A stretch of 64,000 nt of DNA from Acidimicrobiaceae bacterium. GTDB lineage: Bacteria > Actinomycetota > Acidimicrobiia > Actinomarinales > Actinomarinaceae. The notes below the pieces were generated by a model, which was given only the letters and a program-made list of their open reading frames with translations, had not been told where the DNA came from and ran no database searches. Position numbers and translations under genes: made by a program. This document shows, piece after piece, positions 1-64,000 of the stretch. Every line of letters starts with the position of its first letter. The first letter of the stretch is position 1. The stretch is taken from the NCBI GenBank assembly GCA_028344675.1, contig JAOMBT010000004.1, positions 4,692 to 68,691 of the forward strand. Direction: 5' to 3'.

Positions 1-2400
1 AGCTAAACCATTTATTGATAACAATAATGCTCTTTCTTCTTTTTCAGATAATTTAGTATTTTGCATTTTTTTCATCAGCGTAATCTGTATTAATGAGAGA
101 GGGTCTAAGTAGGCATTTCTTACATTCAATGTATTCTTTAAAACCGTATTATCAGAAAGTAAATCGTTAGTTTGCTTAATGTTCTTAATAGAACTTTTTA
201 CTAGTTTTGCTTCTTTAGCTATATTTTTATGGATTTTTAAACTTTGCTTGTTTAATAGTGCATTTACATAAAGTTTTGATATTTTTAAGTCAGATTTAAA
301 TACTGTCATTTCTACATTGCTTATAACATTTTGAAGAAATTCTGAGTTTTTATAAATTCTTCTGATTTCTTCTATGCCGTATTTATTAATCATATAATCA
401 AGTGCCGTTCCTGAACCATACCAACCTGTTAATGTATTTCTTGTTTGAGCCCACCCAAATACCCAAGGTATCGCTCTATAATTTTCTAATGAACTACTGG
501 ACTGACTTCTTTTACTTGGTCTTGATCCAATATTTAAAATCGATAATAAATTAACTGGAGTACCATTTTCAAAAAAATTAATTAATCCATCTTGCTGAAT
601 AAATTGCCTATATGAATTAAAAGAGACTTCCGCCAACTCATTTAATAATTTTTGGTGCTTCAATTTCATCGCTTTACTACTAGAAGATCTATTTATAAAA
701 GCTGCAACACCCAGTTTTAGGTTTTCAAATGCTAAGTATGGTGTTGAATATTTATCTGAAATAACTTCACCTTGTTCTGTATATCTTATCTCATTTGAAA
801 TTGTTCCTTTAGGCTGAGACATAATAGAATTATATGTAGGTCCACCTCCTCTACTAATTGTTCCTCCCCTGCCATGGAAATAGTTAATAACAATATTATT
901 ATTTATCCCGACTTCATAAATTGCGATTTGGGCTTTATAAACACTCCATTGTGAAGCAACAATACCACCATCTTTATTTGAGTCTGAATAACCTAGCATT
1001 ATCTCTTGAGTTCCATTTTTATGCTCTTTTAGGAACTTAATGTAAGAAGATGTTTTAAATAAGTCATCTATTATTGAAGCAGATAAATCCAAATCATCAA
1101 TCTCTTCAATTAATGGTGTTAATGATGGAATATTTTTTATAGGCATGTTTTCTTTACATAAATTAAAAAGATTGATTATATCTAAATGAGATTTAGTCAT
1201 AGATAAAATTAAGGATTTAAATACATTATTGCCATATATTTGTTGTAATTTAGGTATCTCAGCCAATAGATTTGAAAAATCAGAATGTAATTTTCCTTTT
1301 TTTGAATTGATCACAGATGAATTTTGTCTTATGTCTAAAGAGACACCATGAAATTCAAACTGTTCAATATAATTAATAAATTTATTTAATTTATTAATTT
1401 GCATCTTATTTCCAAATACACTGTTTACAGAATCTCTAAAAATTAATACATCTTTATGAAATTCATCAAAATATTGATACCCTTTTTTATTTTTTTGAAA
1501 ATTATCTAATCTATGAAAAACGAGTGATAAAAAAATTCTAAAAGGCTCATCAAAATTTATACTTGAGTAATGCCTATATTCATTTGGTAATAACTTTGAG
1601 TAATTTTTTATTGATATTTCTAAAGATTTTGGACATTTAACAAAGTCTGTTGAAATACTAAACTCTTCTGATAATTCAATAATTTTTCTTTTATATATAT
1701 TAATGATTTGATTGGAGTAGATTTTTAAAGCATCCTTTGTAACCCTAGTGGTGATAAATGGATTTCCATCCTTGTCAGCTCCCACCCAAGAACCAAAATT
1801 AATATTAAATTTATTGGTACTGGTTTTAATTTCATCATCATTAACTATGTTTTCATAAACATCTGTATACAGGATTTCAAGATAGTAAATTAAAGATTTT
1901 ACTTCATCTAGAGGATCTGGCTTGGTTGATCTTATATCTCTTGTATACCAAAGTTGTGATATCAAAGTATTTATTTCACTCATATCATTTGATGAGTTTT
2001 TCTCTATTAGTTCACCAATTTTATATATTTTTTTTAACGTAGACTGTCTTGAACTTTCTGTTGGATGAGCGGTAAACACAGGAGTAAATGACAGTTCTGT
2101 TTTTTGTGTTTTTCTTATTTTTACTTTTTTATTTTCAAGAAAATGTTCTCGAAATACCTGTTCTGCGATATTAGAGAGATAAAAAAATATCGTAAAAGAT
2201 TTAGTAATTATAAAAATTTCATCAGGATTTAATTTGTTTAAAAGAGTAAATATATTCTTTAAATATTTTTCATCTTTTGTTGAGCGATATTTTTTGGAGT
2301 TTAATCTAATTTTTTCTACAATTTTATAGTATTTTATTCCAGCCTGTTCTTTTATTACATTTCCTAATTCATTTCCAAGAAGCTTAATAGTTACTGGCAA
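1..2400 (-). CDS. ppc: Phosphoenolpyruvate carboxylase; the 3' end runs off the window start, with only about 8-10 codons missing
   Basis: Absent from the ORF track because the frame is open at the window edge. My minus-strand translation gives four PEPC signatures. rc(2377-2400) = TTG-P-V-T-I-K-L-L, followed by GNELGNVIKEQAG. rc(961-1008) = QEIMLGYSDSNKDGGI. rc(838-879) = FHGRGGTISRGGGP. rc(1-51) = LSEKEERALLLSINGLA, just short of the conserved C-terminal RNTG. The start codon is uncertain; TTG at 2400 is the only start-like codon before the neighbouring stop. Confidence 0.9.
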   Translation of the reverse strand, partial: MPVTIKLLGNELGNVIKEQAGIKYYKIVEKIRLNSKKYRSTKDEKYLKNIFTLLNKLNPDEIFIITKSFTIFFYLSNIAEQVFREHFLENKKVKIRKTQKTELSFTPVFTAHPTESSRQSTLKKIYKIGELIEKNSSNDMSEINTLISQLWYTRDIRSTKPDPLDEVKSLIYYLEILYTDVYENIVNDDEIKTSTNKFNINFGSWVGADKDGNPFITTRVTKDALKIYSNQIINIYKRKIIELSEEFSISTDFVKCPKSLEISIKNYSKLLPNEYRHYSSINFDEPFRIFLSLVFHRLDNFQKNKKGYQYFDEFHKDVLIFRDSVNSVFGNKMQINKLNKFINYIEQFEFHGVSLDIRQNSSVINSKKGKLHSDFSNLLAEIPKLQQIYGNNVFKSLILSMTKSHLDIINLFNLCKENMPIKNIPSLTPLIEEIDDLDLSASIIDDLFKTSSYIKFLKEHKNGTQEIMLGYSDSNKDGGIVASQWSVYKAQIAIYEVGINNNIVINYFHGRGGTISRGGGPTYNSIMSQPKGTISNEIRYTEQGEVISDKYSTPYLAFENLKLGVAAFINRSSSSKAMKLKHQKLLNELAEVSFNSYRQFIQQDGLINFFENGTPVNLLSILNIGSRPSKRSQSSSSLENYRAIPWVFGWAQTRNTLTGWYGSGTALDYMINKYGIEEIRRIYKNSEFLQNVISNVEMTVFKSDLKISKLYVNALLNKQSLKIHKNIAKEAKLVKSSIKNIKQTNDLLSDNTVLKNTLNVRNAYLDPLSLIQITLMKKMQNTKLSEKEERALLLSINGLA

Positions 2401-2422
2401 TGTATGAAAATTAACGATTATA

Positions 2423-3691
2423 TTAAATCCTTTCAGTACTTTTAATAAATTTACTTCCTGTAGTGTCGAAAACTATATTTTCAAACGCTTCAAAATTTAT
2501 ATTAGCAAATTGGGTGTGAGGTGTTAAGACTAAAAGCATGTCATAATTTTTAAAATTACCTACCGACAATTCTTTAGTTACATTTGTATCAGAAATTACT
2601 ACATTATCAACAAAAGGATCATAAAAAGATACATCTGAATTCTTTTCTATTAGAAGTTCAATAATATCAAGCGCCGGTGATTCCCTCATGTCACTAATAT
2701 CTTTTTTATATGCCACACCTAATATTAAAATTTTAGAATTTTTTAAAATTTTATCTTTAGAATTTAACAACTCACTTACTCTAGTAACAACATAGGAGGG
2801 CATGGAATTATTTATTTCTTGAGCTAATTCAACAAATCTAACTGGTTTACCAATTTGACGAGTTTTAAATGATAAATATTCTGGATCAACTGGTATGCAA
2901 TGACCCCCTACACCAGGTCCTGGAGTGAAAGATTGAAAGCCAAAAGGTTTTGTTTTTGCAGCATTAACAACTTCCCAGATATCAATTTCTAACATTTTGC
3001 AAAGCATTGCTAATTCATTTATTAGTGCAATATTTACATGTCTGTAAGTATTTTCCAGCAACTTAACCATTTCAGCTTCTTTGGTTCCATTTACTATTAC
3101 AGTTTCATCAATAATAGACTCATAAAAAATTTTAATTTTTTCTAAAGAATTTGCATCAATACCACTAATAACTTTAGGAGTATTTTTAAACTTCCACTCT
3201 TGGTTTCCTGGATCGATTCTTTCAGGAGAGTAGCCTACAAAAAAATCATCTCCTGCTTTAAGACCTGAGTATTTTTCAAGATTTGGAATTAATACCTCAA
3301 TAGTTGTTCCAGGATAAGTAGTTGATTCTAAAATAATAACTTGGTTTTTAACTAAATTTTCTCCTACTGCTTTTGCAGCAGATATAACATATGAAAGATC
3401 AGGCTGGTAATCAGTTAGCGGTGTTGGAACGCTAATAACTACATTATTACAGTTTGCAAGTTTTGAAGAATCAGATGTTGCAGTGAAGTTTTTTAATACA
3501 TCAGCTAACTCACTATCACTAACATCTTCTATTGGTGATAGTCCTTTATTAATATCGTTAATTCTAGATTCATCAATATCAAATCCAAGAACAGAGAGAT
3601 TTCGATTTGCTGATTCAACTGCTAAAGGCAAGCCGACATACCCCAAACCTACAACTCCTAGATCATAAATAAAAGATGTTTCTTCAGACAT
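2423..3691 (-). CDS. Nucleotide-sugar 6-dehydrogenase (UDP-ManNAc/UDP-GlcNAc dehydrogenase, WecC/TviB-like)
   Basis: UDP-glucose/GDP-mannose dehydrogenase family motifs: Rossmann GVVGLGYVGLPLA, ESTTYPGTT, GYSPERIDPGN and catalytic GGHCIPVDP. I moved the start from the track's 3739 (TTG) to ATG 3691. That ATG has a GAGGAA Shine-Dalgarno 5 nt upstream and overlaps the upstream stop by 8 nt. Confidence 0.85.
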   Translation of the reverse strand: MSEETSFIYDLGVVGLGYVGLPLAVESANRNLSVLGFDIDESRINDINKGLSPIEDVSDSELADVLKNFTATSDSSKLANCNNVVISVPTPLTDYQPDLSYVISAAKAVGENLVKNQVIILESTTYPGTTIEVLIPNLEKYSGLKAGDDFFVGYSPERIDPGNQEWKFKNTPKVISGIDANSLEKIKIFYESIIDETVIVNGTKEAEMVKLLENTYRHVNIALINELAMLCKMLEIDIWEVVNAAKTKPFGFQSFTPGPGVGGHCIPVDPEYLSFKTRQIGKPVRFVELAQEINNSMPSYVVTRVSELLNSKDKILKNSKILILGVAYKKDISDMRESPALDIIELLIEKNSDVSFYDPFVDNVVISDTNVTKELSVGNFKNYDMLLVLTPHTQFANINFEAFENIVFDTTGSKFIKSTERI

Positions 3692-4763
3692 ATATTTCCT
3701 CATATATTCTCTGAGATGTTTTTCCATCCCAAAAATCAATTTTATTATTATTCGATAGTTTAGTAATCAGTGAGGTGTTTATTTCACTTATAATATTTTT
3801 GTTAACTCCAATTACTTTATTGGTACCCAATTCAACTGTGATAGGTCTTTCAGTCTCATCTCTTAAAGTTAGACACTTTTTGTTTAAATAAGTAGTTTCC
3901 TCCTGTAGGCCTCCTGAATCAGTAAGACACAGTGTTGAATTATAAACAAGGGAAAGAAATTTTATATAAGGTTGTGGATCAATTACTTTAAATCTAGAAG
4001 TATTAAAATTATTTTCTTGAATGAAAGCCTTTAATCTTGGATGTGCAGGTATAACAATGTCATGATTATCTGTAAATTCTAAAAGTCCATCAAAAATTAT
4101 CGATAGTTTTTCATCAATAAGATTTGCTGGACGATGAAGCGTCAAAACAAAATAATCTCTATTGATTGAAAATTCTGATGAGATTTTATTTTTACTTGAA
4201 GTAATTTTTTCATAATTATCAACTAAGGTATCTATCATAATATTGCCAACATTAGAAATTTTTTCCATGGAAATATTTTCATTTAATAGATTATCTACAG
4301 CATCTGGAGAAGGGGTAAATAATTTATCGCATATTGAATCGACCATTATTCGATTTCTTTCTTCTGGCATATTTAAATTATTTGACCTTAATCCTGCTTC
4401 TACATGAAAACAGTCAACTGAATTATTTTTTGCTACTATTGCACCTGACAAAGTTGAGGTAACATCTCCAAATACAAATAAACTTTTTGTTGTATTAAGA
4501 TTTATGTAATCATCTAATCCATTAATTATGCTTCCCAGTTGAATGTTCATAGATTGGTTATGTATGTCCAAATTAATATCCGGTTTTCTTAATCCAATAT
4601 CTTTAAAAATATCTTCAGACATATTTTTATCCCAGTGTTGACCGGTATGGATAAATAGTACTTTTTTGTTTTGCTCTTCGAAATAACGCAAAAGCGGTGC
4701 TACTTTTACAAAATTTGGTCTAGCACCAACAATCATTGCAGTATCATATTTTGTTTTTGTCAC
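3684..4763 (-). CDS. wecB: UDP-N-acetylglucosamine 2-epimerase (non-hydrolysing, WecB/MnaA-like)
   Basis: Epimerase_2 family motifs: MIVGARPNFVKVAPL, HVEAGLRS, MPEERNR, DSGGLQEE. GTG start at 4763, with ATG 4736 as an alternative. Coupled to the downstream dehydrogenase. Confidence 0.85.
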   Translation of the reverse strand: MTKTKYDTAMIVGARPNFVKVAPLLRYFEEQNKKVLFIHTGQHWDKNMSEDIFKDIGLRKPDINLDIHNQSMNIQLGSIINGLDDYINLNTTKSLFVFGDVTSTLSGAIVAKNNSVDCFHVEAGLRSNNLNMPEERNRIMVDSICDKLFTPSPDAVDNLLNENISMEKISNVGNIMIDTLVDNYEKITSSKNKISSEFSINRDYFVLTLHRPANLIDEKLSIIFDGLLEFTDNHDIVIPAHPRLKAFIQENNFNTSRFKVIDPQPYIKFLSLVYNSTLCLTDSGGLQEETTYLNKKCLTLRDETERPITVELGTNKVIGVNKNIISEINTSLITKLSNNNKIDFWDGKTSQRIYEEIYV

Positions 4764-4816
4764 GTTTACTATATTAGTAGGTATTAATAATCAAATTATT
4801 AACTATTATTGAATCA

Positions 4817-5737
4817 GTGAAAAGAGTTGTACTTAATTTATGCGGTATTAAATCTAAAGGTGGTATTAATATTGCAAAAGACTTTATTAAAAATAATGAT
4901 CATCTAAGCCTATTTATAATCTTTGATAACGAAGAATTTTATGAATTCATTGAAAAGTATGAAAAAAAATTCATAAATATTCCACGTTATTTACATCCCT
5001 TTTTAAGCTTGTTCATAAGTAAAGCAACAAGAAAAAAAATTAACGGACACGATTTAATAATTCACTTTGGAAATTTTGGATTTAAATCAAAAATTAAAAG
5101 TTTAACTTTTATTCAAAACATACTTCCATTAGTGACACCCTTCTCTTCTTTTAGAAATCTTTTTCTAAGAATTCTCTATAAATTTAACTTTTCTATATCT
5201 GATGAAATCATCGTTCAGCAAAAACATGTGGCTGAACTTATAAGTTCAAGTAAAACGAAAATAATTGGAAACATAATTTATAAAAAAATAAAGCAGAACA
5301 ACGTTGGTGGATTTGTTGTAATAATTGAAGATAATATAAATAAAAATCCAAATTTTTTAATAAGGGTAGTAGACAAGTTAATTGAATTAAATTTTAAAGT
5401 TACCGTAATCAATACCTCAAAATTTACTATTTCAAATAAGGCAAAAGTTGTAATAAGTCCTAGTCATGAAGAACTACTAGAAGTTTTTAACAAAAACCAA
5501 ACATATATTCATGCCAGTGATTATGAAACTGTAGGCTTACCAATTTATGAAGCACTTAACAGTGGTCTCAAAGTAGTTGTTCCAAAAAAAGATTACATTT
5601 CTATTGAAAATCCAAATATTTATAAATATAAAATTGGTGATATTGAGTCAATTATTCAAGCTTGTTTGGATTCAGCAAATAAAAAAAGTGAGTTTGAAGA
5701 AGTCCCTATTTATTTTGAAGATTGGAAATTAACTTAA
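4817..5737 (+). CDS. Putative glycosyltransferase (GT-B fold, GT4-like C-terminal half)
   Basis: The C-terminal pattern HASDYETVGLPIYEALNSGLKVVV resembles the GT4 E-x7-E region. The N-terminal half is not recognisable. GTG start. Confidence 0.5.
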   Translation: MKRVVLNLCGIKSKGGINIAKDFIKNNDHLSLFIIFDNEEFYEFIEKYEKKFINIPRYLHPFLSLFISKATRKKINGHDLIIHFGNFGFKSKIKSLTFIQNILPLVTPFSSFRNLFLRILYKFNFSISDEIIVQQKHVAELISSSKTKIIGNIIYKKIKQNNVGGFVVIIEDNINKNPNFLIRVVDKLIELNFKVTVINTSKFTISNKAKVVISPSHEELLEVFNKNQTYIHASDYETVGLPIYEALNSGLKVVVPKKDYISIENPNIYKYKIGDIESIIQACLDSANKKSEFEEVPIYFEDWKLT

Positions 5738-6952
5738 ATCATTAATAATTTTTTTAGAAGTGAAATTACTATCAAAAGTTTTGTAATCAAAATTAAACTC
5801 ACCAAGTTCAAACACTTTTAAAAATTTATCAATTTCTTCATTTGATGTATTTTTGTTAATAATTTTAAAATTTTTAAATAAATCTTCAAATTCATATAAA
5901 GGGTCATCTTTAATTTCTGCAAAATGCAAGACTGGTTTACCTAGGGATATATATTCAATAACCTTACTTGGTAATTGATATTTATTAAAATTACCAATAG
6001 AGAGAAGAATATGCATTTCTTCTAACATAATCTTTGTTGCTTTATCTCTTGAAACTAAATCATAAATATTATGAATCTGATTGATACTAATTTTATTTAA
6101 GAATTTTTTTGATTCTTGGTTCGTATACCAAAAATGTTCAAATTTATCACTATAAAAATTATGGACAAGTTTTAAATAGTTTTCAGGGTCTCTAACTCTA
6201 TCAGTAAAAATTCCAAAGTATCCTATCTTCAAAGGTTTCTGAGAATAATTATAATTTATTGATTTTGAAAGTGAGTTTTTGTCAATTAACCCTATCGGGT
6301 ATCCATTCACTACTTTTGATGCTGGAATATCAAAATATTTCATATGTAATTCTGATGCTTCTTTATGTGTGAAAATAATTTTTGAAGCATTTTTATAATA
6401 TTTTTTTTCAATAAAACGATTGATAAATGAAAAAAGAAACTTGTTATTTTCAGATGAAAATTTTTTCAATGAAAAAGGATCTCCTATATCCATATACCAT
6501 TCTGCATTTAACCTTTTAGTTAGCAAGTAAGCACATACGTGAGAGGTAAAAGGAAGACTAATTGATATTATTATGTCATAGTCATCATGAATCTTTTTTT
6601 TATTTTTGTAAATTGTAAAAATCCAAAACATCGCATAGTCAGGCCAAGCAAAAGTTTTAAAAAGAAAACGATATATATGCTTTAGAATTCTAAATATCAA
6701 CTTTTTTAAGTTAGAACTTCTTGAATCATTAGAATTTTGTCGAACAGTATTAATGACACCTGATATGCTCTTATTGCCAAAATATAACACCTTGTAATTC
6801 TTAGCAGATGCTTGGGGTCTAGTACCTGAAAGAACTGTAATATCATTACCTTGATCTACAAGGTAATCAATTAATAAGCTCCACCTTGTAGTTCTCGGAC
6901 TTACATGTGGTAAAAATTGGTGTGTAACAATTAGTATTTTTTTATTTTTCAT
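5729..6952 (-). CDS. Putative glycosyltransferase (GT-B fold, GT4-like)
   Basis: N-terminus KILIVTHQFLPHVSPRTTRW and C-terminal LPSKVIEYISLGKPVLHF are typical of divergent group-1 glycosyltransferases. Soluble, located inside a glycan operon. Confidence 0.55.
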   Translation of the reverse strand: MKNKKILIVTHQFLPHVSPRTTRWSLLIDYLVDQGNDITVLSGTRPQASAKNYKVLYFGNKSISGVINTVRQNSNDSRSSNLKKLIFRILKHIYRFLFKTFAWPDYAMFWIFTIYKNKKKIHDDYDIIISISLPFTSHVCAYLLTKRLNAEWYMDIGDPFSLKKFSSENNKFLFSFINRFIEKKYYKNASKIIFTHKEASELHMKYFDIPASKVVNGYPIGLIDKNSLSKSINYNYSQKPLKIGYFGIFTDRVRDPENYLKLVHNFYSDKFEHFWYTNQESKKFLNKISINQIHNIYDLVSRDKATKIMLEEMHILLSIGNFNKYQLPSKVIEYISLGKPVLHFAEIKDDPLYEFEDLFKNFKIINKNTSNEEIDKFLKVFELGEFNFDYKTFDSNFTSKKIINDLS

Positions 6953-8318
6953 AATTTTTTAAATTTAGTCCAAAAGATATAGCTATTGCCAAATGTGTTG
7001 CCAATTCCTCTGCTTGGTAAGAATATACAAATAAAGTTGTAATAAAACTAATTAATAGATACGGCTGTAATGGCGTTGGTTTAAACACTATCTTTCTTAA
7101 AATTTCTATCAAAATATATAAAAACCAAAGTAAGCCCACCAAACCTGTAGACATTAAAATATTTGCATATAGATTATTAAATGACACCACCTGCCCAGGA
7201 TTTCTATAGATAATTTGATTTTCAACTAACTGCTTTCCAGCTTCATCAGCAGCATAAGAAAAAGCAATATTTGAATATCCATAGCCTTCTCCAAATAAGG
7301 AAAAGCCAGCATTTTGAATATATTCTAGAAGAAAAGCTGTGTTACCAAAGGCATCCAGACCTTGAGAGCTTATTTCCCTAAAGCGACCAAAGGTACCTTC
7401 TGAAAAACTAGATGAATTCTTTAACTCGTCTAACCTATCCTCTGGTGTGCAAACACACTCTAAACTATTAGCATTACAAGTATTTTCATCAGGTGGAAAT
7501 TGATATGAAAAAATACCAGAAGTAAAAATTACTAACAAGAAGATAGACAGCATTGATATAATATTTAATTCAAACTTCTTATGTAGTAGGTAAAGCAAAA
7601 CAGTAACTATGATGATTGCGGCAACAAATGCTATTATTCCAGTCAAACTTCTACTTAAAACAACACTAAAAATAGGAATTAAGGAGAGAGCATACCATAC
7701 CTTATTTTTCTTACCTAAATAAAAGAAATACGGAATGAATGGAACAGTCCATATAGCTAAGAAACTAGGTTCTCTAAAAGTTCCATAATTTCTTAAAATA
7801 TTGCATGCTCTTTGAATAGGCTGAGTCCAACCTCCAGAACCTGGTCTTGTTCTTGGAAAATCACTATAGCCATAGATATACGAAAAGTAACTAACAATAG
7901 AGAGTGTTGATATAACAATGCTAGATATCAAAAAGAATTTAAGTATTTTTTCAAAATCGTGTTTTTGTAAAATATAATTTATCGAATAAATAACAATCAA
8001 GAAAAGGAGTAATCTCAAGAGCCTTAAACTTATATATTGGAAGTAAGAGGTGCTTGCATATTTTGGAAGTATTAGATCATTAAAAAAAGATTGAATTAAA
8101 GTAATAAAAATTCCATAAATAATCCAATTTCTTATTGAGAATAAATTTAAATTAAATGTTCTTAACCCTAAAAAGTAACAAATTAAATAAACTACCGATA
8201 AAAAAGATACTCCGATCCAGTATATTGGAATATTTTGAATTGAAAAAGCATCCAGTCCCTCAAATACTAAAAATGCACTGAGTGAATATAACAATATATT
8301 TGAATATTTTAAATTCAA
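6942..8318 (-). CDS. Polytopic membrane protein, O-antigen polymerase/ligase-like (Wzy_C type)
   Basis: Ten or more hydrophobic segments. Contains an SRSLTGIIAFVAA motif, then a roughly 120-aa hydrophilic loop with CNANSLECVC, followed by FNNLYANILMSTGLVGL. Shares GTFREPSFL with the ORF at 51904-53259. TTG start overlaps the upstream stop by 4 nt. Confidence 0.6.
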   Translation of the reverse strand: MNLKYSNILLYSLSAFLVFEGLDAFSIQNIPIYWIGVSFLSVVYLICYFLGLRTFNLNLFSIRNWIIYGIFITLIQSFFNDLILPKYASTSYFQYISLRLLRLLLFLIVIYSINYILQKHDFEKILKFFLISSIVISTLSIVSYFSYIYGYSDFPRTRPGSGGWTQPIQRACNILRNYGTFREPSFLAIWTVPFIPYFFYLGKKNKVWYALSLIPIFSVVLSRSLTGIIAFVAAIIIVTVLLYLLHKKFELNIISMLSIFLLVIFTSGIFSYQFPPDENTCNANSLECVCTPEDRLDELKNSSSFSEGTFGRFREISSQGLDAFGNTAFLLEYIQNAGFSLFGEGYGYSNIAFSYAADEAGKQLVENQIIYRNPGQVVSFNNLYANILMSTGLVGLLWFLYILIEILRKIVFKPTPLQPYLLISFITTLFVYSYQAEELATHLAIAISFGLNLKNYEK

Positions 8319-9928
8319 CTTATCCTCTTGTATCCATTAGAAAATTGGACTTTAACTCCTTCATTTTCCTCACCCCATGAAGTATATTCCTCTAATTCAA
8401 CATCATTTGAGAAATCTTCAATACTTACTTTTCCATCGCTTATAGATATTTTGCGGTAGACTTTTTTTCCATTAAATTCAACAGAACCTAAAAAGCTTTC
8501 TTTATCAAAATGCAATACTTCCCCATCACTCATATAGTTCAATTTAAAACAATCAAACTCATCTTCTTTGGGAAATTTCATTTTAGGTTTTGGTCCCCAA
8601 TGGTATTCAAGTGATCTAAATCTATTTCTAATTTCAATATCATCGGTATATGTACCAGTACCAGGATCTCTAGCTATCCATTTACTGTCAGCAAAGCACT
8701 CTATTGAAAGTTGATCATAGTGAGAATGTCCACCTATTCCATTTTGACCTATAGGCCCACATCGAATACTGAAATATTCATAATCATTTCTCCATATATA
8801 AATACCAAACTCTTTAAAACTGTAACTCTTATAATCTTTTGTAAATACTTTGATTGGTTTATGAGTAACTTTATTAAAGGTATCAAACAAGGGTGGGCTA
8901 GATGTAATCTCATAGTTAAATTTTTTATACTCTTCCTCAATTTCAGAGTTAAGATAAAGACTTCCAATTAAATCAATTAACCAAGTCATTTTTAAAGGGG
9001 CTTCTTCATCAAATTTAAAGTAAAATAATCTTCCAGAATCATTATCTCCAATTTGTGATAACTCATCATTATTGATTAGTTTTGATAAAAGAAATCTGTT
9101 TGTTTTGACTATATTGTCAATTTTGGGAATAAGATTAGAGTTGATGTCTACTTCTTCAATTGCAAGCTTACAAATTATAAGAGCTTCTGTTACAAAAGCA
9201 GAATAGTGACTGGATCCCTCAAAATTAGTTCCATCTTCATAAAATTGGTTATTTAACTGAGATAAAAGTTCATTTTGATAATATTGAAATTCCTCTTTAT
9301 CATTATCAAATTTAAATGTAGCTATTGTTAGTAAAATAGATGTAAGTTCTACTAAATAATGATTACCAATAACATTTCCTTTATTTTCTAAATTAGTTGT
9401 TATAAATTCATAATGTTGACTTATATAAGAAGTCAACAAATCAATATTATTTCCAAGAATTTCACCAGATTGCTGTGAATTTTCAATTGAAATAAGTTGA
9501 AATATTAAATTAATATTTCTTATTGCAACATCCATTGGACTATTCCAATAAATTAATGGAAACTTATTAACGTCGATACTTCCTGCATTAGCTTTTTGTA
9601 AATACTGTAACCTTGATGCCTCGTAGGGAACCTTTACATCAGCCTTATTAAAAAAAGCTGGTTTTAACTTTTTATTTGAAAAATCAAAATTTGAAAATAT
9701 ATCCTCTGATATCTCGTATTTATTGGAATTCCTACCAAATATTTTTAGATTATCATTTAAATCAACTAAATATTGATCACTTGGTGTACATTCTCTAATT
9801 ATAAATTTTTGAAAATCAGAATCTCTTCGATTAAATATTCTAAAACTTGATGGGATTTCAATTTGAGGTTGAAGCAAGTTATAAATGAAGTATTTAACTT
9901 TTTTGAGAATTGTTTTTAAACTAATCAT
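8315..9928 (-). CDS. Heparinase II/III-like (alginate-lyase-fold) protein, apparently cytoplasmic
   Basis: GNHYLVEL, EGSSHYSAF and GIGGHSHYDQLS resemble the conserved N/H/Y and H-x-H-x-D blocks of the heparinase II/III family. There is no N-terminal hydrophobic signal or TM segment. Confidence 0.55.
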   Translation of the reverse strand: MISLKTILKKVKYFIYNLLQPQIEIPSSFRIFNRRDSDFQKFIIRECTPSDQYLVDLNDNLKIFGRNSNKYEISEDIFSNFDFSNKKLKPAFFNKADVKVPYEASRLQYLQKANAGSIDVNKFPLIYWNSPMDVAIRNINLIFQLISIENSQQSGEILGNNIDLLTSYISQHYEFITTNLENKGNVIGNHYLVELTSILLTIATFKFDNDKEEFQYYQNELLSQLNNQFYEDGTNFEGSSHYSAFVTEALIICKLAIEEVDINSNLIPKIDNIVKTNRFLLSKLINNDELSQIGDNDSGRLFYFKFDEEAPLKMTWLIDLIGSLYLNSEIEEEYKKFNYEITSSPPLFDTFNKVTHKPIKVFTKDYKSYSFKEFGIYIWRNDYEYFSIRCGPIGQNGIGGHSHYDQLSIECFADSKWIARDPGTGTYTDDIEIRNRFRSLEYHWGPKPKMKFPKEDEFDCFKLNYMSDGEVLHFDKESFLGSVEFNGKKVYRKISISDGKVSIEDFSNDVELEEYTSWGEENEGVKVQFSNGYKRIS

Positions 9929-11132
9929 AAGACCTTCGAAAGCTATAGGTAGTTAACCCAGCAATTACAACTTGTGAAAAAATTATCGATAATACTGCTG
10001 GATTCGTGCCAATACTGTGCATTGTAAAATATATAATATAGGAAAGTACTGAACCGAAAATGATAGTTTTTGTTAGGTTTATTTCAAAATTTAATGCTCT
10101 AGAAAAGATAATATTAATCCTGGACCAAACCATTAATGGAATACAAAATAAAATTTGATAAGTGTATTCAGATACTAAATCAAATTCATCACCCAATAAA
10201 GAAATAAATATGGTTTTTCCAAAATCTTTAAAAATAAAATAAGTTATAGGAATTATAAAAGATGCATAGAAGACCATAATTAATTTACTCCGAATAGAAC
10301 TTACTTCACTTTTATCTTTTGCCTTCGATAGTTCAGGAAACAATATATCTAAACTAGCTGCTAAAAGCTGAAAAATGATTTCTAAAATTCTTCTAGACCA
10401 TGCCAAAACTCCTAAAACAGATCCAGAATAGAACAGTCCTAATAAGACAATATCTAACTCTGAAATTAACGCACTAGAAAATGTAGTAAGAACCATTTTT
10501 TTTCCAGATTTTTGTAAATCGTTTCTCACAGGTTTTCCAGTTTTTGTTTCTAAAACTATTTCGTTTCTAGGAATAGATAAGTGAGCAACAACAAAAAAAG
10601 AGGCCAACATAAAAACTTGGAAAGCAATTAGTAAGGTGATCGAAAAACCTTGAAAAACAATTATCCATGCACCTATGCCATAAATAACAGTTCGAAAAAA
10701 TATTTGTTTAGAACTGGTCACAAAGTCACCTTTTGCTTGAAAATAAGCTAGTGCAACATGAATCATTTCATTAACCACAAATCCGGTAAGAAATAAGGCA
10801 GTCATAGAAATATCTCTTTGAAACACGAAAGTAACTGGAAATAAAATTAATAATGCTATTAAAAAATTTCTAATAATCAAAAAATAAGAATTTGAAAATA
10901 AAAATTTTGAGTATTCATTTTTTTGAGCTAAGTATTTTGTAGTTACCAATGCCAATGACATTACAGTTGCAGTACCTATAAGTACTGATAAGCTTTTAGA
11001 GGAGGCGTATTCACCATAAGTTTCAGCACCATATTCACGACTTATTATTGTAATTAAAAAGAAATTAACAATTAGGAGTGTTAATTGCATTACTGAGATG
11101 TAAACTGTATTTTGTTTCCAATTCTTTAGCAT
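9921..11132 (-). CDS. Polysaccharide flippase (Wzx-like, MOP superfamily)
   Basis: 403 aa, about 12 hydrophobic helices and no soluble domain. Positioned between the AsnB-like gene and the polymerase-like gene. Confidence 0.7.
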   Translation of the reverse strand: MLKNWKQNTVYISVMQLTLLIVNFFLITIISREYGAETYGEYASSKSLSVLIGTATVMSLALVTTKYLAQKNEYSKFLFSNSYFLIIRNFLIALLILFPVTFVFQRDISMTALFLTGFVVNEMIHVALAYFQAKGDFVTSSKQIFFRTVIYGIGAWIIVFQGFSITLLIAFQVFMLASFFVVAHLSIPRNEIVLETKTGKPVRNDLQKSGKKMVLTTFSSALISELDIVLLGLFYSGSVLGVLAWSRRILEIIFQLLAASLDILFPELSKAKDKSEVSSIRSKLIMVFYASFIIPITYFIFKDFGKTIFISLLGDEFDLVSEYTYQILFCIPLMVWSRINIIFSRALNFEINLTKTIIFGSVLSYIIYFTMHSIGTNPAVLSIIFSQVVIAGLTTYSFRRSYD

Positions 11133-12970
11133 TATTTACTCCTACTGATATGCCAATTTGCTAAATTAGATAAATACCATTTTTTTTGATAATCATCCCC
11201 TGCAAGAATTTTTTCAAGTGAACTGCTATTAAATAAACGAGTTGATGAATTAAATTCTTTTATTGAACTGTAGAAATATTCTTGATCTTTCTTAATCCAC
11301 TCTCCCACTGGTGCCCTAAACCCTTGTTTTTTTCTATTAAAAACTTTCTCAGGTATATGTTTTTTAGCTACTTTTTTAAGTAATGGTTTTGTATTTGTTT
11401 TGTTGAAAATAATCTCCTCAGGTATGGATAAAACAAATTCTATTAATTTATGGTCAAGAAATGGTACTCTTGCTTCAATTGACGATTGCATTACGAGCTT
11501 ATCCATACGCATTAATAACAATTCGGGTAGACGAATTTGTAAATCAATAAGTGTCATCCATTTAGAAAGTTTTGCATTTTTATTTGAGAAATAGTCCTTC
11601 CACTTATGATCTACATAATTAACAAGTTGAAATTCTTCAGAAACTCCTCCCATAAGAAGATTATTTATTTCCGGAATGTTAAAACCTAAAGCTCCTCCAG
11701 CAAAAGAGGTTCTATTTAGTAATATGTTTGATAAAAGATTTCCCCTATGGCTTTTGAAACTAAAAGATTTTATATCTTTACTAATAACTGGTTTTACAAA
11801 TCTATTTAACCTAATATATCTTAACCAATGTTCATAGCCATAAAATAGTTCGTCAGCACCTTCGCCAACCTGCACAACTTTTATTCCATTATTTTTAGAA
11901 GATTTTCCTAAAAAATATAGAGGTATGCCAACTTCATCACCTATTAGGTCATCTTGATAAAAAGAGTAATTATCAATTATTTTTTTAAAATCTTCATACT
12001 GAATTTTGTCTTCTATAAGTTGAATACCTATATTAGATGAAGCAAATCTTGCTTCATTAACCTCACCTTTATATCCTTCAAAGTGTTCTTCATAATCTAT
12101 ATTGAAACTTTTTAATACTGAACTTTGATTATTATTCATCAACTTTCCGATTAAAGTTGAATCTAAACCTCCCGACAAGAAAAGTCCTACTTCAACATCG
12201 CTGACTTGACGATATTCAACTGACTCTATAAGTAAGTCCTCTACTTTGCTAACTGCCTCTTTTTCACTCATATCGTTATTAATTTCAATAGAGAAAGGGT
12301 CCCAATATTTAGCTTTTTCAATACTTCCATCATTCGTAATTTTTAAATATTGTCCAGGTTCTACTTTTGAAATATATTTATTTCCTGTCTTATCAGCTGG
12401 AACACATAAGTGTCTTAAGTAAGCAATGTATGAGTCAATATCTGGTGTAAAAGTTACTATTCCAGATTTTTCTATTGCCTTTAGTTCTGAACTAAAAATA
12501 AAGCTTTTTTCATTAATTGAAAAATACAGTGGCTTAATTCCCACCCTATCTCTTGCTAAAAAAAATGACCCTTCTAATGAGTCATAAATTCCAAATGCAA
12601 ACTGTCCTCTTAGAAGATTAAGAATATCTTTGCCATATTTTATATAGCCTTCAAGGAGAACTTCTGTATCTCCACCAGTAGAAAATACAGTACCCTTTGA
12701 TTCAAGTAGTTTTCTTATTTCTTTAAAGTTATAAATTTCACCATTAAATACAATGGAAAATCTTTTGTCGATAGAGTGCATTGGCTGATTAGATCTAGAA
12801 TCTAAATCAATTATTGCTAATCTTGTATGAATTAAAGATACATTTTCATCTATATAATCAATTTTTGAAAAATCTGGACCTCTATGTTCTAGAGAATTTT
12901 TTATTATATTTGATATTTCTGGATTTATCTTTGATTTATCAAAGTTAAATATTCCAGCTATTCCACACAT
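11132..12970 (-). CDS. asnB: Asparagine synthase (glutamine-hydrolysing) family amidotransferase, glycan-locus type (WbpS-like)
   Basis: N-terminal nucleophile MCGIAGIF. PP-loop FLSGGLDST. 612 aa. Embedded in the polysaccharide operon. Confidence 0.9.
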   Translation of the reverse strand: MCGIAGIFNFDKSKINPEISNIIKNSLEHRGPDFSKIDYIDENVSLIHTRLAIIDLDSRSNQPMHSIDKRFSIVFNGEIYNFKEIRKLLESKGTVFSTGGDTEVLLEGYIKYGKDILNLLRGQFAFGIYDSLEGSFFLARDRVGIKPLYFSINEKSFIFSSELKAIEKSGIVTFTPDIDSYIAYLRHLCVPADKTGNKYISKVEPGQYLKITNDGSIEKAKYWDPFSIEINNDMSEKEAVSKVEDLLIESVEYRQVSDVEVGLFLSGGLDSTLIGKLMNNNQSSVLKSFNIDYEEHFEGYKGEVNEARFASSNIGIQLIEDKIQYEDFKKIIDNYSFYQDDLIGDEVGIPLYFLGKSSKNNGIKVVQVGEGADELFYGYEHWLRYIRLNRFVKPVISKDIKSFSFKSHRGNLLSNILLNRTSFAGGALGFNIPEINNLLMGGVSEEFQLVNYVDHKWKDYFSNKNAKLSKWMTLIDLQIRLPELLLMRMDKLVMQSSIEARVPFLDHKLIEFVLSIPEEIIFNKTNTKPLLKKVAKKHIPEKVFNRKKQGFRAPVGEWIKKDQEYFYSSIKEFNSSTRLFNSSSLEKILAGDDYQKKWYLSNLANWHISRSK

Positions 12971-12980
12971 TAATTTAACT

Positions 12981-13014
12981 TTAATGTTGAATTTATTTAA
13001 TTGAATAACATTAA
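12981..13014. repeat. Inverted repeat TTAATGTT-N18-AACATTAA in a divergent promoter region
   Basis: Read directly: 12981-12988 TTAATGTT and 13007-13014 AACATTAA are perfect reverse complements. The repeat lies in the 65-nt gap between the asnB-like start (12970) and the phosphoglycosyl transferase start (13036). Function unknown. Confidence 0.5.
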
Positions 13015-13035
13015 TTTATATAGTTTATTATAAAG

Positions 13036-13659
13036 ATGATGATTAAAAGATTATTCGATATAGGAACAATTTTAATTTTTTCACCAATTTTTATACCTTT
13101 AATTTTTATTATTTCATTAGTTTTATTCATAAAACAAGGTCTACCGATATTTTTTGTTCAAAATAGGGTTGGTAAAAATAATAAAATTTTCAAATTGTAC
13201 AAATTTAGAACAATGGAAGTAAGTGCTGAGGAAGATTTTCATAAATCGCACTATTTAGATTTAGCAAAAGGGAAAAATATAGAACCTAGCAACTCACCTT
13301 TAGAACCAATTCGAATAGAGAATGATGACAGGATTACATCATTAGGATCACTGCTAAGAAAAACTTCATTAGATGAACTTCCAAATATTCTTAATGTTTT
13401 AAAAGGTGATATGTCTCTTGTTGGACCAAGGCCTTTAGTTGGATATGAGTCTGATTTGTATGGAAAGTATAACTCTAAACGTAATTCTGTTCTGCCAGGA
13501 GTTACTGGTTTAGCTCAAGTACAAGGAAGATTAGATTTAAGTTTACAAGAACGTCTTTATTGGGATTTAAAATATATTGAAGATAATTCTTTTTCAGATG
13601 ACATCAAAATAATAATTAAAACTATATCCTCTGTCTTGACTAAAAAAGGTGCGAATTAA
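13036..13659 (+). CDS. Small initiating phosphoglycosyl transferase (bacterial sugar transferase, PglC/WbaP C-terminal type)
   Basis: A single N-terminal re-entrant helix, then KLYKFRTM and SLDELPNILNVLKGDMSLVGPRP, the Bac_transf signature. Confidence 0.9.
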   Translation: MMIKRLFDIGTILIFSPIFIPLIFIISLVLFIKQGLPIFFVQNRVGKNNKIFKLYKFRTMEVSAEEDFHKSHYLDLAKGKNIEPSNSPLEPIRIENDDRITSLGSLLRKTSLDELPNILNVLKGDMSLVGPRPLVGYESDLYGKYNSKRNSVLPGVTGLAQVQGRLDLSLQERLYWDLKYIEDNSFSDDIKIIIKTISSVLTKKGAN

Positions 13660-14828
13660 ATCAATTCCATATATTGCTTAACTACCAAATCCACATTGGC
13701 AAAATGGTTATTCATTTCTGATATATTTGAATAAATTTGTTTTAAAAAACTATCATCTTCTAGCTTATTTAATTTAATATCAATATCTTGGTCATTTGGA
13801 TCAATATTGATACCTAGTTGAAATTTATCTATAAATTTAGCCAAACTAGATTCAGGATGTGAATAACCAATTAAGATTTTATTCATTTTTAAATAGTCGA
13901 ATGTTTTACCTGGAAAGCCTTCTACAGTAATTTTTGATGATAAAGATACAAGAGCATAAGGAATCTCACGTGTTAAATAGACTAATTTTTCTCTAGAAAC
14001 ATACGAGTTAACTTCTACATGTGGACTACTCCGTTCACAAATCTTTTCATACTGACTGCCAGAACCGAAAATAGTTAATTTATAATTTTTCCTTGATTTT
14101 GAAAAGGTATCTATAAATGATTCAATATTTTGAGGAGTACCTAAGTTTCCAGCATACATAATATTTTTTGAAATTTTTTTACATTTTAGAACTTCGGGCT
14201 CGTTTGCAAAATGATAAATGACCTTAATTTTATCTTTTTGTATATTTCTATTTTCAATTAAGAATTTTTTAAGTTGATCTGAATTAGCAACCACATAATC
14301 TATATTTTTTAAACAATAATTATCAATCCATTTAAAAATTCTGTGTAAAAAATTGAAGTTTAATTCGTTTAATTTATCAGCTATTTCGGGATAAAGTTCC
14401 CATACAGAATATATTGTATTTTTTCTCAATATCTTTTTAGTAAATATGGCAATTAAATTCATAGTTGGTGGGTAGCTAAATATAAAAATTGTATCAAAAT
14501 TTTTCCTATTCTTGACTAAGTAGACTAAAGATTTTTTATGATAACTAACCCACTGCATAATTCTTTTAGTTCTACTAAAAGATCTCTTTGAAGAAGACAA
14601 GTGTGTAATTTTCACACCATTATATAAAGAAACATAAGTGTTTCTTGAAACTTTTGTTAATCCTTCTTCAGCAAAGTCATCTGAGTCGAAACGGTATTGT
14701 GGAGTAGATGCTAAAATCTCAATATCAATATTATTATCTTTAAATTTAGATGCAATATCAGCAACTAACTTACCTGTAGATACTTGATCTGGTGGAATTG
14801 TTAAAGAATGAAATAAAACTTTTTTCAT
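13656..14828 (-). CDS. Glycosyltransferase family 4 (WbuB-like, as found after L-FucNAc-type pathways)
   Basis: N-terminus MKKVLFHSLTIPPDQVSTGKLVADIA is typical of WbuB-type GT4. It directly follows a 2-epimerase gene with a 4-nt overlap. Confidence 0.7.
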   Translation of the reverse strand: MKKVLFHSLTIPPDQVSTGKLVADIASKFKDNNIDIEILASTPQYRFDSDDFAEEGLTKVSRNTYVSLYNGVKITHLSSSKRSFSRTKRIMQWVSYHKKSLVYLVKNRKNFDTIFIFSYPPTMNLIAIFTKKILRKNTIYSVWELYPEIADKLNELNFNFLHRIFKWIDNYCLKNIDYVVANSDQLKKFLIENRNIQKDKIKVIYHFANEPEVLKCKKISKNIMYAGNLGTPQNIESFIDTFSKSRKNYKLTIFGSGSQYEKICERSSPHVEVNSYVSREKLVYLTREIPYALVSLSSKITVEGFPGKTFDYLKMNKILIGYSHPESSLAKFIDKFQLGINIDPNDQDIDIKLNKLEDDSFLKQIYSNISEMNNHFANVDLVVKQYMELI

Positions 14829-15979
14829 TCTTTAAATGAATTACTTATATCAAAAGAGTAATCAGATGGTTTATGTTTTTTAAAATCATTGCTATTACAA
14901 AGTTCAATTAAATCTTCGACAATAATTTTTGAAGAGTTTCCATCTCCAAAAGGATTCTCCCAATTTTTCTCTAAAGATTTAACATCATTCAATATTTTAT
15001 TAAAATCTATATTTTTATTAGTAGGATCAAATTTAATAGACGCTTTTACATCATATACTTCTGGCCTTTCAGTTGAGTATCTCATTTGAATTGAAGGGAT
15101 ACCCATAATGCATGCCTCTTCCACAACTGTACCGGAATCAGTTGCAACAAAATTAGAATTTTTTAATAAGTACATAAATTCTAAGTAACCTATTGGATCA
15201 ATTACTTTAATATTATCATTTAACTTAAGATCAGAATTCTCAAGAATTTCTTGGGTTTTATAACCCATTGGAAAAACAACATTTTCATCGTTTATAGAAT
15301 TTAAAAGGCTAATTATATTTGTAAAACTTTCAATATCTAAAATATTTTCTCTTCTATGACTAGTTACTAAGACATAATCATTTTCAATAATATTTTGTAC
15401 TTCATTATCCAAATAATTTAAGCCAGAGTCAAAATGCTTAGTATTTTCATTGATAATATCAACAATAGGATTTCCGGTTACTTTTATAATATTTTTACTT
15501 ATCCCTTCATTTAGCCCTTGTTGCCTGTAGCTATTTAAGTACGCATATATTCTGTCGGAGAGGTGATCTATAACTGTTCTATATTTTTCCTCTGGCATTC
15601 GCCAATCATACGACCTCATACAGCCTTCTATATGAACTATAGGTATGTTATGTTGTGCTGCTGCAATTGAACCCATTACTGTATTGGTATCTCCTAAAAA
15701 AACAACAGCTTTATATTTATGTTTTTCAAAATGATTAAACAAATTTGTAATTGTTGAGGATACTATAGTTGCATCACTTTTTGTATCGACTGTAAATTCA
15801 AAATTAGGTATTGGCACATTTAATTGCTGAAAAAAAGTATCTTTCATATTTTCTGAATAATGCTGGCCGGACCAAATGAAATCAAATTCAATTTCATTTT
15901 GATTGTTTAACAATTTTAAAATTTTACTGGCCCTTATAACATCTGGTCTAATGCCTAAAACTATTGCTAAGTCTTTCAT
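14825..15979 (-). CDS. UDP-N-acetylglucosamine 2-epimerase family (FnlC/CapG-like); second paralog in the window
   Basis: VLGIRPDVIRASKIL, HIEGCMRS, MPEEKYR and DSGTVVEEA are Epimerase_2 motifs. Confidence 0.85.
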   Translation of the reverse strand: MKDLAIVLGIRPDVIRASKILKLLNNQNEIEFDFIWSGQHYSENMKDTFFQQLNVPIPNFEFTVDTKSDATIVSSTITNLFNHFEKHKYKAVVFLGDTNTVMGSIAAAQHNIPIVHIEGCMRSYDWRMPEEKYRTVIDHLSDRIYAYLNSYRQQGLNEGISKNIIKVTGNPIVDIINENTKHFDSGLNYLDNEVQNIIENDYVLVTSHRRENILDIESFTNIISLLNSINDENVVFPMGYKTQEILENSDLKLNDNIKVIDPIGYLEFMYLLKNSNFVATDSGTVVEEACIMGIPSIQMRYSTERPEVYDVKASIKFDPTNKNIDFNKILNDVKSLEKNWENPFGDGNSSKIIVEDLIELCNSNDFKKHKPSDYSFDISNSFKE

Positions 15980-15980
15980 A

Positions 15981-16901
15981 TTAATTCATAATCCTATTGG
16001 TAAATTCACAATTGTATAATTCTTCTATATTTTCCTCTACAGTTGGAACTTCCTTATAACCAGCATTTTTCCATAAAGTTGAATTTAAATTTTCATTATT
16101 TGTTTTCAATGTTCTATCAATAACACTTGCTGCGTCTATATGATTAATTTTTACATCCTTCATAAAATATTGTTGAAACTGTTCTAGCAACTGTGCTTTT
16201 GATATCGAATTACTAGGTACCAAATGTTGAGTTCTAAAATCTAGCGAATTGTCTTTAATAATTCCTTCAGTGACTTTTGCAAAATTTAATGTAGTAACTC
16301 CATTCCATAAATGGTTTTTATACCCTGACACTTCTAAATCATCATTTTTAAGAAACCAATTCATTAAAGAGAAGCCTTTGCCACTCTCAGGCCCAATTAT
16401 GCTAGATCTCAAAACAGATTTGTTATGACCTTCAATCTCACCTACAATTTTTGATTTACCGTATAAATCATCAGCGTCCTTAAAAGAATCTTCCGAATAG
16501 TTTCCATCGAATCCAGAAAAAACACAATCTGTTCCTATTTGTATGTATTTAATATTGTTTTTTGAAGCAATTTTTTGAATACTCAGTGGAAAATAGGAGT
16601 TGGTTAATATTGTGTTCGAAACTGATATATTATCCTTTTCATTTATTTTTGGTTTAATAACTCCTATACAATTAACAATAAATTTGTAATGATTTTCATT
16701 TATAATCTCTTCAAGCTCATTTTGAATATTTTGGCTAGCATCAAATATATGATGATTATCTTTAAAATTGCTTACTATAAATTCTGTTGCATTCCTTGAA
16801 GTAACATCAACAATTAAATCTTCACTTGAACTTAGATGAAGGGAGACCATTTTACCCAACATTCCATTTGCACCTAGAACTAGTACCTTGGAGTTACTCA
16901 T
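15981..16901 (-). CDS. NAD(P)-dependent sugar reductase (RmlD/CapF-N-terminal-like SDR)
   Basis: VLVLGANGMLGKMV Rossmann motif, and YGKSK (Y-x-x-x-K). I moved the start from the track's 16964 to ATG 16901 (MSNSKVLVLG). This gives an 8-nt overlap with the cupin gene instead of 71 nt. Confidence 0.65.
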   Translation of the reverse strand: MSNSKVLVLGANGMLGKMVSLHLSSSEDLIVDVTSRNATEFIVSNFKDNHHIFDASQNIQNELEEIINENHYKFIVNCIGVIKPKINEKDNISVSNTILTNSYFPLSIQKIASKNNIKYIQIGTDCVFSGFDGNYSEDSFKDADDLYGKSKIVGEIEGHNKSVLRSSIIGPESGKGFSLMNWFLKNDDLEVSGYKNHLWNGVTTLNFAKVTEGIIKDNSLDFRTQHLVPSNSISKAQLLEQFQQYFMKDVKINHIDAASVIDRTLKTNNENLNSTLWKNAGYKEVPTVEENIEELYNCEFTNRIMN

Positions 16902-17352
16902 AAATTTCCGGTGAATACTCATCCCAAGTATTCCAAAATTTAGGATCAAATCTATAATCATCATTTGAAGAATCCTCTAAATTTAAAGATGAAAAATAAA
17001 TTGCCTTACTGTTAGGAATTAAATTAATTGCACCATTCGCATATCCAGGAGGGACATAGACTACACCTGTATTTTCACTCAAAACGAACTTATCAACTTT
17101 ATTTTCTAAAGAAGGGTTATCCCAGTCATTTATTTTAACTGCACCGACAACAAACTCTCCTTTTATTACTTTGATTAATTTAGCTTCAATTTTGTGACCA
17201 TGCCAAGCTCTTACTGTTCCTTTTGTAGGGTTAGATACTATATAGAATCTTTTAAATACTTCTAAATTTAAAGTGTTGTAGTACTCAAGAGACCCTCTGT
17301 GATCAGTAGATTCTCCTTTTTCAAATAATGTAGGTTCAACTATTTCTTTCAT
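16894..17352 (-). CDS. Cupin-fold sugar epimerase/ketoisomerase (RmlC/FdtA/CapF-C-terminal-like)
   Basis: 152 aa. DHRGSL near the N-terminus, VRAWHGHK, and PPGYANG are typical of small nucleotide-sugar cupins. Confidence 0.65.
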   Translation of the reverse strand: MKEIVEPTLFEKGESTDHRGSLEYYNTLNLEVFKRFYIVSNPTKGTVRAWHGHKIEAKLIKVIKGEFVVGAVKINDWDNPSLENKVDKFVLSENTGVVYVPPGYANGAINLIPNSKAIYFSSLNLEDSSNDDYRFDPKFWNTWDEYSPEIYE

Positions 17353-18287
17353 TAATTTATGCCATATTTTTCAAGGAAATTTTGATTTGAGTAACGAACA
17401 TGATTCACATTTTTTATTCTGTTACTTGATATAAGATTATAAACTTCATCTACTCCTGTTAAAAGTTCAACTTCAGACCTAAAGCCTGTCTCATTAAATA
17501 ATTTCTCGCTACTGACTTGATAATTTCTAGCATCCTGGAATTTCATAGGAGTTGTTTCAATGCTCGCTTGTGGAATTTTGTTAACTATGGTTTTTGCAAT
17601 ATCAATAATTTTATAATTTTTATAATGTAAATTAAAAATTCCTGTTACTTCAGAATCTAAAGTGTGGTTAATTGCATTTGCTACATCCACAACGTGTAAC
17701 AGCGGTCTCCACTGATCTCCACCAAATACAGTTAATTTGCCTTCTGTTAAAGCTTTAGTCACCAAAATATTTACAACTAAATCAAGTCTTATTCTTGAAA
17801 ACTCATCACTTATTCCAAAGAGGGTCCCCAACCTAAAAATTATAGAATTTGTGCCTTTTAAATATTCTTCAGCCTGCACTTTTGAAGAAGCGTATTCTGA
17901 AAGAGGATTAACAGAAGAATTTTCATCTAGTAATCCATCTTGAGCACCGTAAACAGAGCAAGTTGAAAGAAATACAATTCTTTTTTTAAAATTTTCTACT
18001 AAGAATTTTACCGATTCTGAATTAATTTCAAATGTTAGCTTTGGATTAATTGCACAAGCACCGTCTCCAACTAGTGCTGCAAGCCAAATAACTGAGTCTG
18101 CGTGATCTAATAAAGGAAGTAACTTATCTGTATCTCTAATATCACCATTTACAAAAGTTACATCTTTCCTGTATGATTCTTCATAGATTAAAGAGTCATA
18201 AACAGTAACATTGTGTTGCTCTTTAAGCTTATCAACTATGCCTCCTCCGACATAACCAGCACCACCTACAACTAAAATATTCACCAT
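17352..18287 (-). CDS. NAD-dependent epimerase/dehydratase (extended SDR)
   Basis: VVGGAGYVGGGIV Rossmann motif, STCSVYG, and YASSKVQAE (Y-x-x-x-K). Confidence 0.75.
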   Translation of the reverse strand: MVNILVVGGAGYVGGGIVDKLKEQHNVTVYDSLIYEESYRKDVTFVNGDIRDTDKLLPLLDHADSVIWLAALVGDGACAINPKLTFEINSESVKFLVENFKKRIVFLSTCSVYGAQDGLLDENSSVNPLSEYASSKVQAEEYLKGTNSIIFRLGTLFGISDEFSRIRLDLVVNILVTKALTEGKLTVFGGDQWRPLLHVVDVANAINHTLDSEVTGIFNLHYKNYKIIDIAKTIVNKIPQASIETTPMKFQDARNYQVSSEKLFNETGFRSEVELLTGVDEVYNLISSNRIKNVNHVRYSNQNFLEKYGIN

Positions 18288-18304
18288 TTAATACTATCTG
18301 CTAC

Positions 18305-19387
18305 TTAATCATTTAGGAGTTTTATATAATAATTTTCATAGTTAGAACTGGCAATATCAATGGAGAACTCTGATATTATTTTTTCTTTTTGTTTTTTTTG
18401 CACTTCTTTTTTAAAGTCTTCATCTTCTAATATTTTTTTTACTAAATTAGCTACTTCCTTGAAATTTTTTGAATCAACTAGGGTGCCATGTGTATTATCC
18501 ACAAATTCACTCAACGGTGCGATATTTGAACATATTACAGGAGTGTTATTCTCAATTGCTTCTAAAACAACTAGGCCAAAGCCTTCTGAATCTGATAGGA
18601 ATAAAAACAAATCAATTTTTGAAAAAAAATCGTCAATCATTTCGTAATGTTCATGGAAAGATACATAATCTTGAATGCCTTTTTTATTGACTAAATTAAT
18701 TAGAGTATTTTTATAATTAATATCATCTGAGCCAGCAAATATTAAATTAAAATTTACATTTTGTTCTTTTAGTATTACTGCAGTATCTATAACCCTATCC
18801 CAACCCTTCCATGGCAACATTCTTGCTGCCATTCCTATAGTGTTATTATTAGATAATTTTTCATCCCTATCATGTAGCTCTACTCCATAATGAACAGTTG
18901 TAATTAAATCTAAGTTAATTTTATGTTCCTCAACTAACCAGTTAGAAATTTTGTTTGAGATTGCAATAATTCCTTCAGATTGATTTAGGATAAATTTCCA
19001 AAATATGTTGAATACTGAATATTTTATTTTAGATTCATTAGTTCTTGTACCATACTGAGCATGAACTGAAATAATATGTATAAAATTCTTTTTTATAAAC
19101 TTAAGCAAACCAACAAAAAAGTCAGCTTTTGGAAGATGACTATGAACAATTTTATAATTATTCGTATTAATTAATTTATTAATTTCAAAAATATTAAAAA
19201 AACCATTTTTTGAATAAATATTGACGTCAACTAAATTTTGTTCTATTGAATTACCTTTTTTATAGAAATCACAAGTAAATATATCTATTTCAAAATTTTT
19301 AAAATTAGAAATTAAATTGGCTATTTGGACTTCTGCACCATCTTTTTTCAAAGTTGGGACAATATACAGTATTTTTTCTTTATTCAT
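18305..19387 (-). CDS. Glycosyltransferase family 4
   Basis: LSDSEGFGLVVLEAIENNTPVICSNIAPLSEFV is the E-x7-E region. I moved the start from 19453 to ATG 19387 (MNKEKILYIVPT). The longer form would overlap the upstream gene by 74 nt. Confidence 0.8.
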   Translation of the reverse strand: MNKEKILYIVPTLKKDGAEVQIANLISNFKNFEIDIFTCDFYKKGNSIEQNLVDVNIYSKNGFFNIFEINKLINTNNYKIVHSHLPKADFFVGLLKFIKKNFIHIISVHAQYGTRTNESKIKYSVFNIFWKFILNQSEGIIAISNKISNWLVEEHKINLDLITTVHYGVELHDRDEKLSNNNTIGMAARMLPWKGWDRVIDTAVILKEQNVNFNLIFAGSDDINYKNTLINLVNKKGIQDYVSFHEHYEMIDDFFSKIDLFLFLSDSEGFGLVVLEAIENNTPVICSNIAPLSEFVDNTHGTLVDSKNFKEVANLVKKILEDEDFKKEVQKKQKEKIISEFSIDIASSNYENYYIKLLND

Positions 19388-20543
19388 TTCTATCAAAAAG
19401 TAAATAATACACAAGCCATGAGACAGTGTGATTATGTAATAAGTCGCTTGCAAATCCTAAAATTAAAAAGGAAACAATACAAAGAGATACAGTATCATTT
19501 ATCAAAATTTTAAGATTTTGATTAATCAACATCTTAATAAATTTTTTAAAAATCCAAAGATATAATACAAAACCTATAAGTCCATATTTCAAAATAAAAA
19601 ATAAATAGGAATTATGAGGACCAGTAACTCGCAGGCTTTCGTCAAAATTTTCTATACTTCCAACACTGTCGTTAACTACACCTACATTATTAAAACCACT
19701 GCCCAATAGAAAACTTGGTAAATTCTGGTTTGATAAATATCCTGCAGTGGCCGTTTGCATTTCGATTCTATCTAGAATTCCTTCAGTTTCTTTTTCTGAA
19801 GAAAATCTTTCAATTAATCCAAAGTTTAAAACAAACAAAATAGAGAGTACTAAAGCTACAACATTTCTTATATCAAACTTTTGAAGTAGAATTATTAGCA
19901 TAAAAAAAGTAAGGACAAGCAGAGATGATCTTGAATAAGTAAAAAAACAAGAAAGAAAAGAGAGTACAACAATTATTGGCTTGATGCTATTTTTAACACT
20001 TGTTAGGGAGTAAAGTCCTAAAATACAAATTAAGTCACCGAAACTATTTGGTCCTCCTGCTTGAAAACCATTTATACGTCCGTGAGTAAATCCCCATTCA
20101 TTATTATTCAAACCAATATTCCAATAATTGTAAGCATCAGTTCCTAAATTCAATTGTAAAAAATAACTAAATATAGAAAAACATGATAAGAAATAAAATA
20201 AATAAATAGGAAGATTTAAAAAAAGCTTATTATCACTTTCAATTGTTTTAAAATGCAAAAAAATAACCAGGTACAATATGTATCGTAAAATTTCAGTATT
20301 GAAAGAGTTGTTGTACAAAAAAATATTTTGAAAAGAAATAAAAATTATAAATGCAAGAATAGGTATAGCAATTTTAAGATCATGAATTGTAATTTTCTTT
20401 AGTGAGTAAATGAAAAACAAAAAAAAATAAATGACTATTGGAAGATCATCAAAGTGAATCCATTCTAAATTTAAATCTATATGTGGAAATAATGGTATTA
20501 AAAATAAGAGGGAAATATAGTTATTCTTTAAGAACTTATTCAT
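19380..20543 (-). CDS. Polytopic membrane protein, O-antigen polymerase/ligase-like (Wzy_C type)
   Basis: About 10-11 hydrophobic segments. Contains YSRSSLLVLTFFM and GPHNSYLFFILKYGLIGFVL, which match the Wzy_C R-S and H-N-x-Y-L blocks. Its start overlaps the GT2 stop by 4 nt. Confidence 0.6.
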   Translation of the reverse strand: MNKFLKNNYISLLFLIPLFPHIDLNLEWIHFDDLPIVIYFFLFFIYSLKKITIHDLKIAIPILAFIIFISFQNIFLYNNSFNTEILRYILYLVIFLHFKTIESDNKLFLNLPIYLFYFLSCFSIFSYFLQLNLGTDAYNYWNIGLNNNEWGFTHGRINGFQAGGPNSFGDLICILGLYSLTSVKNSIKPIIVVLSFLSCFFTYSRSSLLVLTFFMLIILLQKFDIRNVVALVLSILFVLNFGLIERFSSEKETEGILDRIEMQTATAGYLSNQNLPSFLLGSGFNNVGVVNDSVGSIENFDESLRVTGPHNSYLFFILKYGLIGFVLYLWIFKKFIKMLINQNLKILINDTVSLCIVSFLILGFASDLLHNHTVSWLVYYLLFDRNE

Positions 20544-21253
20544 TTTCGTCTCATAGTAAATATATTTGCCAACAAAAATTTTATCGCTTCGTACACTATT
20601 GCTTTAGACATTTTTGAATCACCCAAACTTCTTTCATAGAAAGTTATTGGAATCTCTTTAATAGACCTGTCATTAATTGACACTAATAGAGTCATTTCAA
20701 TTTGAAAAGCATATCCATTTGATTTTGTATTTTCATAATTAATACTTTTTAAACACTCTCTAGAGTAAATCCTAAAACCACTAGTCATGTCGTTTACTTT
20801 TATATTTAAAAGATTTTTTGCTATGTTGTTTGCCGTAACAGATAATAACTTTCTTCCCTTACTCCACCCTTCAGTCTTTCCTCCAGAAACATACCTGCTA
20901 CCAATAACCAAATCGTAGTCTTTTTTATAGATGTTTAAATTATTTAAGTCTGAAAACGAATGGGAGAAATCTGCATCCATTTCTACAATACTTTTATATT
21001 CTCTTTTAAGTGCCCAGTTAAAACCATCTCGATATGCAGAACCTAGGCCTAACTTACCGGAACGTTCAAGAAGATGTACATTTGTATATTTACCTAAATA
21101 ATTCTTCACGATAGTAGCCGTTCCATCTGGAGAATTGTCGTCTATAATTAAGATATCAAAATCAGATTCAATAAATATATTGAGTAGGTTGCTTACATTT
21201 TTAGATTCGTTGTAAGTTGGAACAATAACAATAGTATCGCTTTTAAAATCCAT
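20540..21253 (-). CDS. GT2 polyprenol-phosphate sugar synthase (dolichol-P-mannose synthase / Ppm1-like)
   Basis: IVIVPTYNESKNV, IIDDNSPDGT, EMDADFSH and IGSRY are the DPM1/Ppm1-type GT2 motifs. 237 aa with no TM segment. Confidence 0.8.
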   Translation of the reverse strand: MDFKSDTIVIVPTYNESKNVSNLLNIFIESDFDILIIDDNSPDGTATIVKNYLGKYTNVHLLERSGKLGLGSAYRDGFNWALKREYKSIVEMDADFSHSFSDLNNLNIYKKDYDLVIGSRYVSGGKTEGWSKGRKLLSVTANNIAKNLLNIKVNDMTSGFRIYSRECLKSINYENTKSNGYAFQIEMTLLVSINDRSIKEIPITFYERSLGDSKMSKAIVYEAIKFLLANIFTMRRK

Positions 21254-21261
21254 TATCTTTA

Positions 21262-21326
21262 TTCTAATTTATATGAATTAGAAGTTAAGAATTATTTAAT
21301 AAGATAAAAGTTTTTTAATCTTATTA
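21262..21326. repeat. Two inverted repeats in a divergent promoter region: TTCTAATT-N6-AATTAGAA and TAATAAGAT-N12-ATCTTATTA
   Basis: Read directly: 21262-21269 pairs with 21276-21283, and 21297-21305 pairs with 21318-21326, both as perfect reverse complements. They lie in the 84-nt gap between the GT2 start (21253) and the GTG start at 21338. Function unknown. Confidence 0.5.
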
Positions 21327-21337
21327 TCATTATCTAG

Positions 21338-22327
21338 GTGAATAATATATTAATTACTGGTGCTGCGGGTTTTATAGGGTATAACTTATGCAAAAGTTTT
21401 GTTAACAAAGAAGACACCACAATCCTTGGTGTTGATTCATTAAATGACGCTTACGACAATAACTTAAAAAAAATAAGATTAAAAGATTTAGAAAAACATA
21501 AAAATTTTACCTTTCAAAATATGAATTTGTCTGATGAAATTGCTTTAAAATCAATTTCTCATTTAAAATTCGATACAATTTTTCACTTAGCTGCAAGAGC
21601 GGGAGTACGTCAAAGTTTTAGAGACCCAAAAAAATATATTTCTGATAATACAACATCTACGGCGAATATATCGAATTTTGTTAAAAGTAATGATATAAAT
21701 AAATTGATCATTGCTTCAACATCATCAATTTATGGCGACAGCGGTGTTACGCCTATGAAAGAAGGTACAGACGAAAAATATCCCCCTCCTTCCGTATATG
21801 CTACCTCAAAGCTATCTGGTGAACTTATGGCTAAAACAATTCTTGATGGAACAGACACCAAAATACAAATTCCAAGGTTTTTTACAGTTTACGGACCTTA
21901 TGGGCGACCAGATATGTCGATATTAAGGTTCATACATTGGATTTATAGCTCAACTGAAATTCTTCTATATGGTGATGGTAATCAAAAAAGATCATTTACA
22001 TATATTGATGATGTTATTCAGGGTTTACATAAATTGAATGAGACTAATGAAGAGGGTGTCTTCAACATTGGATCAGATAATACCGAAAGTCTAAATAATG
22101 TAATTTCTTATATTGAAAATATTTTAAACATAAAAGCGAAGATTGACTATCAACCCAGAGCCTTCAAAGATGTTGATGTTGTAATACCTGACTTAAGTAA
22201 AATGATTAATCTTAACTGGAAACCTAAAGTTAACATAGAGACTGGAATTAAAAATACTATTGAATGGTATTTAGAATACAAGGAACAATTAAAAGAAATA
22301 AAATTTAAATTTGATTATGAAAAATAG
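21338..22327 (+). CDS. UDP-glucuronate 4-epimerase-like SDR
   Basis: ITGAAGFIGYNL, YATSKLSGE and RFFTVYGPYGRPDM. The last block is characteristic of the UDP-GlcA 4-epimerase (Cap1J/LpsL) subgroup. GTG start. Confidence 0.75.
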   Translation: MNNILITGAAGFIGYNLCKSFVNKEDTTILGVDSLNDAYDNNLKKIRLKDLEKHKNFTFQNMNLSDEIALKSISHLKFDTIFHLAARAGVRQSFRDPKKYISDNTTSTANISNFVKSNDINKLIIASTSSIYGDSGVTPMKEGTDEKYPPPSVYATSKLSGELMAKTILDGTDTKIQIPRFFTVYGPYGRPDMSILRFIHWIYSSTEILLYGDGNQKRSFTYIDDVIQGLHKLNETNEEGVFNIGSDNTESLNNVISYIENILNIKAKIDYQPRAFKDVDVVIPDLSKMINLNWKPKVNIETGIKNTIEWYLEYKEQLKEIKFKFDYEK

Positions 22328-23285
22328 ATTACAAAAAGTTGTTATAACAGGTGGAGCTGGTTTTATTGGTTCAAATTTAATTAGTCATTTATATGAAAAT
22401 GGAACCGATGAAATTCTAATAATTGATGATTTTTCAACTGGTTCTCGCAAAAATATAGATCACTTTAATAACTTAAAAATTATCGATAGTCGCATTGAAG
22501 ATATTGCCGATTTAGAGAGTAAACTTGAAGGTTATGATTTTTGCTTCCACCTTGCCGCAGGTGTTGGTGTTAAATACATTATGGATAATGTAAGTAAAGC
22601 TTTGAATACTAATATCCAAGCTACTCATAAAATTTTCAATGCTTGTTCACAAATGAATGTTCCAATTTTGATAACATCAACTTCAGAAGTTTACGGTGTG
22701 TCGAATGATCCTGTTTGGACCGAGGAGTCTAAAAGTCTTCTAGGACCACCAACAAAATTAAGATGGTCCTATGCAACTTCTAAATTAATTGATGAGTTTA
22801 TGGCTTTAGCTGAATTCAATGATGGGAATCTCAATCCAATTATTGTTCGATTGTTTAACATAATAGGTTCAAACCAATCATCAGAATTTGGGATGGTTGT
22901 ACCAAAATTCGTAGAGGCTGCATTGGAAAACCGTGATATTATTATTCATGGTTCAGGTGACCAGACAAGGTCATTTACTTGGGTTGGCGACGTTGTTAAT
23001 TATTTCAGGGAATTGGCATTGCTGAAACCTTATGGTGAAATTTTTAACATTGGTCAACCTGAAGAAGTAAGTATTAAAAATCTTGCTGAATTGGTAATTA
23101 AAAAAAGTAATTCTTCTTCAAAGATAAAGTTTATATCGCATGAAGAGGAATATGGTAAAGCTTTTGAAGATCCAATGAGAAGAACCCCGGGTATAGATAA
23201 GATTGTTTCTTTGACAGGTATAAGACCGAGTAAAAAACTAGAAGAGATGATAGAAGAAATAATTGAATTTAAAAAACAACATTAA
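22317..23285 (+). CDS. NAD-dependent sugar epimerase/dehydratase/decarboxylase (ArnA-C-terminal/UXS-like SDR)
   Basis: VVITGGAGFIGSNL, TSTSEVYG and RWSYATSKLIDE. ATG 22317 is preferred to the track's TTG 22311. Confidence 0.7.
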   Translation: MKNRLQKVVITGGAGFIGSNLISHLYENGTDEILIIDDFSTGSRKNIDHFNNLKIIDSRIEDIADLESKLEGYDFCFHLAAGVGVKYIMDNVSKALNTNIQATHKIFNACSQMNVPILITSTSEVYGVSNDPVWTEESKSLLGPPTKLRWSYATSKLIDEFMALAEFNDGNLNPIIVRLFNIIGSNQSSEFGMVVPKFVEAALENRDIIIHGSGDQTRSFTWVGDVVNYFRELALLKPYGEIFNIGQPEEVSIKNLAELVIKKSNSSSKIKFISHEEEYGKAFEDPMRRTPGIDKIVSLTGIRPSKKLEEMIEEIIEFKKQH

Positions 23286-23296
23286 TTAATAAATTT

Positions 23297-24457
23297 ATGA
23301 AAATATTAATTATAGTAGGGATATTCCCACCTGATATTGGTGGTCCTGCAACGTTTGTTCCTTTAATTGCTAAAGAACTCATAAATAACAACTATAGTGT
23401 CGAAGTTATATGTTTGTCTGACACTCTTGATCATGATGACAAAATATTTGAGTTTAAAATTCATAGAATAAAAAGGAGACAAAATTTAATTCTTAGATGG
23501 ATAGAAACAATATACAAAATAATTAAACATGGAAGAGAGAATGATTTATTGTTTGTTAATGGACTCCCAATGGAAAGCTACATAGCAAATCTTATAATTA
23601 GAAAAAAATCTCTAAGAAAAGTAGTTGGTGACTGGGCATGGGAAAGAGGAAGAAATCTAAACTTAACAACAGATGCCTTTGATGAATTTCAAAATAAATC
23701 CCATAATTTACATCTAGAAATTGCAAAATTTTCAAGAGGATGGACAGCTAAAAAAGTAGATTTAGTGATAACACCTTCCAAACATTTAAAATCAGTTGTA
23801 AACAATTGGGGGGTCAAAAAAGAGAAAATTAAAGTAATTTATAATGGAACAAAAATAATTCCAATAAATAGTAGATCTTTGGATGTCAAAGATATAAAGT
23901 TGATAACTGTTGGACGATTAGCTCCTTTTAAAAATATCGACAGAATTATAATGTCTCTTAAACAAATTGACTTTGAAGACAACAATATTAAATTATTTAT
24001 TGTTGGTGATGGCCCTGAACGACAAAATTTAGAGATACTAGTTAAGAAATTAAAATTAGAAAATCATGTTGTCTTCACTGGACAACTAGTAGAAGATGAA
24101 TTAAATAAACACTATAAAGACTCAGATATATATATTCAAGCATCGGGCTATGAAGGGTTGCCTCATACACTACTTGAAGCAATTAGTCATAATCTTTCAA
24201 TTATTTCAACACCAATTGGTGGAACGAATGAAATATTAGAAAATAATACAAATGGATGGACAATTGAACTAATAGGAGGAAAATACCCTTCTGAAAAAGA
24301 AATTGCAGAAAAGGTAAATTATATTTTAAATAATAAACAAGAAGATGAAATTAAAAAAATCAGAGCAAGGGAACTGCTTATTGAAAATTTTGATAAAAAT
24401 ATAAATTTTGAGAAATATATAGATACGATAGAAAGTTTCAATAAAAATGCAAAATAA
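23297..24457 (+). CDS. Glycosyltransferase family 4
   Basis: N-terminus MKILIIVGIFPPDIGGPA. C-terminal SGYEGLPHTLLEAISHNLSIISTPIGGTNEIL. Confidence 0.85.
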   Translation: MKILIIVGIFPPDIGGPATFVPLIAKELINNNYSVEVICLSDTLDHDDKIFEFKIHRIKRRQNLILRWIETIYKIIKHGRENDLLFVNGLPMESYIANLIIRKKSLRKVVGDWAWERGRNLNLTTDAFDEFQNKSHNLHLEIAKFSRGWTAKKVDLVITPSKHLKSVVNNWGVKKEKIKVIYNGTKIIPINSRSLDVKDIKLITVGRLAPFKNIDRIIMSLKQIDFEDNNIKLFIVGDGPERQNLEILVKKLKLENHVVFTGQLVEDELNKHYKDSDIYIQASGYEGLPHTLLEAISHNLSIISTPIGGTNEILENNTNGWTIELIGGKYPSEKEIAEKVNYILNNKQEDEIKKIRARELLIENFDKNINFEKYIDTIESFNKNAK

Positions 24458-25592
24458 AACAAATATACTTTTTTTTGGAACTACTGATTATGGGTTTGAA
24501 CTTTCGAAAAGCGATGAAAATAAATTTAAAGAATTGAATACAAAACTAAATATTTTTGTTTTCACATATGGTATGGAAAATAAAGAAATTGATTTTGGGA
24601 TAGTAAAAATCAAATATTTAAAAAAACCCAAATCATTAATATTTAAATATATAAAATTTTATTTCTTGAGTATTTTTCAACTAAATAAATTTATTTCTGA
24701 AAATAATATTTCAGTTGTATCCTCTAAAGAACCTATTTCTGCCTTAAGTCCAGTGCTAATTAAATTATTTCTTAACAAAAATATTAAAATAATTATCGAA
24801 AACCACGGAGATTTTAGAGAACAACTACTACAGCAAAGAGATTCAATTTTTATATCAAAAAGTCTTTTTCTAACAGAGTTTATTATTAAATTTGTTTTTA
24901 AACATCTTGATATGTTGCGAGGTGTTAATAAGCAAAACTCAGAATATTTCAAAAAATATAATAAAAATATTTCTATATATAACTTTCCTGCTTGGATTGA
25001 TTCTTCTATCTTTACGTATACAGAAAAAGGTAAACGCAATGATATACTTTTTGTTGGAAATATCATTAGACGTAAAGGTATTAATTTTTTAATAGAATCT
25101 ATTAGCCCATTTTTAAAGAAAAACAAACATATAACATTTCGTATTGTTGGCAATAAAGAGGACCAAAAATATTTTTTGGAATTGAAGGATTTAATAAAAA
25201 AACACAATCTTAATGAAAGAATTATATTTCTGGAAGAAGCAACTCGAATTGAAATTGCTAAATTAATGAATAACTCAAAAGTACTAGTAATGGGAAGTAC
25301 ATCAGAAGGATTACCAAGAGTACTTATTGAAGCTGGATTTTGTGGCTTACCTGCAGTAGCAACAAAAATTGATGGAATATATGATCCTTTTTCTACAATT
25401 GGTGGGACTCTTGTTTTTGATTTGCATGCAAAAGAAGAATTCATAGAACATCTTGAGAAAGTTTATTTTAATAAGAACATCTGGAATGATAAAAGTAAAT
25501 TATCTTTTAAATTATCAAACTCAATTTCTGGTAATGGAAAATTTGTAAACAACTGGGTAAAAATGATTGAAATTATGGATCCTAATTTATGA
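24447..25592 (+). CDS. Glycosyltransferase family 4
   Basis: GSTSEGLPRVLIEAGFCGLPAVATKIDG is the E-x7-E region. 11-nt overlap with the upstream GT. Confidence 0.8.
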   Translation: MQNKTNILFFGTTDYGFELSKSDENKFKELNTKLNIFVFTYGMENKEIDFGIVKIKYLKKPKSLIFKYIKFYFLSIFQLNKFISENNISVVSSKEPISALSPVLIKLFLNKNIKIIIENHGDFREQLLQQRDSIFISKSLFLTEFIIKFVFKHLDMLRGVNKQNSEYFKKYNKNISIYNFPAWIDSSIFTYTEKGKRNDILFVGNIIRRKGINFLIESISPFLKKNKHITFRIVGNKEDQKYFLELKDLIKKHNLNERIIFLEEATRIEIAKLMNNSKVLVMGSTSEGLPRVLIEAGFCGLPAVATKIDGIYDPFSTIGGTLVFDLHAKEEFIEHLEKVYFNKNIWNDKSKLSFKLSNSISGNGKFVNNWVKMIEIMDPNL

Positions 25593-26650
25593 ATGATAGA
25601 TTACTAATTCTAAATCTAGGTATTGATAGCGATAATACTTCGCTTGCTTTTACACAAACTTGGGTTAATGAATTATCACAATATTATAAAGAAATAGACG
25701 TAATTACATTGAGAGTGGGAACTAAATACAAACTAAATAAAAATGTCAATTTACATTACATAAACAACAAAAATTCAAATAAATCTAAAAGCAAACAAAT
25801 TATTGACTTATACAAAATTAGTAAAAAGTTAATTAATAACAATAAATACATACACTGCTTCGCACATATGGCACCACTTCAGCATTTGTTAGCAAAATAT
25901 TTTCTACATAAAAATAAAATTAAAACTACTTTATGGTTTACACACATAGGGCCAAAGTTTGGAATAAAGTGGATAATTTTATGGTTATCATCATTTTTAG
26001 CTGATAATATTGTTACTGCATCAAAGAATTCATTTCCTTTTAAATTCAATAACATAATAATTACAGGACATGGTATCAATTTTGAACAATTCTTTAACAC
26101 TAAGGAAAAATTCGAGTTAAAAAATTTTTTAATACTAAGTAGAATATCAAAATCAAAAAATATTGAAAATACAATAGAGAATTTTAAAAAAATTACAAAT
26201 TTTGAAAAATGTAAACTAGATATTATTGGCGGAACATTAAATAGCAATGACGAAGAATACTTAGAGTATCTAAAAACAAAATATTTTCAATATAAAAATA
26301 TTCAGTTTTTAGGAAAAAAATCTCACGATACCCTTCCCGAAATTTTAAAAAAATATGATGTAAGCATAAATAATACTTCCATGGGATTTTTCGATAAAGC
26401 TGTTCTTGAAAGCGCAGCAGGAGGTTTAATTTGTTTTTACAAATCTAATGATTTTAATTTTCTCTATCAGGAATCATTCCAAAAAATTTTACTTTTTAAA
26501 GAAGACAATCTTTATGAAAAAATTAATCTTCTTTCATTACAATCAAATACTTCGATAATAGAGTCCATACAACATTCACAAAAAGAAGCAGAAAAGCATT
26601 CTTTAAATAATGTAACAACTAAATTAGTTAAAATTTTTAATTCAAATTAG
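25589..26650 (+). CDS. Putative glycosyltransferase (GT-B fold)
   Basis: Weak C-terminal GFFDKAVLESAAGGLICF pattern. Third gene in a GT run, with an ATGA overlap to the upstream gene. Confidence 0.5.
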   Translation: MNDRLLILNLGIDSDNTSLAFTQTWVNELSQYYKEIDVITLRVGTKYKLNKNVNLHYINNKNSNKSKSKQIIDLYKISKKLINNNKYIHCFAHMAPLQHLLAKYFLHKNKIKTTLWFTHIGPKFGIKWIILWLSSFLADNIVTASKNSFPFKFNNIIITGHGINFEQFFNTKEKFELKNFLILSRISKSKNIENTIENFKKITNFEKCKLDIIGGTLNSNDEEYLEYLKTKYFQYKNIQFLGKKSHDTLPEILKKYDVSINNTSMGFFDKAVLESAAGGLICFYKSNDFNFLYQESFQKILLFKEDNLYEKINLLSLQSNTSIIESIQHSQKEAEKHSLNNVTTKLVKIFNSN

Positions 26651-27569
26651 CTTTAACCCAACCTATAGTTTTATTTAAACCCTCTTCTAATCCAATATCA
26701 GGTTTCCAGTCAAGTATGTTTTTTGCTTTACTTATATCTGGTTTTCTTTGAGTAGGGTCATCATCAGGTAATTCTTGATAGTTTACTCCAGATTTTGATT
26801 CAGTAAGTTGAACTATGGTTTCTGCTAGTTGCAGAATTGTTATTTCATTTGGATTACCAATATTAAAGACTTCATTACTTTCTGAATCCATTGCTTTAAT
26901 TATTCCAGCAACGGTGTCACTTACATAACAGAAGCTTCTTGTTTGGTTCCCTTTTCCATAAATTGTTATATCTTCTCCATTTAATGCTTGAACTATAAAA
27001 TTTGTCACAACTCTTCCATCATTTAATTTCATTTTTGGACCATAGGTATTAAATAATCTAACAATCCTTGAATCAATATTATAAATTCGGTTATAACTTG
27101 ATACTGCTGCTTCAGCAAACCTCTTCGCCTCATCATACATACTGCGTACACCATTAGGATTAACTCTCCCCCAGTAGGACTCCGGTTGAGGTGAGATTTC
27201 TGGATCTCCATATACTTCTGAAGTAGAGGTTAACAAATATTTAGCATGTTTTGCTTTTGCTAAACCTAAAGTGTTTATAGTCCCAATACTCCCTGCTTTA
27301 AGAGTATTAATTGGATTATCAGTATAGGCTTTTGGAGAGGCTGCACTTGCAAGATGCAAAACATAGTCAACTTCTCCGTCTATTTGTATATGATTTTGTA
27401 CATCTAGGTCAATAAAAGAAAAGTTTTTAGATTTAGTGAAATTATCCAAATTTGCTTTTAAGCCAGTTAGAAGATTATCTACAACAATTACATTGTGGCT
27501 TTTTTCAAGAAACTTTTCTACAAGATGTGTCCCAATAAAGCCCGCCCCACCAGTTATTACAATATTCAA
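26637..27569 (-). CDS. UDP-glucuronate decarboxylase (UDP-xylose synthase, UXS-type SDR)
   Basis: ITGGAGFIGTHL, TSTSEVYGDP, YDEAKRFAEA, RLFNTYGPKM and DGRVVTNFIVQAL match the UXS signature blocks. TTG start 1 nt after the ugd stop. Confidence 0.8.
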   Translation of the reverse strand: MNIVITGGAGFIGTHLVEKFLEKSHNVIVVDNLLTGLKANLDNFTKSKNFSFIDLDVQNHIQIDGEVDYVLHLASAASPKAYTDNPINTLKAGSIGTINTLGLAKAKHAKYLLTSTSEVYGDPEISPQPESYWGRVNPNGVRSMYDEAKRFAEAAVSSYNRIYNIDSRIVRLFNTYGPKMKLNDGRVVTNFIVQALNGEDITIYGKGNQTRSFCYVSDTVAGIIKAMDSESNEVFNIGNPNEITILQLAETIVQLTESKSGVNYQELPDDDPTQRKPDISKAKNILDWKPDIGLEEGLNKTIGWVKANLN

Positions 27570-27570
27570 T

Positions 27571-28776
27571 TTATTCCCACATCTTAAGCATAAAAGTATT
27601 GTTAAGAGACCTAATTTTTGATATCAGTATTTTTCTTTCATCAGAAACATCAGGAAACATTTCTACATATAAACAGTTAGCTTTTAAATCATCTAATTTA
27701 GCAATAAAAGAATAATCGCTATTTAAATCAATATTTTTATCAAAAATAACAATATTTAATCCTTTATTTTGTAATCTGTCATAGATTTTAAGAGTAGGTG
27801 ATTCGCGTAAATCATCTGTATTTTCTTTAAATGCAGCACCAATTAATACAATGCTGTCTATGTCTTGCTGATTTGCGATATTAAATAAATTTTCAGAAAA
27901 CCAGTCCATTTGCAATTCGTTAGATTCAATTATTTTTGAAATAAGCGGTAATTTATTTTGACCATTATAAGAGTTTTCAACCTCTTTTACATCTTTAGGA
28001 AAACAAGATCCACCCCATCCAGGAGAGGGTCTAAAATAATTATTACCGATTCTGATATCTTTACCTATCGCATTAAGAACTTCTAAAGGGTTTCCACCGT
28101 TATCTTTAACTAACCTATATGTCTCATTAACAAATGACAGTCTCATTGCTAAGTACGTATTTGACAAATATTTTATCATTTGTGAACTTATTGGATCTGT
28201 GGAAATTAATTCACAATCAAAGTCTTTATACAAATTAAGACATTTTTGAATTACATCATTATCTTGCCCTCCTACAACCACTCTATCTGGATTAAAAAAA
28301 TCATCGAGTGCGGAACCCTCTCTTAAAAATTCAGGATTAAATACTATTTTACTGAAGTCAATATCGATTTTGTTACAAATTTCCTCAACTAATTGACTTT
28401 TTACTGTTGACTTTATACAAATATTAAAATTATATTTTTCAAGTTCTTTTAATTTTTCTAATACACTTTTTATAAACTTAGTGTCAGTTTTTCCAGAATC
28501 TAAGTTTGTTGGTGTTTGAACACAAACAAAAACTAATTCTGTATCTTTATCTATACCTGATTCATATTCACTACAGTAATTAATGTTCTCAATTACTAAT
28601 TTATCATTTATATACTTTTGTAAATCTGGTTCATAAAATGGAAGTTCAAAATTCTTTAGTTTTTCAATTAGAGAAGTGTTTAGGTCAATAATGGAGACTC
28701 TGTTGTTTAGTTTAGCAAAACCAATTCCTGTAATTAATCCCACATATCCAGCACCGATTATTGAGATATTCATCAT
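27571..28776 (-). CDS. ugd: UDP-glucose 6-dehydrogenase
   Basis: IIGAGYVGLITG, NPEFLREGSA and catalytic GGSCFPKD. Directly upstream of the UXS gene. Confidence 0.85.
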   Translation of the reverse strand: MMNISIIGAGYVGLITGIGFAKLNNRVSIIDLNTSLIEKLKNFELPFYEPDLQKYINDKLVIENINYCSEYESGIDKDTELVFVCVQTPTNLDSGKTDTKFIKSVLEKLKELEKYNFNICIKSTVKSQLVEEICNKIDIDFSKIVFNPEFLREGSALDDFFNPDRVVVGGQDNDVIQKCLNLYKDFDCELISTDPISSQMIKYLSNTYLAMRLSFVNETYRLVKDNGGNPLEVLNAIGKDIRIGNNYFRPSPGWGGSCFPKDVKEVENSYNGQNKLPLISKIIESNELQMDWFSENLFNIANQQDIDSIVLIGAAFKENTDDLRESPTLKIYDRLQNKGLNIVIFDKNIDLNSDYSFIAKLDDLKANCLYVEMFPDVSDERKILISKIRSLNNTFMLKMWE

Positions 28777-28834
28777 ATTTATAATACATAAATATAGTTT
28801 ATAGATTTAAGTTAAAATTATTAATGAAACTTGT

Positions 28835-29932
28835 ATGATATATTTTTTAGCACATTCAGATTGGATACTTTTTAATTCAAGAAAAGAAATAGCAACACAT
28901 TTAAATGAACTGGATTATTCAGTTAATGCTATAACAACTGAAGAGGCATATAAGGAAGATTTAAAAAAGTACTTTAATAGCTTCTATAAGTGGAAAGTTG
29001 ATAGAAATAAACTTGTTGACTTAAAAGGGATAATTAATCTTAGAAAAATTTTAAAACAGCTTACTGAAAACGATATATTACATGTTTTTACACTTAAATC
29101 TGGATTGTATGTCTTATTTGCCTCCCATTTTATGAAAAAAAAATATAGAGTTGTATTATCTATTACCGGTCTAGGATATTTATTTTCAAAAAATAACGGC
29201 AGCAAAGTCTTAAGGAATATTTTGAGATTTTATATGAAATATTTTTTTAATAGAAATATTGATGTACTAATTTTCCAAAATCACAAAGATGAAAAAGTAT
29301 TTAAAAACTATTTAAATTATAAAAATCAAACATTTCTAATTAAAGGTAGCGGTTTAAACTTACCAAGTTTTTCTTTAAAGAGTTACGAAGATAGTAGGGA
29401 TAAAGAAATAAAAATTATTATGTGTTGTAGATTACTAAAAGATAAAGGGATTGATGAATATTTCAAATTAACGCAATTGTTTGATAATAATAAATACAAA
29501 TTCTATTTAGCTGGCAATGTAGATCCAGGAAACCCTTCGTCATATTCTCAAAGGGATATAGTAAATCTTACAAAGAAATTTAATATCGAATATTTAGGAT
29601 GGATAAATACAACAAAAGAACTTAAAAATTTTGATATTTCTGTTTGCATGTCCTATCACGAAGGTCTGCCAAGAATAGTTTTAGAGTCTCTCTATATTGG
29701 TTTATATACTATATCTAATAATTTACCTGGATTGAGAAATATATTTGATGAATATGACAATGGAATATTGATAAGCGAAAACAATTTATTAGAGTTTCGT
29801 AATGCAATTACAAATTTTGTAGAGATAGAAAATATCACAAACAAAATACAGTATTCACGACAAAAAGTAACAGCTAATTTTTCAACTGAAACAATTGTTG
29901 AAGAATTTATAAAAGTATATAAAATATTATGA
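28835..29932 (+). CDS. Glycosyltransferase family 4
   Basis: SYHEGLPRIVLESLYIGLYTISNNLPGLRNIF is the E-x7-E region. Confidence 0.75.
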   Translation: MIYFLAHSDWILFNSRKEIATHLNELDYSVNAITTEEAYKEDLKKYFNSFYKWKVDRNKLVDLKGIINLRKILKQLTENDILHVFTLKSGLYVLFASHFMKKKYRVVLSITGLGYLFSKNNGSKVLRNILRFYMKYFFNRNIDVLIFQNHKDEKVFKNYLNYKNQTFLIKGSGLNLPSFSLKSYEDSRDKEIKIIMCCRLLKDKGIDEYFKLTQLFDNNKYKFYLAGNVDPGNPSSYSQRDIVNLTKKFNIEYLGWINTTKELKNFDISVCMSYHEGLPRIVLESLYIGLYTISNNLPGLRNIFDEYDNGILISENNLLEFRNAITNFVEIENITNKIQYSRQKVTANFSTETIVEEFIKVYKIL

Positions 29933-30963
29933 AAGAATTTCAACTTTCCATCTTTGTAGTATTCTTTATTGGTCTATTCATTTCACTGGTATTAAACAAA
30001 TTGTCACTAAGTTTTAAGGGGTATTTTAAACAAGGTAATAGAGAGGATGAAATCAGATTATCAAATGTAAAAATACCAACGTTTGGTGGAATATCTATGT
30101 CTTTAGCTTTTTTGATATCGATAAGACTTCTTGGGAAAGTTGATTCTGAAATTATTCAGATTGCTATCTATGCAGTTTTTATCACCTTAATAGGTTTCCT
30201 TGATGATAGATATAATTTAAATTGGAAACTAAAACTGTCTTTACAATTTTTTGCTGTAAGTACACCTATTTATTTACTTAACATATATCTAAATATTGAA
30301 ATGCTGATAGGTGTAAATTTTAGTAATAATTTGAATATTTTAATCACTATTATTTGGATAATACTTTTAGTTAATTCTTTAAATTTTTTAGACAATATGG
30401 ATGGTTTAGCTGCAACTACTGCAACGATGATAGCGTTCAGTCTTGCGATTCTAAGTTACATTACAAATCAATACAAATTGACAGATATTTCCGTCGTTTT
30501 AATAGCATCAATGCTGGGGTTTTTAATTTATAATTTGCCAGATGCAAGGCTCTATATGGGTGATTCTGGGAGTCTTTTTATAGGCTATTGCCTTGGTTTT
30601 ATAAGTGTGTTATTTTCTTGGAATAACAGTATTGAAAGTTCTTGGATTTTTCAAATTCAGCCAGTAATTTTGTTTTTTACAATACCCCTTATTGATTTCA
30701 CGACTGTGATAATTTCTAGAATTAAACAGGGTAAATCACCAATGACTGGCGGTACTGATCATATTTCGCATAGGTTATTAAAAAAAGGGTACTCAAATAA
30801 TCAAGTATTAATAATTTTTATATTCATGTCAATAATTGTACTAGTAGTAACTATGGGGATTCTTTATCTTAACCAAACATTGTCTTTTTTATTCTTGATT
30901 CTGTATGCGTTCTTGGTATTTGCAGCTTTGTTCTATTTCCTTAGATTAGAAATTCTAAATTAG
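29929..30963 (+). CDS. wecA: Polyprenol-phosphate N-acetylhexosamine-1-phosphate transferase (WecA/TagO, MraY-like family)
   Basis: About 10-11 TM segments. Contains DDRYNL, NFLDNMDGLA and MGDSGSLFIGY, the Glycos_transf_4 motifs. Confidence 0.85.
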   Translation: MKEFQLSIFVVFFIGLFISLVLNKLSLSFKGYFKQGNREDEIRLSNVKIPTFGGISMSLAFLISIRLLGKVDSEIIQIAIYAVFITLIGFLDDRYNLNWKLKLSLQFFAVSTPIYLLNIYLNIEMLIGVNFSNNLNILITIIWIILLVNSLNFLDNMDGLAATTATMIAFSLAILSYITNQYKLTDISVVLIASMLGFLIYNLPDARLYMGDSGSLFIGYCLGFISVLFSWNNSIESSWIFQIQPVILFFTIPLIDFTTVIISRIKQGKSPMTGGTDHISHRLLKKGYSNNQVLIIFIFMSIIVLVVTMGILYLNQTLSFLFLILYAFLVFAALFYFLRLEILN

Positions 30964-31659
30964 GCTTTCGTATTTTTCTACCGCCTCCGGAGTTCCAGCA
31001 TCTATCCACCATCCATTGATAATTTGATAGCTTAAATTATCAATATTTAAATATCTAGTAAGCAAACTCGTAATTTCATACTCTCCTCTAGAGGATGGTT
31101 CAATAGATTTAATATATTCAAAGCAATTCCCATCTAGAAAATAAAAGCCTACTGCAATCAAATTTGATTTAGGTAATTTTGGTTTTTCTTCAAATGATAA
31201 TATATTATTGTTAGCTAGCTCAACTACACCAAATTCCTGAGGGTTCTCAACTTCCATCAAAAATACAGTAGGTTTTTCTGATTCATAATTTGTATCTAAA
31301 ATTGGATTAAATTCAAAAAAATTATCACCTAGTATATAAAAAACTTTTGAGTTTTTTTCTACCTTTTCGTTTGCCTGAAGTAGTGCATGGGCAACCCCTA
31401 GTTGCTCATCTTGAATTACATATTCAATATTTTGATTTGGAAAATTTTTACATACTTCGTTTTTAATTAAATCATCAAAATTTGGATTAGTAATAATTAT
31501 GAAATTATCAAGACCCCAGGAAATAAGCTGCTTTAATTGGTGGGTTATCATAGCTTCTCCATTAATTTGTAAAAGCATTTTAGTAGCATCATTTTTTCTG
31601 AAATTTAGTAATCGCTTTCCTAAACCGCCTGCAGCAATAACTGTGTAAATTTTTGTCAT
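30955..31659 (-). CDS. Sugar-1-phosphate nucleotidyltransferase (RmlA/GalU-like, short form)
   Basis: IAAGGLGKRL, LGVAHAL, EKPKLPKSN and RGEYEITS are NTP_transferase motifs. Confidence 0.75.
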   Translation of the reverse strand: MTKIYTVIAAGGLGKRLLNFRKNDATKMLLQINGEAMITHQLKQLISWGLDNFIIITNPNFDDLIKNEVCKNFPNQNIEYVIQDEQLGVAHALLQANEKVEKNSKVFYILGDNFFEFNPILDTNYESEKPTVFLMEVENPQEFGVVELANNNILSFEEKPKLPKSNLIAVGFYFLDGNCFEYIKSIEPSSRGEYEITSLLTRYLNIDNLSYQIINGWWIDAGTPEAVEKYESLI

Positions 31660-31715
31660 AATTTATCTTTTTATATCTTTTAATTAACTCCTATGATTAT
31701 AGTTGTTGTTTGGAA

Positions 31716-32828
31716 ATGAAAAATAGAAATATATTATTGGGTATTGTTATTATTGCTATTTCTGTTGGTGGTGTATTAATCTACAATCTAATTCCACAAT
31801 TTGAAACTACTGAATTTGATCAAGAATCAATTATCCAAATAAGTGAAGGTGCTACGACAACTATTAGTTCATCAGATACTTCACCAAGTACAACTACTAC
31901 AGATGTTTTTGATGAAGAACTAATTGATATTCAACCTTCAAAAATTCAAACTATACTTGCAAATAATTCTACAAATGACATATCTGAATATTTTGAAACC
32001 TATCTATTAGTAGGTTCCGATAAAAGAAGTAAAGATAGTTCACTTTCAAGAGGATTTGTGCCAGGTCAGAGAGCAGATGTTATTATCCTTGCCCTAATCA
32101 GCAAGGATGATGAATCAGTCTCATTAGTCTCACTTCCAAGAGATTTACTCATAAAAAACCCTTGTACAGACGAGATACAAAGAATTAATTCAACTTTTCA
32201 AAAAAATGATTGTGGTAATGCAGCTGAAAATTTGTCTGCAACTATTTTAAATGTTACTGGTTTACTTGTAGATAATTTTGCATTGTTTACTTTCGAAGGT
32301 TTTGAAAAGATTATTGATGCATTAAATGGAGTAGAGATATGTCTACAAAAAGCACAGAGAGAGGGTTACTCATTTGAGCTTAATGCAGGATGTCAGATAG
32401 CTAAAGGTAGTGTTGCTTTGAATTGGGTTGTCTCAAGAAACACTGAAATAATGGTTGGCGAAAAAATACTAGATGAAAATGGAAATGATGCTTCAATTTG
32501 GGAACCAATGGCTGGAATAAGTGATTTGTATAGAGTAAAAAAACAACAAGAAATAGTAATTTCTTTACTAAACAGATTGAATGAGTTTAATTCATACACC
32601 GACTTATATAATCTAATTAAAGCTTTAGAACTAACCTTCACAATTGATGAAAACTTAACAATTCCTAATGCTACTCAATTATTGTGGGGGTATAGAAATT
32701 TTAATTTTGCTGAAGTGACAAAACTTACAGTTCCAACTCAACCTTATAGAACTCAAGATGGCAAGGAAGTTCTAGTATTAACAGAAAATTTCTATAATTT
32801 TATAATTTCTCAAGATCTTCTTGATTAA
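31716..32828 (+). CDS. LytR-CpsA-Psr (LCP) family glycopolymer-to-peptidoglycan phosphotransferase
   Basis: N-terminal TM anchor, a Ser/Thr-rich linker (SSSDTSPSTTTT), then YLLVGSDKRS, RADVIILALI and SLPRDL. ATG 31716 is preferred to TTG 31710. Confidence 0.85.
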   Translation: MKNRNILLGIVIIAISVGGVLIYNLIPQFETTEFDQESIIQISEGATTTISSSDTSPSTTTTDVFDEELIDIQPSKIQTILANNSTNDISEYFETYLLVGSDKRSKDSSLSRGFVPGQRADVIILALISKDDESVSLVSLPRDLLIKNPCTDEIQRINSTFQKNDCGNAAENLSATILNVTGLLVDNFALFTFEGFEKIIDALNGVEICLQKAQREGYSFELNAGCQIAKGSVALNWVVSRNTEIMVGEKILDENGNDASIWEPMAGISDLYRVKKQQEIVISLLNRLNEFNSYTDLYNLIKALELTFTIDENLTIPNATQLLWGYRNFNFAEVTKLTVPTQPYRTQDGKEVLVLTENFYNFIISQDLLD

Positions 32829-35238
32829 TTTTTGAATCTTTTAATCCAAGTAAAAGTGTAAATAATATCATTGCATCAGGAGAGTAAATCAAATCATTTG
32901 TAATATTGTGAATTAAAAAATAAAGTAGGCAAATATTTAAAATTATTAAAGAATCATTTTTTTTATAATTAAATTTTTTAAATACTAGATAAATAAGTGG
33001 TGTAAAAAAAATTAATCCCTTTAATAACCCATATTCAACAAAAAAAGTTAGATACCCATTATGAGCAGTTGTAAGTTGGCTTAAAAAAGCACTACTAACT
33101 ATAGGTGCTTGATCATTATCAAGCTTCCCATTTTTTTGAACTAAAACACCTGACCTTAGACTCATGTCCCCTACTTGATTCACATATTCACCATCTGAAT
33201 TTGTCCAACTTAAAAATAGTCTTCCATCATCAATATCTACTTTCCAAGACTGAACATCATCAGTAAACGCAGAGGTATTTGAAATTAGTGTTTGAGTTTC
33301 CCAAGGAATTTCAGGTAATGAAACTTCCAAAATAATTTCAAAATCTTCATTAAAATTAAATTCGTTATCTATAGCTAGCCAGTATTTATTTGGTCTAAGT
33401 AGTTGAATGCCATTATCATCAAAAATAACATTTCCCTTATATTTTCTTAAAGAATTTACTTCATAAAGAGAATATTCATTATTTAGTCCATTTTTTTCGA
33501 AATTAATTTTTTTAATCTTATCATCATTTATTATTTCAAGAGATTTTACACTTCCATCTAGCCAAGTATTACCAAAAGATTGTCCATCAACAAATCCTCC
33601 TATTTCGATAACACCATCATTTTTATTGAATTCAATAATTTCACCTGTATAGTGTGGAAAACCTACCAAATCCCAACTGACTCCATCTCCAGATGTATAA
33701 AAGCTAATTTTTGACCTAGGTAATAAATAATCATATTTGTCATATGCTATTTTTATAAAACCCTTTATATTTCTAAATTCACACTCATTACAAATCTTGT
33801 AAAGATTTTCTTCTGGTAATACAGTATTTCTTATAAATAAAGATTCAGTAATTACAGCTAATTCGCCAATTGCTAATGGTCTGTCTTTACATGAGTAAAC
33901 CTTATTAACCTCGCATTCAACAAATATATTATTCGAGTACAAATAACTAAAATATGAATTATGCAAACTTTCTTTATCTATATCCTCGAAACTAAATATC
34001 TGAAAATCTGAAGATAAAATTCTTAATTCGTATGCTATACAAGCAAATTCGCCTCTAGTAACTAAATTTTGATCATTATTAGCTCTACAATTATTAAGAA
34101 CAGTTTCGAGTTTTATATTATTACTAATATCAAAAATTTGAAGAAAATTTAATACTGTGTCAGCGTCAACTCTAAAATATTGACATGTGTCTCTGTCATC
34201 AGAACATGGTTTTGTAATGAAATACTGCTGTAAGATTTCAAAACCACCACCAGATGTTCCAATAAAAAAGTCTATATCAGTATCTCTATATTCTTCAGGG
34301 GTTATCCCCAACTCAACTTTATTTAATTTAATATTTAAGTTCTCTTCAAGTATTTCTGGATTAATCGATAATAAATAAGGCTCATAGATTTTATTTATAT
34401 ACTCCCCACCACCAACACCATCGAATACTTCTATATTTGAAATAGCAATATTAGCAAGTAAAGATCGGTCATTTTCTTTTAATATATAACTTGACGGACC
34501 AAAATACAATAAGCTCATAACAATTGCAGCTAACCCAGATACATAAAAAATTTGAATTTTTGTAGAATTAATTTTTAAAAATATGAATACGATTGATACA
34601 AATATAAATGCTAAGTAACTACCTCTTGAAAAAGTTAATAAAAATAAAAATAAATTTATAAAAGCAAAAGAAAAATAATACTTTTTATCAGTAGTTTTAT
34701 AAGTGTAAAAAAACAAAATAGATAACAGTCCAAAAATTGTTCCAGCAACATTGGGGCCAGAACCTTGAAATCCAGAAAGCCTTCCAGATAAAAATATATT
34801 TGTAGTATCAGAATAATTTGTAATCCATCCTATAGAATTTCCTAAAAAAGATTGTTGGGTTAAGAATGCTGCAATGCTAAAAATACTTACAATGATTAAA
34901 GAATCAAAAATTACCGATATTTCACTATCACTTAATTTATTAAGGACTTTTTTGAATAAAAAGCCAAGTGTTACGTAAAGTACAAACCTAAGAGTTGTTG
35001 TGTTGAATCCATCAAAAATAAAAAATAAAATTAAACAAAAAATTGTAAATATCCATGCAAAATCTTCTTTTTTCTTTATCTCGAAATTTTTAAATGATAG
35101 AAATAATAGATAAATAAATAACAAAATTATTGGAATATCTGAAAATTCTAAAATTGCAATTTTTCCAATACTAGGGGGAATTATTAGAGAAAGACTAAGT
35201 AGGCTTCCAATCAATCTTAAGCTTGTATTTTTATACAT
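32800..35238 (-). CDS. 812-aa Wzy_C/O-antigen-ligase-like membrane protein with a roughly 480-aa extracytoplasmic insertion (Cys-rich region plus concanavalin/LamG-like beta-sandwich sequence)
   Basis: Residues 1-246 have about 9 TM segments, including FSRGSYLAFIF. Residues ~247-725 are hydrophilic with 8 Cys, and include ...FEIILEVSLPEIPWETQTLISNTS...WKVDIDDGRLFLSWTNSDGEY, a LamG_3-like pattern. Then come AHNGYLTFFVEYGLLKGL plus 2-3 C-terminal TM segments. Confidence 0.6.
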   Translation of the reverse strand: MYKNTSLRLIGSLLSLSLIIPPSIGKIAILEFSDIPIILLFIYLLFLSFKNFEIKKKEDFAWIFTIFCLILFFIFDGFNTTTLRFVLYVTLGFLFKKVLNKLSDSEISVIFDSLIIVSIFSIAAFLTQQSFLGNSIGWITNYSDTTNIFLSGRLSGFQGSGPNVAGTIFGLLSILFFYTYKTTDKKYYFSFAFINLFLFLLTFSRGSYLAFIFVSIVFIFLKINSTKIQIFYVSGLAAIVMSLLYFGPSSYILKENDRSLLANIAISNIEVFDGVGGGEYINKIYEPYLLSINPEILEENLNIKLNKVELGITPEEYRDTDIDFFIGTSGGGFEILQQYFITKPCSDDRDTCQYFRVDADTVLNFLQIFDISNNIKLETVLNNCRANNDQNLVTRGEFACIAYELRILSSDFQIFSFEDIDKESLHNSYFSYLYSNNIFVECEVNKVYSCKDRPLAIGELAVITESLFIRNTVLPEENLYKICNECEFRNIKGFIKIAYDKYDYLLPRSKISFYTSGDGVSWDLVGFPHYTGEIIEFNKNDGVIEIGGFVDGQSFGNTWLDGSVKSLEIINDDKIKKINFEKNGLNNEYSLYEVNSLRKYKGNVIFDDNGIQLLRPNKYWLAIDNEFNFNEDFEIILEVSLPEIPWETQTLISNTSAFTDDVQSWKVDIDDGRLFLSWTNSDGEYVNQVGDMSLRSGVLVQKNGKLDNDQAPIVSSAFLSQLTTAHNGYLTFFVEYGLLKGLIFFTPLIYLVFKKFNYKKNDSLIILNICLLYFLIHNITNDLIYSPDAMILFTLLLGLKDSKINQEDLEKL

Positions 35239-35255
35239 TTGTTTTTCTAAGCAAG

Positions 35256-35329
35256 TGGGCCTGGCAGGACTCGAACCTACGACCGACGGATTATGAGTCC
35301 GTTGCTCTAACCAACTGAGCTACAGGCCC
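35256..35329 (-). tRNA. tRNA-Met (anticodon CAT), elongator-type; a tRNA-Ile2 (lysidine) identity is not excluded
   Basis: The reverse complement folds as a cloverleaf: acceptor GGGCCTG/CAGGCCC, D-arm GCTC-AGTTGGTTA-GAGC, anticodon arm ACGGA-CTCATAA-TCCGT, T-loop GGTTCGAGTCC. G1:C72 and the absence of a 3xGC anticodon stem rule out an initiator. CCA is not encoded. Confidence 0.9.
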
Positions 35330-35335
35330 TAACTA

Positions 35336-35623
35336 TTAAGAAATTATTGACTGAACTTTAAGAGCCATACTCATATCACCGGCAACTTTTAATTTGCCTG
35401 TCATAAAAGCAGCTTGTGGACTAGAAGAACCTTCTATAATTCCATTCATGGTTTCACTGTCAGTTGTAATTGTGCATGTAGCTTCATTATCATCAGATGT
35501 AATTTCGCCACTTACGCCATCGATAAATACAATGTTATCGTCTGCAACAAACTTTACTGAGCCTCCAAGAACACTAAGATCTTTACCTTGAGCTTTTTCT
35601 TTTACTATTGCTAAATAATCCAT
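35336..35623 (-). CDS. SCP2 (sterol-carrier-protein-2-like) small lipid-binding domain protein
   Basis: 95 aa. The C-terminal FMTGKLKVAGDMSMALKVQSI matches the SCP2 'G-K-L-K-i-x-G-d-m-x-x-a-x-k' block. Confidence 0.6.
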   Translation of the reverse strand: MDYLAIVKEKAQGKDLSVLGGSVKFVADDNIVFIDGVSGEITSDDNEATCTITTDSETMNGIIEGSSSPQAAFMTGKLKVAGDMSMALKVQSIIS

Positions 35624-35667
35624 ATTCCTCCATTCAATTCAATTATAGTGACATTTTAAATGTAAAG

Positions 35668-35740
35668 CTCCGAGGGTGGGACTTGAACCCACAACCAACG
35701 GATTAACAGTCCGCTGCTCTGCCAATTGAGCTACCTCGGA
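35668..35740 (-). tRNA. tRNA-Asn (anticodon GTT)
   Basis: The reverse complement is TCCGAGGTAGCTCAATTGGCAGAGCAGCGGACTGTTAATCCGTTGGTTGTGGGTTCAAGTCCCACCCTCGGAG. It has acceptor TCCGAGG/CCTCGGA, anticodon loop CT-GTT-AA and T-loop GGTTCAAGTCC. Confidence 0.92.
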
Positions 35741-35763
35741 TAGCAAATTAATAATACTAGGAA

Positions 35764-37401
35764 TTAAAGGGTACTCTGATAAATTTCTATTTTCTTTTTA
35801 ATATCTTCAACAGATTGTAAAAGGGAAAAATCCTTATTTTGAGATGATTCAAACTCATCGATAAGTTTATCAATTTTTAAGTTTGCAAAATGCAAGTAAA
35901 GACGCGATATTGATTCAGAATATTGCTCCGGAGTATAAGAAATATTTGTATATTGATTATCTTTATCACCATTTTTTTTTAAATCATTTATAATTTTTGA
36001 AAATTCATCACTCATATTCAGAATTTCTGAAACTTGTTCATCAAGATAAAATTTATTTCTCAGAATATCAGCAGTAACAATGTCTTGAAATATTAAATGA
36101 GCACTAATACTTTTTGATGCTGGGGATGAGTCATATTTTTTTGTTTCATTTTTACTCTGAAAATTAAGTTCTTTTTTTAAGATATCTTTAGGTGTATTAA
36201 TTTTCTTAGAAAGTAAATCTAACGATACGTCAAGCTCCAGTGGGCTAAGGTGTTTTGATAATTTTTGAAAATAATCAAAGATACGCTGTTTATCTTTATC
36301 TTTTTCGAGAAATTTATCTAATAAAAACTCAACTAAATCAAAATTATCTTTCAACACATCTTTAAAAGATTCAGGATTATTTTCAAATAGTTCAGATAAA
36401 TCTTTATATTGAACTGGTAGATTTAAACAATGAATTTCTAACTTGCTACCTACTTGATTTCTTAATTCAACGACTCTTTCAGTAGCAACTAAACCTGCTT
36501 CATCATTATCAAAACATAATAGTATTTTTTTTGTATACCTTGATAAGACTTCTAATTGTTGAGTAGTTAATGCAGTACCCGATGGAGAAACAACATTTGA
36601 ATACCCTAGTTTGTTTAATGCAAGAACATCAAAATACCCTTCAACTAGAAAAACGTAACCTTTTTTTTTAATTGAAGAAATAAAGTCTTTCGTAAAATAT
36701 AAGTTTTTATTTTTTTTATACAACAATGACTCAGATGAATTTAAATATTTTGGTCCAAAGTCATCTAATGCTCTGCCTCCAAAGGCAACTATCTCTGTTC
36801 TAATATTTAGGATTGGAAATAAGATTCTATTTTTAAATAAAAAATTATCATTACTGCTCATAAATCCTAAACGTTTTAAATCTTGATTATTTATTTCATT
36901 ATTTTTGCAGTATTTTTTAAACTTCTCTAAGTCTGAATCTATAAAAGATACTCCATATTTTTTAATATCTGAAATATCAAATCCCCTTGACTTTAGATAA
37001 TCTATTGCTTTTTTAGATGCTTTTGATTCCATAGTTTCAATAAAATATTCGCTAATAATATTCATCTTGGACTGATATTTTTTAAAGTCCTCATTTTGTC
37101 CAGCGTCTGTGTAGGAAAGTTTAAAACCGTAATTATCAGCTACAAATTCTACCGCATCCTGAAATTCTATATTATTTATTTCCTGTACATATTTAAAAAC
37201 ATCACCACCCTCTTTACATCCAAAACAATGAAAGAGGTTTTCTACATCAGTAAAACTCATACTTGCAGTTTTTTCACCATGAAATGGACATAGAGCCATT
37301 CCCTTTGATCCTCTTAACTTTCCTGTTGTTGTAGAAAGAATAAAGTCACTAATTTTTGTTCTCTTCTTTAAATCTTCAATAGAATTTCTAGCTATACCCA
37401 T
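35764..37401 (-). CDS. dnaG: DNA primase
   Basis: CHC2 zinc finger CPFHGEKTASMSF...CFGC. Toprim block EGYFDV...DNDEAG. Confidence 0.93.
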   Translation of the reverse strand: MGIARNSIEDLKKRTKISDFILSTTTGKLRGSKGMALCPFHGEKTASMSFTDVENLFHCFGCKEGGDVFKYVQEINNIEFQDAVEFVADNYGFKLSYTDAGQNEDFKKYQSKMNIISEYFIETMESKASKKAIDYLKSRGFDISDIKKYGVSFIDSDLEKFKKYCKNNEINNQDLKRLGFMSSNDNFLFKNRILFPILNIRTEIVAFGGRALDDFGPKYLNSSESLLYKKNKNLYFTKDFISSIKKKGYVFLVEGYFDVLALNKLGYSNVVSPSGTALTTQQLEVLSRYTKKILLCFDNDEAGLVATERVVELRNQVGSKLEIHCLNLPVQYKDLSELFENNPESFKDVLKDNFDLVEFLLDKFLEKDKDKQRIFDYFQKLSKHLSPLELDVSLDLLSKKINTPKDILKKELNFQSKNETKKYDSSPASKSISAHLIFQDIVTADILRNKFYLDEQVSEILNMSDEFSKIINDLKKNGDKDNQYTNISYTPEQYSESISRLYLHFANLKIDKLIDEFESSQNKDFSLLQSVEDIKKKIEIYQSTL

Positions 37402-38696
37402 TAGATATTCTCAAAATAATCATGAAGGTTACTAATTTCAACTCTTTCTTGGTTCGTTGTATCGCGATTTCTAACAGTTACAGATTTGTCATTTATTGTC
37501 TCAAAATCAATTGTTATACAGTAAGGAGTCCCAATCTCATCTTGTCGTCTGTATCTTTTTCCAATTGATTGAGTAGTATCGATTTCAGTTCTAAAATTTT
37601 TTTGTAAATTATTCTTTATATCTTCCGAAATAGAAATCAAATTATCTTTTTTGCTAAGTGGAAGAATTCCAATTTGAATTGGGGCAATATCAAAGTTAAA
37701 TCTAAATAATGTTCTTGTAGTTTCGTTTACAGTATCTTCATCATAACTTGAGCATAAAATAGCAAATAAGGTTCGAGTCAATCCCCCAGCTGGTTCAATT
37801 ACAATCGGTTTAATTTTTTTATTAGACACTGAGTCAAAGTATGTGAGATCTTTACCGCTTTCTCTCTCATGAGATGTTAAATCAAAATTTCCTCTATTAG
37901 CAACGCCTTCTAATTCTCCCCAACCCCAAGGGTACAAAAACTCAATATCTGAGGTTTTAGAAGCATAATGAGCTAACTCAACTTCTTCATGATTACGTAT
38001 TCTTAACTTCTCTTCTGAGATTCCCAATGATTTATACCAATCTAATCTTTTATTCAGCCAAAAATTAAACCAATCTTCTTGCTCTTCTTCTTTACAGAAA
38101 AACTCAATCTCCATTTGCTCAAACTCTCTTGTCCTAAAAATAAATTGCCCCGGTGTAATTTCATTTCTAAATGACTTACCGATATTAGCAATACCAAATG
38201 GAAGCTTTGCTCTCATTGTCCTTAAAACATTTTCAAAATTTACGAATATACCTTGGGCGGTTTCTGGTCTTAAATAAACGGCTGAGTTATCATTTTGAAC
38301 TGGCCCAATGTTTGTCTCAAACATAAGATTAAATTGACGTGGCTCTGTTAAGTCTTCTTTCTTTAAATCATCTGGTACTTGATCAGCTCTAAATCTTTCG
38401 CCAGTTGGCTTATAGTCAACCATGGGATCTGAAAATTCAGCTAAGTGACCAGATGCCTTCCATACCTCAGAACTTTGTATTATTGCTGTATCTACTGGGT
38501 AAATTGATAAATTGTTATCATTATTTATATCTTTCCACCAACTAGCTGCTAAATTGTTTTTTAAACTAACACCAAGAGGCCCATAGTCATACGAACTTCT
38601 CAATCCTCCATAAATTGATGAAGCATTGAAAACAAAACCTCTTGATTGAGCAACTTTTACAATCTTTTCAAACAAATCTTTATTAGTTTTTTCCAT
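37401..38696 (-). CDS. glyQS: Glycine--tRNA ligase (alpha2 homodimeric GlyQS type)
   Basis: GFVFNASSIYGGL, YLRPETAQG, FRNEITP and GLTR are class II GlyRS motifs. Confidence 0.93.
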   Translation of the reverse strand: MEKTNKDLFEKIVKVAQSRGFVFNASSIYGGLRSSYDYGPLGVSLKNNLAASWWKDINNDNNLSIYPVDTAIIQSSEVWKASGHLAEFSDPMVDYKPTGERFRADQVPDDLKKEDLTEPRQFNLMFETNIGPVQNDNSAVYLRPETAQGIFVNFENVLRTMRAKLPFGIANIGKSFRNEITPGQFIFRTREFEQMEIEFFCKEEEQEDWFNFWLNKRLDWYKSLGISEEKLRIRNHEEVELAHYASKTSDIEFLYPWGWGELEGVANRGNFDLTSHERESGKDLTYFDSVSNKKIKPIVIEPAGGLTRTLFAILCSSYDEDTVNETTRTLFRFNFDIAPIQIGILPLSKKDNLISISEDIKNNLQKNFRTEIDTTQSIGKRYRRQDEIGTPYCITIDFETINDKSVTVRNRDTTNQERVEISNLHDYFENI

Positions 38697-39396
38697 ATGT
38701 TCTATTCCTTGATTTAAATTCTAGTAATACATTATCTAATATGTCTTGATTTACATCAGGCCACAGATCATCAATAAAAATTAATTCTGTATAGGCAAGT
38801 TGATACAGTAAAAAATTACTTATCCTTTTTTCTCCTGCAGTCCGAAGAAGCAGGTCTGGGTAAGGAATCTCAGGGTATTGAAAATAGCTATAAAAACTTC
38901 TCTGTACGTCCTTGATAGACAACTCTTTTTCTAAATTATTGTTATGAAGATTTACTGCAGCACTATGAATTTCATTATGAGAGCCGTAATTAAAAGCAAA
39001 CACTAGATTCAAATTACTATTTTGAAATGTAATTTCTTCTGTTTCTTTCATTAATATTTTATTTTCGTTTGGAATTTTAGAATCACCAAGATCTCCAAGA
39101 AATCTAAACTTTACACCTTTCTGATTAAATTCGTCTCTTCTTCGAATAAGAAGATCTCGATTGAAAAACATAAGATAATCAACTTCATCAGATGATCGAA
39201 GCCAATTCTCAGTTGAAAAAGCATAAACTGTAAGCCATTTTATTTTATTAGAGATAGCCCAATCAATAGTTCTTGAAAGTGAATGCTCACCTGCTGCATG
39301 ACCAGAGGTTCTTGGAAGATCCTTATTTAAGGCCCATCTTCCATTTCCGTCCATAATTATTGCTAGGTGGTTAAGAGGTATATCTTTTTTATTCAT
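38683..39396 (-). CDS. uppS: Isoprenyl (undecaprenyl/decaprenyl) diphosphate synthase
   Basis: HLAIIMDGNGRWA, YAFSTENW and LLRTAGEKRISNFLLYQ. I moved the start from 39426 to ATG 39396 (MNKKDIPLNH), giving an 8-nt overlap with ybeY. Confidence 0.9.
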   Translation of the reverse strand: MNKKDIPLNHLAIIMDGNGRWALNKDLPRTSGHAAGEHSLSRTIDWAISNKIKWLTVYAFSTENWLRSSDEVDYLMFFNRDLLIRRRDEFNQKGVKFRFLGDLGDSKIPNENKILMKETEEITFQNSNLNLVFAFNYGSHNEIHSAAVNLHNNNLEKELSIKDVQRSFYSYFQYPEIPYPDLLLRTAGEKRISNFLLYQLAYTELIFIDDLWPDVNQDILDNVLLEFKSRNRTYGKN

Positions 39397-39829
39397 TCCA
39401 AACCTTTTTAAGTATTTTATCCTCAATTTTACTTAATTGTTTTTGTTCATTATGAGAATACCCAATCAAGTGTAACAATCCATGAAGTAAAACAAGCTGA
39501 TACTCTTCTACTAGTTTTTTATTATATCTGACAGCATTTTCTTTTATTAACTTTCTATTGAGAAATAAATCACCAAGAACTTCACTATTGTTTTGGTTAA
39601 GTATTTCTATTTCACTTAAATTGCTATACAAAGGAATTGTTAAAACATCTGTTGGATAATTTTTTTTGAAAATTTTAAAATTTATTTTTTTTGAAGTTTC
39701 TTCTGAAACAGAGTGAATAAATAAAGTAAACTTATCTGAGATTTTAAAATCTTTTTCGAATTCATTTTTTACACTATTGAAAGCATCTTTTTCCAAATTA
39801 TAGAAATATCCACTGTAATTGAATTTCAA
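39389..39829 (-). CDS. ybeY: rRNA maturation endoribonuclease YbeY
   Basis: Metal-binding HGLLHLIGYSH motif. 146 aa. TTG start. Confidence 0.88.
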   Translation of the reverse strand: MKFNYSGYFYNLEKDAFNSVKNEFEKDFKISDKFTLFIHSVSEETSKKINFKIFKKNYPTDVLTIPLYSNLSEIEILNQNNSEVLGDLFLNRKLIKENAVRYNKKLVEEYQLVLLHGLLHLIGYSHNEQKQLSKIEDKILKKVWNE

Positions 39830-39835
39830 AATAAA

Positions 39836-42001
39836 TTATTCTTCTTCAGTAATTTCAGGATAAAGAACTCTTTGGTGATACAAGCCCTCAAGACTTTTCT
39901 GAAAGGATTCTTTAATGATACTAAGCTCTTTAAATGTAATTGGCGCATTACTTAACTGATCATCTGTGATTTTTTCGTTAAATATTTCTTCTATTACATT
40001 TTTTATTTTTTCTTCGTCAGCATCTTCAACCATAAAGATAGCTCGACATGCAGCTTCAAGGGAGTCAGCTAACATTAAAATTGCAGATTCTTTAGATGTT
40101 GGTTTTTGTCCCAAATGTCTGAAATCCTCTTTTGATATATTACTATTCTCTAATTTTCCTTTTTCATAAAAATATCTGATAACCCCATCACCGTGATGTT
40201 CAATTATTCCCATGTATACTATTTCTGGAATTTTAAATTTTTTTGCAAGCTTAACTCCGTCAGTAACATGGCTTTTAATAATATGTGCAGATTCAGAAGG
40301 AGTTAAAGTCTCGTGTGGATTTGAATAACCAATTTGGTTTTCTACAAACATTGTTGGGTTCTCTGTCTTTCCTAAGTCATGGTAATAAGCCATTGCTCTT
40401 GCTAATTGGCTATTTGCTCCGATTTGATTTGCAGCTCTATCAGCTAAAGTACCAACGACTAAAGAGTGATTAAATGTTCCTAATGCATTTTCTTCTAAAT
40501 ATCTTAAAGCTGGATGATTTCTATCTGCTAATTCAGATAATTTCAAATTTGAAGTTAATCTAAAACCACTTTCAATATATGAAGTAAGTGAAAAAGCAGC
40601 TAAGTTTGCAATTAAAGCACTTAGGAATGAAAATATAATTATCTGAGTAATATTCCCATCATCTCTTAAGAAAAAATAAACACCGAAAGCTAGCAGAGGT
40701 TGAGTCAAGGATATATATATTATTCTCTCTCTTAATAAAGCCCTGTCTGTATCTTCGGAAAGAAATATAGCCGGAATAATCGTGCCTAGTGCTCCTAGTG
40801 CAACAAGTCCAATATTTCCCCCTCCAGCAAGAGCTAGAAGAGAACTAGATAGAGACAGTATTAAAGTAGCTCTTAAATTTAGGAGTGTAACTGAAATAAT
40901 TCCAACAAATGAAATAGGGAGTGCATATTGAATAAAATCAAGATCAGATTGTTGAGAAAAATAGGATACCCCTCTTAAGAAAAGTGAAGAAACAAGAATT
41001 AGAAATAACATCAACAATAATTCATTATCATTTTTCCAAATTGAGTCCCTAAGTCTCCACAAGAGAACATAAAGAATTAAAAAAACTGAAAATATTATAG
41101 GAATTGCTGCAGTCTGGACTGTTCTTGATTCGCCAGATAAATAACCAAACTCATCAAGTGCTTTATATTTAACTTCATTTATCACTTGGCCTTCAGCAAC
41201 GACGATCTCATCTTTGAAAAATTGAATATTTATAGCTTCAATGTTATCAGCAGCTTTAATCTTTTGTTCATTCCATAGATCTTGTTCAAGTTTTTGATTT
41301 GCGACTAGGTTCTCAGCAATAATCTCACCTACCATAGACCTGACACGAGCTTCTGGAATGATTACATATAGTTCACTTGGGAGATTTAGATTTGGAGGAG
41401 TCTGAACAATAGTTTGTCTTATCTGATTCAAGTTTTCATTATTTATACCATTAGATAGCAATCTGTTAGCTTGATTTTTTGATTCAAATTCGATTTGAGT
41501 CAAAAAATTTGATGAATTTTTTTTGTCAATATTTGAAATTTCGACCAACACCTCAATAGCAGATGTTGAAATAGTAGAAAACAATAATGATGATTGTATT
41601 TTTGAAATTTGTTCAACTTTACTTAATTCAATTACTGTTACAGTTGAACTTGGCTCTTCAGGGTTTGTTTCATTATCAGTAACAAGAACTTCCTCAGTAC
41701 GAGACTTTATAACAGTTAAGAACATTTCAGTCACTCCATCTATAACTTGTACATTAATATTTGTATCAATTGAATACACTGGTGATACGTTTTCAATTGC
41801 TATTTTTTTAAGGTTTTCAGTTTCATTTTCATCAATAATGGATAGAAATCTAGGAGCAGAAAAAGTTGCAGGCGATGTATCTCCAATCTCTATTTTAATA
41901 ATTTGGTTTTCAGGAAATAATGAAAAAGAAATAAACCAAACTGCAGTAGAAAATAACAAAATATAAAATATCTTTCTAAAATGTGTTAAATAAATATTCA
42001 T
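39836..42001 (-). CDS. 7TM-receptor/HD-domain phosphohydrolase (PgpH-like)
   Basis: N-terminal signal anchor and extracellular domain, 7 TM helices in the middle, and a C-terminal HD domain (HSLVVG...YHDLGK...HH). Confidence 0.85.
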   Translation of the reverse strand: MNIYLTHFRKIFYILLFSTAVWFISFSLFPENQIIKIEIGDTSPATFSAPRFLSIIDENETENLKKIAIENVSPVYSIDTNINVQVIDGVTEMFLTVIKSRTEEVLVTDNETNPEEPSSTVTVIELSKVEQISKIQSSLLFSTISTSAIEVLVEISNIDKKNSSNFLTQIEFESKNQANRLLSNGINNENLNQIRQTIVQTPPNLNLPSELYVIIPEARVRSMVGEIIAENLVANQKLEQDLWNEQKIKAADNIEAINIQFFKDEIVVAEGQVINEVKYKALDEFGYLSGESRTVQTAAIPIIFSVFLILYVLLWRLRDSIWKNDNELLLMLFLILVSSLFLRGVSYFSQQSDLDFIQYALPISFVGIISVTLLNLRATLILSLSSSLLALAGGGNIGLVALGALGTIIPAIFLSEDTDRALLRERIIYISLTQPLLAFGVYFFLRDDGNITQIIIFSFLSALIANLAAFSLTSYIESGFRLTSNLKLSELADRNHPALRYLEENALGTFNHSLVVGTLADRAANQIGANSQLARAMAYYHDLGKTENPTMFVENQIGYSNPHETLTPSESAHIIKSHVTDGVKLAKKFKIPEIVYMGIIEHHGDGVIRYFYEKGKLENSNISKEDFRHLGQKPTSKESAILMLADSLEAACRAIFMVEDADEEKIKNVIEEIFNEKITDDQLSNAPITFKELSIIKESFQKSLEGLYHQRVLYPEITEEE

Positions 42002-42933
42002 TATTTATCCGGAAATACTTCTAAAATTTTTGAAACAATCTTATTCCTAACAATATCAGTATTTTGAAATTCTACGACAGAAATTTCATCAATATTTGAT
42101 ATACTCTTCCTAGTTTTTTTAAGACCAGAAAAATCTTTATTTACTAGGTCAATTTGAGACTCATCACCTGTTATTATCATTTTTGAATTTTCACCTAATC
42201 GAGTTAAAAACATTTTTATTTGACTAACTTTTGCATTTTGAGCTTCATCTAATATTATGCATGCATCATTTAAAGTTCTCCCTCTCATATATGCAAGAGG
42301 TACGATTTCTATATTCCTTTTTTCAATCAAATATTGCAATGTTTCATTTCCAAAAAAATATTCTAATGAATCAAAAAGTGGAACTAAATATGGATCTATT
42401 TTTTGTGACAAATCTCCCGGCAAATATCCTAATCTCTCCCCTGCCTCAACTGCTGGTCTTGTAAGTACAATTTTTTTTATTTTTTCATTAGAATACATTT
42501 TTACTGCACTTGCTACAGCTAGAAAAGTTTTACCTGTACCAGCTGGACCAATACCAAATGTGATTGTTGAGTTCTCAATTGTCTCTAAATATTTAAGTTG
42601 ATTCACATTTTTAACTTTTATACTTTTATTATTATAAATTAATACATTACTACTTTTGTTAGACACAGGTTCTTGTTGATTTTTTATTGTTGATATGAAT
42701 TCTAAATCTTCAATTTCAATTACATCCCCTCTTTGTGCGATTGTTAGCATCTCATCTAAAATTTGCAAAATTGCTGATGTCGTTTTGTCATCCCCTGATA
42801 TGTAGACCACATTTCCCTTTAGATTGATTTTTGCTTTTTTAAAGTTTGTCTTTAGAAATTTTAAATTCTTATCATTTACACCAAATATATTTACAAGTTC
42901 TTGGTCAAGCGGAATTATTTTCTCAATATTCAT
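42001..42933 (-). CDS. phoH: PhoH-like ATPase
   Basis: Walker A GPAGTGKTFLA. ILDEAQN. Conserved position next to ybeY. Confidence 0.9.
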   Translation of the reverse strand: MNIEKIIPLDQELVNIFGVNDKNLKFLKTNFKKAKINLKGNVVYISGDDKTTSAILQILDEMLTIAQRGDVIEIEDLEFISTIKNQQEPVSNKSSNVLIYNNKSIKVKNVNQLKYLETIENSTITFGIGPAGTGKTFLAVASAVKMYSNEKIKKIVLTRPAVEAGERLGYLPGDLSQKIDPYLVPLFDSLEYFFGNETLQYLIEKRNIEIVPLAYMRGRTLNDACIILDEAQNAKVSQIKMFLTRLGENSKMIITGDESQIDLVNKDFSGLKKTRKSISNIDEISVVEFQNTDIVRNKIVSKILEVFPDK

Positions 42934-43274
42934 TAAATATCTTTTAATTTCTGTCCGCCAATTAAATGTAAATGGATATGAAAAACTGTCTGCATTGCAT
43001 CATCATTTGTATTAAATAACAACCTGTAGCCTGTATTGTCAATACCTAATTCATAAGCTAACTGTTTAGCGACCATAATCATTTTTCCAACTAGATCTAC
43101 ATCTGAGTCATTTAAATTATTGATTGTTGCAATTTTCTTTTTAGGTATCACTAAAATATGTACTCTTGCAACGGGGTTGATGTCATTAATAGCAAAAATA
43201 TCATTGTCTTCATAAATAACTTCAGACTCAATCTCGCCAGATAAAATTAATTCAAAAACTGATTTACTATTCAT
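42933..43274 (-). CDS. HIT-family nucleotide hydrolase/transferase
   Basis: Histidine triad HIHLHLIGG. 113 aa. Confidence 0.88.
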   Translation of the reverse strand: MNSKSVFELILSGEIESEVIYEDNDIFAINDINPVARVHILVIPKKKIATINNLNDSDVDLVGKMIMVAKQLAYELGIDNTGYRLLFNTNDDAMQTVFHIHLHLIGGQKLKDI

Positions 43275-43279
43275 TTAAC

Positions 43280-43915
43280 CTACATTGTCAATGTTAATGC
43301 AGTTATAGCTGCTGTTTCACTTCTTAAGTTAAAATCTGTAATCTTAAATTTAAACTTAAAATTTTTAAGCTCATCTTTTGACCAACCACCTTCAGGACCT
43401 ATTGCAAAATTAGTAATTTTTTTGTTGTTATCAATGATTTTCTGACCTGAAATATCAAAACATGTATCAAAAATTTCAAAATCTAAAAATTTAGGATAAA
43501 TTATATTTGGATAAAATGGTGATCCTGATTGTTCAAGTGCAGAAATTACCCATGAGTCAATTTTTTTGATGTTAATTTTAGTTTTTTGTGTGTTGCGAGT
43601 TTCTCCTATATGAAGTTCTGAAACATTTAGTTCAACTAATTTTTCAATTAAGTACCTAAATCTGTTCTTATCTTGTAAAAAGGGAGCGAAAATTTTGATA
43701 TCATTTGTTTTTTGAAATTTCTTTATTTTTTCTATGACAACATAGTTTTTTTTCAATTTTCCATACATTATATGACCTTTGCCATTTGATATATTAATGC
43801 CACTATTTTCCCTTATCCTTAGAACATTTTTAATATGATGAAACTTTGGTTCAGAAAGTTGAATTTCACTTTTTTTTAATTCAACTTCAGGGGCGTAAAC
43901 AGTTGGTGTAAACAT
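43280..43915 (-). CDS. rsmE: 16S rRNA (uracil1498-N3)-methyltransferase
   Basis: GPEGGWS motif and the HIKNVLR N-terminal PUA-like block. 211 aa, which is short for the family. Confidence 0.8.
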   Translation of the reverse strand: MFTPTVYAPEVELKKSEIQLSEPKFHHIKNVLRIRENSGINISNGKGHIMYGKLKKNYVVIEKIKKFQKTNDIKIFAPFLQDKNRFRYLIEKLVELNVSELHIGETRNTQKTKINIKKIDSWVISALEQSGSPFYPNIIYPKFLDFEIFDTCFDISGQKIIDNNKKITNFAIGPEGGWSKDELKNFKFKFKITDFNLRSETAAITALTLTM

Positions 43916-45693
43916 TACTGTTTCAAGAAATCTCTGAAGGCTTCCTTAGGAACATTTACTTTTCCTATTTGTCTCATTTTTTTCTTACCTTCTTTTTGCT
44001 TTTCTAAAAGTTTTCTCTTTCTAGTAACATCTCCACCATATAATTTAGCGGTAACATCTTTTCGTAATGCTTTTATGGTTTCACGAGCTATGATTCGAGA
44101 ACCGACTGCTGCTTGAATAGGAATATCAAATTGTTGTCTTGGAATCAACTCTGATAATTTTTTAACCCTATTTCTACCAATATACTCTGCATTCTCCTTT
44201 GCTAAAATTGAACTAAATGAATCAATAATCTGACCATTGACCAAAATATCTAATTTTGCAAGATTTCCATCTTCAAAATTTAAAATTTCATAATCTAATG
44301 ATGCAAAGCCTTGAGAAATAGATTTTAAATTGTCATAAAACCCAGTTACTAATTCCAATAAAGGAAGTTTATATTTAATTTTAACCATAGTTGTACTTAA
44401 ATAATTAATGTCTTCTTGTATTGCTCTTTTCTCGCTTAAAAGCTGCATAATTGGCCCTAAATACTCCTTAGGAAAGAGTAAATTTATTTCGCAATACTTC
44501 TCTTTAATTTTTTTTATATCTGTATATTTTTCAATTTCGCTTGGGTTTCTTATAATTATTTCTTCATCATTATTTCTTATTAACATAAATTCAACTGACG
44601 GTGGAGTCACAATTAACGACAAATCAAATTCTCTTTCTAATCTTTCAATAACTATCTCAAGGTGAAGTAAGCCTAGAAAACCACATCTAAAACCAAAACC
44701 AAAAGCAGAAGAAGTCTCTGGCTCATAAAAAAAACTTGCATCATTAAGTACATACTTATCTAAAGAATCTCTCAATTTTGAATAATCATCAGAATCAGAT
44801 GGAAAAACACTTGAAAAAACAGTTGGTTGTGGTTCTTTATATCCTGAAACTGCAATTGGCATGTCCTCTTCATCGGAGACTAATGTATCACCTACTCTTA
44901 TTTGTGAAAGGTCTTTTGCTCCGGTAATAATATATCCTACTTCGCCTGTATTAAGAGATTTAGTAGGTAAGAAATCTAAATCAAAATAACCGATTTCTGA
45001 TGGTTCAAATGAATAATTTGAGTTAACTAGTTTTAATTTCTGGCCTGAATGTATCTCCTCACCAAAAATTCTTACAGATGCAACAACTCCTCTATAGGAA
45101 TCAAAGAAAGAGTCAAAAATTAAGGCATTAATTCCATCTGATTTCTTTTCTGGTGGAGATATTAAGTTAGGAATTGCAAGTAACAAGTTCTCAACACCCT
45201 CTCCAGTTTTTGCTGATATTTGAAATATTTCATTTTCTTTAGACCCAATTAAATTAAATATTTGCTTTTTTGCATTTTCAATATCTGCATCAATTGAATC
45301 TATTTTATTTAAAACAGGAATTATTTCTAGCCCCGCCTCTATTGCGGCATATGAGTGCGCAAAAGTTTGTGCTTGAATACCCTGAGTGGCATCTACAAGT
45401 AAGATAGCTCCATCACAAGCAATTAGTGCTCTAGAAACTTCATATGAAAAATCAACGTGTCCAGGAGTATCAATTAGGTTTAGTGTTAGGTCGTTGAACT
45501 GGAGCCTGATTGGCTGTGACTTAATAGTTATGCCCTTTTCTCTTTCTAGATCCATATTGTCAAGAATTTGATCAACATGCTCACCTGGTTTAATTAAACC
45601 AGACATTTCGATAAGCCTATCAGCTAAAGTTGACTTACCATGGTCAACATGAGCAATTATTGAAATATTTCTTAGTTTTTTATTATGTAACAT
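43915..45693 (-). CDS. lepA: Translation elongation factor 4 (LepA)
   Basis: IIAHVDHGKSTL, DTPGHVDF, NKID and the C-terminal LepA-specific domain. ATG 45693 is preferred to the track's TTG 45702. Confidence 0.95.
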   Translation of the reverse strand: MLHNKKLRNISIIAHVDHGKSTLADRLIEMSGLIKPGEHVDQILDNMDLEREKGITIKSQPIRLQFNDLTLNLIDTPGHVDFSYEVSRALIACDGAILLVDATQGIQAQTFAHSYAAIEAGLEIIPVLNKIDSIDADIENAKKQIFNLIGSKENEIFQISAKTGEGVENLLLAIPNLISPPEKKSDGINALIFDSFFDSYRGVVASVRIFGEEIHSGQKLKLVNSNYSFEPSEIGYFDLDFLPTKSLNTGEVGYIITGAKDLSQIRVGDTLVSDEEDMPIAVSGYKEPQPTVFSSVFPSDSDDYSKLRDSLDKYVLNDASFFYEPETSSAFGFGFRCGFLGLLHLEIVIERLEREFDLSLIVTPPSVEFMLIRNNDEEIIIRNPSEIEKYTDIKKIKEKYCEINLLFPKEYLGPIMQLLSEKRAIQEDINYLSTTMVKIKYKLPLLELVTGFYDNLKSISQGFASLDYEILNFEDGNLAKLDILVNGQIIDSFSSILAKENAEYIGRNRVKKLSELIPRQQFDIPIQAAVGSRIIARETIKALRKDVTAKLYGGDVTRKRKLLEKQKEGKKKMRQIGKVNVPKEAFRDFLKQ

Positions 45694-45732
45694 ATTTATC
45701 AAGTTAATATCTTATATACTGAAAGGTTTTAC

Positions 45733-45963
45733 ATGGCAAATATTAATTCACAAAAGAAAAGAATCCGACAAGATTCCAAAAGAAATGTTAGAAACAAATC
45801 ACTGAAAAGTGAATTAAAAACAACTTTGAAAATAGTAGAAAATGAAGAAGTAACTCCTGAAATTAAAAGTCAAGCTTTGAAATCATTAGATATTGCCTAT
45901 TCAAAAGGTATTATTAACAAAAAATTTAGAGATAGAAATAAGTCAAAGATATCAAACTTGTAA
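45733..45963 (+). CDS. rpsT: 30S ribosomal protein S20
   Basis: MANINSQKKRIRQDSKRNVRNKS. AAAGG Shine-Dalgarno upstream. Divergent from lepA, as in Actinobacteria. Confidence 0.9.
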   Translation: MANINSQKKRIRQDSKRNVRNKSLKSELKTTLKIVENEEVTPEIKSQALKSLDIAYSKGIINKKFRDRNKSKISNL

Positions 45964-46611
45964 CTTTTGCTTAATAGCAATAATAAATCTTTTTGAATTT
46001 TCTTGGTTGTAAGAAGCCTTTAACATTTTTTCTTCTAATTTATAAACCAAATTAATTGCTTCATCAAGATTATTTGCACTAAGTTTTTTTAAAAGACCAT
46101 CAGCTTTTTCATATTTATAATCTTTTTTTTCATTTAATATTTTAGATACCACATCAGCATTTACATTAAGTAATAACTTAAGTCTAAAAACCTCTTTAGT
46201 AAAAAAATTAAAGAAATTTCTAAAATTATTTTCTTTATTGGAAAAGTAAAATAACAAATCAGAGTCTAAATTTTTGTTTTTATTAAAAATGATATTTGAT
46301 AAATCCCAAGGGTACTTTTCTTTTACTATAGCGGAATTATGAACAACAGTTAAATTTTCAATATTTTGAAATTTTTGAAGATTAGATTTTTTAATTTGAA
46401 AAATATATCTTAAAGAAAAATTATATTGATTATCTTGAAGATTTTTATAAGTAAAAAAACTATCGTACACAAACTTATATAAAGGATCTTCAAACAATGA
46501 ACTTTGTTCATTTAAATTAAGACTATCTTTAGATATTTTTTTATATTGTAAATCTAAATTTAAATTCTCCAAATTATCAATGAGACTATCTGTAACAATT
46601 AAATAGGTCAT
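45952..46611 (-). CDS. Hypothetical protein; possibly a miniaturised DNA polymerase III delta subunit (call rests on position and weak motifs)
   Basis: It sits in the holA slot next to rpsT. It shows weak delta-like patterns: YLIVTDSLIDNL, SSLFEDPLYKFVYD, and C-terminal LDEAINLVYKLEE. It is only 219 aa. Confidence 0.35.
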   Translation of the reverse strand: MTYLIVTDSLIDNLENLNLDLQYKKISKDSLNLNEQSSLFEDPLYKFVYDSFFTYKNLQDNQYNFSLRYIFQIKKSNLQKFQNIENLTVVHNSAIVKEKYPWDLSNIIFNKNKNLDSDLLFYFSNKENNFRNFFNFFTKEVFRLKLLLNVNADVVSKILNEKKDYKYEKADGLLKKLSANNLDEAINLVYKLEEKMLKASYNQENSKRFIIAIKQKLQV

Positions 46612-49037
46612 TATCCAATAAAGTTTATAATTTTATCTTGAACAAAAATAATCTTTTTATAATTTTTTAAATCTAGTTTAAATTCTATTTCACAAATTTT
46701 TTCTGCTTCTTCTTTTGAAGTCCCTGTATTAACTATTTTGGTATGTCTCTTCTTTCCATTTATCTGAACAACTAATTCATAAGTTGGATCTGTTAAATTA
46801 GTTTCATCGAATATTGGCCATGATAACTCAGCTATATTTTGGCTTGTATACATATTGTTCAACTCAGATGCTATATGTGGCGCAAAAGGATAGAGAAGGC
46901 TACAAATATTAAATACAATATAGTCCTTTGTTCTTTTCGATATCGCTTGAGTTGAACTTAAATATTTTGTTAGTTCGATATTAATTTTCATTAAATCAGA
47001 TACTGCGGTGTTGAATTCAAATTTATCAAGATGATTAGTAACACTAAATATTGCTTGATTTATTTTTCTAATAATCTCTGCATCTAATTCATTGTGCTTA
47101 ACGATTTCAATAGATGACATTTTTTCAAAGTTATCCCATATTTTGTTTAAAAATCTTTTAGTACCCTCTATTCCTCCATCATTCCACTCTACTCCGTCAC
47201 TTGGTGGTGCCATAAAAAGAATATACAACCTTAAAGCATCAGCACCATGAGTTGCAAAATAAGATTCTGGGTCAACTACGTTACCTTTTGACTTTGACAT
47301 CTTAGAGCCACCAAAGTTTATCATTCCCTGACTAAATAAATTATGAAAGGGTTCGTTAACATCAACCATCCCAATATCTCTTAATGCTTTAATAAAAAAT
47401 CTTGAATAAAGTAAATGCAAAATTGCATGCTCTACCCCTCCAATATATTGATTAATAGGTAACCATGAATTAATTATCTCTTTATTAAATGGCATATCAT
47501 TATTTTTTGAATCGAGAAATCTTAGAAAATACCAAGATGAGTCAACAAATGTGTCCATAGTGTCTGTTTCTCTAAGGCACTGAATTCCGCATTTTGGACA
47601 AGAGGTATTAATAAATTCTTTACTATTTGCTAAAGGAGAATCTTCAGAATTTTTGTAATCATCAATTTCAGGTAAAAGAACCGGTAAATTATCGAAACTT
47701 TCTGGAACTAGACCACATGCACTACAGTTAATTACCGGAATTGGGCAACCCCAATACCTTTGACGGCTGATAAGCCAGTCCCTTAATCTAAATATTGTTT
47801 TCTCTTCTCCAATTCCTTTCTCTTTAAGATATTTTAATATTTCATCTGAGGCTTCATCATGAGAATTTAAATTGTTATATTCTTCAGAATTAATTAATAC
47901 ACCCCTTTCAGTAAAGGGTTCTTGATCAATATTTATAGAATGGCTTTCATCAATAATTACCTGCAAAATTGGAAGATTATAAACCTTTGCAAATTCATAG
48001 TCTCGCTCATCATGCCCAGGCACAGCCATAATTGCACCTGTACCATAATTTACTAATACATAATCTGCAATAAATAAAGATACTTTTTTTCCGTTTATAG
48101 GGTTTAAAACATACAGCCCAGTATCTATACCAGTCTTCTGCTTAGTGATAGACATTCTCTCAAATTCTGATTTTGCATTTGTTTTTTTTATATATTTTTT
48201 TATCTCCTCAGAACTAGGAGAAATTTTAATAATTTCATTAATAATATTGTGTTCAGGTGCCAAGACTGCAAAAGTCATACCAAATAGAGTATCAGGGCGG
48301 GTTGTAAATACTGGAAAATTTAAATCTGTATCTAAAATATTGAGATTAAATTCAGCTCCTTTGGACTTACCTATCCAATTCTCTTGCATGGATTTAACAT
48401 TGGATGGCCAGTCTCCTATCTCATCTAACCCTTTAAGAAGCTCTTCGGAATATTCAGAAATTTTAAAAAACCATTGATTTAAGTTTTTTTGTTCAACAGT
48501 TGCATCACACCTTTCACAACCTCCTTCAATTACCTGCTCATTAGCTAGTACAGTTTTACAAGAAGTACACCAATTTACAGGAGCATCATCTTTATAAGCA
48601 AGGCCATTTTCAAAAAGTTTGATAAATAAGAATTGAGTCCACTTATAGTAATCCTTATCGTGAGCCGCAACCTCCTTTTCCCAATCGTATAGTGACCCTA
48701 ATCTTTGTATTTGATCTCTCATATTACTAATTCGTTCTTCAGTAAATTTCTTTGGATGTATACCGGTCTTTATAGCTGCATTTTCTGCTGGAAGTCCAAA
48801 AGAGTCCCAACCCATTGGTGATAACACATTAAATCCGTTTTTTTGTTTATATCTAGTGATTACATCACCAATTGTATAGTTTCTGATATGTCCCATGTGT
48901 AAATCTCCTGATGGATATGGGTACATACATAAATTGTAAAAATTATCTCTAGTTTGCGAGACATCACAGTCAGCAAGACTAGTTTCTTGCCAAATTTTCT
49001 GCCATTTCGATTCAATGGATTTGTGTTCGTAATTCAT
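46611..49037 (-). CDS. leuS: Leucine--tRNA ligase
   Basis: HMGH (HIGH-type) and KMSKS motifs, plus the CP1 editing domain. 808 aa. Confidence 0.96.
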
Positions 49038-49040
49038 AAT

Positions 49041-50150
49041 TTAATTATTGTATACCTTGTTAATCTTGGAATACATCTGAATTATACTGTAAGAGTTTTT
49101 GATTGTCTCTGAAGCATTATTTTGAAGTTGTTTTACATTATTACTATCAATTTTTATAATATTAAAAATCTTGTCTCGAAAATCATTATTGTTTTTAAAC
49201 AAAAACCCAGTTTCATCGTCTTTTATTATCTTATTCATTGGAGTTACATCTCTAGTTATACTTAAAACACCATGTGCCATAGCTTCTAATAAGACAAGTC
49301 CGAGTCCTTCCGAGTAAGAAGGAAATACAAAGAGATCTAATGAACTAAAAAAATCTTTTCTGTCTGAAACATACCCCAAAAAATTAACATTCCTTCCTTC
49401 TACAGACTGTTTTAATTTATTTACATAAGCTTCTTGACCTACTCCACCAACTAATAATCTAATATTTAAATCACTAGAGTTAATAAGGGGTTCGATTTCT
49501 TTATAGACTGAAAGTAAATCTTCTATTCCTTTATTTTGATTTAATTTTCCTAAAAATCCAATAGTAAATTCGTTTGATGACTTAATATTGTGGACTAATG
49601 GAATTTCAATTCCGTACTTAATAACTACTGGAGATATTTTAGGGTTAAGAGTTTCTAGCCACTCTTGGATACTTTCAGAAATAACAATTATCTGCTGTGA
49701 TTGTTCCCAAATTTTTGTGAGAGAAGATATAAAGTAACTTCTTATCTTGTCTACTTGTTTATTACCTTGAAGATATGTTCCATATTTTCCATGAATAGTA
49801 ATAATATGCTTAATATTATATTTTGAATATTTCTTGGCATAATGAGCTAATAAATTAGACCTAGGAGAGTGCGAATGAATAATATCAAATTCTCCATTAT
49901 TAAATATTTTTATTGCCTCAATTAGCGAAAATGGATTGAAACCTTGAATTTTTTTAGGTCCTTTAAATCTTATTAAACCTATATCTAGTAAATTAAATTC
50001 TTCTTCTAGTGAAATAAAATTATCTAAATCGTTTCCAAGTAAAATAACAGATACCTTGTGACCTTCTTTAATTTGTATTTTAACCAAGCTTAATAAATGA
50101 GTTTCTGCTCCACCTCTAGATAAATCATTGATAACATGACAAATATTCAT
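49041..50150 (-). CDS. Glycosyltransferase family 4
   Basis: HVINDLSRGGAETHLLSL. PSYSEGLGLVLLEAMAHGVLSITRDVTPMNKII (E-x7-E). Confidence 0.85.
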   Translation of the reverse strand: MNICHVINDLSRGGAETHLLSLVKIQIKEGHKVSVILLGNDLDNFISLEEEFNLLDIGLIRFKGPKKIQGFNPFSLIEAIKIFNNGEFDIIHSHSPRSNLLAHYAKKYSKYNIKHIITIHGKYGTYLQGNKQVDKIRSYFISSLTKIWEQSQQIIVISESIQEWLETLNPKISPVVIKYGIEIPLVHNIKSSNEFTIGFLGKLNQNKGIEDLLSVYKEIEPLINSSDLNIRLLVGGVGQEAYVNKLKQSVEGRNVNFLGYVSDRKDFFSSLDLFVFPSYSEGLGLVLLEAMAHGVLSITRDVTPMNKIIKDDETGFLFKNNNDFRDKIFNIIKIDSNNVKQLQNNASETIKNSYSIIQMYSKINKVYNN

Positions 50151-50196
50151 TTCTGGATGTATTCTCCCTAATTAATATATATAGTAATAGGTATCA

Positions 50197-50847
50197 TCAC
50201 CTATCAAACCTTGGCGAGATCCATGTTGATTTATAAGGAAACACAAAATCTTTTTTAAAATCTTGATATGAAAGTGGTGTGAACTGAATAATTTGTGAGT
50301 TATTTTTTAAATTATTAGGTGTAGGTATAATCATTTTTTGCTGCATCAAAATTTTTTTGTATTTATATAAATCCCTAAGATTCAGAATATTTTTTGAAAA
50401 ATATTTTTGTCTATTAAGACTTATAAAAAAAGTTAACTCTTCTTGAAGTTTGTTTGGAGCAAATTTGTGATCTTCATAAATTTTATTAGTAAATTCATCT
50501 TTATCAACCATCAATTGACAGTTGTAGGAGGTTATAGAAACTTTTCTTATATCTATTAAAACTACATCCATATCTTCATCAATTTTATTATCTTTTATAA
50601 AGTTAAACCTGTGATGACCATCTAGAATAAATAATTCATCTTTAATTTCAACTTTGTTATCATCTAAAATGAAATCGACTCCTAGAACTAGGTTTGAATT
50701 TTTAACAATATCATAAGTAATATTGCTATTCTCATTTGTTTCTTCATGGGGATATATATTATTTAATCGAAATACATTAAGTTTGGTTTTATAAGCTTCT
50801 AATGCGTTATTTTCAAATTCTATTTTTTCTACATTTCTAATTATCAT
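50197..50847 (-). CDS. Hypothetical protein, half-size DUF1015-like
   Basis: LDGHHRF and the C-terminal FPYKSTWISPRF resemble the ADGHHR and P-x-KST-y-F-x-PK blocks I recall for DUF1015. 216 aa. Its start shares one nucleotide with the serC stop. Confidence 0.35.
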   Translation of the reverse strand: MIIRNVEKIEFENNALEAYKTKLNVFRLNNIYPHEETNENSNITYDIVKNSNLVLGVDFILDDNKVEIKDELFILDGHHRFNFIKDNKIDEDMDVVLIDIRKVSITSYNCQLMVDKDEFTNKIYEDHKFAPNKLQEELTFFISLNRQKYFSKNILNLRDLYKYKKILMQQKMIIPTPNNLKNNSQIIQFTPLSYQDFKKDFVFPYKSTWISPRFDR

Positions 50848-51914
50848 TATTTGTAATTAACAAAACTATCCAGAAAAGAAATAAAATCTTCCATCATTAA
50901 TAAATCGATACTGTTGTAATTACTTACCCTAATTCCACCAACACTTCTATGGCCATTAAGACCAATGTATCCATTCTTTACACAGCTATCTAAAAAAATT
51001 GGAGTTTGCTTTTCGTCTTTAAAATTAAATACAATATTAGACAAACTCCTATACTTTTCAGGAACATCAAGTGAGAACACGGATTCATTTTTATCTAAAT
51101 ATTTATAAAGTTTTTCAGCTTTATTTTTATTTACTCTTTCAATTTCTTTGACTCCGCCTTTATCCTCAATCCAATTTAAAACTTTTAACATCACAAATAT
51201 TGAAAAAGTTGGAGGTGTGTTAAAACTTGAATTTTTATTAATATGGTTATGAGAATCTAAATAAGAAGTTAGGATATTATCTTCTAAGAAACCTTTCTTA
51301 ATTACACATATTGTAACACCAGGAATACCAAGATTTTTTTGCGCTCCAGCAAAAACATAGGAGATATTATCCCACTCAAATTCGTAAGAACAAATATCTG
51401 AAGACATATCTATTATCAAATTTTTATTTTTAAATAAACCAAAATCTCTAACCTGCACACCCTCAATTGTTTCATTAGAAGTAAGATAAATATAATCTTC
51501 ACGTTCTTGCTGTAAGCTCTTAAAAGTATTTTCAGAAAAGTTTTTTTCAAGAAAGTAGTGTGGAATTTTATCATCAAAATATTTTTGAAAGTCGTTGAAA
51601 GTTTTTCTACCCCATGTTCCTGATAGAAAAAATAATATATTTCCATTTAAACTTGGTTTATTTGAAGGAATAAAGGTATTTTGAAAAGTCGCACCGCCCT
51701 GAAGTAGGATTATGTCATATTCTTCTGGTAAATTAAGTAATTTAGCAATCTTTGATTTTACCTCATTGACTATTTCTTGAAAAGCTTCACTGCGATGAGA
51801 GAGTTCTAAAATTGAGTATCCTAAATTCTTATAATCTTTTATGTCATCACTAATTTGATTTATAACAATTTCTGGAATCTTAGATGGACCAGCAGAAAAA
51901 TTTTTAATCTTCAT
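50847..51914 (-). CDS. serC: Phosphoserine aminotransferase
   Basis: NFSAGPS, QGGATFQ and NxGxxGVT-type blocks. I moved the start from 51953 to ATG 51914 (MKIKNFSAGPS). Confidence 0.9.
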   Translation of the reverse strand: MKIKNFSAGPSKIPEIVINQISDDIKDYKNLGYSILELSHRSEAFQEIVNEVKSKIAKLLNLPEEYDIILLQGGATFQNTFIPSNKPSLNGNILFFLSGTWGRKTFNDFQKYFDDKIPHYFLEKNFSENTFKSLQQEREDYIYLTSNETIEGVQVRDFGLFKNKNLIIDMSSDICSYEFEWDNISYVFAGAQKNLGIPGVTICVIKKGFLEDNILTSYLDSHNHINKNSSFNTPPTFSIFVMLKVLNWIEDKGGVKEIERVNKNKAEKLYKYLDKNESVFSLDVPEKYRSLSNIVFNFKDEKQTPIFLDSCVKNGYIGLNGHRSVGGIRVSNYNSIDLLMMEDFISFLDSFVNYK

Positions 51915-53259
51915 TATCCACCATTGTAAACACAAGTCCAAGACACAAACCAAAAATAGGTAATAAATCCTCTATCGAAGAAAGTGATATTGTAAATACA
52001 AGCATTGATACATATAAAAAACGTTTGAAGTTGTCAAATAACAAATAAATCAGTAACAAAAGAATGGCTAATAGGTAGAGAAACCCTATTGAGAAAAAGT
52101 TAAATAAAAAATTATTTTGAATATTAATATTTTCATAAGTTAAGAAATACCTTCCAGTACCGAAAGAATTGGAAAGATATTTTATTTTTAAATATTCTGG
52201 AAGTGTTCTATTTGTTAAATACATTTCATCTTGTACATTCTTTGCAAGAAATTTAGTGTATTTTTGATTAGTTCCTTGAAATCCAAATCCTATATTATGT
52301 TTCATATATTCAATAGAGAATCTAAATATATCACTTCTTTCTTGATCATCAAAAATAATTTCATTAATGTCATAATCTATTTCAAGATTGTTATTACCTC
52401 CTTCAATACTTTCAGGGGAAGAATCTAGAGTGTCACTTGTTGAATTTGAAATCTGTGGACATTCAATATTTTTAGGGCTTATATCGCATTCTTTAATTGG
52501 AATAAAGAAAGATATAAGAAATAATGTAACAAAAAAAATTATTTTATAACTAACTTTGTAAGTAATAATTTGAATAAATGAAAATGCAATAACAAGAATA
52601 AGTGCATATTCACTTTTTGTTAGTCCAAAAGCCAAACCTGATAATATGTAGAAATAAATTGGTTGTACTTTTTTAAAATGTAAAGCAAGAAAAACTGGAA
52701 AAAGTAAAGATACTAAAAAAACTGGCTCCCTGAATGTTCCTACCATTCTGTGGCTACCAGAAATCCAAAAATTAACTTGAGCATCAAAACCTAAAATTCC
52801 TGTTCCTGGCCTATTTCTGGTGGGTTCAAAAAAATTAAATAATTGAGCTAAGAAGGTATATATGCAAATAGATAATAAGAGAACATAAATTTTTTCTAAA
52901 GCATTAATTATTTCATAATTAAATCTGGACTTAGAAGTCACATAGAAGATAAAAATAAATGATAGGAAACTAAAAACTCTTAATAAGGTATAAATTTCAC
53001 CATCAATTAAATCACTAATAACTTGATACTTAAAAAAGGTTGGTAATAAAGCAACAAATACTCCTAATTTGATTAGAGATGGTATTTTCATATTTTCATA
53101 AAAATATAAAATAACAAAAAATAAAACTGTTAAGGAACCGCCAATCCAATTCAAAGGTATATTAAAAAGTTGATATGCATCTAGAAAACTTAGAAATATT
53201 GAAACAATTAATAAACTTTCAATTAATGTTTTAAATTTATATTTATTTTTTAACATCAA
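51904..53259 (-). CDS. Polytopic membrane protein, O-antigen polymerase/ligase-like (Wzy_C type); paralog of 6942-8318
   Basis: Ten or more hydrophobic segments. Shares PxRxRPGxG...GTFREPVFL with the 6942-8318 product. It has a hydrophilic loop with KECDISPKNIEC. Confidence 0.55.
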   Translation of the reverse strand: MMLKNKYKFKTLIESLLIVSIFLSFLDAYQLFNIPLNWIGGSLTVLFFVILYFYENMKIPSLIKLGVFVALLPTFFKYQVISDLIDGEIYTLLRVFSFLSFIFIFYVTSKSRFNYEIINALEKIYVLLLSICIYTFLAQLFNFFEPTRNRPGTGILGFDAQVNFWISGSHRMVGTFREPVFLVSLLFPVFLALHFKKVQPIYFYILSGLAFGLTKSEYALILVIAFSFIQIITYKVSYKIIFFVTLFLISFFIPIKECDISPKNIECPQISNSTSDTLDSSPESIEGGNNNLEIDYDINEIIFDDQERSDIFRFSIEYMKHNIGFGFQGTNQKYTKFLAKNVQDEMYLTNRTLPEYLKIKYLSNSFGTGRYFLTYENINIQNNFLFNFFSIGFLYLLAILLLLIYLLFDNFKRFLYVSMLVFTISLSSIEDLLPIFGLCLGLVFTMVDNED

Positions 53260-53290
53260 TACAACTCTAACTAAAGAATCAACATATCGT

Positions 53291-54517
53291 TCATAATTTA
53301 CTTTTGGAGTTTTTATGCCTTAAATAAGTAAATAGTTCGTACATTTTTTGTGTTATTGTTCCAAGTGTTAATGCAAGAGCAATGCCATTATATGAAAAAG
53401 TGTTTGCCAAAACAGCTGTTAAAATTATAAATACTGATAAATTTATTAATCTACCATAGGTATGTTTAATTATTAAATCATTAAGAAATAAATAATGTCT
53501 TGTCCAGAATGTTAAAAAATACGAAATGTAACCAACAAGCAATATCAACATTGGATAAAAAGAGTCAGCAAAATCTTCACCAACAATTAAATTAATTAGT
53601 AGGTTCCCAAAAATAAAGTAGAGGGTAAACAGCGTTATAGAAGCAGGTAGGATTATTCTTTTGACCAATGAGCTAAATTTGAAATTACTATCATTACTTA
53701 TTTTATTAAGCATCCATGGTGAAAAAGCTACAATTAAATAATTTATTGGGTCAACTAGTTTTTTTGCAATTCTGTAAATTCCTGCTGCATAAAAGTTTGC
53801 AAAATATCCTATTACTACAATATCTAAATGAGCTGGAATTAATCCTACAGCTTGATCAGAACGAATTTGATAAAAACTTTTTTTTGATAATTGAAAATAC
53901 TCAACAATTCCCATAGAATCTAAAATTTGTTCATTGTTTTTTGATAGTAGGTAAAGAACTAAAATCCCAACTATTAAAGCATGAATTGAAAGAGCAGTAA
54001 AGAAACTTTCTAAAGAAGATTCATAAATAACAAATGATACCACTAAGGAAAATCTTAAAATATTCGAAAACGCTTCGAGAGAAGAATAGGTTTTCATATC
54101 TCCCTGATGTGTGTAAATGCCCTTAAATACCTCTATTACATTTAAAAATATTCTAGAAAAAATATAAAAAACTAAATAACTAGGTAAGTTATATAAATTT
54201 AATAAATCAAAATTTTTAGATATTAATAATAAGACAATAATCAATACAGATGACAAAAGTCCTAAAAAGAATTCAAAAAGTATGGAAGTTTTTAAAAAAT
54301 TTTTTTTTGTATTTTTAAAATTAATCAAAATTAAATCTGAGTTTCTTGAATTTAATACCCGAAAACAAATTGCAATTAAACCCAGGTAAACTCCAATAGT
54401 TCCATATAGTTCAGGGCCAAAAGCCTTAGCAACTATTCTTATTTGGATAATTGCAAGTACTGCAATGATTCCCTGTGAGAGAATGAGTTCTTTTGTTTCT
54501 AAAAAAAAAGTTTTCAT
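53291..54517 (-). CDS. Polysaccharide flippase-like membrane protein (Wzx/MOP superfamily)
   Basis: About 12 hydrophobic helices. The track start 54568 reads through tRNA-Ala (MACKRSGVQIPSAPHRC is translated tRNA antisense), so I moved the start to ATG 54517 (MKTFFLETKE). Confidence 0.65.
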   Translation of the reverse strand: MKTFFLETKELILSQGIIAVLAIIQIRIVAKAFGPELYGTIGVYLGLIAICFRVLNSRNSDLILINFKNTKKNFLKTSILFEFFLGLLSSVLIIVLLLISKNFDLLNLYNLPSYLVFYIFSRIFLNVIEVFKGIYTHQGDMKTYSSLEAFSNILRFSLVVSFVIYESSLESFFTALSIHALIVGILVLYLLSKNNEQILDSMGIVEYFQLSKKSFYQIRSDQAVGLIPAHLDIVVIGYFANFYAAGIYRIAKKLVDPINYLIVAFSPWMLNKISNDSNFKFSSLVKRIILPASITLFTLYFIFGNLLINLIVGEDFADSFYPMLILLVGYISYFLTFWTRHYLFLNDLIIKHTYGRLINLSVFIILTAVLANTFSYNGIALALTLGTITQKMYELFTYLRHKNSKSKL

Positions 54518-54526
54518 ACACCTATG

Positions 54527-54599
<73 letters not shown>

Positions 54600-54610
54600 T
54601 TAAACTTAGG

Positions 54611-54964
54611 TTATCCATATTGATAAATTAATTCACAATCAAAATATAAATCTTCTAACATATAAAATTCTCGAGCATCCTCATTAAGTATGTGGATTAA
54701 TATTTCTTTAACTTCAATTAACATCCATGTCGAGTCTTTACCCTCCACTCTCAGATTTCTAGTGTCAAATAAATCCATTAATTTCTTCACTACACCATTC
54801 ATTTGGGCATTTGATGTTGCTGTCCCTATGATTACATTACTGTAAGGTATTGCGATATCACCTTTGAATACACTTAAATCAAGTAGTTTTTGAGAATGTA
54901 AGATGTCTAAAACAACATCTAATAAGAATGAATCAGTTAATTCTTGTTTCTGTATATTTGACAC
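54611..54964 (-). CDS. rsfS: Ribosomal silencing factor RsfS (iojap-like)
   Basis: 117 aa. Contains VIIGTATSNAQMNGVVKKL and W-x-L-x-D/E-type WMLIEVKEILIHIL...REFYMLEDLY. GTG start. Confidence 0.85.
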   Translation of the reverse strand: MSNIQKQELTDSFLLDVVLDILHSQKLLDLSVFKGDIAIPYSNVIIGTATSNAQMNGVVKKLMDLFDTRNLRVEGKDSTWMLIEVKEILIHILNEDAREFYMLEDLYFDCELIYQYG

Positions 54965-55021
54965 TTATAAATATATTACCATGTAAAAATTAAAGGCACT
55001 ATTCTTATAAATGAGGAAGAA

Positions 55022-55420
55022 TTGAAAAGAATAAAAAACTTAAAATCACTTTTAGAAACATTATTCAACAGTCGTCGTTTAAGAACAATCTTGATAGGCT
55101 TAGCCCTTGTTATTATTTTTTTTGGTTACATCTTTTATATAACTGAACCTACAGTAGAAAGTATTGGAGATGGTTTTTACTGGGCATTAGTAACAGTAAC
55201 AACTGTTGGATATGGTGACATTACGCCCACTACACCTTCAGGAAAATTAATAGCAAGTTTCTTAATACTATTGGGACTGGGGTTAATTGCAACTATTACT
55301 GCTATTGTATCTGCTAAGTTTATTCAGAATTATGTAGACCACCATACTAATGATGATGTGTTAGATAAACTCGAGATTCTACAAAAAGATATCGAAGAAT
55401 TAAAAAATAAAATTCAATAA
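55022..55420 (+). CDS. Minimal two-TM potassium channel (KcsA-like) with a C-terminal coiled coil
   Basis: Two TM helices flank a pore helix and the selectivity filter TVGYGD (VTVTTVGYGDITP). TTG start preceded by GAGGAAG. Confidence 0.85.
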   Translation: MKRIKNLKSLLETLFNSRRLRTILIGLALVIIFFGYIFYITEPTVESIGDGFYWALVTVTTVGYGDITPTTPSGKLIASFLILLGLGLIATITAIVSAKFIQNYVDHHTNDDVLDKLEILQKDIEELKNKIQ

Positions 55421-55977
55421 AGATTTTTCTCTCTAATGTACTTTAAAATTTCTAAAGGTAAATCATTATTTTCTAAAATATTTTCTTGTAATTTTTTGCG
55501 CAAATCTGTAGAACTTAAATTCAGTTTTTGTCCTTCAATTAATTGGTAGTTAAATGGGAATTGTTGGTTTAACAGGTTCATGTTATCTTCACTTCTTAAT
55601 GCAACTAAAAAATTAGTAAGATTAGATAAATCTTTATAATTTTTCCAAGTTCGAATTTTCATTGCAGTATCAGAACCAAGAATGAAAAATAAATTTTCTT
55701 TCGGAAGATTTAGCTTAGTTAATGTTTCATAAGTATAAGAAGGGGTATCCTCAGAATTTTCAATTTTACTAATCTCCAATTGTTCAGAATTTTTAATAAG
55801 AAGTTTTGTCATTTCATATCTATGTATAAATGAAGTGGTTTCTTTTTTTTGCCATGGATTTCCTGATGGAATAAATATTACTTTATCTAAATAAAATTGC
55901 TCAATAGATCTCTCCGCAATTTTTAAATGTGCATCATGAGGAGGGTCAAAAGTTCCTCCAAGTATCCCAATTTTCAT
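55414..55977 (-). CDS. nadD: Nicotinate-nucleotide adenylyltransferase
   Basis: GILGGTFDPPHDAHL (the (H/T)xGH-type motif). 187 aa. Confidence 0.9.
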   Translation of the reverse strand: MKIGILGGTFDPPHDAHLKIAERSIEQFYLDKVIFIPSGNPWQKKETTSFIHRYEMTKLLIKNSEQLEISKIENSEDTPSYTYETLTKLNLPKENLFFILGSDTAMKIRTWKNYKDLSNLTNFLVALRSEDNMNLLNQQFPFNYQLIEGQKLNLSSTDLRKKLQENILENNDLPLEILKYIREKNLY

Positions 55978-57326
55978 TACTTAATAACCTTTTTAAAATT
56001 AATTTTTTCTGTAAATTCTTTAAGCTGTACAAAGGTTCTTACCTCACTGTAATACTCAATTATATTTTGAAAATCCATAAATCTACTATCCCCTGTATTC
56101 CAATACTGCTTTCGCTCTGGATTCATCCAATAAATATTATCAAAAGTTTTTGATAGTTTTTCTATAGTATCTTCAGATATAGACCTGTAGTTATTTCTTG
56201 CATCACCAATTACAAGTAAAGAATTACTAGAAGATTTTATAATTTTTTTATCCGTCAAAAGTTCTTCAAAAGAACGTTGATAATCAGAGTGACCGTCAGC
56301 TTTTACATAACTATTCCAATTGCTTAAAATATTCTTAATATTATTAATTTTCATTTTTTGCAAATCTTTTGTGATCTCAGTGATGCCATCAATAAATACG
56401 AAGGCTTTTACTGACCTAAATCTCTGAACTATTCCAAATAGTAGAGTCAATCCAAATAACGAATAGAGAGCCATGGAGCCACTTATATCACATAATAAAA
56501 TCAACCTCGGTTTCTTTTTAACTCTTGGCTTAAAAACTGTACTGTATAATGACCCTCCATTTTGTAAAGACTTTCTAATCGTTTTTCTAAGATTTAATTT
56601 ACCCTTAGACAAAGAATTCGAGTGTTTTATAAATTTATTAGCTAACATCATGCCAAGAATTTTTGTTTCTTTTAGTAGTTTGTTTCTTTCTTCAGTATTT
56701 GTGTATAAAAAATCTGTTTCTTCAAGATTATCTTTTTGGCTTAGCTCATTTGGTGTGTAAGATTCCTTAACTTGATTCCTCATTTCCTGAATTAATTCAA
56801 GTAACTTCATATCTAGGTTGTTAGTGAAATTCTCTTTATTTTGACTATTAACAATCTGGTCAAGTTCAGCTTCAAATGAAATATTAAAAAACGAAATTTC
56901 ATTTTCATAAACTTTTGATTTCTTAATCTGGTTTAACCAATACATATTAGAAACTGGTCTACTGAAATCGATTTCACCAAAATTGATTAGAATATCTTTT
57001 GATATGTTGTGGAAACTAGTATTTACATCCTCTTTATATTTATCTAAATGACTGTTTTCTTTATATTCATCTAAATCAATAAAATCTAAATGTTCTTGCT
57101 GTATAACATAACCAAAATACTGACTTATTAAATCTTTTAATCGATCTTTTTCACTCTTGTTGGTAGGAAGCAGATGATACATAATTAGTAATTCATCATT
57201 AACTGTTTCTAAGTCTTGTATGTTTAAATAATTTATTACGTCACTAAATCTTTCAGATGGAAATTGTAAATTATTTTGTTTACAAATTGATGAAAAATTT
57301 ATTACATCATCAGTTTGTAAATTCAT
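55977..57326 (-). CDS. VWA-domain protein (CoxE-like)
   Basis: The C-terminal third has RLILLCDISGSM (MIDAS D-x-S-x-S) and downstream VIGDARNN. The N-terminal roughly 270 aa are unrecognisable. Confidence 0.75.
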   Translation of the reverse strand: MNLQTDDVINFSSICKQNNLQFPSERFSDVINYLNIQDLETVNDELLIMYHLLPTNKSEKDRLKDLISQYFGYVIQQEHLDFIDLDEYKENSHLDKYKEDVNTSFHNISKDILINFGEIDFSRPVSNMYWLNQIKKSKVYENEISFFNISFEAELDQIVNSQNKENFTNNLDMKLLELIQEMRNQVKESYTPNELSQKDNLEETDFLYTNTEERNKLLKETKILGMMLANKFIKHSNSLSKGKLNLRKTIRKSLQNGGSLYSTVFKPRVKKKPRLILLCDISGSMALYSLFGLTLLFGIVQRFRSVKAFVFIDGITEITKDLQKMKINNIKNILSNWNSYVKADGHSDYQRSFEELLTDKKIIKSSSNSLLVIGDARNNYRSISEDTIEKLSKTFDNIYWMNPERKQYWNTGDSRFMDFQNIIEYYSEVRTFVQLKEFTEKINFKKVIK

Positions 57327-58137
57327 TATCTTGTTTTATTTTTTCTGTGTATATTGATTGATCGTCATTATCTTTAATTAAAATTCCAATATTAGAATCT
57401 AATTTATCAAAATTGTTTTCATGATTATATTTTACCCATTCAACTGTTTCTATTAAAGAAGGTGGTTTATTTAAATTAAGTTTTCTGAGAAACGAACTAA
57501 ATAATGAGTACTTTTTAGCTTTATCTTCAGAAATTGAATCTACATTATTTAGTATAACTTTTGTCTCTATCTCTACTGATGGATAGTCTAAATAAAAATA
57601 AATACAACGCCTTCTTAAAGCTTCAGAGAGTTCCCTTGTCGCATTTGAAGTCAGAATAGTTAAGTTGTTATCTTTACCAATAATAGTTCCGAGTTCAGGA
57701 ATGGTAACTTGGTTTTCAGCTAAAACTTCCAAAAGTAAGGCTTCAAACTCTTCATCAGATCTATCAACTTCATCTACCAAAAAAAGACAGTTTTCATTTT
57801 TAATTGATTGAAGTATCGGTCTTTCAATGAGGTATTCCTCTGTAAATAAATCTCTTTCATTTTTCTCATTTTGTATAGATAAAAGTTGTTTCTTATAATT
57901 CCATTCGTAAATAGCCTTATCTTCATCTATCCCTTCATGACACTGAAGTCTAATCAATTCCTTTTGAAGTAATTTTGATAGAGTTTTTGCTAAATAAGTT
58001 TTTCCAGTTCCAGCAGGACCTTCGATTAATAACGGCTTATTAAGAAATATTGCAGCATTAACAACATCTACAAGATCACTAGATGCAAAATAATTGTGTT
58101 TTTCAAATTCTTTAATATCAACTTTTGGTAATTTCAT
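57310..58137 (-). CDS. MoxR-class AAA+ ATPase (CoxD-like)
   Basis: Walker A GPAGTGKT, Walker B LFLVDEVDR and sensor region TSNATRELSEALRRRC. 275 aa. Confidence 0.8.
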   Translation of the reverse strand: MKLPKVDIKEFEKHNYFASSDLVDVVNAAIFLNKPLLIEGPAGTGKTYLAKTLSKLLQKELIRLQCHEGIDEDKAIYEWNYKKQLLSIQNEKNERDLFTEEYLIERPILQSIKNENCLFLVDEVDRSDEEFEALLLEVLAENQVTIPELGTIIGKDNNLTILTSNATRELSEALRRRCIYFYLDYPSVEIETKVILNNVDSISEDKAKKYSLFSSFLRKLNLNKPPSLIETVEWVKYNHENNFDKLDSNIGILIKDNDDQSIYTEKIKQDNEFTN

Positions 58138-59375
58138 TTTCTAATAGTCCCTTTTCCTTTAACAACATATTTTTCTGAAGTAAGAGCTTCAAGACCCATT
58201 GGGCCTCTCACATGTAATTTTTGAGTACTAATACCAATTTCAGCACCAAATCCAAACATTTCTCCATCTGTAAATCTTGTTGAAGCATTTATAAACAGAA
58301 CGGATGAATCAATTGAGCTCGTAAAAAGTTCTGCATTTTCATCAGACTCGGTAAGTATCGATTCAGTGTGCCCTGAAGAGAATAGATTAACGTGATCTAT
58401 TGCCTCATTTATATTATCTACGACTTTGATTGCTAATTTCAAATCATGAAATTCAGTTTCATAATGCAAATCAGTTGCTACTTCAATATTTTCATAATTA
58501 CCAACTATTTTTTTATCGAGAAATAACTCTACATCTGCATCAAGTAATGCTGTAATAATTTCATTTCCCATTTCTTGGTAAATATCATTATGAATAATTA
58601 GTGTCTCTAATGCATTGCAGACTCCTGGTCTTTGCACTTTTGAATTAAGAACTATGTCTATAATGTCACTTCTTTTTGCATCAGTATGTACATAAAGATG
58701 AACATTTCCATCCCCATCAAGTATGAAGGGTACTTTGGCATTTTCAACTAAAGCATTTATTAGACCTTTTCCACCCCTTGGAACGATAAGATCGATATAG
58801 TCTGTCATTTGCATAAATTTAAGGGTATCTTCACGTTCTTTACTATCTATAAGTTGTACTATATTCTTGTCTAAATTATTTTTTAATAATGCATTTTGGA
58901 GTGTTTGTAATATTGCTTTATTTGAGTCAAGACAATAACTAGAGCCTCTTAGGATAACTGCATTACCAGATTTTAAACATAACCCAGAAACATCACTAGT
59001 GACATTTGGTCTTGCCTCATATATTACTCCTATAACTCCAAATGGATTTCTTACTTTACTAATCAATAAACCATCATCTGATTCCCACTCCTTTGTAACC
59101 TCCCCTACTGGATCGGAAAGTGGAATAATTTTCTGTAACCCATTAGACATTCCTAATATTCGTTCTTCATTAAGAGTTAGCCGATCAATTAATGCAGTAG
59201 AAAGTTTAAGTTCTTTTGAATTTTCTAAATCTAATTTATTAGAAGAAAGTATGTTATCTTTGTTATTTATCAATTCTTGCGACATGTCATAAAGGATTGT
59301 ATTCTTTTCGTCTGTACTCAATCTTGCAATAACCTTAGAAGCTTTTTGAGCATTGATTCCAATTTCATTAAACAT
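58134..59375 (-). CDS. proA: Gamma-glutamyl phosphate reductase
   Basis: GVIGVIYEARPNVT, and catalytic-Cys region PGVCNALETL. Confidence 0.93.
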   Translation of the reverse strand: MFNEIGINAQKASKVIARLSTDEKNTILYDMSQELINNKDNILSSNKLDLENSKELKLSTALIDRLTLNEERILGMSNGLQKIIPLSDPVGEVTKEWESDDGLLISKVRNPFGVIGVIYEARPNVTSDVSGLCLKSGNAVILRGSSYCLDSNKAILQTLQNALLKNNLDKNIVQLIDSKEREDTLKFMQMTDYIDLIVPRGGKGLINALVENAKVPFILDGDGNVHLYVHTDAKRSDIIDIVLNSKVQRPGVCNALETLIIHNDIYQEMGNEIITALLDADVELFLDKKIVGNYENIEVATDLHYETEFHDLKLAIKVVDNINEAIDHVNLFSSGHTESILTESDENAELFTSSIDSSVLFINASTRFTDGEMFGFGAEIGISTQKLHVRGPMGLEALTSEKYVVKGKGTIRK

Positions 59376-59414
59376 ATATAAAGGTTAATTAAGATTTCTT
59401 ATTAGTAAAATTAT

Positions 59415-60461
59415 TTACAAAATAATTAAGTCATCTTTATGGATTAAAACACTATTTTCAGTTGTATCATCTGAATCTGTTTTTGCTAATCCCTTGGCAA
59501 CAATATTTTCTTTATGAATAATTTCTATACCATCATTAATGTTAAATTTTTCATCAATATCAATAACTCCAGAGAATAGAAGTGATGCGTCATTCTTTAA
59601 AGCTAAGTATGCTCCTTCATCTATTGTTACTTTCGCACTTGGTCTCATACCATACGCAATCCATAATTTTTTTAATCTTATTTTGTTTTCTGATTCTAAA
59701 ATCAATGTTCCTACTTGTTCACCACTTATAGCTTTCGAAACATTATCTTCTGACCATGAAATAATTTGAGTTGGAATACCAGAGAATCCAGCCATTTGAG
59801 CTGCCATTATTTTTGTTGAAAAACCTCCTTGACCTTCACCATGTCCAGATATAGAAATTAGGTCAGTGAGTTGTGATGAGTCATACTGAATGAAGTCTAT
59901 AACTTTTGCATTAGAATTTTTGTCAGGGTTAAAATCATACAATCCTTTTTTATTGGTAATAATCAAAAGTTTTGATGCATTAACAATAATTGATACAATC
60001 GCAGATAAACGATCATTATCACCAAATTTTAATTCTTCTGTAGCAACAATATCATTTTCATTAATAACTGGAATTATATTTTGAGTCAATAACTCATTTA
60101 AAGCTTGTGTAGTATTGATGAATTGCTCCCTATCATCAATCAAATTTTTTGTTATTAGAACTTGTGCAATCTTTAAATTATATTCAGTAAATATTCTTTG
60201 ATATTCATTAATTAACTTTATTTGTCCAACTGAAGATGCCACTTGAAGTTTTTTCATAATAGTAGGTCTAGATTTATACCCTAACTCGTGAGCTCCTAAA
60301 CTGACAGCTCCAGAAGTAACAATTACAAAGTTATGAGAATCCTGAAGGTTTTTAATTTTTTGAGCAAGTGAAACAATAATAGGTTCCATAAGTTTTCCAT
60401 CTTTTATTAAGGAAGTAGTTCCTATTTTTATAACAACTGTTTGTTTATTTTTTGTATTCAA
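59415..60461 (-). CDS. proB: Glutamate 5-kinase (with C-terminal PUA domain)
   Basis: VVIKIGTTSL, VTSGAV, and FGDNDRLSA. Confidence 0.92.
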   Translation of the reverse strand: MNTKNKQTVVIKIGTTSLIKDGKLMEPIIVSLAQKIKNLQDSHNFVIVTSGAVSLGAHELGYKSRPTIMKKLQVASSVGQIKLINEYQRIFTEYNLKIAQVLITKNLIDDREQFINTTQALNELLTQNIIPVINENDIVATEELKFGDNDRLSAIVSIIVNASKLLIITNKKGLYDFNPDKNSNAKVIDFIQYDSSQLTDLISISGHGEGQGGFSTKIMAAQMAGFSGIPTQIISWSEDNVSKAISGEQVGTLILESENKIRLKKLWIAYGMRPSAKVTIDEGAYLALKNDASLLFSGVIDIDEKFNINDGIEIIHKENIVAKGLAKTDSDDTTENSVLIHKDDLIIL

Positions 60462-61644
60462 ACTCTAAGTTTCCTAACACTACGGTGTCGCCATTTTGTA
60501 TACCTTTGTCTTGAAGTTTTTGAGAAAGTTTGGATTTTTCAAATCTATAAAAAATCTCATTATTTACTTCTTCACTACTTCCCGATAAACCAATTATATA
60601 TTCAACAATTGAACCGGTACAAATAAACTTATTTTCTTCAAGAGAGATATTTAAATCTTCAGACTTAATAGTTATTTTTTGGAAATCCTCATAAATTCTT
60701 TCAGAGCCTTTATTGTAGATGTCTTCAATATTGTTTATAAGATTATCCAAGCCTCTTCCTTGGAGGGCAGAAATATATATATAGTTCTCATTATCATTCT
60801 CTATGGAGTCAGACTTATTTACAACTTTAATAATTGGTATTTTGCAAAGGCTCTTATCAAATTCTTCAATTTCATGAAATAACAAACTAGTTTGTTCATC
60901 TAAGGAATAGTGCTCATTTAACGGATCCAATAAATAAATTATAATTTTTGTATTTCTTAAATGTTTAAGAACTTTTTTACCCATCCCTATGCCTTCAGAT
61001 GCACCCTTTATAAGCCCAGGGAGGTCACAAATTGTTAACTTATACTCAGAGTTATTCAAAATACCTAAGTTTGGTGTTATTGTAGTGAACTCATAATCCC
61101 CTATTTTTGCTTTAGAGTTTGTTAATTGAGATATAAGTGTACTTTTACCAGCATTAGGAAGCCCAATGATTGCTAAATCTGAATATATTGAATATACAAG
61201 TTTTATATTTACTTTATGTCTTTTTTGACCTTGTTCACAAATTTGTGGATTAGGATTTCTTTTAGAAACTAAATCAAAATTTCCTCTACCCGATCGAGAA
61301 CCCTCTATAACTGTATATGAAGATTCTCTTTCATGTAAATCTGCATGAAGTTTATTGTCAATAAACACCTGAGTGCCACTTGGTACTTTAAGTTCAAGTT
61401 CTTCACCATTTTTTCCATTTTGATAATTTTTATTACCATCAGATCCATTCTCTGCTTTAAGTGAGCTATTTGAAATTATATGAGAAAGATCATGGAGGTC
61501 AGGACTTACGCTAATTTTGACAGAGCCTCCTACACCGCCGGAACCACCATTAGGAGATGACTTTGTCGAAATGTTATTAAAACTTACTGAGCCGGATCCA
61601 CCAGCTCCTGAAAAAACTGTTAGATTGATTTCATCAACGAACAT
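60445..61644 (-). CDS. obg: GTPase Obg/CgtA
   Basis: N-terminal MFVDE plus a Gly-rich Obg fold. G1 GLPNAGKST. G3 DLPGLIKGASEG. NKSD. Confidence 0.93.
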   Translation of the reverse strand: MFVDEINLTVFSGAGGSGSVSFNNISTKSSPNGGSGGVGGSVKISVSPDLHDLSHIISNSSLKAENGSDGNKNYQNGKNGEELELKVPSGTQVFIDNKLHADLHERESSYTVIEGSRSGRGNFDLVSKRNPNPQICEQGQKRHKVNIKLVYSIYSDLAIIGLPNAGKSTLISQLTNSKAKIGDYEFTTITPNLGILNNSEYKLTICDLPGLIKGASEGIGMGKKVLKHLRNTKIIIYLLDPLNEHYSLDEQTSLLFHEIEEFDKSLCKIPIIKVVNKSDSIENDNENYIYISALQGRGLDNLINNIEDIYNKGSERIYEDFQKITIKSEDLNISLEENKFICTGSIVEYIIGLSGSSEEVNNEIFYRFEKSKLSQKLQDKGIQNGDTVVLGNLEFEYKK

Positions 61645-61648
61645 AGGT

Positions 61649-61900
61649 TCATTGCGGAATTACATTAATTAATTTTCGGCCATTTCTTGTTGAGAACTTT
61701 ATAACACCATCTGCCTTTGCAAATAAGGTGTCGTCTCCACCTTTAGAAACATTTTCACCTGGATGAATTTTAGTGCCTCTTTGTCTTACAACAATAGATC
61801 CAGCAGTAATTTTTTCTCCATCATAAACTTTAGTACCAAGTCGTTTGGACTCCGAATCTCTTCCATTTCTAGTTGAACCACCAGCTTTAGTTTTTGACAT
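61649..61900 (-). CDS. rpmA: 50S ribosomal protein L27
   Basis: [22 protein letters not shown]...[10 protein letters not shown]. Confidence 0.95.
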
Positions 61901-62226
61901 TACTCCTCCTCGCTTGATTCAAGGCCTTCAATATTTTTTATTTCAATAATCTTTTGGTCTTCTCTATATCCAACACGTCTTCTATTTCCAGTTTTATTTT
62001 TATATTGAAAAATACGAATTTTCTTTGATTTAGTTTGTTCTAAAAGTTCAATTTCAACTTTAAAATTTCTAAGTTCTTTTTCTTCAGTGACTATCTGTCC
62101 TTTTCTTGGACTAACTAAAATTGGAGTAAGAGATGTTTCTGAAAAGCTATTAGAGACAACTAATTTGTCACCTATAGAAACTCTTTCTTGTGAAGAGCCA
62201 ATTTTTATAACAGCGTATTTACTCAT
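61900..62226 (-). CDS. rplU: 50S ribosomal protein L21
   Basis: [16 protein letters not shown]...[16 protein letters not shown]. Confidence 0.93.
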
Positions 62227-62233
62227 AACTCAA

Positions 62234-63700
62234 CTACTCTACTACAGCTTCCGACTCAAGCAAACCACCTTCTATTGATTTGTTAGAAAATATATCATTA
62301 ATAATTAATCCTCGGCCATTGCATTTCTCACATTCATCTGAAAAACTTTCAATTAATCCAGCAGCTACATTTTTTCTAGTCATCTCAACCAATCCAAGCC
62401 TTGAAATATCAAAGACCTGTGTTCTGGTCTTATCTTTTGCTAATTCCTGTTTGAATTTATTTAATAAATTTTGCTGTTTTTTTGTTGATTCCATATCAAT
62501 GAAGTCAATTACTATTATTCCTCCAATATCTCTTAATCTGAGTTGCCTTGCAATTTCTTCAGCAGCCTCAATATTGTTTTCATAAACGGTCTCCTCAAGG
62601 CTATTTTTTCCAACAAATTTTCCTGTATTGACATCTATTACTGTCAAGGCTTCTGTGGGATCAATAATTAAGTGTCCGCCAGATGGTAACCAAACCTTTC
62701 TATCAAGTGCTTTCTTAACTTGATCTTCAATGTGATATCTTTCAAATAAATTTAACTCATCCTGATAGTGCTCTACTATTCCAATTATCTCAGGTGATGT
62801 TTGTTCAACATAATCCTTAATTTCATCAAATTGAGGTTTTTGATCTATCAATAACTTTTTAAAAGAAGTATTCAAGTGCTCTCTAATAACTTTCAAAAAA
62901 ACATCCGGTTCTTGATGTATTAACTTTGGTGCATCGCCACTATTGTAGTTACTTACAGTTTCCCATTCTGCTACAAGCTTTTCCACATCAACCTTTAAGG
63001 ACTCTTCACTAACACCTTCAGCAGCAGTTCTAACAATTACGCCAAAATTATTAGGCTTAATTTTTCTTATAATACGATCTAATCTATCACGCTCATTATC
63101 TGATAACCTTCTTGATATACCTTTAGTCTTTGAATTAGGAATGAGAACAAGATATCTTCCTGGAAGTGAAATTTGACCAGTTAAACGTGCTCCCTTCTCG
63201 CCCATTGCATCTTTAACAACCTGAACTAGAATTTCTTGTTCAGGTTTTAACAAATTTTCAATTTTAGAACTTTTTGTTGAACCTTCAATATCCGCAACAT
63301 AAAGAACCCCATTTTTTTCTTCCCCGAAAGAAACAAATGCAGCTTCCATTCCAGGTAAGACATTTTTAACTTTTCCAAGATAAATATTTCCAACTTTTGA
63401 TTTTCCTGTATTTTCAGATGAATAATACTGAACTAAAGTTGGACCCTCTAGAATTGCTACTTTAGAAATTTCCCCTGATGAGCTTATTAACATCTGCTTT
63501 TTATCTACAGACGGTACTGGGAGGGGTGTCTCTCTAAACCAAGTAGGATTTTTTGATTTTCTATTTTGATTTTTTCGATTTGATACAGTAGTAGTACCAG
63601 ATTTAATTTTTACCTTTTGGCCATTAAACCATTTAGTAGTTGTGTCGTCTAAATTGTTACTTTTTCTGACTATTTTTGATTTCTTGAATAGACCAAACAT
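62234..63700 (-). CDS. rne: Ribonuclease E/G catalytic core (488 aa)
   Basis: S1 domain GNIYLGKVKNVLPGMEAAFVSFG. DNase-I-like block LTVIDVNTGKF. C-terminal Zn-link-like CEKCNGRG. Preceded by GGAGG 8 nt upstream of the ATG. Confidence 0.88.
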   Translation of the reverse strand: MFGLFKKSKIVRKSNNLDDTTTKWFNGQKVKIKSGTTTVSNRKNQNRKSKNPTWFRETPLPVPSVDKKQMLISSSGEISKVAILEGPTLVQYYSSENTGKSKVGNIYLGKVKNVLPGMEAAFVSFGEEKNGVLYVADIEGSTKSSKIENLLKPEQEILVQVVKDAMGEKGARLTGQISLPGRYLVLIPNSKTKGISRRLSDNERDRLDRIIRKIKPNNFGVIVRTAAEGVSEESLKVDVEKLVAEWETVSNYNSGDAPKLIHQEPDVFLKVIREHLNTSFKKLLIDQKPQFDEIKDYVEQTSPEIIGIVEHYQDELNLFERYHIEDQVKKALDRKVWLPSGGHLIIDPTEALTVIDVNTGKFVGKNSLEETVYENNIEAAEEIARQLRLRDIGGIIVIDFIDMESTKKQQNLLNKFKQELAKDKTRTQVFDISRLGLVEMTRKNVAAGLIESFSDECEKCNGRGLIINDIFSNKSIEGGLLESEAVVE

Positions 63701-63764
63701 TAAAACCTCCGTGAAGACAATTATAAAAACTTAACATAAAGTAAAGAGTAGTAGGTTTAGAAAG

Positions 63765-64000
63765 TTAAATAACAAGGTTATTTTCAATAAAAATTCTATT
63801 AATAATGCCAAAAATTGAAGATATTGCAATTATTGACGATCCCCCAAGACTGAGTAATGGAAAAGGATCTCCAGTCAAGGGAATTAAGCCCAAAACAGTT
63901 GCTATGTTGATAGAAATTTGAAGAAATAAAAGAATTATAAATCCTGAAAGCAAAAACTTCTCAAAATTTGAATCAGTTTTATTTATGAGTGAATAAACTC
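63765..64000 (-). CDS. rodA: SEDS-family peptidoglycan polymerase (RodA/FtsW-like); C-terminal part only, gene continues beyond the window end
   Basis: GLIPLTGDPFPLLSLGGSSIIA matches the SEDS P-x-T-G-x-x-L-P-F-x-S-Y-G-G-S-S block. The frame stays open to position 64000, so the track's 63953 start is a TTG inside the gene. Confidence 0.8.
   Translation of the reverse strand, partial: VYSLINKTDSNFEKFLLSGFIILLFLQISINIATVLGLIPLTGDPFPLLSLGGSSIIAISSIFGIINRIFIENNLVI

Follow-up and report, generated by a model that had tools for sequence, protein, structure and literature searches.

An order-wide, syntenic cell-wall glycopolymer locus in Candidatus Actinomarina with alleles probably exchanged by homologous recombination

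Introduction

What kind of genetic element is the run of genes at positions 2423-35238 of the 64,000-nucleotide stretch of DNA analysed here (the window)? A first-pass annotation had described this block as a glycan island in an otherwise minimal genome, and had suggested that it is strain-hypervariable and assembled from exchangeable cassettes. The window is placed in Candidatus Actinomarina, genus G2, order Actinomarinales, and the relatives found in a dnaG-anchored scan are single-cell and metagenome-assembled genomes of Candidatus Actinomarina. Genomes of ~1.1 Mb are given for this group in the published text (PMC7771536), which fits the remark about a minimal genome. We consider it likely that the block is a conserved, order-wide syntenic cell-wall glycopolymer locus in which homologous recombination exchanges alleles, presumably under pressure from phages. 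The block represents a variant of a familiar type of surface-sugar island, not a new kind of element, and it is neither a mobile island nor one that varies in gene content.

Gene content and flanks of the block

There are exactly 29 non-shadow ORFs in the block, as first annotated, and they lie back to back with intergenic gaps of 84 bp or less (Table 1). Pfam and NCBIfam assignments were obtained for 27-28 of these ORFs. Nearly all carry domains for glycan synthesis. The 10 strand switches that give 11 same-strand blocks were reproduced by the ORF scan, as was the almost wholly minus-strand organization of the right half of the window. That right half is not free of glycan genes, and encodes uppS, another GT4 enzyme and a second Polysacc_synt flippase.

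Table 1. Features of the block and its flanks, with the domain matches that support each assignment.
Feature	Position	Strand	Assignment	Evidence and remarks
ppc	1..2400	-	phosphoenolpyruvate carboxylase; left conserved flank	open frame; final 7 codons outside window
g01	2423..3739	-	nucleotide-sugar dehydrogenase, UDP-ManNAc/UDP-Glc dehydrogenase family	PF03721, PF00984, PF03720; TIGR03026 430.7 bits, exceeds cut-off
g02	3684..4763	-	non-hydrolysing UDP-GlcNAc 2-epimerase (WecB/MnaA type)	PF02350 284 bits; TIGR00236 271.5 bits (cut-off 210)
g03	4817..5737	+	GT1-like glycosyltransferase (weak); variable module g03-g04	PF00534 24.1 bits, sub-cut-off
g04	5729..6952	-	407 aa, probably GT-B glycosyltransferase (faint)	PF13439 E=0.009
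g05	6942..8318	-	polytopic membrane protein, possible Wzy-type polymerase	PF04932 27.2 bits (cut-off 31.7); seven hydrophobic segments
g06	8315..9928	-	heparinase II/III-like protein	PF07940 44.2 bits, passes cut-off
g07	9921..11132	-	Wzx-like flippase	PF13440 36.8 bits (cut-off 23); eight hydrophobic segments
g08	11132..12970	-	AsnB-type glutamine amidotransferase	PF00733, PF13537; TIGR01536 422 bits
g09	13036..13659	+	small polyprenyl-phosphate sugar-1-phosphate transferase, initiating enzyme 1	PF02397 196.6 bits; equals C-terminal catalytic domain of WbaP/EPS sugar transferases (NCBIfam)
g10	13656..14828	-	GT4 glycosyltransferase	PF13439 38.1 bits
g11	14825..15979	-	second non-hydrolysing UDP-GlcNAc 2-epimerase	PF02350 268.7 bits; TIGR00236 247.9 bits
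g12	15981..16964	-	RmlD-like reductase	PF04321 53.3 bits
g13	16894..17352	-	cupin 3,5-epimerase-like protein	PF00908 34.5 bits
g14	17352..18287	-	SDR epimerase/dehydratase	PF01370 117.8 bits
g15	18305..19453	-	GT4 glycosyltransferase; variable module g15-g17	PF00534 109.2 bits
g16	19380..20543	-	Wzy_C polymerase/ligase-like membrane protein	PF04932 41.1 bits (cut-off 31.7); eight hydrophobic segments
g17	20540..21253	-	GT2 glycosyltransferase	PF00535 90.4 bits
g18	21338..22327	+	SDR, nucleotide-sugar 4,6-dehydratase/epimerase family	PF01370, PF16363; every NCBIfam match under equivalog cut-off
g19	22311..23285	+	SDR, nucleotide-sugar epimerase/dehydratase family	PF01370, PF16363
g20	23297..24457	+	GT4 glycosyltransferase	PF00534 116.1 bits
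g21	24447..25592	+	GT4 glycosyltransferase; module variable within the window's species	PF00534 93.4 bits
g22	25589..26650	+	GT4 glycosyltransferase	PF00534 46.7 bits
g23	26637..27569	-	SDR, UDP-sugar epimerase/decarboxylase/dehydratase family	PF16363 171 bits; NCBIfam matches under equivalog cut-offs
g24	27571..28776	-	UDP-glucose 6-dehydrogenase-like enzyme	PF03721, PF00984, PF03720; TIGR03026 311.6 bits
g25	28835..29932	+	GT4 glycosyltransferase	PF00534 64 bits; PF13477 43.5 bits
g26	29929..30963	+	WecA/TagO/MraY-family polyprenyl-phosphate N-acetylhexosamine-1-phosphate transferase, initiating enzyme 2	PF00953 115 bits; TIGR02380 120.5 bits, under cut-off; eight hydrophobic segments
g27	30955..31659	-	sugar-1-phosphate nucleotidylyltransferase	PF00483 134.5 bits
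g28	31710..32828	+	LCP (LytR-CpsA-Psr) glycopolymer-to-peptidoglycan ligase	PF03816 81.6 bits; TIGR00350 63.6 bits (cut-off 62.3); one N-terminal hydrophobic segment
g29	32800..35238	-	812-aa Wzy-like membrane protein; right-boundary gene	profile match to g16 family
tRNA-Met (CAT)	35255..35329	-	right boundary of variable block	ARAGORN, Rfam
SCP2-domain ORF	35336..35623	-	conserved right flank	PF02036 52.2 bits
tRNA-Asn (GTT)	35667..35740	-	conserved right flank; position kept in relatives	ARAGORN, Rfam
dnaG	35764..37401	-	first core gene, right flank	TIGR01391 328 bits

The inventory of functions given by the first-pass annotation holds for the two different initiating transferases, the twelve nucleotide-sugar (sugar-precursor) enzymes, and the single Wzx-like flippase, LCP ligase and heparinase II/III-like protein. 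Its count of nine glycosyltransferases includes eight GT-B or GT-A enzymes with clear (g10, g15, g17, g20, g21, g22, g25) or weak (g03) matches, and a faint ninth, g04, for which the Pfam search returned nothing at E<=0.001 and whose ortholog in L127 has a weak GT4 match. Among the three proteins called Wzy_C-like, only g16 passes the Pfam cut-off. Residues 16-255 of g29 match the g16 family in a profile comparison (hhalign probability 98.4%, E 7e-15), but the same kind of comparison finds no similarity between g05 and g16. The large, Cys-rich, non-membrane middle domain of g29 has no match in Pfam or PDB. In a distant genus, the g29 ortholog has 36-42% identity and lacks ~150 aa. A hydrophobic-segment scan of g06 found none, and thus this protein has no transmembrane segment.

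Database relatives of g08 are 98%, 87%, 82% and 76% identical, the exact g13 protein is present in 58 index blocks (public assemblies), and the exact g24 protein is NCBI record P0121, from a 71,463-bp contig. The most conserved gene of the block is g14, with 83-92% identity in relatives.

Conserved flanks bounded by ppc and tRNA-Met had been predicted, and both boundaries fall exactly there. The ppc gene is an 807-aa ORF in the TARA contigs L080/L081 (100% identical), and PF00311 is annotated on its orthologs in L120/L127. On the other side, the SCP2-domain ORF is found in every Actinomarinales locus, and at least 23 public contigs carry the exact dnaG protein of the window, all of which run on into the block. 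The composition of the block does not differ from that of the core, which disagrees with the expectation for an island: GC is 28.0% versus 29.2%, GC3 is 0.189 versus 0.188, with a codon-usage correlation of r = 0.995. There are no integrase, transposase or recombinase domains in the 29 ORFs (Pfam), and no part of tRNA-Met, tRNA-Asn or tRNA-Ala recurs over 12 nt or more elsewhere in the window, which agrees with the earlier view that the block is not an integrative element.

Gene order is fixed throughout the order

The relatives compared comprise ~45 single-cell and metagenome-assembled genomes and ~40 metagenome contigs. From ppc to tRNA-Met, the gene set, order and orientation are identical in all relatives examined, in every genus sampled, and ORF lengths are usually equal. 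The order of g22-g29, both tRNAs and the SCP2-domain ORF is constant in all 40-odd dnaG-anchored loci, and that of g01-g08 in the ppc-anchored metagenome loci. Likewise, ppc and g01-g19 are syntenic in L116-121, and dnaG and g29-g14 in L122 and L125/126. Small departures exist: the distant genera (L127 with L019, and L128) keep the scaffold without the glycosyltransferases g15, g17 and g20, and L119-121 have one additional gene, with a Rieske domain.

These observations contradict the replacement of gene content between conserved flanks that was first proposed. Because order and orientation are fixed in all relatives, the 11-block strand pattern is ancestral to the order and does not mark a recent assembly of cassettes, as had been suggested.

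Sequence variation and conflict with the core

Despite this constancy of gene content, sequence divergence is strongly raised inside the block, and the description of the region as hypervariable stands in this restricted sense. The same genes in the same order are found in the relatives, but not at core-like identity. Identities quoted here were read from the high-scoring pairs of tblastn searches and from MAFFT/BLAST alignments binned at 500-1000 bp, and not from curated orthologue alignments.

The downward steps in nucleotide identity coincide exactly with tRNA-Met on the right and with the ppc/g01 junction on the left. Compared with genomospecies G2.4, its closest core relatives, whose available loci cover g22-g29 of the block, the window is 76-90% identical in the core and 55-66% identical from tRNA-Met inward. 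The conspecific single-cell genomes L009 and L011 are 92-98% identical in the core, with about 95% in the flank, and 53-77% in the block. On the left side, L116 and L119 share 85-90% in ppc and 57-84% in the block, and the relation is reversed between the window and L116 (71-79% in ppc, 76-89% in the block). Contigs of the window's own species match its flank at 99.6-100% and its block at 95-99% (95.4-98.3% in the binned comparison). In the genus comprising L019-L029, block and core are equally uniform (97-98% in both).

Some sub-modules vary more than their neighbours. In the g03-g04 module, g03 has 34-72% identity in relatives where neighbour genes have 56-86%. The g15-g17 module is 41-53% identical in L119-121 versus 74-85% in L116-118 (for g15 itself, 50% versus 74-76%). 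Within the window's own species, L137/L138 carry a g21-g22 module of 78-80% nucleotide identity versus ~99% elsewhere (in the individual genes, 78-87% for g21 and ~79% for g22). Thus, the idea of exchangeable cassettes survives for g03-g04, g15-g17 and g20-g22, but not for a recent assembly of the whole block. The UDP-glucose dehydrogenase shows ~55% difference between haplotype families.

The trees of core and block genes are at odds, with full bootstrap support, in two separate groups. The core tree joins the window to G2.4 at 100/100 bootstraps, in the clade (window, L002, L037). The block tree joins it to G2.1, also at 100/100 bootstraps, in the clade (window, L003, L007), and places L002 and L037 with L004, L006 and L010 in another clade at 100/100 bootstraps. 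A second, independent discordance involves L009/L015 versus L011/L013. Gene by gene, the window is nearer G2.1 in 8 of 8 block genes and nearer G2.4 in 6 of 6 core genes. On the left side, the phylogenetic signal changes at the ppc/g01 junction.

Alternative explanations

It is unlikely that the block is a flexible island of the replacement type, wherein unrelated gene sets built from exchangeable cassettes lie between common flanks. The conserved flanks and sharp boundaries are compatible with such an island, as are the loss of three glycosyltransferases in distant genera and the Rieske-domain gene of L119-121, and a glycan flexible island is described for this order (PMC7771536). However, every relative examined has the same families, order and orientation, which already contradicts this reading for the sampled genomes, and the varied pathways that the published text names there (sialic-acid-like sugars, heptose, KDO, restriction systems) are absent from the locus in all of these relatives. 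The fixed gene order, together with core-like composition and codon usage and the uniformity of the L019-L029 genus in block and core alike, would instead suit a core cluster passed on vertically, without exchange between lineages, whose fast evolution reflects relaxed or positive selection. We regard this as quite improbable given the conflict between strongly supported core and block trees in two groups, the opposite affinities of block and core genes of the window, and the change of identity at tRNA-Met as a step with no gradient.

The position of the block beside two tRNA genes, and the tRNA-targeted cassette insertion that the published text reports for the order's island (PMC7771536), might suggest an integrative mobile element, or its remnant, inserted at tRNA-Met. 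The lack of integrase, recombinase or transposase domains in the 29 ORFs and of tRNA-derived repeats of 12 nt or more, the core-like composition, and the presence of the block at the same position in all genera of the order make such an origin highly improbable. Very little credence can likewise be given to an assembly or binning chimera, fused at the conserved tRNA genes from the core of one population and the block of a second. In its favour, the contig is of metagenome type, and contigs from metagenomes frequently end at tRNA-Met or within the block (L122 and L129 start at tRNA-Met, and the TARA contigs L080/L081 end at g03). Yet five or more independent assemblies, all with the window's exact dnaG, span leuS-tRNA-Met-g22, and their version of the block belongs to the same haplotype family (95-98% identity). 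TARA contigs carry ppc and g01-g03 joined at 99.8% identity. Moreover, single-cell genomes, in which a mixture of populations is impossible, show the identity step as well.

Predicted products and mode of exchange

For the conserved, recombining glycopolymer locus that we favour, the domain families suggest two lipid-linked pathways. The left part (g01-g17) would produce a Wzx/Wzy-type heteropolysaccharide started by the small phosphoglycosyl transferase. Its precursors are probably sugars of the N-acetylmannosaminuronic-acid and 6-deoxy-N-acetylhexosamine types, and the AsnB-type amidotransferase may also act in this part. The right part (g18-g29) would produce a uronic-acid-rich polymer, initiated by the WecA/TagO-type enzyme, built by four GT4 enzymes and linked to peptidoglycan by the LCP ligase. 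There are no glycerol-phosphate or ribitol-phosphate genes in the block, and therefore the products look like phosphate-free, teichuronic-acid-like wall polymers. This chemistry is predicted from domain families, with most NCBIfam matches under their equivalog cut-offs. It is a point against the proposed reading that TagA-type, chain-length-regulator and ABC-exporter genes were not found.

Judging from the identity steps and the trees, whole haplotypes or sub-modules are evidently swapped by homologous recombination. Crossovers fall in the conserved flanks (ppc on one side; tRNA-Met, SCP2, tRNA-Asn and dnaG on the other) or in conserved internal genes. Strains of one species consequently have versions that are much less alike than the rest of their genomes. 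The same version families occur in different species too, which could reflect either trans-species polymorphism or repeated inter-species transfer. The likely cause is diversifying or frequency-dependent selection on the outermost polymer of the wall, with phages that recognize this polymer as their receptor as the most plausible agents.

Relation to known surface-polysaccharide loci

The closest published counterpart is fGI1, the "glycotype" flexible genomic island of Candidatus Actinomarinales (López-Pérez et al. 2020, mSystems, PMC7771536). In the published text, fGI1 spans 43-79 kb with five internal tRNAs and tRNA-fragment direct repeats, its gene families vary by strain and include those for sialic-acid-like sugars, heptose, KDO, tagD/tagF and restriction systems, and partial replacement by smaller cassettes is described. 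Set against that text, the block belongs to the same order and shares a role in cell-envelope polysaccharide, a fixed site throughout the order, within-species variability, a GC content of ~28% and a boundary tRNA. It differs in its 33 kb length, its fixed gene set and its lack of internal tRNAs and repeats. On this comparison with the published text, the block could be part of fGI1, lie beside it, or be a separate locus.

In the pneumococcal cps locus (dexB-aliA) and the E. coli O-antigen cluster (galF-gnd), the flanks serve as recombination arms and the serotype-specific centre varies in gene content. The block resembles these loci in its conserved flanks, in serotype-like versions exchanged within and between species, in the high variability of its glycosyltransferase and polymerase genes, and in its LCP-family gene (cpsA in pneumococci). 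Unlike them, it keeps the order of 26-29 genes, and its versions differ only in sequence, down to ~50% amino-acid identity.

The Staphylococcus aureus cap5/cap8 and Lactococcus lactis cwps loci, the latter a determinant of phage sensitivity, are allelic, syntenic loci of monoderm bacteria. Most of their genes are nearly identical between types, and their product is a wall-linked polymer that serves as a phage receptor. The block is similar in its fixed site, its largely common gene order and its type-specific glycosyltransferase and polymerase modules, but even its precursor enzymes diverge, as exemplified by the UDP-glucose dehydrogenase. A parallel role as phage receptor in Actinomarina is hypothetical.

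The Bacillus subtilis tua pathway produces teichuronic acid, a phosphate-free anionic wall polymer with LCP attachment. Gene order there is unrelated to that of the block, and the TuaD model scores 232.5 bits against a cut-off of 700. Nevertheless, the two systems share a UDP-glucose dehydrogenase, GT4 enzymes, a flippase, a polymerase-like membrane protein and an LCP protein.

Gene content of the block and its flanks

There are 29 ORFs in the block (g01-g29) as defined by an ORF scan, and they are separated by gaps of no more than 84 bp. The tally of glycan genes in the first-pass annotation holds up in Pfam and NCBIfam searches, with four soft spots. The GT1 match of g03 falls under the Pfam cut-off, and g04 gives only a faint GT4 hint, both in the window and in its ortholog. 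The Wzy_C match of g05 is also under the cut-off and a profile comparison reveals no similarity to the Wzy_C-like protein g16, such that the designation of g05 as a Wzy protein is a weak one. Finally, the Pfam match of g29 is very weak, and its first 255 residues are homologous to g16 (hhalign probability 98.4%).

The remainder of g29 includes a middle domain for which there is no Pfam match at E<=0.1 and no relative of solved structure. In loci that at first seemed to have no g29, an ortholog is present; that of a distant genus (L019:12152-14137, 661 aa) is 36-42% identical and lacks an insert of ~150 aa that is rich in cysteine.

The ORF for an SCP2-domain protein is found at the same spot in every Actinomarinales locus examined, and closes the run of conserved genes that leads up to the variable block. 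In relatives, the genes to the left of ppc are ordinary (M15 peptidase, MMPL, NIF3, RNase H, TauE and a luciferase-like oxidoreductase) and there is no tRNA among them. On the other side, the gene uppS, which encodes undecaprenyl-diphosphate synthase, is located just past dnaG and glyS.

Coordinates of features in the window
Feature	Position	Strand	Remarks
ppc	1-2400	minus	left flank
block	2423-35238		29 ORFs; 10 strand changes, 11 strand blocks
shadow frames	24677-25444; 25879-26247		additional to the 29 ORFs
g29	32800-35238		fusion of a Wzy-like membrane domain and a non-membrane region (~450 aa; seven invariant cysteines)
tRNA-Met	35255-35329		right edge; then SCP2-domain ORF, tRNA-Asn, dnaG
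SCP2 (sterol-carrier-like) ORF	35336-35623		95 aa; between tRNA-Met and tRNA-Asn
ribosomal protein S20	~45733-45963	plus	76 aa
ORF amid core genes	45952-46611		GC 20.5%; no family match
second glycan-type module	49041-54599		also holds two unknown ORFs
GT4 glycosyltransferase	49041-50150		second module
ORF amid core genes	50197-50847		GC 24.3%; no family match
10-segment membrane protein	51904-53259		second module
Polysacc_synt flippase	53291-54568		second module; overlaps start of tRNA-Ala
tRNA-Ala	54526-54599
ion-channel ORF	55022-55420	plus
VWA (CoxE/MadC-like) protein and AAA_5 (MoxR-like) ATPase	55977-58137		pair beside proA and proB

A fixed gene order

A dnaG scan of species-representative genomes yielded ~47 loci from Candidatus Actinomarina and other Actinomarinales, and tblastn was used to locate the window proteins in every locus retrieved. 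By dnaG, the closest are the single-cell genomes AG-333-M17, AG-390-B19 and AG-333-E10 (genus G2, genomospecies 4, or G2.4), followed by AG-349-A01 and AG-426-D23 (G2.1), where genomospecies names are those of Table S1 in PMC7771536. An identical copy of the window's UDP-glucose dehydrogenase is encoded by an NCBI contig of 71,463 bp. All dnaG-anchored loci of sufficient length carry tRNA-Asn, SCP2, tRNA-Met and g29 to g22 in the order and orientation of the window, even in genera whose dnaG is only ~50% identical. Contigs anchored elsewhere extend this arrangement, wherein metagenome contigs anchored by ppc retain g01-g08, those anchored by g08 retain ppc and g01-g19 (with identical ORF lengths in the three contigs L116-118), and those anchored by g24 retain dnaG through g14.

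There are few departures from this scaffold. At the divergent g17/g18 junction, three contigs (L119-L121; locus 123-1694) carry an additional gene of 523 aa whose product has Rieske and metallo-beta-lactamase-like domains, and the adjacent g15-g17 likewise represent a different allele. For a distant genus, L019 and L127 overlap on one single-cell contig and together cover the full interval, which measures 29.5 kb and presents the same scaffold without g15, g17 and g20. This reduced set recurs in L128, a locus from a distant lineage. Every locus has the block flanked by ppc and tRNA-Met/SCP2/tRNA-Asn/dnaG, except at the left end of L128, where an M15 peptidase (20617-21780) adjoins g01 in place of ppc, and ppc is therefore absent or has moved there. 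In one other locus (L139, 14585-15393) the heparinase-like gene seems truncated, but a run of 100 Ns indicates a scaffolding gap rather than a real disruption.

The first-pass annotation proposed that gene content is replaced among strains between conserved flanks. The flanks are indeed kept, on the ppc side (other than at the left end of L128) as well as on the tRNA-Met/dnaG side. However, conspecific and congeneric genomes have the same gene families in the same order and orientation and differ in sequence alone. Thus, the block is not a gene-content replacement island, and the pattern of 11 strand blocks is ancestral to the order. The related suggestion that the block was assembled from exchangeable cassettes survives only in part, since replacement at the level of modules is seen whereas the strand pattern is inherited.

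Divergence within the block

The locus is hypervariable in sequence and has sharp edges at tRNA-Met and ppc. The gene order is shared in the manner of a core region, but the identity is not, and the block is far more divergent than the core in most comparisons. The exception is the distant genus represented by L019-L029, in which core and block are both homogeneous.

Identity of core and block between pairs of loci and within the window's own species
Comparison	Core or flank	Block	Measure
window vs G2.4 (without g01-g21)	89-90%	49-50%	mean protein identity, six core and six block genes
window vs G2.1	79%	67-68%	as above
L003 vs L004 (loci of relatives)	93%	50%	as above
L011 vs L009 (loci of relatives)	97%	65%	as above
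own species, core 36-47 kb	99.6-100%		nucleotide identity to window
own species, block 25.7-35.2 kb		95.4-98.3%	nucleotide identity to window
contigs with exact g13 protein, block 7-23 kb		97.2-99.6%	nucleotide identity to window
g21-g22 in contigs L137 and L138		78-80%	nucleotide identity to window
TARA contigs L080/L081, ppc to g03, ending in g03/g04	99.8%	99.8%	identity to window
contig L129, starting at tRNA-Met		93.3%	nucleotide identity to window

Sliding nucleotide identity places the steps. Between the window and G2.4 it is 76-90% from lepA to SCP2 and 55-66% inward from ~35419, and between L009 and L011 it is 92-98% before dropping to 53-77% at tRNA-Met. At the other edge, L116 and L119 share 85-90% identity in ppc and 57-84% inside the block, whereas the window and L116 are 71-79% identical in ppc and 76-89% inside the block. 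These opposite shifts indicate that the signal flips at the ppc/g01 junction.

Neighbour-joining trees conflict in the same manner. The core tree unites the window with its G2.4-side partners L002 and L037 in 100/100 bootstraps. In contrast, the block tree unites it with the G2.1-side loci L003 and L007 (100/100), and places L002 and L037 with L004, L006 and L010 (100/100). A second group exhibits the same kind of swap (L009/L015 versus L011/L013/L014/L016). Thus, one trait of flexible islands, an internal divergence far above that of the flanks together with tree discordance, is present in the form of the identity steps and the 100/100 conflict.

A junction of this sort could also be produced by chimeric assembly. 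The exact dnaG protein of the window is found on at least 23 public contigs, and five independent ones span leuS, tRNA-Met and on to g22, which rules out a chimera. The identities of own-species contigs show that divergence in the block is ~10-30x that of the flank even in near-clonal relatives, and the glycosyltransferase modules are the divergence hot spots. Metagenome contigs break at tRNA-Met, g03/g04 and g20-g23, which serves as a proxy for the under-recruitment of metagenomic reads that marks flexible islands.

Another trait of flexible islands, atypical base composition, was not found in the block. The GC content is 28.0% in the block and 29.2% in the right half of the window (GC3 of 0.189 and 0.188), and GC by codon position is not significantly different (Mann-Whitney p>0.15). 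Codon usage in block and core correlates at r=0.995, which is above the correlation of two core halves, and the block GC of relatives is likewise 1-2 points lower. This core-like composition provides no support for a foreign origin. There is also no integrase, recombinase or transposase domain in the 29 ORFs or the SCP2 ORF by Pfam, and no copy of at least 12 nt of the three tRNAs elsewhere in the window, where the longest matches (10-11 nt) are those expected by chance. Domain and repeat searches therefore agree with the earlier judgement that this is no classical integrative element: one that targets a tRNA is rejected for want of both an integrase and a tRNA 3'-end direct repeat at the far boundary.

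Predicted pathways and the source of variation

The gene families suggest that the block encodes two lipid-linked pathways. The combination of an initiating phosphoglycosyl transferase (PF02397, 196.6 bits), Wzx (PF13440, 36.8 bits) and Wzy (PF04932, 41.1 bits) is present above cut-off, and Pfam identified no chain-length regulator domain (Wzz/PCP family) in the 29 ORFs. The first pathway would start with the small phosphoglycosyl transferase g09 and employ the putative flippase g07 and the polymerase-like g16, possibly with g05. Its precursors would be supplied by WecB/WecC-type enzymes (g02 and g01), a four-gene route of the 6-deoxy-N-acetylhexosamine type (g11-g14) and the amidotransferase g08.

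The second pathway would start with the WecA/TagO-type initiator g26 (PF00953, 115 bits) and would also employ four GT4 enzymes along with SDR enzymes, a UDP-glucose dehydrogenase and a sugar-1-phosphate nucleotidylyltransferase. Its predicted last step is LCP-mediated linkage to peptidoglycan by g28 (PF03816, 81.6 bits; TIGR00350, 63.6 versus a cut-off of 62.3). Pfam found no polyol-phosphate genes (tagD/tagF, tarI/J/L) and no TagGH exporter among the 29 ORFs. The lack of polyol-phosphate genes makes the polymers look teichuronic-acid-like, and the two uronic-acid-forming dehydrogenases point to a phosphate-free polymer. Such wall polymers would suit a phosphorus-poor habitat.

The variation, which is observed as stepwise divergence, tree conflict and module-level replacement over a conserved order and domain content, is probably the product of homologous recombination, the crossover points being located either in the flanks or within conserved genes of the block (g14, g19 and g23, for example). 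Surface-glycan diversity loci are commonly attributed to phage pressure, which by analogy may drive the variation of this block. Perhaps the whole 26-29-gene pathway is maintained in the form of several haplotype families with complete synteny (~50% protein identity) that coexist within species and are shared across species or genomospecies, which would constitute a long-lived balanced trans-species polymorphism. We put this proposal at somewhat less than an even chance. Two observations fit it, namely that divergence within a family tracks the core (the core and block identities of L013 and L011 are both ~83%) and that both haplotype families occur in both sister clades. If it is true, this organism has serotype-like surface diversity without gene-content change under an extreme constraint on genome size. 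Long-lived families would also provide a natural system for the study of recombination boundaries and of frequency-dependent selection, presumably by phages.

Relation to known variable loci

An order-wide flexible island for envelope polysaccharide, termed fGI1, has been described with 28% GC, a size of 43-79 kb, five internal tRNAs, direct repeats of tRNA fragments at cassette ends, and gene families that vary among strains (López-Pérez et al. 2020, PMC7771536; Table S3). Judging from the text and Table S3 of that paper, the block shares with fGI1 its envelope-polysaccharide genes, GC of ~28%, order-wide presence and within-species variability. However, it spans 32.8 kb here and 29.5 kb in AG-913-F10, its gene set is fixed whereas that of fGI1 varies, and the interval 2423-35238 has neither tRNAs nor any tRNA fragment of at least 12 nt, in contrast to the five tRNAs and partial repeats of fGI1. 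PMC7771536 applied a 95% identity threshold in the clustering of gene families, and so syntenic but divergent orthologues would be scored as different genes. On this comparison, the block may be part of fGI1, a neighbour of it or a separate locus. A long-read metagenomics paper holds nothing on the ppc-tRNA-Met locus.

Capsule and O-antigen loci are exchanged by recombination, as is proposed for the block, and the allelic wall-polysaccharide loci of monoderm bacteria are similar in mechanism, but the block keeps its entire gene order. It is a surface-glycan diversity locus, a known kind that has been reported in general terms for the order. What is unusual is diversity in sequence only, within a frozen order of 26-29 genes, and with haplotype families common to different species. 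For strain-level diversity in marine bacteria, the classic example is the surface-glycan island, which is usually told as a swap of gene content. Here, in the ~1 Mb genome of an abundant uncultured ocean bacterium, the diversity lies almost wholly in sequence. High-identity gene clustering would report such a locus as different genes and gene-family methods would report it as core, and its nature would be missed either way.

Other features of the right half

A second, small glycan-type module is located within the half of the window that had been regarded as housekeeping. The two ORFs that match no family have no hydrophobic segments. There are only two plus-strand genes in this half, which encode ribosomal protein S20 and an ion channel, and the former is annotated in an own-species contig (L131, 1439-1669).

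Follow-up and report, generated by a model that had tools for sequence, protein, structure and literature searches.

Four conserved WaaL/Wzy-fold membrane enzymes of two subfamilies in a candidate wall-polymer region of Candidatus Actinomarina

The window analysed here is a 64-kb stretch of a genome of Candidatus Actinomarina, a very small marine actinobacterium; the whole assembly spans 710 kb. As a sequence-only reading of this DNA had reported, it contains four polytopic open reading frames of 458, 387, 812 and 451 aa, all on the minus strand, which we refer to as P0001 to P0004. Its description of the genome as Gram-positive-type agrees with the presence of an LCP gene inside the window, and its count of two Wzx-type flippase genes (9921-11132 and 53291-54568) is correct for the window. 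The genes considered below are as follows.

2423-4763, minus strand: UDP-sugar dehydrogenase and UDP-GlcNAc 2-epimerase (UDP-ManNAcA-type supply)
5729-6952, minus strand: GT-B-like glycosyltransferase, 407 aa (faint Glyco_transf_4 match, E 0.009), P0001 cassette partner
6942-8318, minus strand: P0001, FREP-type WaaL/Wzy-fold enzyme, 458 aa, candidate repeat-unit polymerase of pathway 1
8315-9928, minus strand: heparinase II/III-like protein (Hepar_II_III_C, E 2.2e-11), P0001 cassette partner
9921-11132, minus strand: Wzx-type flippase 1 (Polysacc_synt_3, E 3.3e-9), overlapping both adjacent genes
11132-12970, minus strand: AsnB-type glutamine amidotransferase (Asn_synthase, E 6e-65; TIGR01536, 422 bits), probably for uronamide formation
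13036-13659, plus strand: small polyprenyl-phosphate phosphoglycosyl transferase, initiator 1 (Bac_transf, E 3.4e-58)
14825-18287, minus strand: SDR, cupin, RmlD-like reductase and 2-epimerase (6-deoxy-hexosamine-type route)
19380-20543, minus strand: P0002, canonical HN-type Wzy_C protein, 387 aa, candidate ligase-like transferase
26637-28776, minus strand: UDP-glucose 6-dehydrogenase and UDP-glucuronate decarboxylase-like SDR
29929-30963, plus strand: WecA/MraY-type polyprenyl-phosphate HexNAc-1-P transferase, initiator 2 (Glycos_transf_4, E 4.3e-33; TIGR02380 wecA, E 8.6e-35, under the cut-off)
31710-32828, plus strand: LCP (LytR-CpsA-Psr) phosphotransferase (PF03816, E 8.7e-23), convergent with P0003
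32800-35238, minus strand: P0003, HN-type Wzy_C protein, 812 aa, with an extracytoplasmic insertion of ~470 aa
49041-50847, minus strand: GT4 glycosyltransferase and a 216-aa protein without family (P0004 operon; syntenic in six other species)
51904-53259, minus strand: P0004, divergent FREP-type paralogue of P0001, 451 aa, candidate polymerase of a second pathway
53291-54517, minus strand: Wzx-type flippase 2 (Polysacc_synt, E 4.3e-10; likely start M18)

The gene junctions of the operon asnB-wzx-heparinase-like-P0001-GT overlap, and both ends of P0001, start and stop, overlap adjacent genes. Flippase 2, whose reading frame as listed (to 54568) reaches into a tRNA-Ala gene at 54526-54599, lies directly upstream of P0004, and each of the two FREP-type genes is beside or near a Wzx gene. 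P0002 sits within an operon of sugar-synthesis genes, while P0003 adjoins the only LCP gene in the genome, the product of which carries a Ser/Thr-rich linker after its membrane anchor. Altogether the window supplies two UDP-sugar dehydrogenases, a UXS-like SDR, an amidotransferase, two initiators (Bac_transf and WecA-type) and many GT4 genes. A search for a TagF-type teichoic-acid polymerase found none, and none of 7 genomes yielded a Wzz/PCP-type chain-length regulator. FtsW and RodA are encoded elsewhere in the genome, so the four proteins are not its peptidoglycan polymerases.

The sequence-only reading had assigned all four proteins to the O-antigen ligase/polymerase superfamily, and this stands if fringe members are admitted, since only P0002 (41.1 bits) passes the Pfam cut-off of 31.7 bits for Wzy_C (PF04932). 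P0001 is borderline and slightly under the cut-off (27.2 bits, E 3.9e-6), reaching 30.7 bits in a six-frame search and 32.5 bits with neighbouring segments. The match of P0003 is partial (20 bits) because its insertion splits the domain, and P0004, which has no Pfam match, joins the superfamily only through its paralogue P0001. That paralogy, also proposed earlier, is supported by BLASTP (25% identity, E 2e-11) and by an hhalign comparison of the two orthologue alignments (probability 99.7%, 410 columns). The P0002 and P0003 families are likewise related (hhalign 99%), and links between the two pairs are weak (84% and 68%). The four genes make up two ancient pairs, one of FREP type and one of HN type. 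Their clustering is not due to chance, because a six-frame search of the whole 710-kb assembly with PF04932 gave no match other than the three genes of this window that Pfam detects. A fifth Wzy_C family, separate and patchily distributed, occurs elsewhere in half of the genomes.

The four proteins are polytopic enzymes of the GT-C(B) fold, of the WaaL/Wzy kind. The AF2 model of P0001 (pTM 0.80, with pLDDT <50 for the catalytic loop at residues 150-183) has a single real match in a fold search of the PDB, WaaL 7TPG_B (prob 1.00, TM 0.47-0.51). In Foldseek the P0003 model (pLDDT 79.7) also matches WaaL (prob 0.80), and its insertion is modelled as a helical Cys-rich subdomain (258-480) followed by a beta-sandwich (491-709) resembling concanavalin-type lectins (prob 0.8-0.93). 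It had been considered earlier that these proteins might prove to be unrelated transporters. They are not: the fold search returned the WaaL ligase 7TPG as the only membrane-fold match for both models. Sequence and profile searches against PDB chains gave no significant match, nor did hhalign against E. coli WaaL, and the residue equivalences with WaaL given below come from motif matching.

The motifs first recognised by the sequence-only reading are present and conserved among orthologues. P0001 and P0004 share GTFREP(S/V)FL, which is conserved among orthologues, and R-x-R-P-G-x-G, the leading Pro in P0001 standing immediately before the first Arg. Their Cys-containing loops are CNANSLECVC and KECDISPKNIEC, respectively, with C281/C288/C290 and C258/C267 invariant. 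In the P0001 family R99, R158, R176, E183 and S224 are invariant and E437/E438 near-invariant, while in P0004 the invariant residues are R148, R150, R171, E178 and C258/C267. Either N or Q occupies the position of the ligase His (N381 in P0001), and the equivalent of R215 is not conserved in the wider family. The HN pair shows R156, R205, R246, R259 and H310-N311 as invariant in P0002, and R153, R205, R258 and H726-N727 in P0003. Both match the R215-type (T-x-S-R) and H338-N-X9-G-X2-4-G motifs of E. coli WaaL; in P0002, TYSR205SS and H310-N-X9-G-X2-G correspond to TQTR215AT and H338-N-X9-G-X2-G of WaaL. The second of these is known as the GN2 motif (PMC12502699). AF2 helices and the positive-inside rule predict that the conserved residues and Cys pairs lie in outside loops.

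Orthologues of P0001, P0002, P0003 and P0004 were found in 12/12, 11/12, 12/12 and 12/12 high-quality genomes of the order, with gene order and spacing preserved, a second genus included. This retention of order and spacing indicates that none of them is a strain-variable polymerase. In all of 7 genomes there is a single LCP gene, located beside the P0003 orthologue wherever P0003 is intact. Losses are seen in the G048 clade, which lacks P0002 and P0004 while keeping both Wzx genes and both initiators, and P0004 is a pseudogene in G018. These losses fit poorly with a scheme of one polymerase and one ligase per pathway.

The FREP family, a small one of about 295 clusters, is scattered over phyla, with P0001-like genes in Firmicutes, Bdellovibrionota, Acidobacteriota, Planctomycetota, Proteobacteria and Gemmatimonadota. 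Among 31 loci of other phyla, the P0001-like gene has a heparinase-like homologue within 1.5 kb at 14 and a homologue of the 407-aa GT-B protein nearby at 16; RmlD-like and 2-epimerase homologues also occur near such genes. At a 13-kb locus of Desulfoscipio the P0001-like gene is the sole Wzy_C-type gene among the 9 ORFs scanned. As a rule, polymerase families track the sugars that they join (PMC10920833), and the persistence of the cassette across phyla fits this rule. The literature consulted contains no description of the signature [HQ]RAxG[TS]FREP or of its fixed partnership with a heparinase II/III-like protein. The Actinomarina set comprises four old enzymes with the O-antigen ligase/polymerase fold, conserved across the order and divided between two subfamilies; the subfamilies, the order-wide synteny and the His-less cassette subfamily spanning phyla had all escaped the earlier reading.

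That reading had argued that an organism without LPS has no WaaL-type need. The premise fails because Wzy_C enzymes are normal in Gram-positives, as in TuaE of B. subtilis. CAZy GT121 and Wzy_C polymerases occur in Gram-positives (PMC10920833), and the lipoteichoic-acid ligase of pneumococci, TacL, is a Wzy_C protein (PMC5727136). WaaL itself (GT121; 7TPG is from Cupriavidus metallidurans) is matched by the 12-TM GT-C(B) fold of the P0001 and P0003 models, by the motifs of P0002 and P0003 and by the predicted outward-facing position of the conserved residues; the Actinomarina enzymes differ in belonging to an actinobacterium without a lipid A-core acceptor, in the missing His and unconserved first Arg of the FREP family, and in the lectin-like insertion of P0003. 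In Streptococcus pneumoniae, an Und-PP-linked polymer flipped by Wzx is transferred to a glycolipid by TacL (RafX) and to peptidoglycan by LCP proteins (PMC5727136). Judged by described function, TacL offers a parallel in a Gram-positive Wzy_C protein with LCP acting alongside, and it can be dispensed with for growth, as P0002 can in one Actinomarina clade, although its substrate is a phosphocholine teichoic acid and the Actinomarina polymer looks uronic-acid based. The FREP pair resembles, in described residue features, the GT-C1 inverting polymerases GT125-GT129, which have 1-2 conserved Arg plus Glu/Asp, no ligase His and outward conserved residues, each family being associated with similar sugars across Gram-positive and Gram-negative hosts (PMC10920833).

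Two further systems resemble the region as a whole. The tuaABCDEFGH operon of B. subtilis makes teichuronic acid, a phosphate-free anionic wall polymer, with a Bac_transf initiator, a Wzx-type flippase, GT4/GT2 enzymes, a UDP-sugar dehydrogenase and the Wzy_C polymerase TuaE. It has one Wzy_C gene and the chain-length protein TuaF, whereas in Actinomarina there are four such genes and a Wzz-type protein was not detected, and it belongs to the phosphate-starvation regulon, whereas the Actinomarina region appears to be permanent core genome. The cap5/cap8 clusters of Staphylococcus aureus share a CapE/F/G-like 6-deoxy-L-hexosamine route, CapO/P-like UDP-ManNAcA synthesis, a Wzx flippase, a Wzy polymerase and LCP anchoring, but have one polymerase, a CapA/B chain-length system and no heparinase-like or AsnB-like gene.

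We consider it somewhat probable that the four proteins are Und-PP-glycan polymerases and ligase-like transferases for phosphate-free uronic-acid wall polymers. The colinear 50-kb region would encode Wzx-dependent synthesis of uronic-acid-rich, teichuronic-acid-like polymers, and the Und-PP donor, the nature of the polymers and that of the acceptors given here are those that seem most likely. P0001 and P0004 would most likely be repeat-unit polymerases, given the nearby Wzx genes, the absent ligase His and the invariant Arg/Arg/Arg/Glu set (R99, R158, R176 and E183 in P0001 numbering); in inverting polymerase families of the same clan Glu or Asp replaces the His (PMC10920833). P0002 and P0003 would most likely transfer the finished Und-PP-linked glycan to a non-peptidoglycan acceptor, either a membrane glycolipid (cf. 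TacL) or another glycan chain, which the concanavalin-like domain of P0003 may hold, and the single LCP enzyme beside P0003 would couple polymer to peptidoglycan. The division into FREP-type polymerases and HN-type ligases is a more tentative proposal, one we would put at a little below even. Ligases cannot be told from polymerases by the HN motif, which many type-B Wzy polymerases of pneumococci also carry (PMC12502699). The absence of Wzz/PCP proteins, unusual for Wzy-dependent polymerisation, counts against the polymerase reading, and some or all of the four may transfer single oligosaccharide blocks instead of polymerising.

Of the roles suggested earlier, several polymerases and ligation to non-LPS acceptors are both still live. 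All four might be Wzy repeat-unit polymerases, for different polymers or for the linkages of a block co-polymer, with LCP as sole anchor and no ligase. Polymerase is the usual annotation of Wzy_C proteins in Gram-positive glycan clusters, proven pneumococcal Wzy polymerases are among the HN-motif proteins (PMC12502699), and the many GT4 genes could assemble more than two repeat units. We nevertheless regard this as unlikely: there are four enzymes to only two Wzx flippases and two initiating transferases, chain-length regulators are absent, the order-wide conservation is unlike that of typical fast-swapping Wzy genes, and the patchy fifth Wzy_C family stands apart from the four. Nor do the four behave as ordinary Wzy proteins each paired with its own flippase, an outcome foreseen in the sequence-only reading, as no more than two have a Wzx gene beside or near them.

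Less probable again is that P0002 and/or P0003 are PglL/TfpO-like O-oligosaccharyltransferases glycosylating Ser/Thr-rich exported proteins. A Wzy_C domain and a critical His are also features of such enzymes, a large predicted extracytoplasmic binding domain is present in P0003, and the adjoining LCP protein carries a Ser/Thr-rich linker; the lectin-like fold of the insertion suggests a sugar ligand instead, and none of the PglL_A and Wzy_C_2 models of Pfam or the PglL/TfpO models of NCBIfam matched the four proteins at E <= 1, leaving the PglL-like role proposed earlier without positive evidence. We know of no PglL-type enzyme in Actinobacteria, in which protein O-glycosylation is carried out by PMT-type GT-C enzymes. 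That the FREP pair are IctB-like transporters or scaffolds sharing only the fold is very improbable. In its favour are the absent canonical His and a faint match to IctB (E 3.4e-4; 19.7 bits, cut-off 366), the only one that P0001 has in NCBIfam. Against it, IctB, whose transport function is unproven, belongs to the Wzy_C family too. Moreover, both here and in six other phyla the genes are closely linked to those for Wzx, GT and sugar-nucleotide enzymes, and the invariant Arg/Glu of the predicted outside loop recall diphosphate-binding GT-C enzymes (PMC10920833).

No wall chemistry has been reported for Actinomarina (PMC7771536). The reading of these genes as enzymes of uronic-acid wall polymers describes no new kind of system, and its value lies in the annotation of an uncharacterised cell wall.

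The Actinomarina genome (~1 Mb) carries about 45 kb of conserved, rather than strain-variable, envelope-glycan region, in which four WaaL/Wzy-fold enzymes of two old subfamilies are embedded together with two initiators, two flippases, genes that supply uronic acids and amino sugars, and one LCP gene. The four open reading frames (P0001 to P0004) noted in the sequence-only reading are all present on the minus strand, and are arranged with their neighbors as follows.

12970 to ~5729, minus strand: operon 1, with overlapping junctions, in the order AsnB-type amidotransferase, Wzx-type flippase (Wzx 1, 9921-11132), heparinase II/III-like protein, P0001, 407-aa GT-B-like protein; a UDP-GlcNAc 2-epimerase and a UDP-sugar dehydrogenase follow downstream
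6942-8318, minus strand: P0001, 458 aa
13036-13659: small Bac_transf initiating transferase, which operon 2 faces
21253 down to 13656: operon 2, with polyprenyl-phosphate sugar synthase-like GT2, P0002, GT4, SDR, cupin, RmlD-like reductase, 2-epimerase, GT4
19380-20543, minus strand: P0002, 387 aa
21338-35238: two SDRs, four GT4, UDP-glucose dehydrogenase, UXS-like decarboxylase, WecA-type initiator, nucleotidyltransferase, LCP, P0003
32800-35238, minus strand: P0003, 812 aa, convergent with the LCP gene (31710-32828)
51904-53259, minus strand: P0004, 451 aa, in a unit that follows 14 kb of housekeeping genes and comprises Wzx (Wzx 2), P0004, class-V aminotransferase, a 216-aa protein and GT4

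Against the Pfam Wzy_C model (PF04932; gathering threshold 31.7 bits), protein searches placed P0002 above the cut-off (41.1 bits) and P0001 slightly under it (27.2 bits, E 3.9e-6), and a six-frame genome search left P0001 borderline (30.7 bits, or 32.5 bits with neighboring segments). P0003 gave a partial match (20-24 bits) because an insertion splits the domain, and no Wzy_C match was found for P0004 in Pfam. Within the wider family sharing the GTFREP(S/V)FL motif of P0001 and P0004 (FREP type), 18 of 32 members reach Wzy_C at E <= 0.01, but only one of 13 P0004 orthologues does. None of the four proteins reached a curated ligase, polymerase or O-oligosaccharyltransferase model in NCBIfam, where only faint matches to IctB and EpaQ were seen. 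When the entire 710-kb assembly was searched in six frames with PF04932, the only matches were those genes of the window that Pfam detects, three in number; hence the clustering of these genes is not a matter of chance.

P0001 and P0004, previously proposed to be clear paralogs, are indeed true paralogues (BLASTP, 25% identity, E 2e-11), and the motifs and cysteine-containing loops quoted for them were found and are conserved across orthologues. P0002 and P0003, which carry the His-Asn motif of WaaL (HN type), are related as well (26% identity, E 6e-10). When orthologues of each protein were collected from other species within the order, comparison of their profiles (hhalign) joined the P0001 and P0004 families at 99.7% probability over 410 columns and the P0002 and P0003 families at 99%, with weak links across the pairs (P0001-P0003, 84%; P0002-P0004, 68%).

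The two subfamilies also differ in their conserved residues. The HN type keeps G-R-x-x-G-F-Q-x-x-G-P-N, T-(Y/F)-S-R and H-N-X9-G-X2-3-G, with R156, R205, R246, R259 and H310 invariant in P0002 and R153, R205, R258 and H726 invariant in P0003. For comparison, WaaL of E. coli K-12 (from MG1655) has TQTR215AT and H338-N-X9-G-X2-G, the latter being the 'GN2' motif of Wzy_C proteins (PMC12502699), and the catalytic set of CmWaaL consists of R191, R265 and H313 (PMC10920833). Motif matching to E. coli WaaL gives as Arg-Arg-His candidates R205, R246 or R259, and H310 in P0002, and R205, R258 and H726 in P0003. In the FREP pair the His position is occupied by N381 (P0001) and Q381 (P0004), so the Arg-Arg-His set of WaaL is incomplete, and the equivalent of the first Arg (WaaL R215) is unconserved across the wider FREP family. 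This family, approximately 295 clusters (at 50% identity) recovered at E <= 1e-3 when 1.84 billion representative proteins were searched with a profile, has the signature [HQ]RAxG[TS]FREP; R99, R158, R176, E183 and S224 (P0001 numbering) are invariant, and E437 and E438 nearly so. Inverting polysaccharide polymerase families in the CAZy clan of WaaL have one or two Arg and a Glu/Asp that replaces the His (PMC10920833), and the FREP-type residues fit this pattern. The P0001 and P0002 family profiles had no match to any PDB sequence even at E <= 10, and the mapping of residues to WaaL is therefore based on motifs and fold search. Alignment of the four family profiles with E. coli WaaL (hhalign) was not significant, and was sensible only in the local T-x-S-R segment.

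In the AlphaFold2 model of P0001 (pTM 0.80) the membrane helices are predicted with confidence and the loop at 150-183 is ill-defined; the model's sole real PDB neighbor is the WaaL ligase 7TPG_B (probability 1.00, TM 0.47-0.51; all others TM < 0.2). The P0003 model (mean pLDDT 79.7) shows the same 12-helix core with two insertions in the large outside loop, namely a Cys-rich helical subdomain (~258-480) and a beta-sandwich (491-709). In Foldseek, this core resembles WaaL (probability 0.80) and the sandwich resembles concanavalin-type legume lectins (probability 0.8-0.93, TM 0.30-0.37 of target); the E-values for P0003 are weak (0.07-0.3), which is normal when a query has several domains. The models give a WaaL-type polytopic fold (GT-C subclass B) for P0001 and P0003, and the same fold follows for P0004 and P0002 through the hhalign links to their partner families. 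Predicted helices and the positive-inside rule would place all conserved residues and conserved cysteines in outside loops, and an outward position of the conserved residues has been reported for all such families (PMC10920833). The sandwich of P0003 is kept in all orthologues, and a 'short form' (660-690 aa) without residues ~310-480 occurs in many species. In a homologous-protein search, all matches of P0001 and of the C-terminal half of P0003 were close orthologues of the Actinomarina type (for the latter, 255 matches in 5.8 billion proteins), showing that the P0003 architecture is lineage-restricted.

Gene context was examined in the window and in seven genomes of the order (G000, G002, G059, G048, G043, G053 and G018). 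P0001 and P0004 have a Wzy-type context, with a Wzx gene and an initiating phosphoglycosyl transferase in the glycan cluster: for P0001, Wzx lies one gene upstream in the operon and Bac_transf is 5 kb off, and for P0004 a Wzx gene is directly upstream. Neither P0002 nor P0003 is paired with a Wzx gene. The SDR, cupin, RmlD-like reductase and 2-epimerase of operon 2 make up a 6-deoxy-hexosamine-type route. Each of the seven genomes contains one LCP gene, the convergent neighbor of the P0003 orthologue wherever that orthologue is intact; in the LCP protein, the membrane anchor is followed by a segment rich in Ser and Thr. No TagF-type glycerol/ribitol-phosphate (teichoic-acid) polymerase (PF04464) and no Wzz/PCP-type chain-length regulator (PF02706, 0/7) was found in these genomes, and both models detected their controls; a divergent chain-length regulator may have escaped the model. 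The longest reading frame of Wzx 2 (53291-54568) starts inside tRNA-Ala(GGC) (54526-54599), and translation probably begins instead at the Met at 54517, giving 408 aa. The 216-aa protein (50197-50847) belongs to no Pfam or NCBIfam family, and its synteny between the GT4 and aminotransferase genes of the P0004 operon is kept.

Orthologues were sought in 65 genomes of the order, 12 of them high-quality. They were found for P0001 in 54 genomes (38-75% identity), for P0004 in 55 (29-52%), for P0002 in 48 (36-59%) and for P0003 in 52 (37-63%), including all 12 high-quality genomes, or 11 in the case of P0002, and all four are present in the second genus of the family. The order and spacing of the four genes are retained, for example at 386, 404-406, 417 and 428 kb of contig 1 in G002. 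The window (28% G+C, on contig 25 of a genome that is 71% complete) is colinear from 4.8 to 55 kb in six other species by gene-by-gene tblastn, with only three lineage-specific genes: GT4 18305-19453, GT2 20540-21253 and GT4 24447-25592. This GT2, directly upstream of P0002, resembles polyprenyl-phosphate sugar synthases (AglJ, PpgS, ArnC-like), and looks like a lineage-specific addition because it is missing in the six other species. Such synthases usually supply GT-C(A) enzymes, not Wzy_C proteins. A 219-aa ORF (45952-46611) in the lepA-leuS interval has 38-41% identity in six of the six species compared.

The order is known to have a strain-variable glycan island (PMC7771536; bioRxiv 10.64898/2026.04.03.716425). 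Identity of the window with this published flexible island (fGI1) was rejected, as its gene content and order are shared by species at 35-70% protein identity. Hence, given the colinearity across species and the mere three lineage-specific genes, the region is conserved core machinery, distinct from the strain-variable glycan island. In the published island, tRNAs are insertion points; here, tRNA-Met and tRNA-Asn (35255-35329, 35667-35740) lie within the 526 bp that separate P0003 from dnaG, and the region is nonetheless conserved. Some genomes have one to three extra Wzy_C matches outside the region. A fifth Wzy_C-type family, present in 32 of 65 genomes (e.g., G048:C2:85942-87261, corresponding to L126:7942-9264, 58 bits against Pfam) and absent from the window's genome and its nearest relatives, probably belongs to the variable glycan repertoire. 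Losses also occur within the region. In G048 (C1, loci L036-L038), P0002 and P0004 are both lost, with the flanking genes now adjacent and the neighbors kept, and judging from the search tables its relatives G037, G038 and G041 probably share both losses; the P0004 copy of G018 is a pseudogene, interrupted by nine stop codons (G018:C1:431975-432655). Several genes of G059:C1:598001-646000 (L033-L035), including the LCP and P0003 orthologues, are stop-broken or truncated, which looks like assembly or sequencing error.

The FREP type extends well beyond this order. A scan for its signature, in which each prokaryotic species was represented by a single genome, recovered P0001-like genes in Firmicutes (Desulfoscipio, Desulfallas and Pelotomaculum), in Bdellovibrionales, Acidobacteriota, Planctomycetota and Thermodesulfobacteriota, and in Ramlibacter, Devosia, Rhizomicrobium and Longimicrobium. 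Among 31 loci, homologues of the 407-aa GT-B protein were found near the P0001-like gene in 16, of the heparinase-like protein in 14 (always within 1.5 kb), of the RmlD-like reductase in 12, of the 2-epimerase in eight and of AsnB in five. In Desulfoscipio the gene order is heparinase-like, P0001-like, GT4, GT4, RmlD-like and CapE-like dehydratase, and the P0001-like gene is the sole Wzy_C-type gene among nine ORFs scanned in a 13-kb locus; in D. geothermicus, transglutaminase-like and radical SAM genes lie just upstream of the cassette (L068:1501-3553). Membership of a polymerase family has been found to follow the sugars at the ends that are joined (PMC10920833), and since the same sugar-supply genes accompany it across phyla, the P0001-like enzyme behaves like a polymerase family. 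For the heparinase II/III-like protein of the window (8315-9928), no obvious signal peptide is seen, and its gene shows translational coupling to Wzx and P0001, a partnership that recurs across phyla; within this biosynthetic operon it may act as an epimerase-like or a lyase-like enzyme, and a literature search returned nothing relevant on a heparinase II-like gene paired with Wzy.

The earlier premise that an organism without LPS has no need of WaaL-type enzymes was mistaken, the family being ordinary in Gram-positive wall-polymer and capsule pathways, and it is very probable that the four proteins are Und-PP-glycan transferases of envelope-polymer assembly. Two lipid-linked oligosaccharides would be assembled on polyprenyl phosphate and flipped by the two Wzx proteins, after which the adjacent FREP-type enzymes would polymerise the flipped units and LCP would attach the polymers to peptidoglycan. 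Such polymers would contain no phosphate and would owe their negative charge to uronic acids, which would suit a phosphorus-poor habitat. The teichuronic acid of B. subtilis is likewise phosphate-free and anionic through uronic acids. The HN-type enzymes, with their WaaL-like Arg/His set, may pass finished glycan to another acceptor, either a membrane glycolipid or a second glycan chain, and the lectin-like domain of P0003 may hold that acceptor. Pneumococcal TacL transfers polymer to a membrane glycolipid, while LCP enzymes serve the wall (PMC5727136). Any ligase activity would need an acceptor other than lipid A-core, because the organism is an actinobacterium, its genome encodes an LCP enzyme, and no outer-membrane evidence has been reported for the order (PMC7771536).

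We would like to emphasize that the specific division into FREP polymerases and HN ligases is tentative, with somewhat less than an even chance of being correct: the Wzx neighbors and residue pattern of the FREP pair are consistent with it, but no chain-length regulator was found, the HN motif occurs in polymerases too (PMC12502699), and one clade has lost one gene of each type. A broader joint reading is unlikely. It would make the FREP family an unrecognised CAZy-level Und-PP-glycan polymerase family, in which the FREP Glu would serve as the catalytic base, replacing the canonical His/Asp/Glu position, and which would work only as a module together with a dedicated GT-B and a heparinase II/III-like enzyme of the cytoplasm; two TacL-like ligases of Actinomarina, one fused to an order-restricted concanavalin-like acceptor-binding domain, would then join this module in making both a wall-bound and a lipid-anchored, phosphate-free 'teichuronic' polymer. 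If true, the envelope would be built permanently to spare phosphorus in oligotrophic oceans. PglL-like protein O-glycosylation, suggested earlier from the shared domain, found no positive support, as none of the four proteins matched PglL_A/Wzy_C_2-type regions or O-OTase models in Pfam or NCBIfam at E <= 1. Peptidoglycan polymerases of the SEDS type (GT119; FtsW/RodA/SpoVE family) were rejected, with no PF01098 match for the four and two bona fide SEDS genes elsewhere in each of the seven genomes.

Envelope-polymer assembly by Und-PP-glycan transferases remains the preferred reading. Few free-living bacteria in the sea are as small or as abundant as Actinomarina, and no chemical analysis of its cell wall is available (PMC7771536). 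The inventory of the region, with four WaaL/Wzy-fold enzymes, one LCP and no teichoic-acid polymerase or chain-length regulator, provides a testable picture of this wall, in which uronic-acid, phosphate-free polymers would be assembled outside the membrane. New here are the two-by-two structure and its conservation across the order, a subfamily, so far unnamed, that lacks the His and has a constant heparinase-like partner, and a lineage-restricted, ligase-like protein with a concanavalin-like insertion that adjoins the sole LCP gene. The core machinery is now set apart from the flexible glycan island, which is thought to be diversified by phage pressure, and the unnamed FREP and heparinase-like module, recurrent across phyla, may be of interest for the classification and engineering of polysaccharide polymerases. 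Current understanding is not overturned by these results; rather, the known logic of Wzx/Wzy and ligase pathways is extended to an unstudied lineage.

Follow-up and report, generated by a model that had tools for sequence, protein, structure and literature searches.

Members of the Wzy_C superfamily, which includes WaaL, Wzy, TacL, TuaE and PglL, work on the outer side of the membrane, with Und-PP-linked glycans as their substrates. E. coli WaaL has 12 transmembrane (TM) helices, with an Arg in a short loop before TM8 and a His ending the TM9-TM10 loop. This loop faces outwards in WaaL and Wzy, and PglL-type enzymes, also of the Wzy_C family, follow the same Arg/His logic in their loop. Among actinobacterial envelope enzymes, the mycobacterial arabinosyltransferases EmbA/B/C and AftD are polytopic, use polyprenyl-linked donors at the outer face, and carry extracytoplasmic lectin-like or CBM beta-sandwiches implicated in acceptor binding and chain-length control, but they differ in having a GT-C fold, another donor type, and CBMs that are terminal or in different loops. 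Known Wzy proteins have 10–14 TM helices, two moderate periplasmic loops and no folded extra domain (PMC12004945), and TacL and E. coli RfaL measure 397 and 419 aa (PMC5727136). One Und-PP precursor serves two kinds of end-transferase in S. pneumoniae, the Wzy_C protein TacL and, as the alternative, the LytR-CpsA-Psr (LCP) enzymes (PMC5727136), and in the teichuronic-acid operon of B. subtilis the polymerase is the Wzy_C member TuaE (PMC11841062).

The window analyzed here is a 64,000-nucleotide stretch of DNA, whose host organism is uncultured. A complete gene at 32800..35238 (-) encodes, from an ATG start and just as the initial annotation stated, a membrane protein of 812 aa. From the ORF, its orthologs and an AlphaFold2 (AF2) model we conclude that the product, the long form of its family, is very probably a 12-helix Wzy_C-superfamily enzyme with ~420 extra residues in its catalytic loop, arranged in two modules.

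As this is an unusually long Wzy_C protein in low-GC, metagenome-type sequence, two genes might in principle have been joined by an assembly or frameshift artefact, but nothing was found to suggest it. More than 120 independent full-length orthologs of 799–834 aa were recovered from ENA, JGI, Tara and NCBI, single-cell genomes among them; in each of these the insertion has one half of Wzy_C on either side, their loci are syntenic, and deletion constructs (below) gave contiguous Wzy_C matches. In addition, a separate gene for just the last three TM helices and the His motif would have no use. A two-gene fusion is thereby refuted, and an artefact of this kind is scarcely credible. The survey of homologs that had been proposed returned full-length relatives, which occupy a single fixed locus in marine actinobacteria of very small size.

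The AF2 model contains 12 TM helices, in agreement with the hydropathy peaks, and places the large loop between helices 9 and 10, between R205 and H726; model confidence was moderate (pLDDT 73, and 69.5 for the second model), the most conserved loops being the least confident. The N-terminal TM core (residues 1–246, helices 1–9; 34501..35238 (-)) has motifs in common with a canonical paralog, and includes an outer loop at residues 127–160 with an invariant GWI...GRLxGFQGxGPNVAG signature as well as the FSRGS block, whose Arg is R205 (nt 34624–34626). This block had been placed after about nine helices; in the model seven precede it. A linker and amphipathic helix (residues 701–730; 33049..33138 (-)) carry the second, invariant Wzy_C motif, SQLTTAHNGYL, which aligns with TGPHNSYL of the canonical paralog and supplies H726 (nt 33061–33063). 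The C-terminal TM core (residues 731–812, helices 10–12; 32800..33048 (-)) is covered by the Wzy_C profile through position 148/149 and contains a conserved outer motif, NxTNDLIYSPD. Both blocks on which the original family call rested, FSRGS and AHNGY, are therefore present, and R205 and H726 are invariant across alignments of 44 orthologs and 12 genome loci. In its polytopic Wzy_C domain, conserved Arg, and conserved His ending a large outer loop, the protein resembles TacL and WaaL; TacL, compared by description, also works alongside LCP enzymes in a Gram-positive envelope (PMC5727136). The TacL/RfaL loop is short and mostly helical, whereas the extra residues here form two folded modules.

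The positive-inside pattern (~8.6 K+R in 30 "in" residues, compared with ~2.0 in the 58 short "out" residues), together with eight invariant cysteines, indicates that the insertion faces outwards, bearing out by computed orientation what the initial annotation had predicted.

Membership of the Wzy_C family was assessed in several ways. The intact protein scores 20.0 bits against PF04932 (E 6e-4), in a match that begins at residue 192 and is limited to the N-terminal part of the profile, and so falls under the Pfam cutoff (gathering threshold) of 31.7 bits. When residues 290–712 were deleted in silico, one contiguous, near full-length match was obtained; for four family members the deletion constructs matched contiguously over profile positions 2/3 to 148/149, with scores of 21.8 (the window protein, again below the cutoff), 31.3, 42.0 and 31.5 bits. 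Wzy_C was matched at E ≤ 0.01 by 37 of the 44 orthologs (best 5e-9), and the short-form relatives described below, to which precomputed annotation assigns PF04932, are entered at NCBI as "O-antigen ligase family protein". Nearest to the core is a 387-aa canonical Wzy_C paralog that has no insertion and is encoded in the same window at 19380..20543 (-); it scores 41.1 bits and is above the cutoff, and hhalign aligned it to the core with 98.2% probability (E 4.6e-14, 321 columns). A direct Pfam search of the intact protein thus left the proposed assignment under threshold, while orthologs, deletion constructs and paralog homology uphold it, and the last two agree on a Wzy_C fold broken by a very large insertion. 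Sequence searches of the PDB with full and core profiles gave no match to WaaL or any other Wzy_C structure, and no solved WaaL or Wzy_C structure was among the Foldseek matches of the AF2 model.

The outer loop had been described as running from residue ~247 to ~725. A giant outer loop is present, but residues ~247–289 and ~713–725 are native Wzy_C loop, so that, measured against the canonical paralog, the inserted part proper is ~290–712, or ~420 aa. The native segment at residues 247–303 (34330..34500 (-)), recognizable by sequence comparison from LKENDRSLL and GVGGGxY, is retained in the short form and can be aligned in part to the canonical paralog. Conservation is higher in the outer parts than in the TM core: mean column identity is 0.83 for the linker and His-motif segment and 0.75 for the beta-sandwich (range for outer parts 0.75–0.83) compared with 0.61 for the TM core, and region 247–337, at 0.82, ranks with the best-conserved stretches of the protein. 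The insertion had also been read as a single Cys-rich, lectin-like unit. Both parts exist, but as two separable modules, with the cysteines in a helical one and none in the beta-sandwich.

The helical module (residues ~304–489; 33772..34329 (-)) is specific to the long form, and was delimited by AF2 and by comparison with the short form. It comprises a conserved stretch, KVELGITPEEYR...FFIGTSGGGFEILQQ, and after it a region that is helical in both AF2 models and holds eight cysteines (345, 352, 384, 400, 442, 450, 483 and 486), found in the contexts originally listed (KPC, DTC, NNC, FAC, VEC, YSC, KIC and NEC). Only two of the ten cysteines of the protein lie elsewhere (68 and 770), both in TM helices. 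All eight loop cysteines are invariant in the 44 orthologs, the 12 genome loci and long forms at 33–40% identity, and are presumably disulfide-bonded. Foldseek matched the module to the SLH region of B. anthracis Sap (3pyw; probability 0.94, TM-score 0.48, 169 columns), and hhalign against five PDB-derived SLH motifs set LVTRGEFACIAYEL in register with the SLH motif ITRAEAA. SLH domains, however, are not cysteine-rich; the hhalign match was not significant (E 0.093 over 13 columns, controls 0.2–0.6), no Pfam SLH match and no significant internal repeat were found in the module, and none of the annotated ORFs of the island encodes a CsaB-type pyruvyl-transferase.

A short form of ~660 aa at the same locus, abundant in marine Acidimicrobiia, keeps the beta-sandwich and has no loop cysteine; missing from it are residues 304–460 and 481–487, which is to say just the Cys module, and a whole sister lineage is without that module. 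The complete insertion is rare, amounting to ~7 clusters among 1.84 billion representatives. No description of such an insertion in a Wzy_C catalytic loop was found in the literature searched, consistent with the earlier remark that the architecture is uncharacterized.

The second module (residues ~490–700; 33139..33771 (-)) is a domain of 13 strands in both AF2 models, common to long and short forms, with the invariant motifs LPRS, DGQSFGNT, PNKYW, QSW, IDDGR and SLRSG. As it directly precedes the His-bearing helix, it would sit above the active site. In the models it weakly resembles ConA-like lectins and glucanases: Foldseek repeatedly returned members of this superfamily, which takes in legume lectins, LamG and GH16, at E 1.3e-3 to 3e-2 and probability up to 0.96, but with weak superposition (TM-score 0.30–0.36, rmsd 7–12 Å), and for the ConA lectins among them the probability was 0.75–0.96 at a TM-score of just 0.30–0.36. 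The domain called "lectin-like" is thus, in the models, a 13-strand sandwich with weak ConA-like matches, but it is not a Pfam Laminin_G_3, discoidin or CBM domain: no such match was obtained for the insertion of the window protein with Pfam/NCBIfam at E ≤ 1, and at E ≤ 10 no Pfam family was matched by more than one of 16 members. The best single match of the insertion was the GH16 (1-3,1-4)-beta-glucanase 1ajo (E 1.3e-3, probability 0.89), and the sandwich has invariant acidic residues (E545, D551, E634, D670 and D671), as would be expected if it were itself a GH16-like transglycosylase or hydrolase acting on the transferred polymer to remodel or cross-link it. The catalytic strand motif of GH16 is ExDx(x)E. 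On inspection of the alignment this motif is absent, the nearest string being (N/E)-D632-F-E634 with E631 not conserved; the TM-score to 1ajo is just 0.34, and lectins of the same superfamily score equally well. We therefore regard a catalytic sandwich as very unlikely.

The genomic setting is constant, with the order SCP2, tRNA-Met, the Wzy_C gene, LCP, NTP-transferase and WecA-like GT4. The tRNA-Met (CAU) at 35255..35329 (-) lies 16 nt upstream of the ATG on the same strand, is adjacent in 12/12 genome loci, and forms the boundary of the known glycotype island fGI1 (PMC7771536), so that the gene abuts the tRNA at the island edge as had been noted. It had been called the last gene of the island; the boundary holds, but the gene is not flexible content, as its block is present with conserved synteny in all genomes examined, even though it has diverged far more quickly than the flanking housekeeping genes. 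On the other side is the gene for an LCP glycopolymer-to-peptidoglycan transferase (31710..32828 (+); Pfam 8.7e-23), convergent with the Wzy_C gene and overlapping its 3′ end by 29 nt, and this pairing is kept without exception in loci ranging from 97% to 33% identity and also in short-form loci. The rest of the order-wide conserved glycan block (24447..31659), syntenic in all loci, was assigned by Pfam to GT1 proteins (24447–25592 (+), 25589–26650 (+) and 28835–29932 (+)), an epimerase (26637–27569 (-)), a UDP-glucose dehydrogenase (27571–28776 (-)), the WecA-like GT4 (29929–30963 (+)) and the NTP-transferase (30955–31659 (-)). A distal cassette contains a second canonical-size Wzy_C-like protein of 458 aa (6942..8318 (-); 27.2 bits, below the Pfam cutoff), with no detectable relatedness to the 812-aa core, and, by annotation, Wzx (9921–11132 (-)) and a Bac_transf initiating transferase (13036–13659 (+)). 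In total, three Wzy_C proteins, a single Wzx and two initiating transferases are encoded in the island, though the window may not span all of it.

This inventory bears on whether the 812-aa protein is a polymerase or a ligase. The initial annotation, made without knowledge of the two canonical Wzy_C proteins, had suggested that the insertion could be a chain-length ruler or an acceptor-recognition module. As a Wzy- or TuaE-like polymerase of a conserved, probably uronic-acid-containing wall polymer, it would hold the growing chain with the beta-sandwich, with or without the helical module, and the inserted domain would stand in for a separate Wzz/PCP co-polymerase, as a device for processivity or chain length built into the enzyme. 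We regard this as possible, short of likely. The company of an initiating transferase, GT1s, a UDP-glucose dehydrogenase, Wzy_C and LCP parallels the tua operon and likens the protein to TuaE and Wzy, and a Wzx flippase exists in the island. Wzy polymerases are usually paired with a separate PCP/Wzz protein; none was found among the annotated ORFs of the island, which may extend beyond the window, and this would be in keeping with a polymerase that has its own ruler. The core, moreover, is most closely related to a canonical-size paralog in a variable cassette, as is typical of polymerases. On the other hand, two canonical Wzy_C candidates are already present for the one Wzx detected, and that Wzx belongs to the distal cassette, no flippase being found in the conserved block. 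Polymerases of this type are usually borne on cassettes, and serotype-specific ones usually sit in the variable part of such islands, as the closest canonical paralog does here; they are also usually the most variable of genes, whereas this gene is fixed beside LCP across the order and its product is more conserved in its outer domains than in its core.

Over such a polymerase we slightly favor a terminal ligase of the TacL/WaaL kind, in which an inserted domain would bind the acceptor, and hold this reading tentatively. It draws on context: the invariant pairing with LCP, for which TacL and the LCP enzymes of S. pneumoniae are a precedent, and the three Wzy_C proteins beside one Wzx and two initiating transferases. 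The 812-aa protein would then act as terminal ligase in the order-wide conserved pathway for a cell-wall glycopolymer (WecA-like GT4, GT1s and UDP-glucose dehydrogenase), passing the completed Und-PP-linked chain to an acceptor other than peptidoglycan, for example a glycolipid of the membrane or some other part of the envelope, while peptidoglycan would receive the same precursor through the neighboring LCP enzyme. The acceptor could instead be protein, if the enzyme were a PglL-type O-oligosaccharyltransferase moving Und-PP-linked glycans to Ser/Thr of surface proteins recognized by the inserted modules. The Wzy_C family and shared Arg/His loop logic are consistent with this, and a large folded recognition domain would suit a macromolecular acceptor. 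However, there is no pilin or S-layer protein gene in the conserved neighborhood, the gene is instead tightly paired with LCP and wall-polymer genes, and the beta-domain is nearer to carbohydrate-binding and -processing folds than to protein-binding ones, making a PglL-type role improbable.

For the favored terminal ligase, the strongly conserved beta-sandwich may bind either the conserved acceptor or the incoming glycan, and the Cys-helical module may be an accessory part that binds wall or glycan and that one lineage has come to do without. The nearest parallel, the beta-sandwiches of EmbA/B/C and AftD, is by analogy only, as no homology was detected and those CBMs are not nested in a Wzy_C catalytic loop. 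Judged from sequence, the insertion probably serves to hold a sugar-polymer acceptor, and the two-module arrangement is a new variation on the known Wzy_C family, the function of which we can only infer.

The gene for the 812-aa protein (32800..35238, minus strand) is an intact ORF with an ATG start. Of the 233 relatives obtained in a protein search, at least 120 are full length (799-822 aa, 46-97% identity), and these full-length orthologs come independently from ENA, JGI, Tara and NCBI. Homologs in related Actinomarinales MAGs and single-cell genomes were recovered by a genome scan: 12 genomes carry the gene, all of them single-cell genomes or MAGs of Candidatus Actinomarina/OCS155, and so does one more remote Actinomycetota MAG. 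The protein has 10 cysteines, eight of which (345, 352, 384, 400, 442, 450, 483 and 486) lie exactly at the eight loop strings listed in the initial annotation, with the remaining two in TM helices. All eight loop cysteines and the conserved Wzy_C arginine and histidine (R205 in FSRGS, H726 in AHNGY) were invariant in a 44-sequence alignment, at 12 loci and in long forms at 33-40% identity. A fusion or frameshift artefact was ruled out by the full-length orthologs and by the contiguous Wzy_C match obtained once the insertion was deleted (see below).

The intact protein scored 20 bits against Pfam Wzy_C (E 6e-4, cutoff 31.7) over residues 192-247, corresponding to the N-terminal part of the profile, and 37 of 44 orthologs matched Wzy_C on their own (best E 5e-9). 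Residues 290-712 were deleted in silico from four family members and the constructs rescored. Each of the four gave one contiguous Wzy_C match (profile positions 2/3 to 148/149 of 149), with scores of 21.8 (window), 31.3, 42.0 and 31.5 bits, so that the membrane regions flanking the insertion do carry the expected Wzy_C match. The insertion-less core also aligned with a 387-aa paralog in the same window (19380..20543), a canonical Wzy_C protein above the Pfam cutoff (41.1 bits), over 321 columns (hhalign 98.2% probability, E 4.6e-14), and the motifs GR(L/I)xGFQxxGPN, SRxS and HNxYL are common to both. Superfamily membership is therefore supported by homology, with the window protein's own Pfam score still under threshold. 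As the paralog spans the junction without a gap, the true insertion comprises approximately residues 290-712, and residues 247-289 and 713-725 are native loop; the initial annotation had correctly seen an outsized insertion splitting Wzy_C but had drawn it too wide, at 247-725. Neither the full nor the insertion-less profile gave a meaningful PDB sequence match, Foldseek with the full-length model did not retrieve WaaL or another Wzy_C structure, and no relation was detectable between the 812-aa core and a 458-aa Wzy_C-like protein (6942..8318). An outer-loop motif, GWI...GR(L/I)xGFQ(G/A)(S/G)GPN(V/S)xG (protein residues 127-160, nt ~34759-34860), was invariant and common to the 812-aa family, its short forms and the 387-aa paralog. 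It had very low AF2 confidence (pLDDT <50), and as a sequence signature it may mark a Wzy_C subfamily.

The AF2 model (44-sequence alignment, pLDDT 73, pTM 0.59) has 12 membrane helices, with the large loop between helices 9 and 10 and FSRGS between helices 7 and 8, not after about nine helices as first supposed. Averaged over the family, K+R in the short loops amounted to ~8.6 per 30 residues on the predicted inner side and ~2.0 per 58 on the outer. This computed asymmetry and the eight invariant cysteines place the insertion outside the membrane, the predicted orientation agreeing with that proposed initially.

Two parts of the insertion were alike in the full-length and the insertion-only (pLDDT 69.5) AF2 models, and we regard this anatomy as solid, with fold assignments that are weak to moderate. 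A helical region (~304-489) contains all eight cysteines, which are thus separate from the lectin-like part in which they had been placed by the initial annotation. It is followed by a beta domain of 13 strands (~490-700), immediately before the H726-bearing helix. With the full model, Foldseek matched the ConA-type legume lectins (E 0.03, probability ~0.9, TM 0.30); with the insertion alone it matched a GH16 beta-glucanase at E 1.3e-3 and ConA lectins at probability up to 0.96 (TM 0.30-0.36). The beta domain is consistent with the ConA-like lectin/glucanase superfamily, though the match is weak. The anticipated Laminin_G_3, discoidin and CBM matches were absent: Pfam LamG, discoidin and CBM families had no match in any of 16 members, Pfam searches of the insertion at E<=1 and E<=10 returned noise only, and neither the insertion nor the whole protein matched NCBIfam. 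The proposal of a lectin-like beta-sandwich is partly supported, by the strands and the weak ConA/GH16 matches, with no Pfam family and a TM of just 0.30-0.36. A GH16-type beta domain that is itself catalytic would fit the glucanase match, but we consider this very improbable because the GH16 catalytic motif is not present in it.

In Foldseek the helical module matched B. anthracis Sap at its SLH domain (probability 0.94, TM 0.48), and LVTRGEFACIAYEL in the module lines up in register with ITRAEAA, an SLH motif. Against five SLH motifs drawn from solved structures, hhalign gave no significant similarity (E 0.09 across 13 columns; 0.2-0.6 for controls), and no internal repeat was detectable in the module, so we treat SLH kinship as a lead only. 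Mean column identity reached 0.82 at residues 247-337, 0.75 in the beta domain and 0.83 in the linker to the histidine; it was 0.61 both in the TM core and in the Cys-helical region. The 812-aa protein is a Wzy_C-superfamily enzyme with two added folded modules in its outward catalytic loop.

When the insertion profile was run with HMMER exhaustively against 1.84 billion representative proteins, just 84 matches were obtained at E<=1e-3, and the complete insertion was limited to ~7 clusters, all of 802-829 aa. Two of the proteins found, P0130 (662 aa) and P0127, are Wzy_C proteins with the beta domain only. The insertion-less core profile recovered a large sister family of 655-664 aa, named at NCBI 'O-antigen ligase family protein [Acidimicrobiia bacterium]'. 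Window residues 304-460 and 481-487 are missing from these short forms, whose outer domain is free of cysteine. Their locus is orthologous to that of the long form and shares its housekeeping flank and downstream block, as read from P0253 and P0221 (the P0130 contig is only 2.1 kb). The flank identity of short-form genomes to the window (GlyRS 70-75%, DnaG ~50%) falls between that of the closer long-form genomes and the more remote L015 (66/57) and L010 (60/41) (GlyRS/DnaG). From this intermediate divergence, a rough, distance-based argument, the long form is probably the ancestral state, with a single loss of the Cys module. Eight large proteins (P0175, P0184, P0185, P0186, P0189, P0190, P0195 and P0201; 731-1788 aa) matched the insertion profile at positions ~245-320 only, in 3-6 repeated stretches corresponding to the first beta-domain strands ('LPRSKISFYTSxDGxxW...GGxxDGQSFGN'). 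No Pfam family was found at this stretch in the six scanned (P0175, P0184, P0185, P0186, P0189 and P0190), giving no functional clue, and it could be a repeat not yet described. The stretch matched in P0197 adjoins a CBM_4_9 domain.

Gene order was identical in every locus examined, long or short form, running UppS, GlyRS, DnaG, tRNA-Asn, SCP2, tRNA-Met, the 812-aa gene and a convergent LytR-CpsA-Psr glycopolymer transferase (LCP), then NTP-transferase, WecA-like GT4, GT1, UDP-glucose dehydrogenase, epimerase, GT1 and GT1. The 812-aa gene is thus fixed beside LCP in a wall-glycopolymer block. This locus is the tRNA-bounded border of fGI1, a 'glycotype' island previously described for the order, in a study that stated the wall structure of these low-GC marine actinobacteria to be unknown (PMC7771536). 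The tRNA-Met (CAU; 35255..35329, minus strand) is co-oriented with the gene and ends 16 nt before its start codon, bearing out the island boundary initially noted. It directly adjoins the ORF in 12 of 12 genome loci (L001-L012), and the spacer (35239-35254, cttgcttagaaaaacaaATG) has no obvious Shine-Dalgarno. We suggest that the gene is co-transcribed with the tRNA and that tRNA 3' processing yields a near-leaderless mRNA. The 3' ends of the 812-aa gene and LCP overlap by 29 nt (32800-32828), leaving no room for an intergenic terminator; overlaps of 11-40 nt were seen at L014, L015, L016 and L017. A small SCP2 sterol/lipid-carrier-like protein is encoded (35336-35623, minus strand) just upstream of the Wzy_C gene in all genomes, its gene flanked by tRNA-Asn and tRNA-Met. 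Also encoded in the conserved housekeeping flank is a 7TM receptor that carries an HD hydrolase domain (39836-42001, minus strand).

Comparison of the glycan block (24447-35238) with the flank (35336-42933) showed that the block is present everywhere yet diverges far faster. Between L002 and the window the flank was 84-91% identical, the 812-aa gene 46% and LCP 53%. Across L002, L003 and L008 the flank was 84-91% identical and the block 38-53% (812-aa gene 45-46%, LCP 52-53%); in L001 and L009 the pattern was reversed, with a less similar flank (66-84%) and a more similar block (63-75%). These identities suggest that the syntenic block was replaced allelically as a whole, across the tRNA boundary, or has been under strong diversifying selection.

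Besides the 387-aa and 458-aa proteins, the window's island encodes one Wzx-type flippase (9921..11132), a second initiating transferase (Bac_transf, 13036..13659) and many GTs and sugar-nucleotide enzymes; neither an ABC exporter nor a chain-length co-polymerase (PCP/Wzz) was found in it. Between the 458-aa gene and Wzx lies a 537-aa protein (8315-9928, minus strand) whose C-terminal domain is heparinase II/III-like (Pfam 2.2e-11); the protein could be a polysaccharide lyase or epimerase-like modifier. A 255-aa ORF (24677-25444, minus strand), fully contained in the oppositely oriented GT1 gene 24447-25592, is probably a spurious product of AT-rich sequence.

We infer the function of the 812-aa protein only from this context. 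All characterised Wzy_C enzymes known to us act on Und-PP-linked glycan at the outer membrane face, and for that reason the 812-aa enzyme would be expected to do likewise via its Arg/His site. The beta-sandwich, the best-conserved addition, would sit over that site and most plausibly binds a conserved glycan partner. Polymerases are normally found in the variable part of islands. We slightly favor, as a tentative reading, a ligase over a polymerase, because Wzy_C proteins outnumber flippases in the island, the nearest canonical paralog is in its variable part, the gene is locked to LCP and the outer domains are better conserved than the core. Two Gram-positive precedents compete here. TacL is a Wzy_C ligase that transfers a teichoic-acid chain to glycolipid, LCP enzymes passing the same precursor to peptidoglycan (PMC5727136); TuaE, likewise a Wzy_C protein, is the polymerase encoded in the teichuronic-acid operon alongside a UDP-glucose dehydrogenase (PMC11841062). 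A polymerase with a built-in ruler, only slightly less likely than the ligase, would fit the tua analogy and the island in which no PCP was found. A PglL-like protein O-glycosylase seems improbable.

Wzy_C enzymes (WaaL, Wzy, TacL, PglL) determine what bacteria display on their surfaces. Their acceptor recognition and length control are as yet poorly understood, in part because the recognising elements seem to be short, variable loops. Family membership was already known, relatives being annotated as O-antigen ligase family proteins. What is new here is the two-module build, a natural long/short pair at one locus and a Cys module confined to few clusters. As initially proposed, the architecture appears not to have been characterised: in the literature, as far as its accessible text extends, we came across no account of a folded domain set within the Wzy_C catalytic loop, and the accessible part of a recent review gives Wzy proteins 10-14 TM helices with periplasmic loops and does not mention an extra folded domain (PMC12004945). 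With no Pfam family and a handful of sequence clusters, the insertion is a candidate for new domain definitions.

A folded module of ~210-400 residues in the catalytic loop, better conserved than the enzyme core, is a separable handle for binding studies, and the long/short pair at one orthologous locus is a ready-made domain-deletion comparison. The 812-aa gene and LCP form the fixed anchor of the sole flexible, phage-facing island of an abundant ocean lineage. More speculatively, and we think this unlikely as a whole, the protein could represent a new Gram-positive envelope class, a 'ligase-with-reader', in which carbohydrate-binding modules nested in the catalytic loop of a Wzy_C enzyme (a ConA-like sandwich and a disulfide-locked, SLH-like helical module) would dock onto a wall or glycolipid acceptor or measure the chain. 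If this were true, one polypeptide would join the job of WaaL/TacL (or Wzy) with that of a separate recognition or chain-length factor, and the family would define the envelope architecture of the abundant marine Actinomarinales/Acidimicrobiia.
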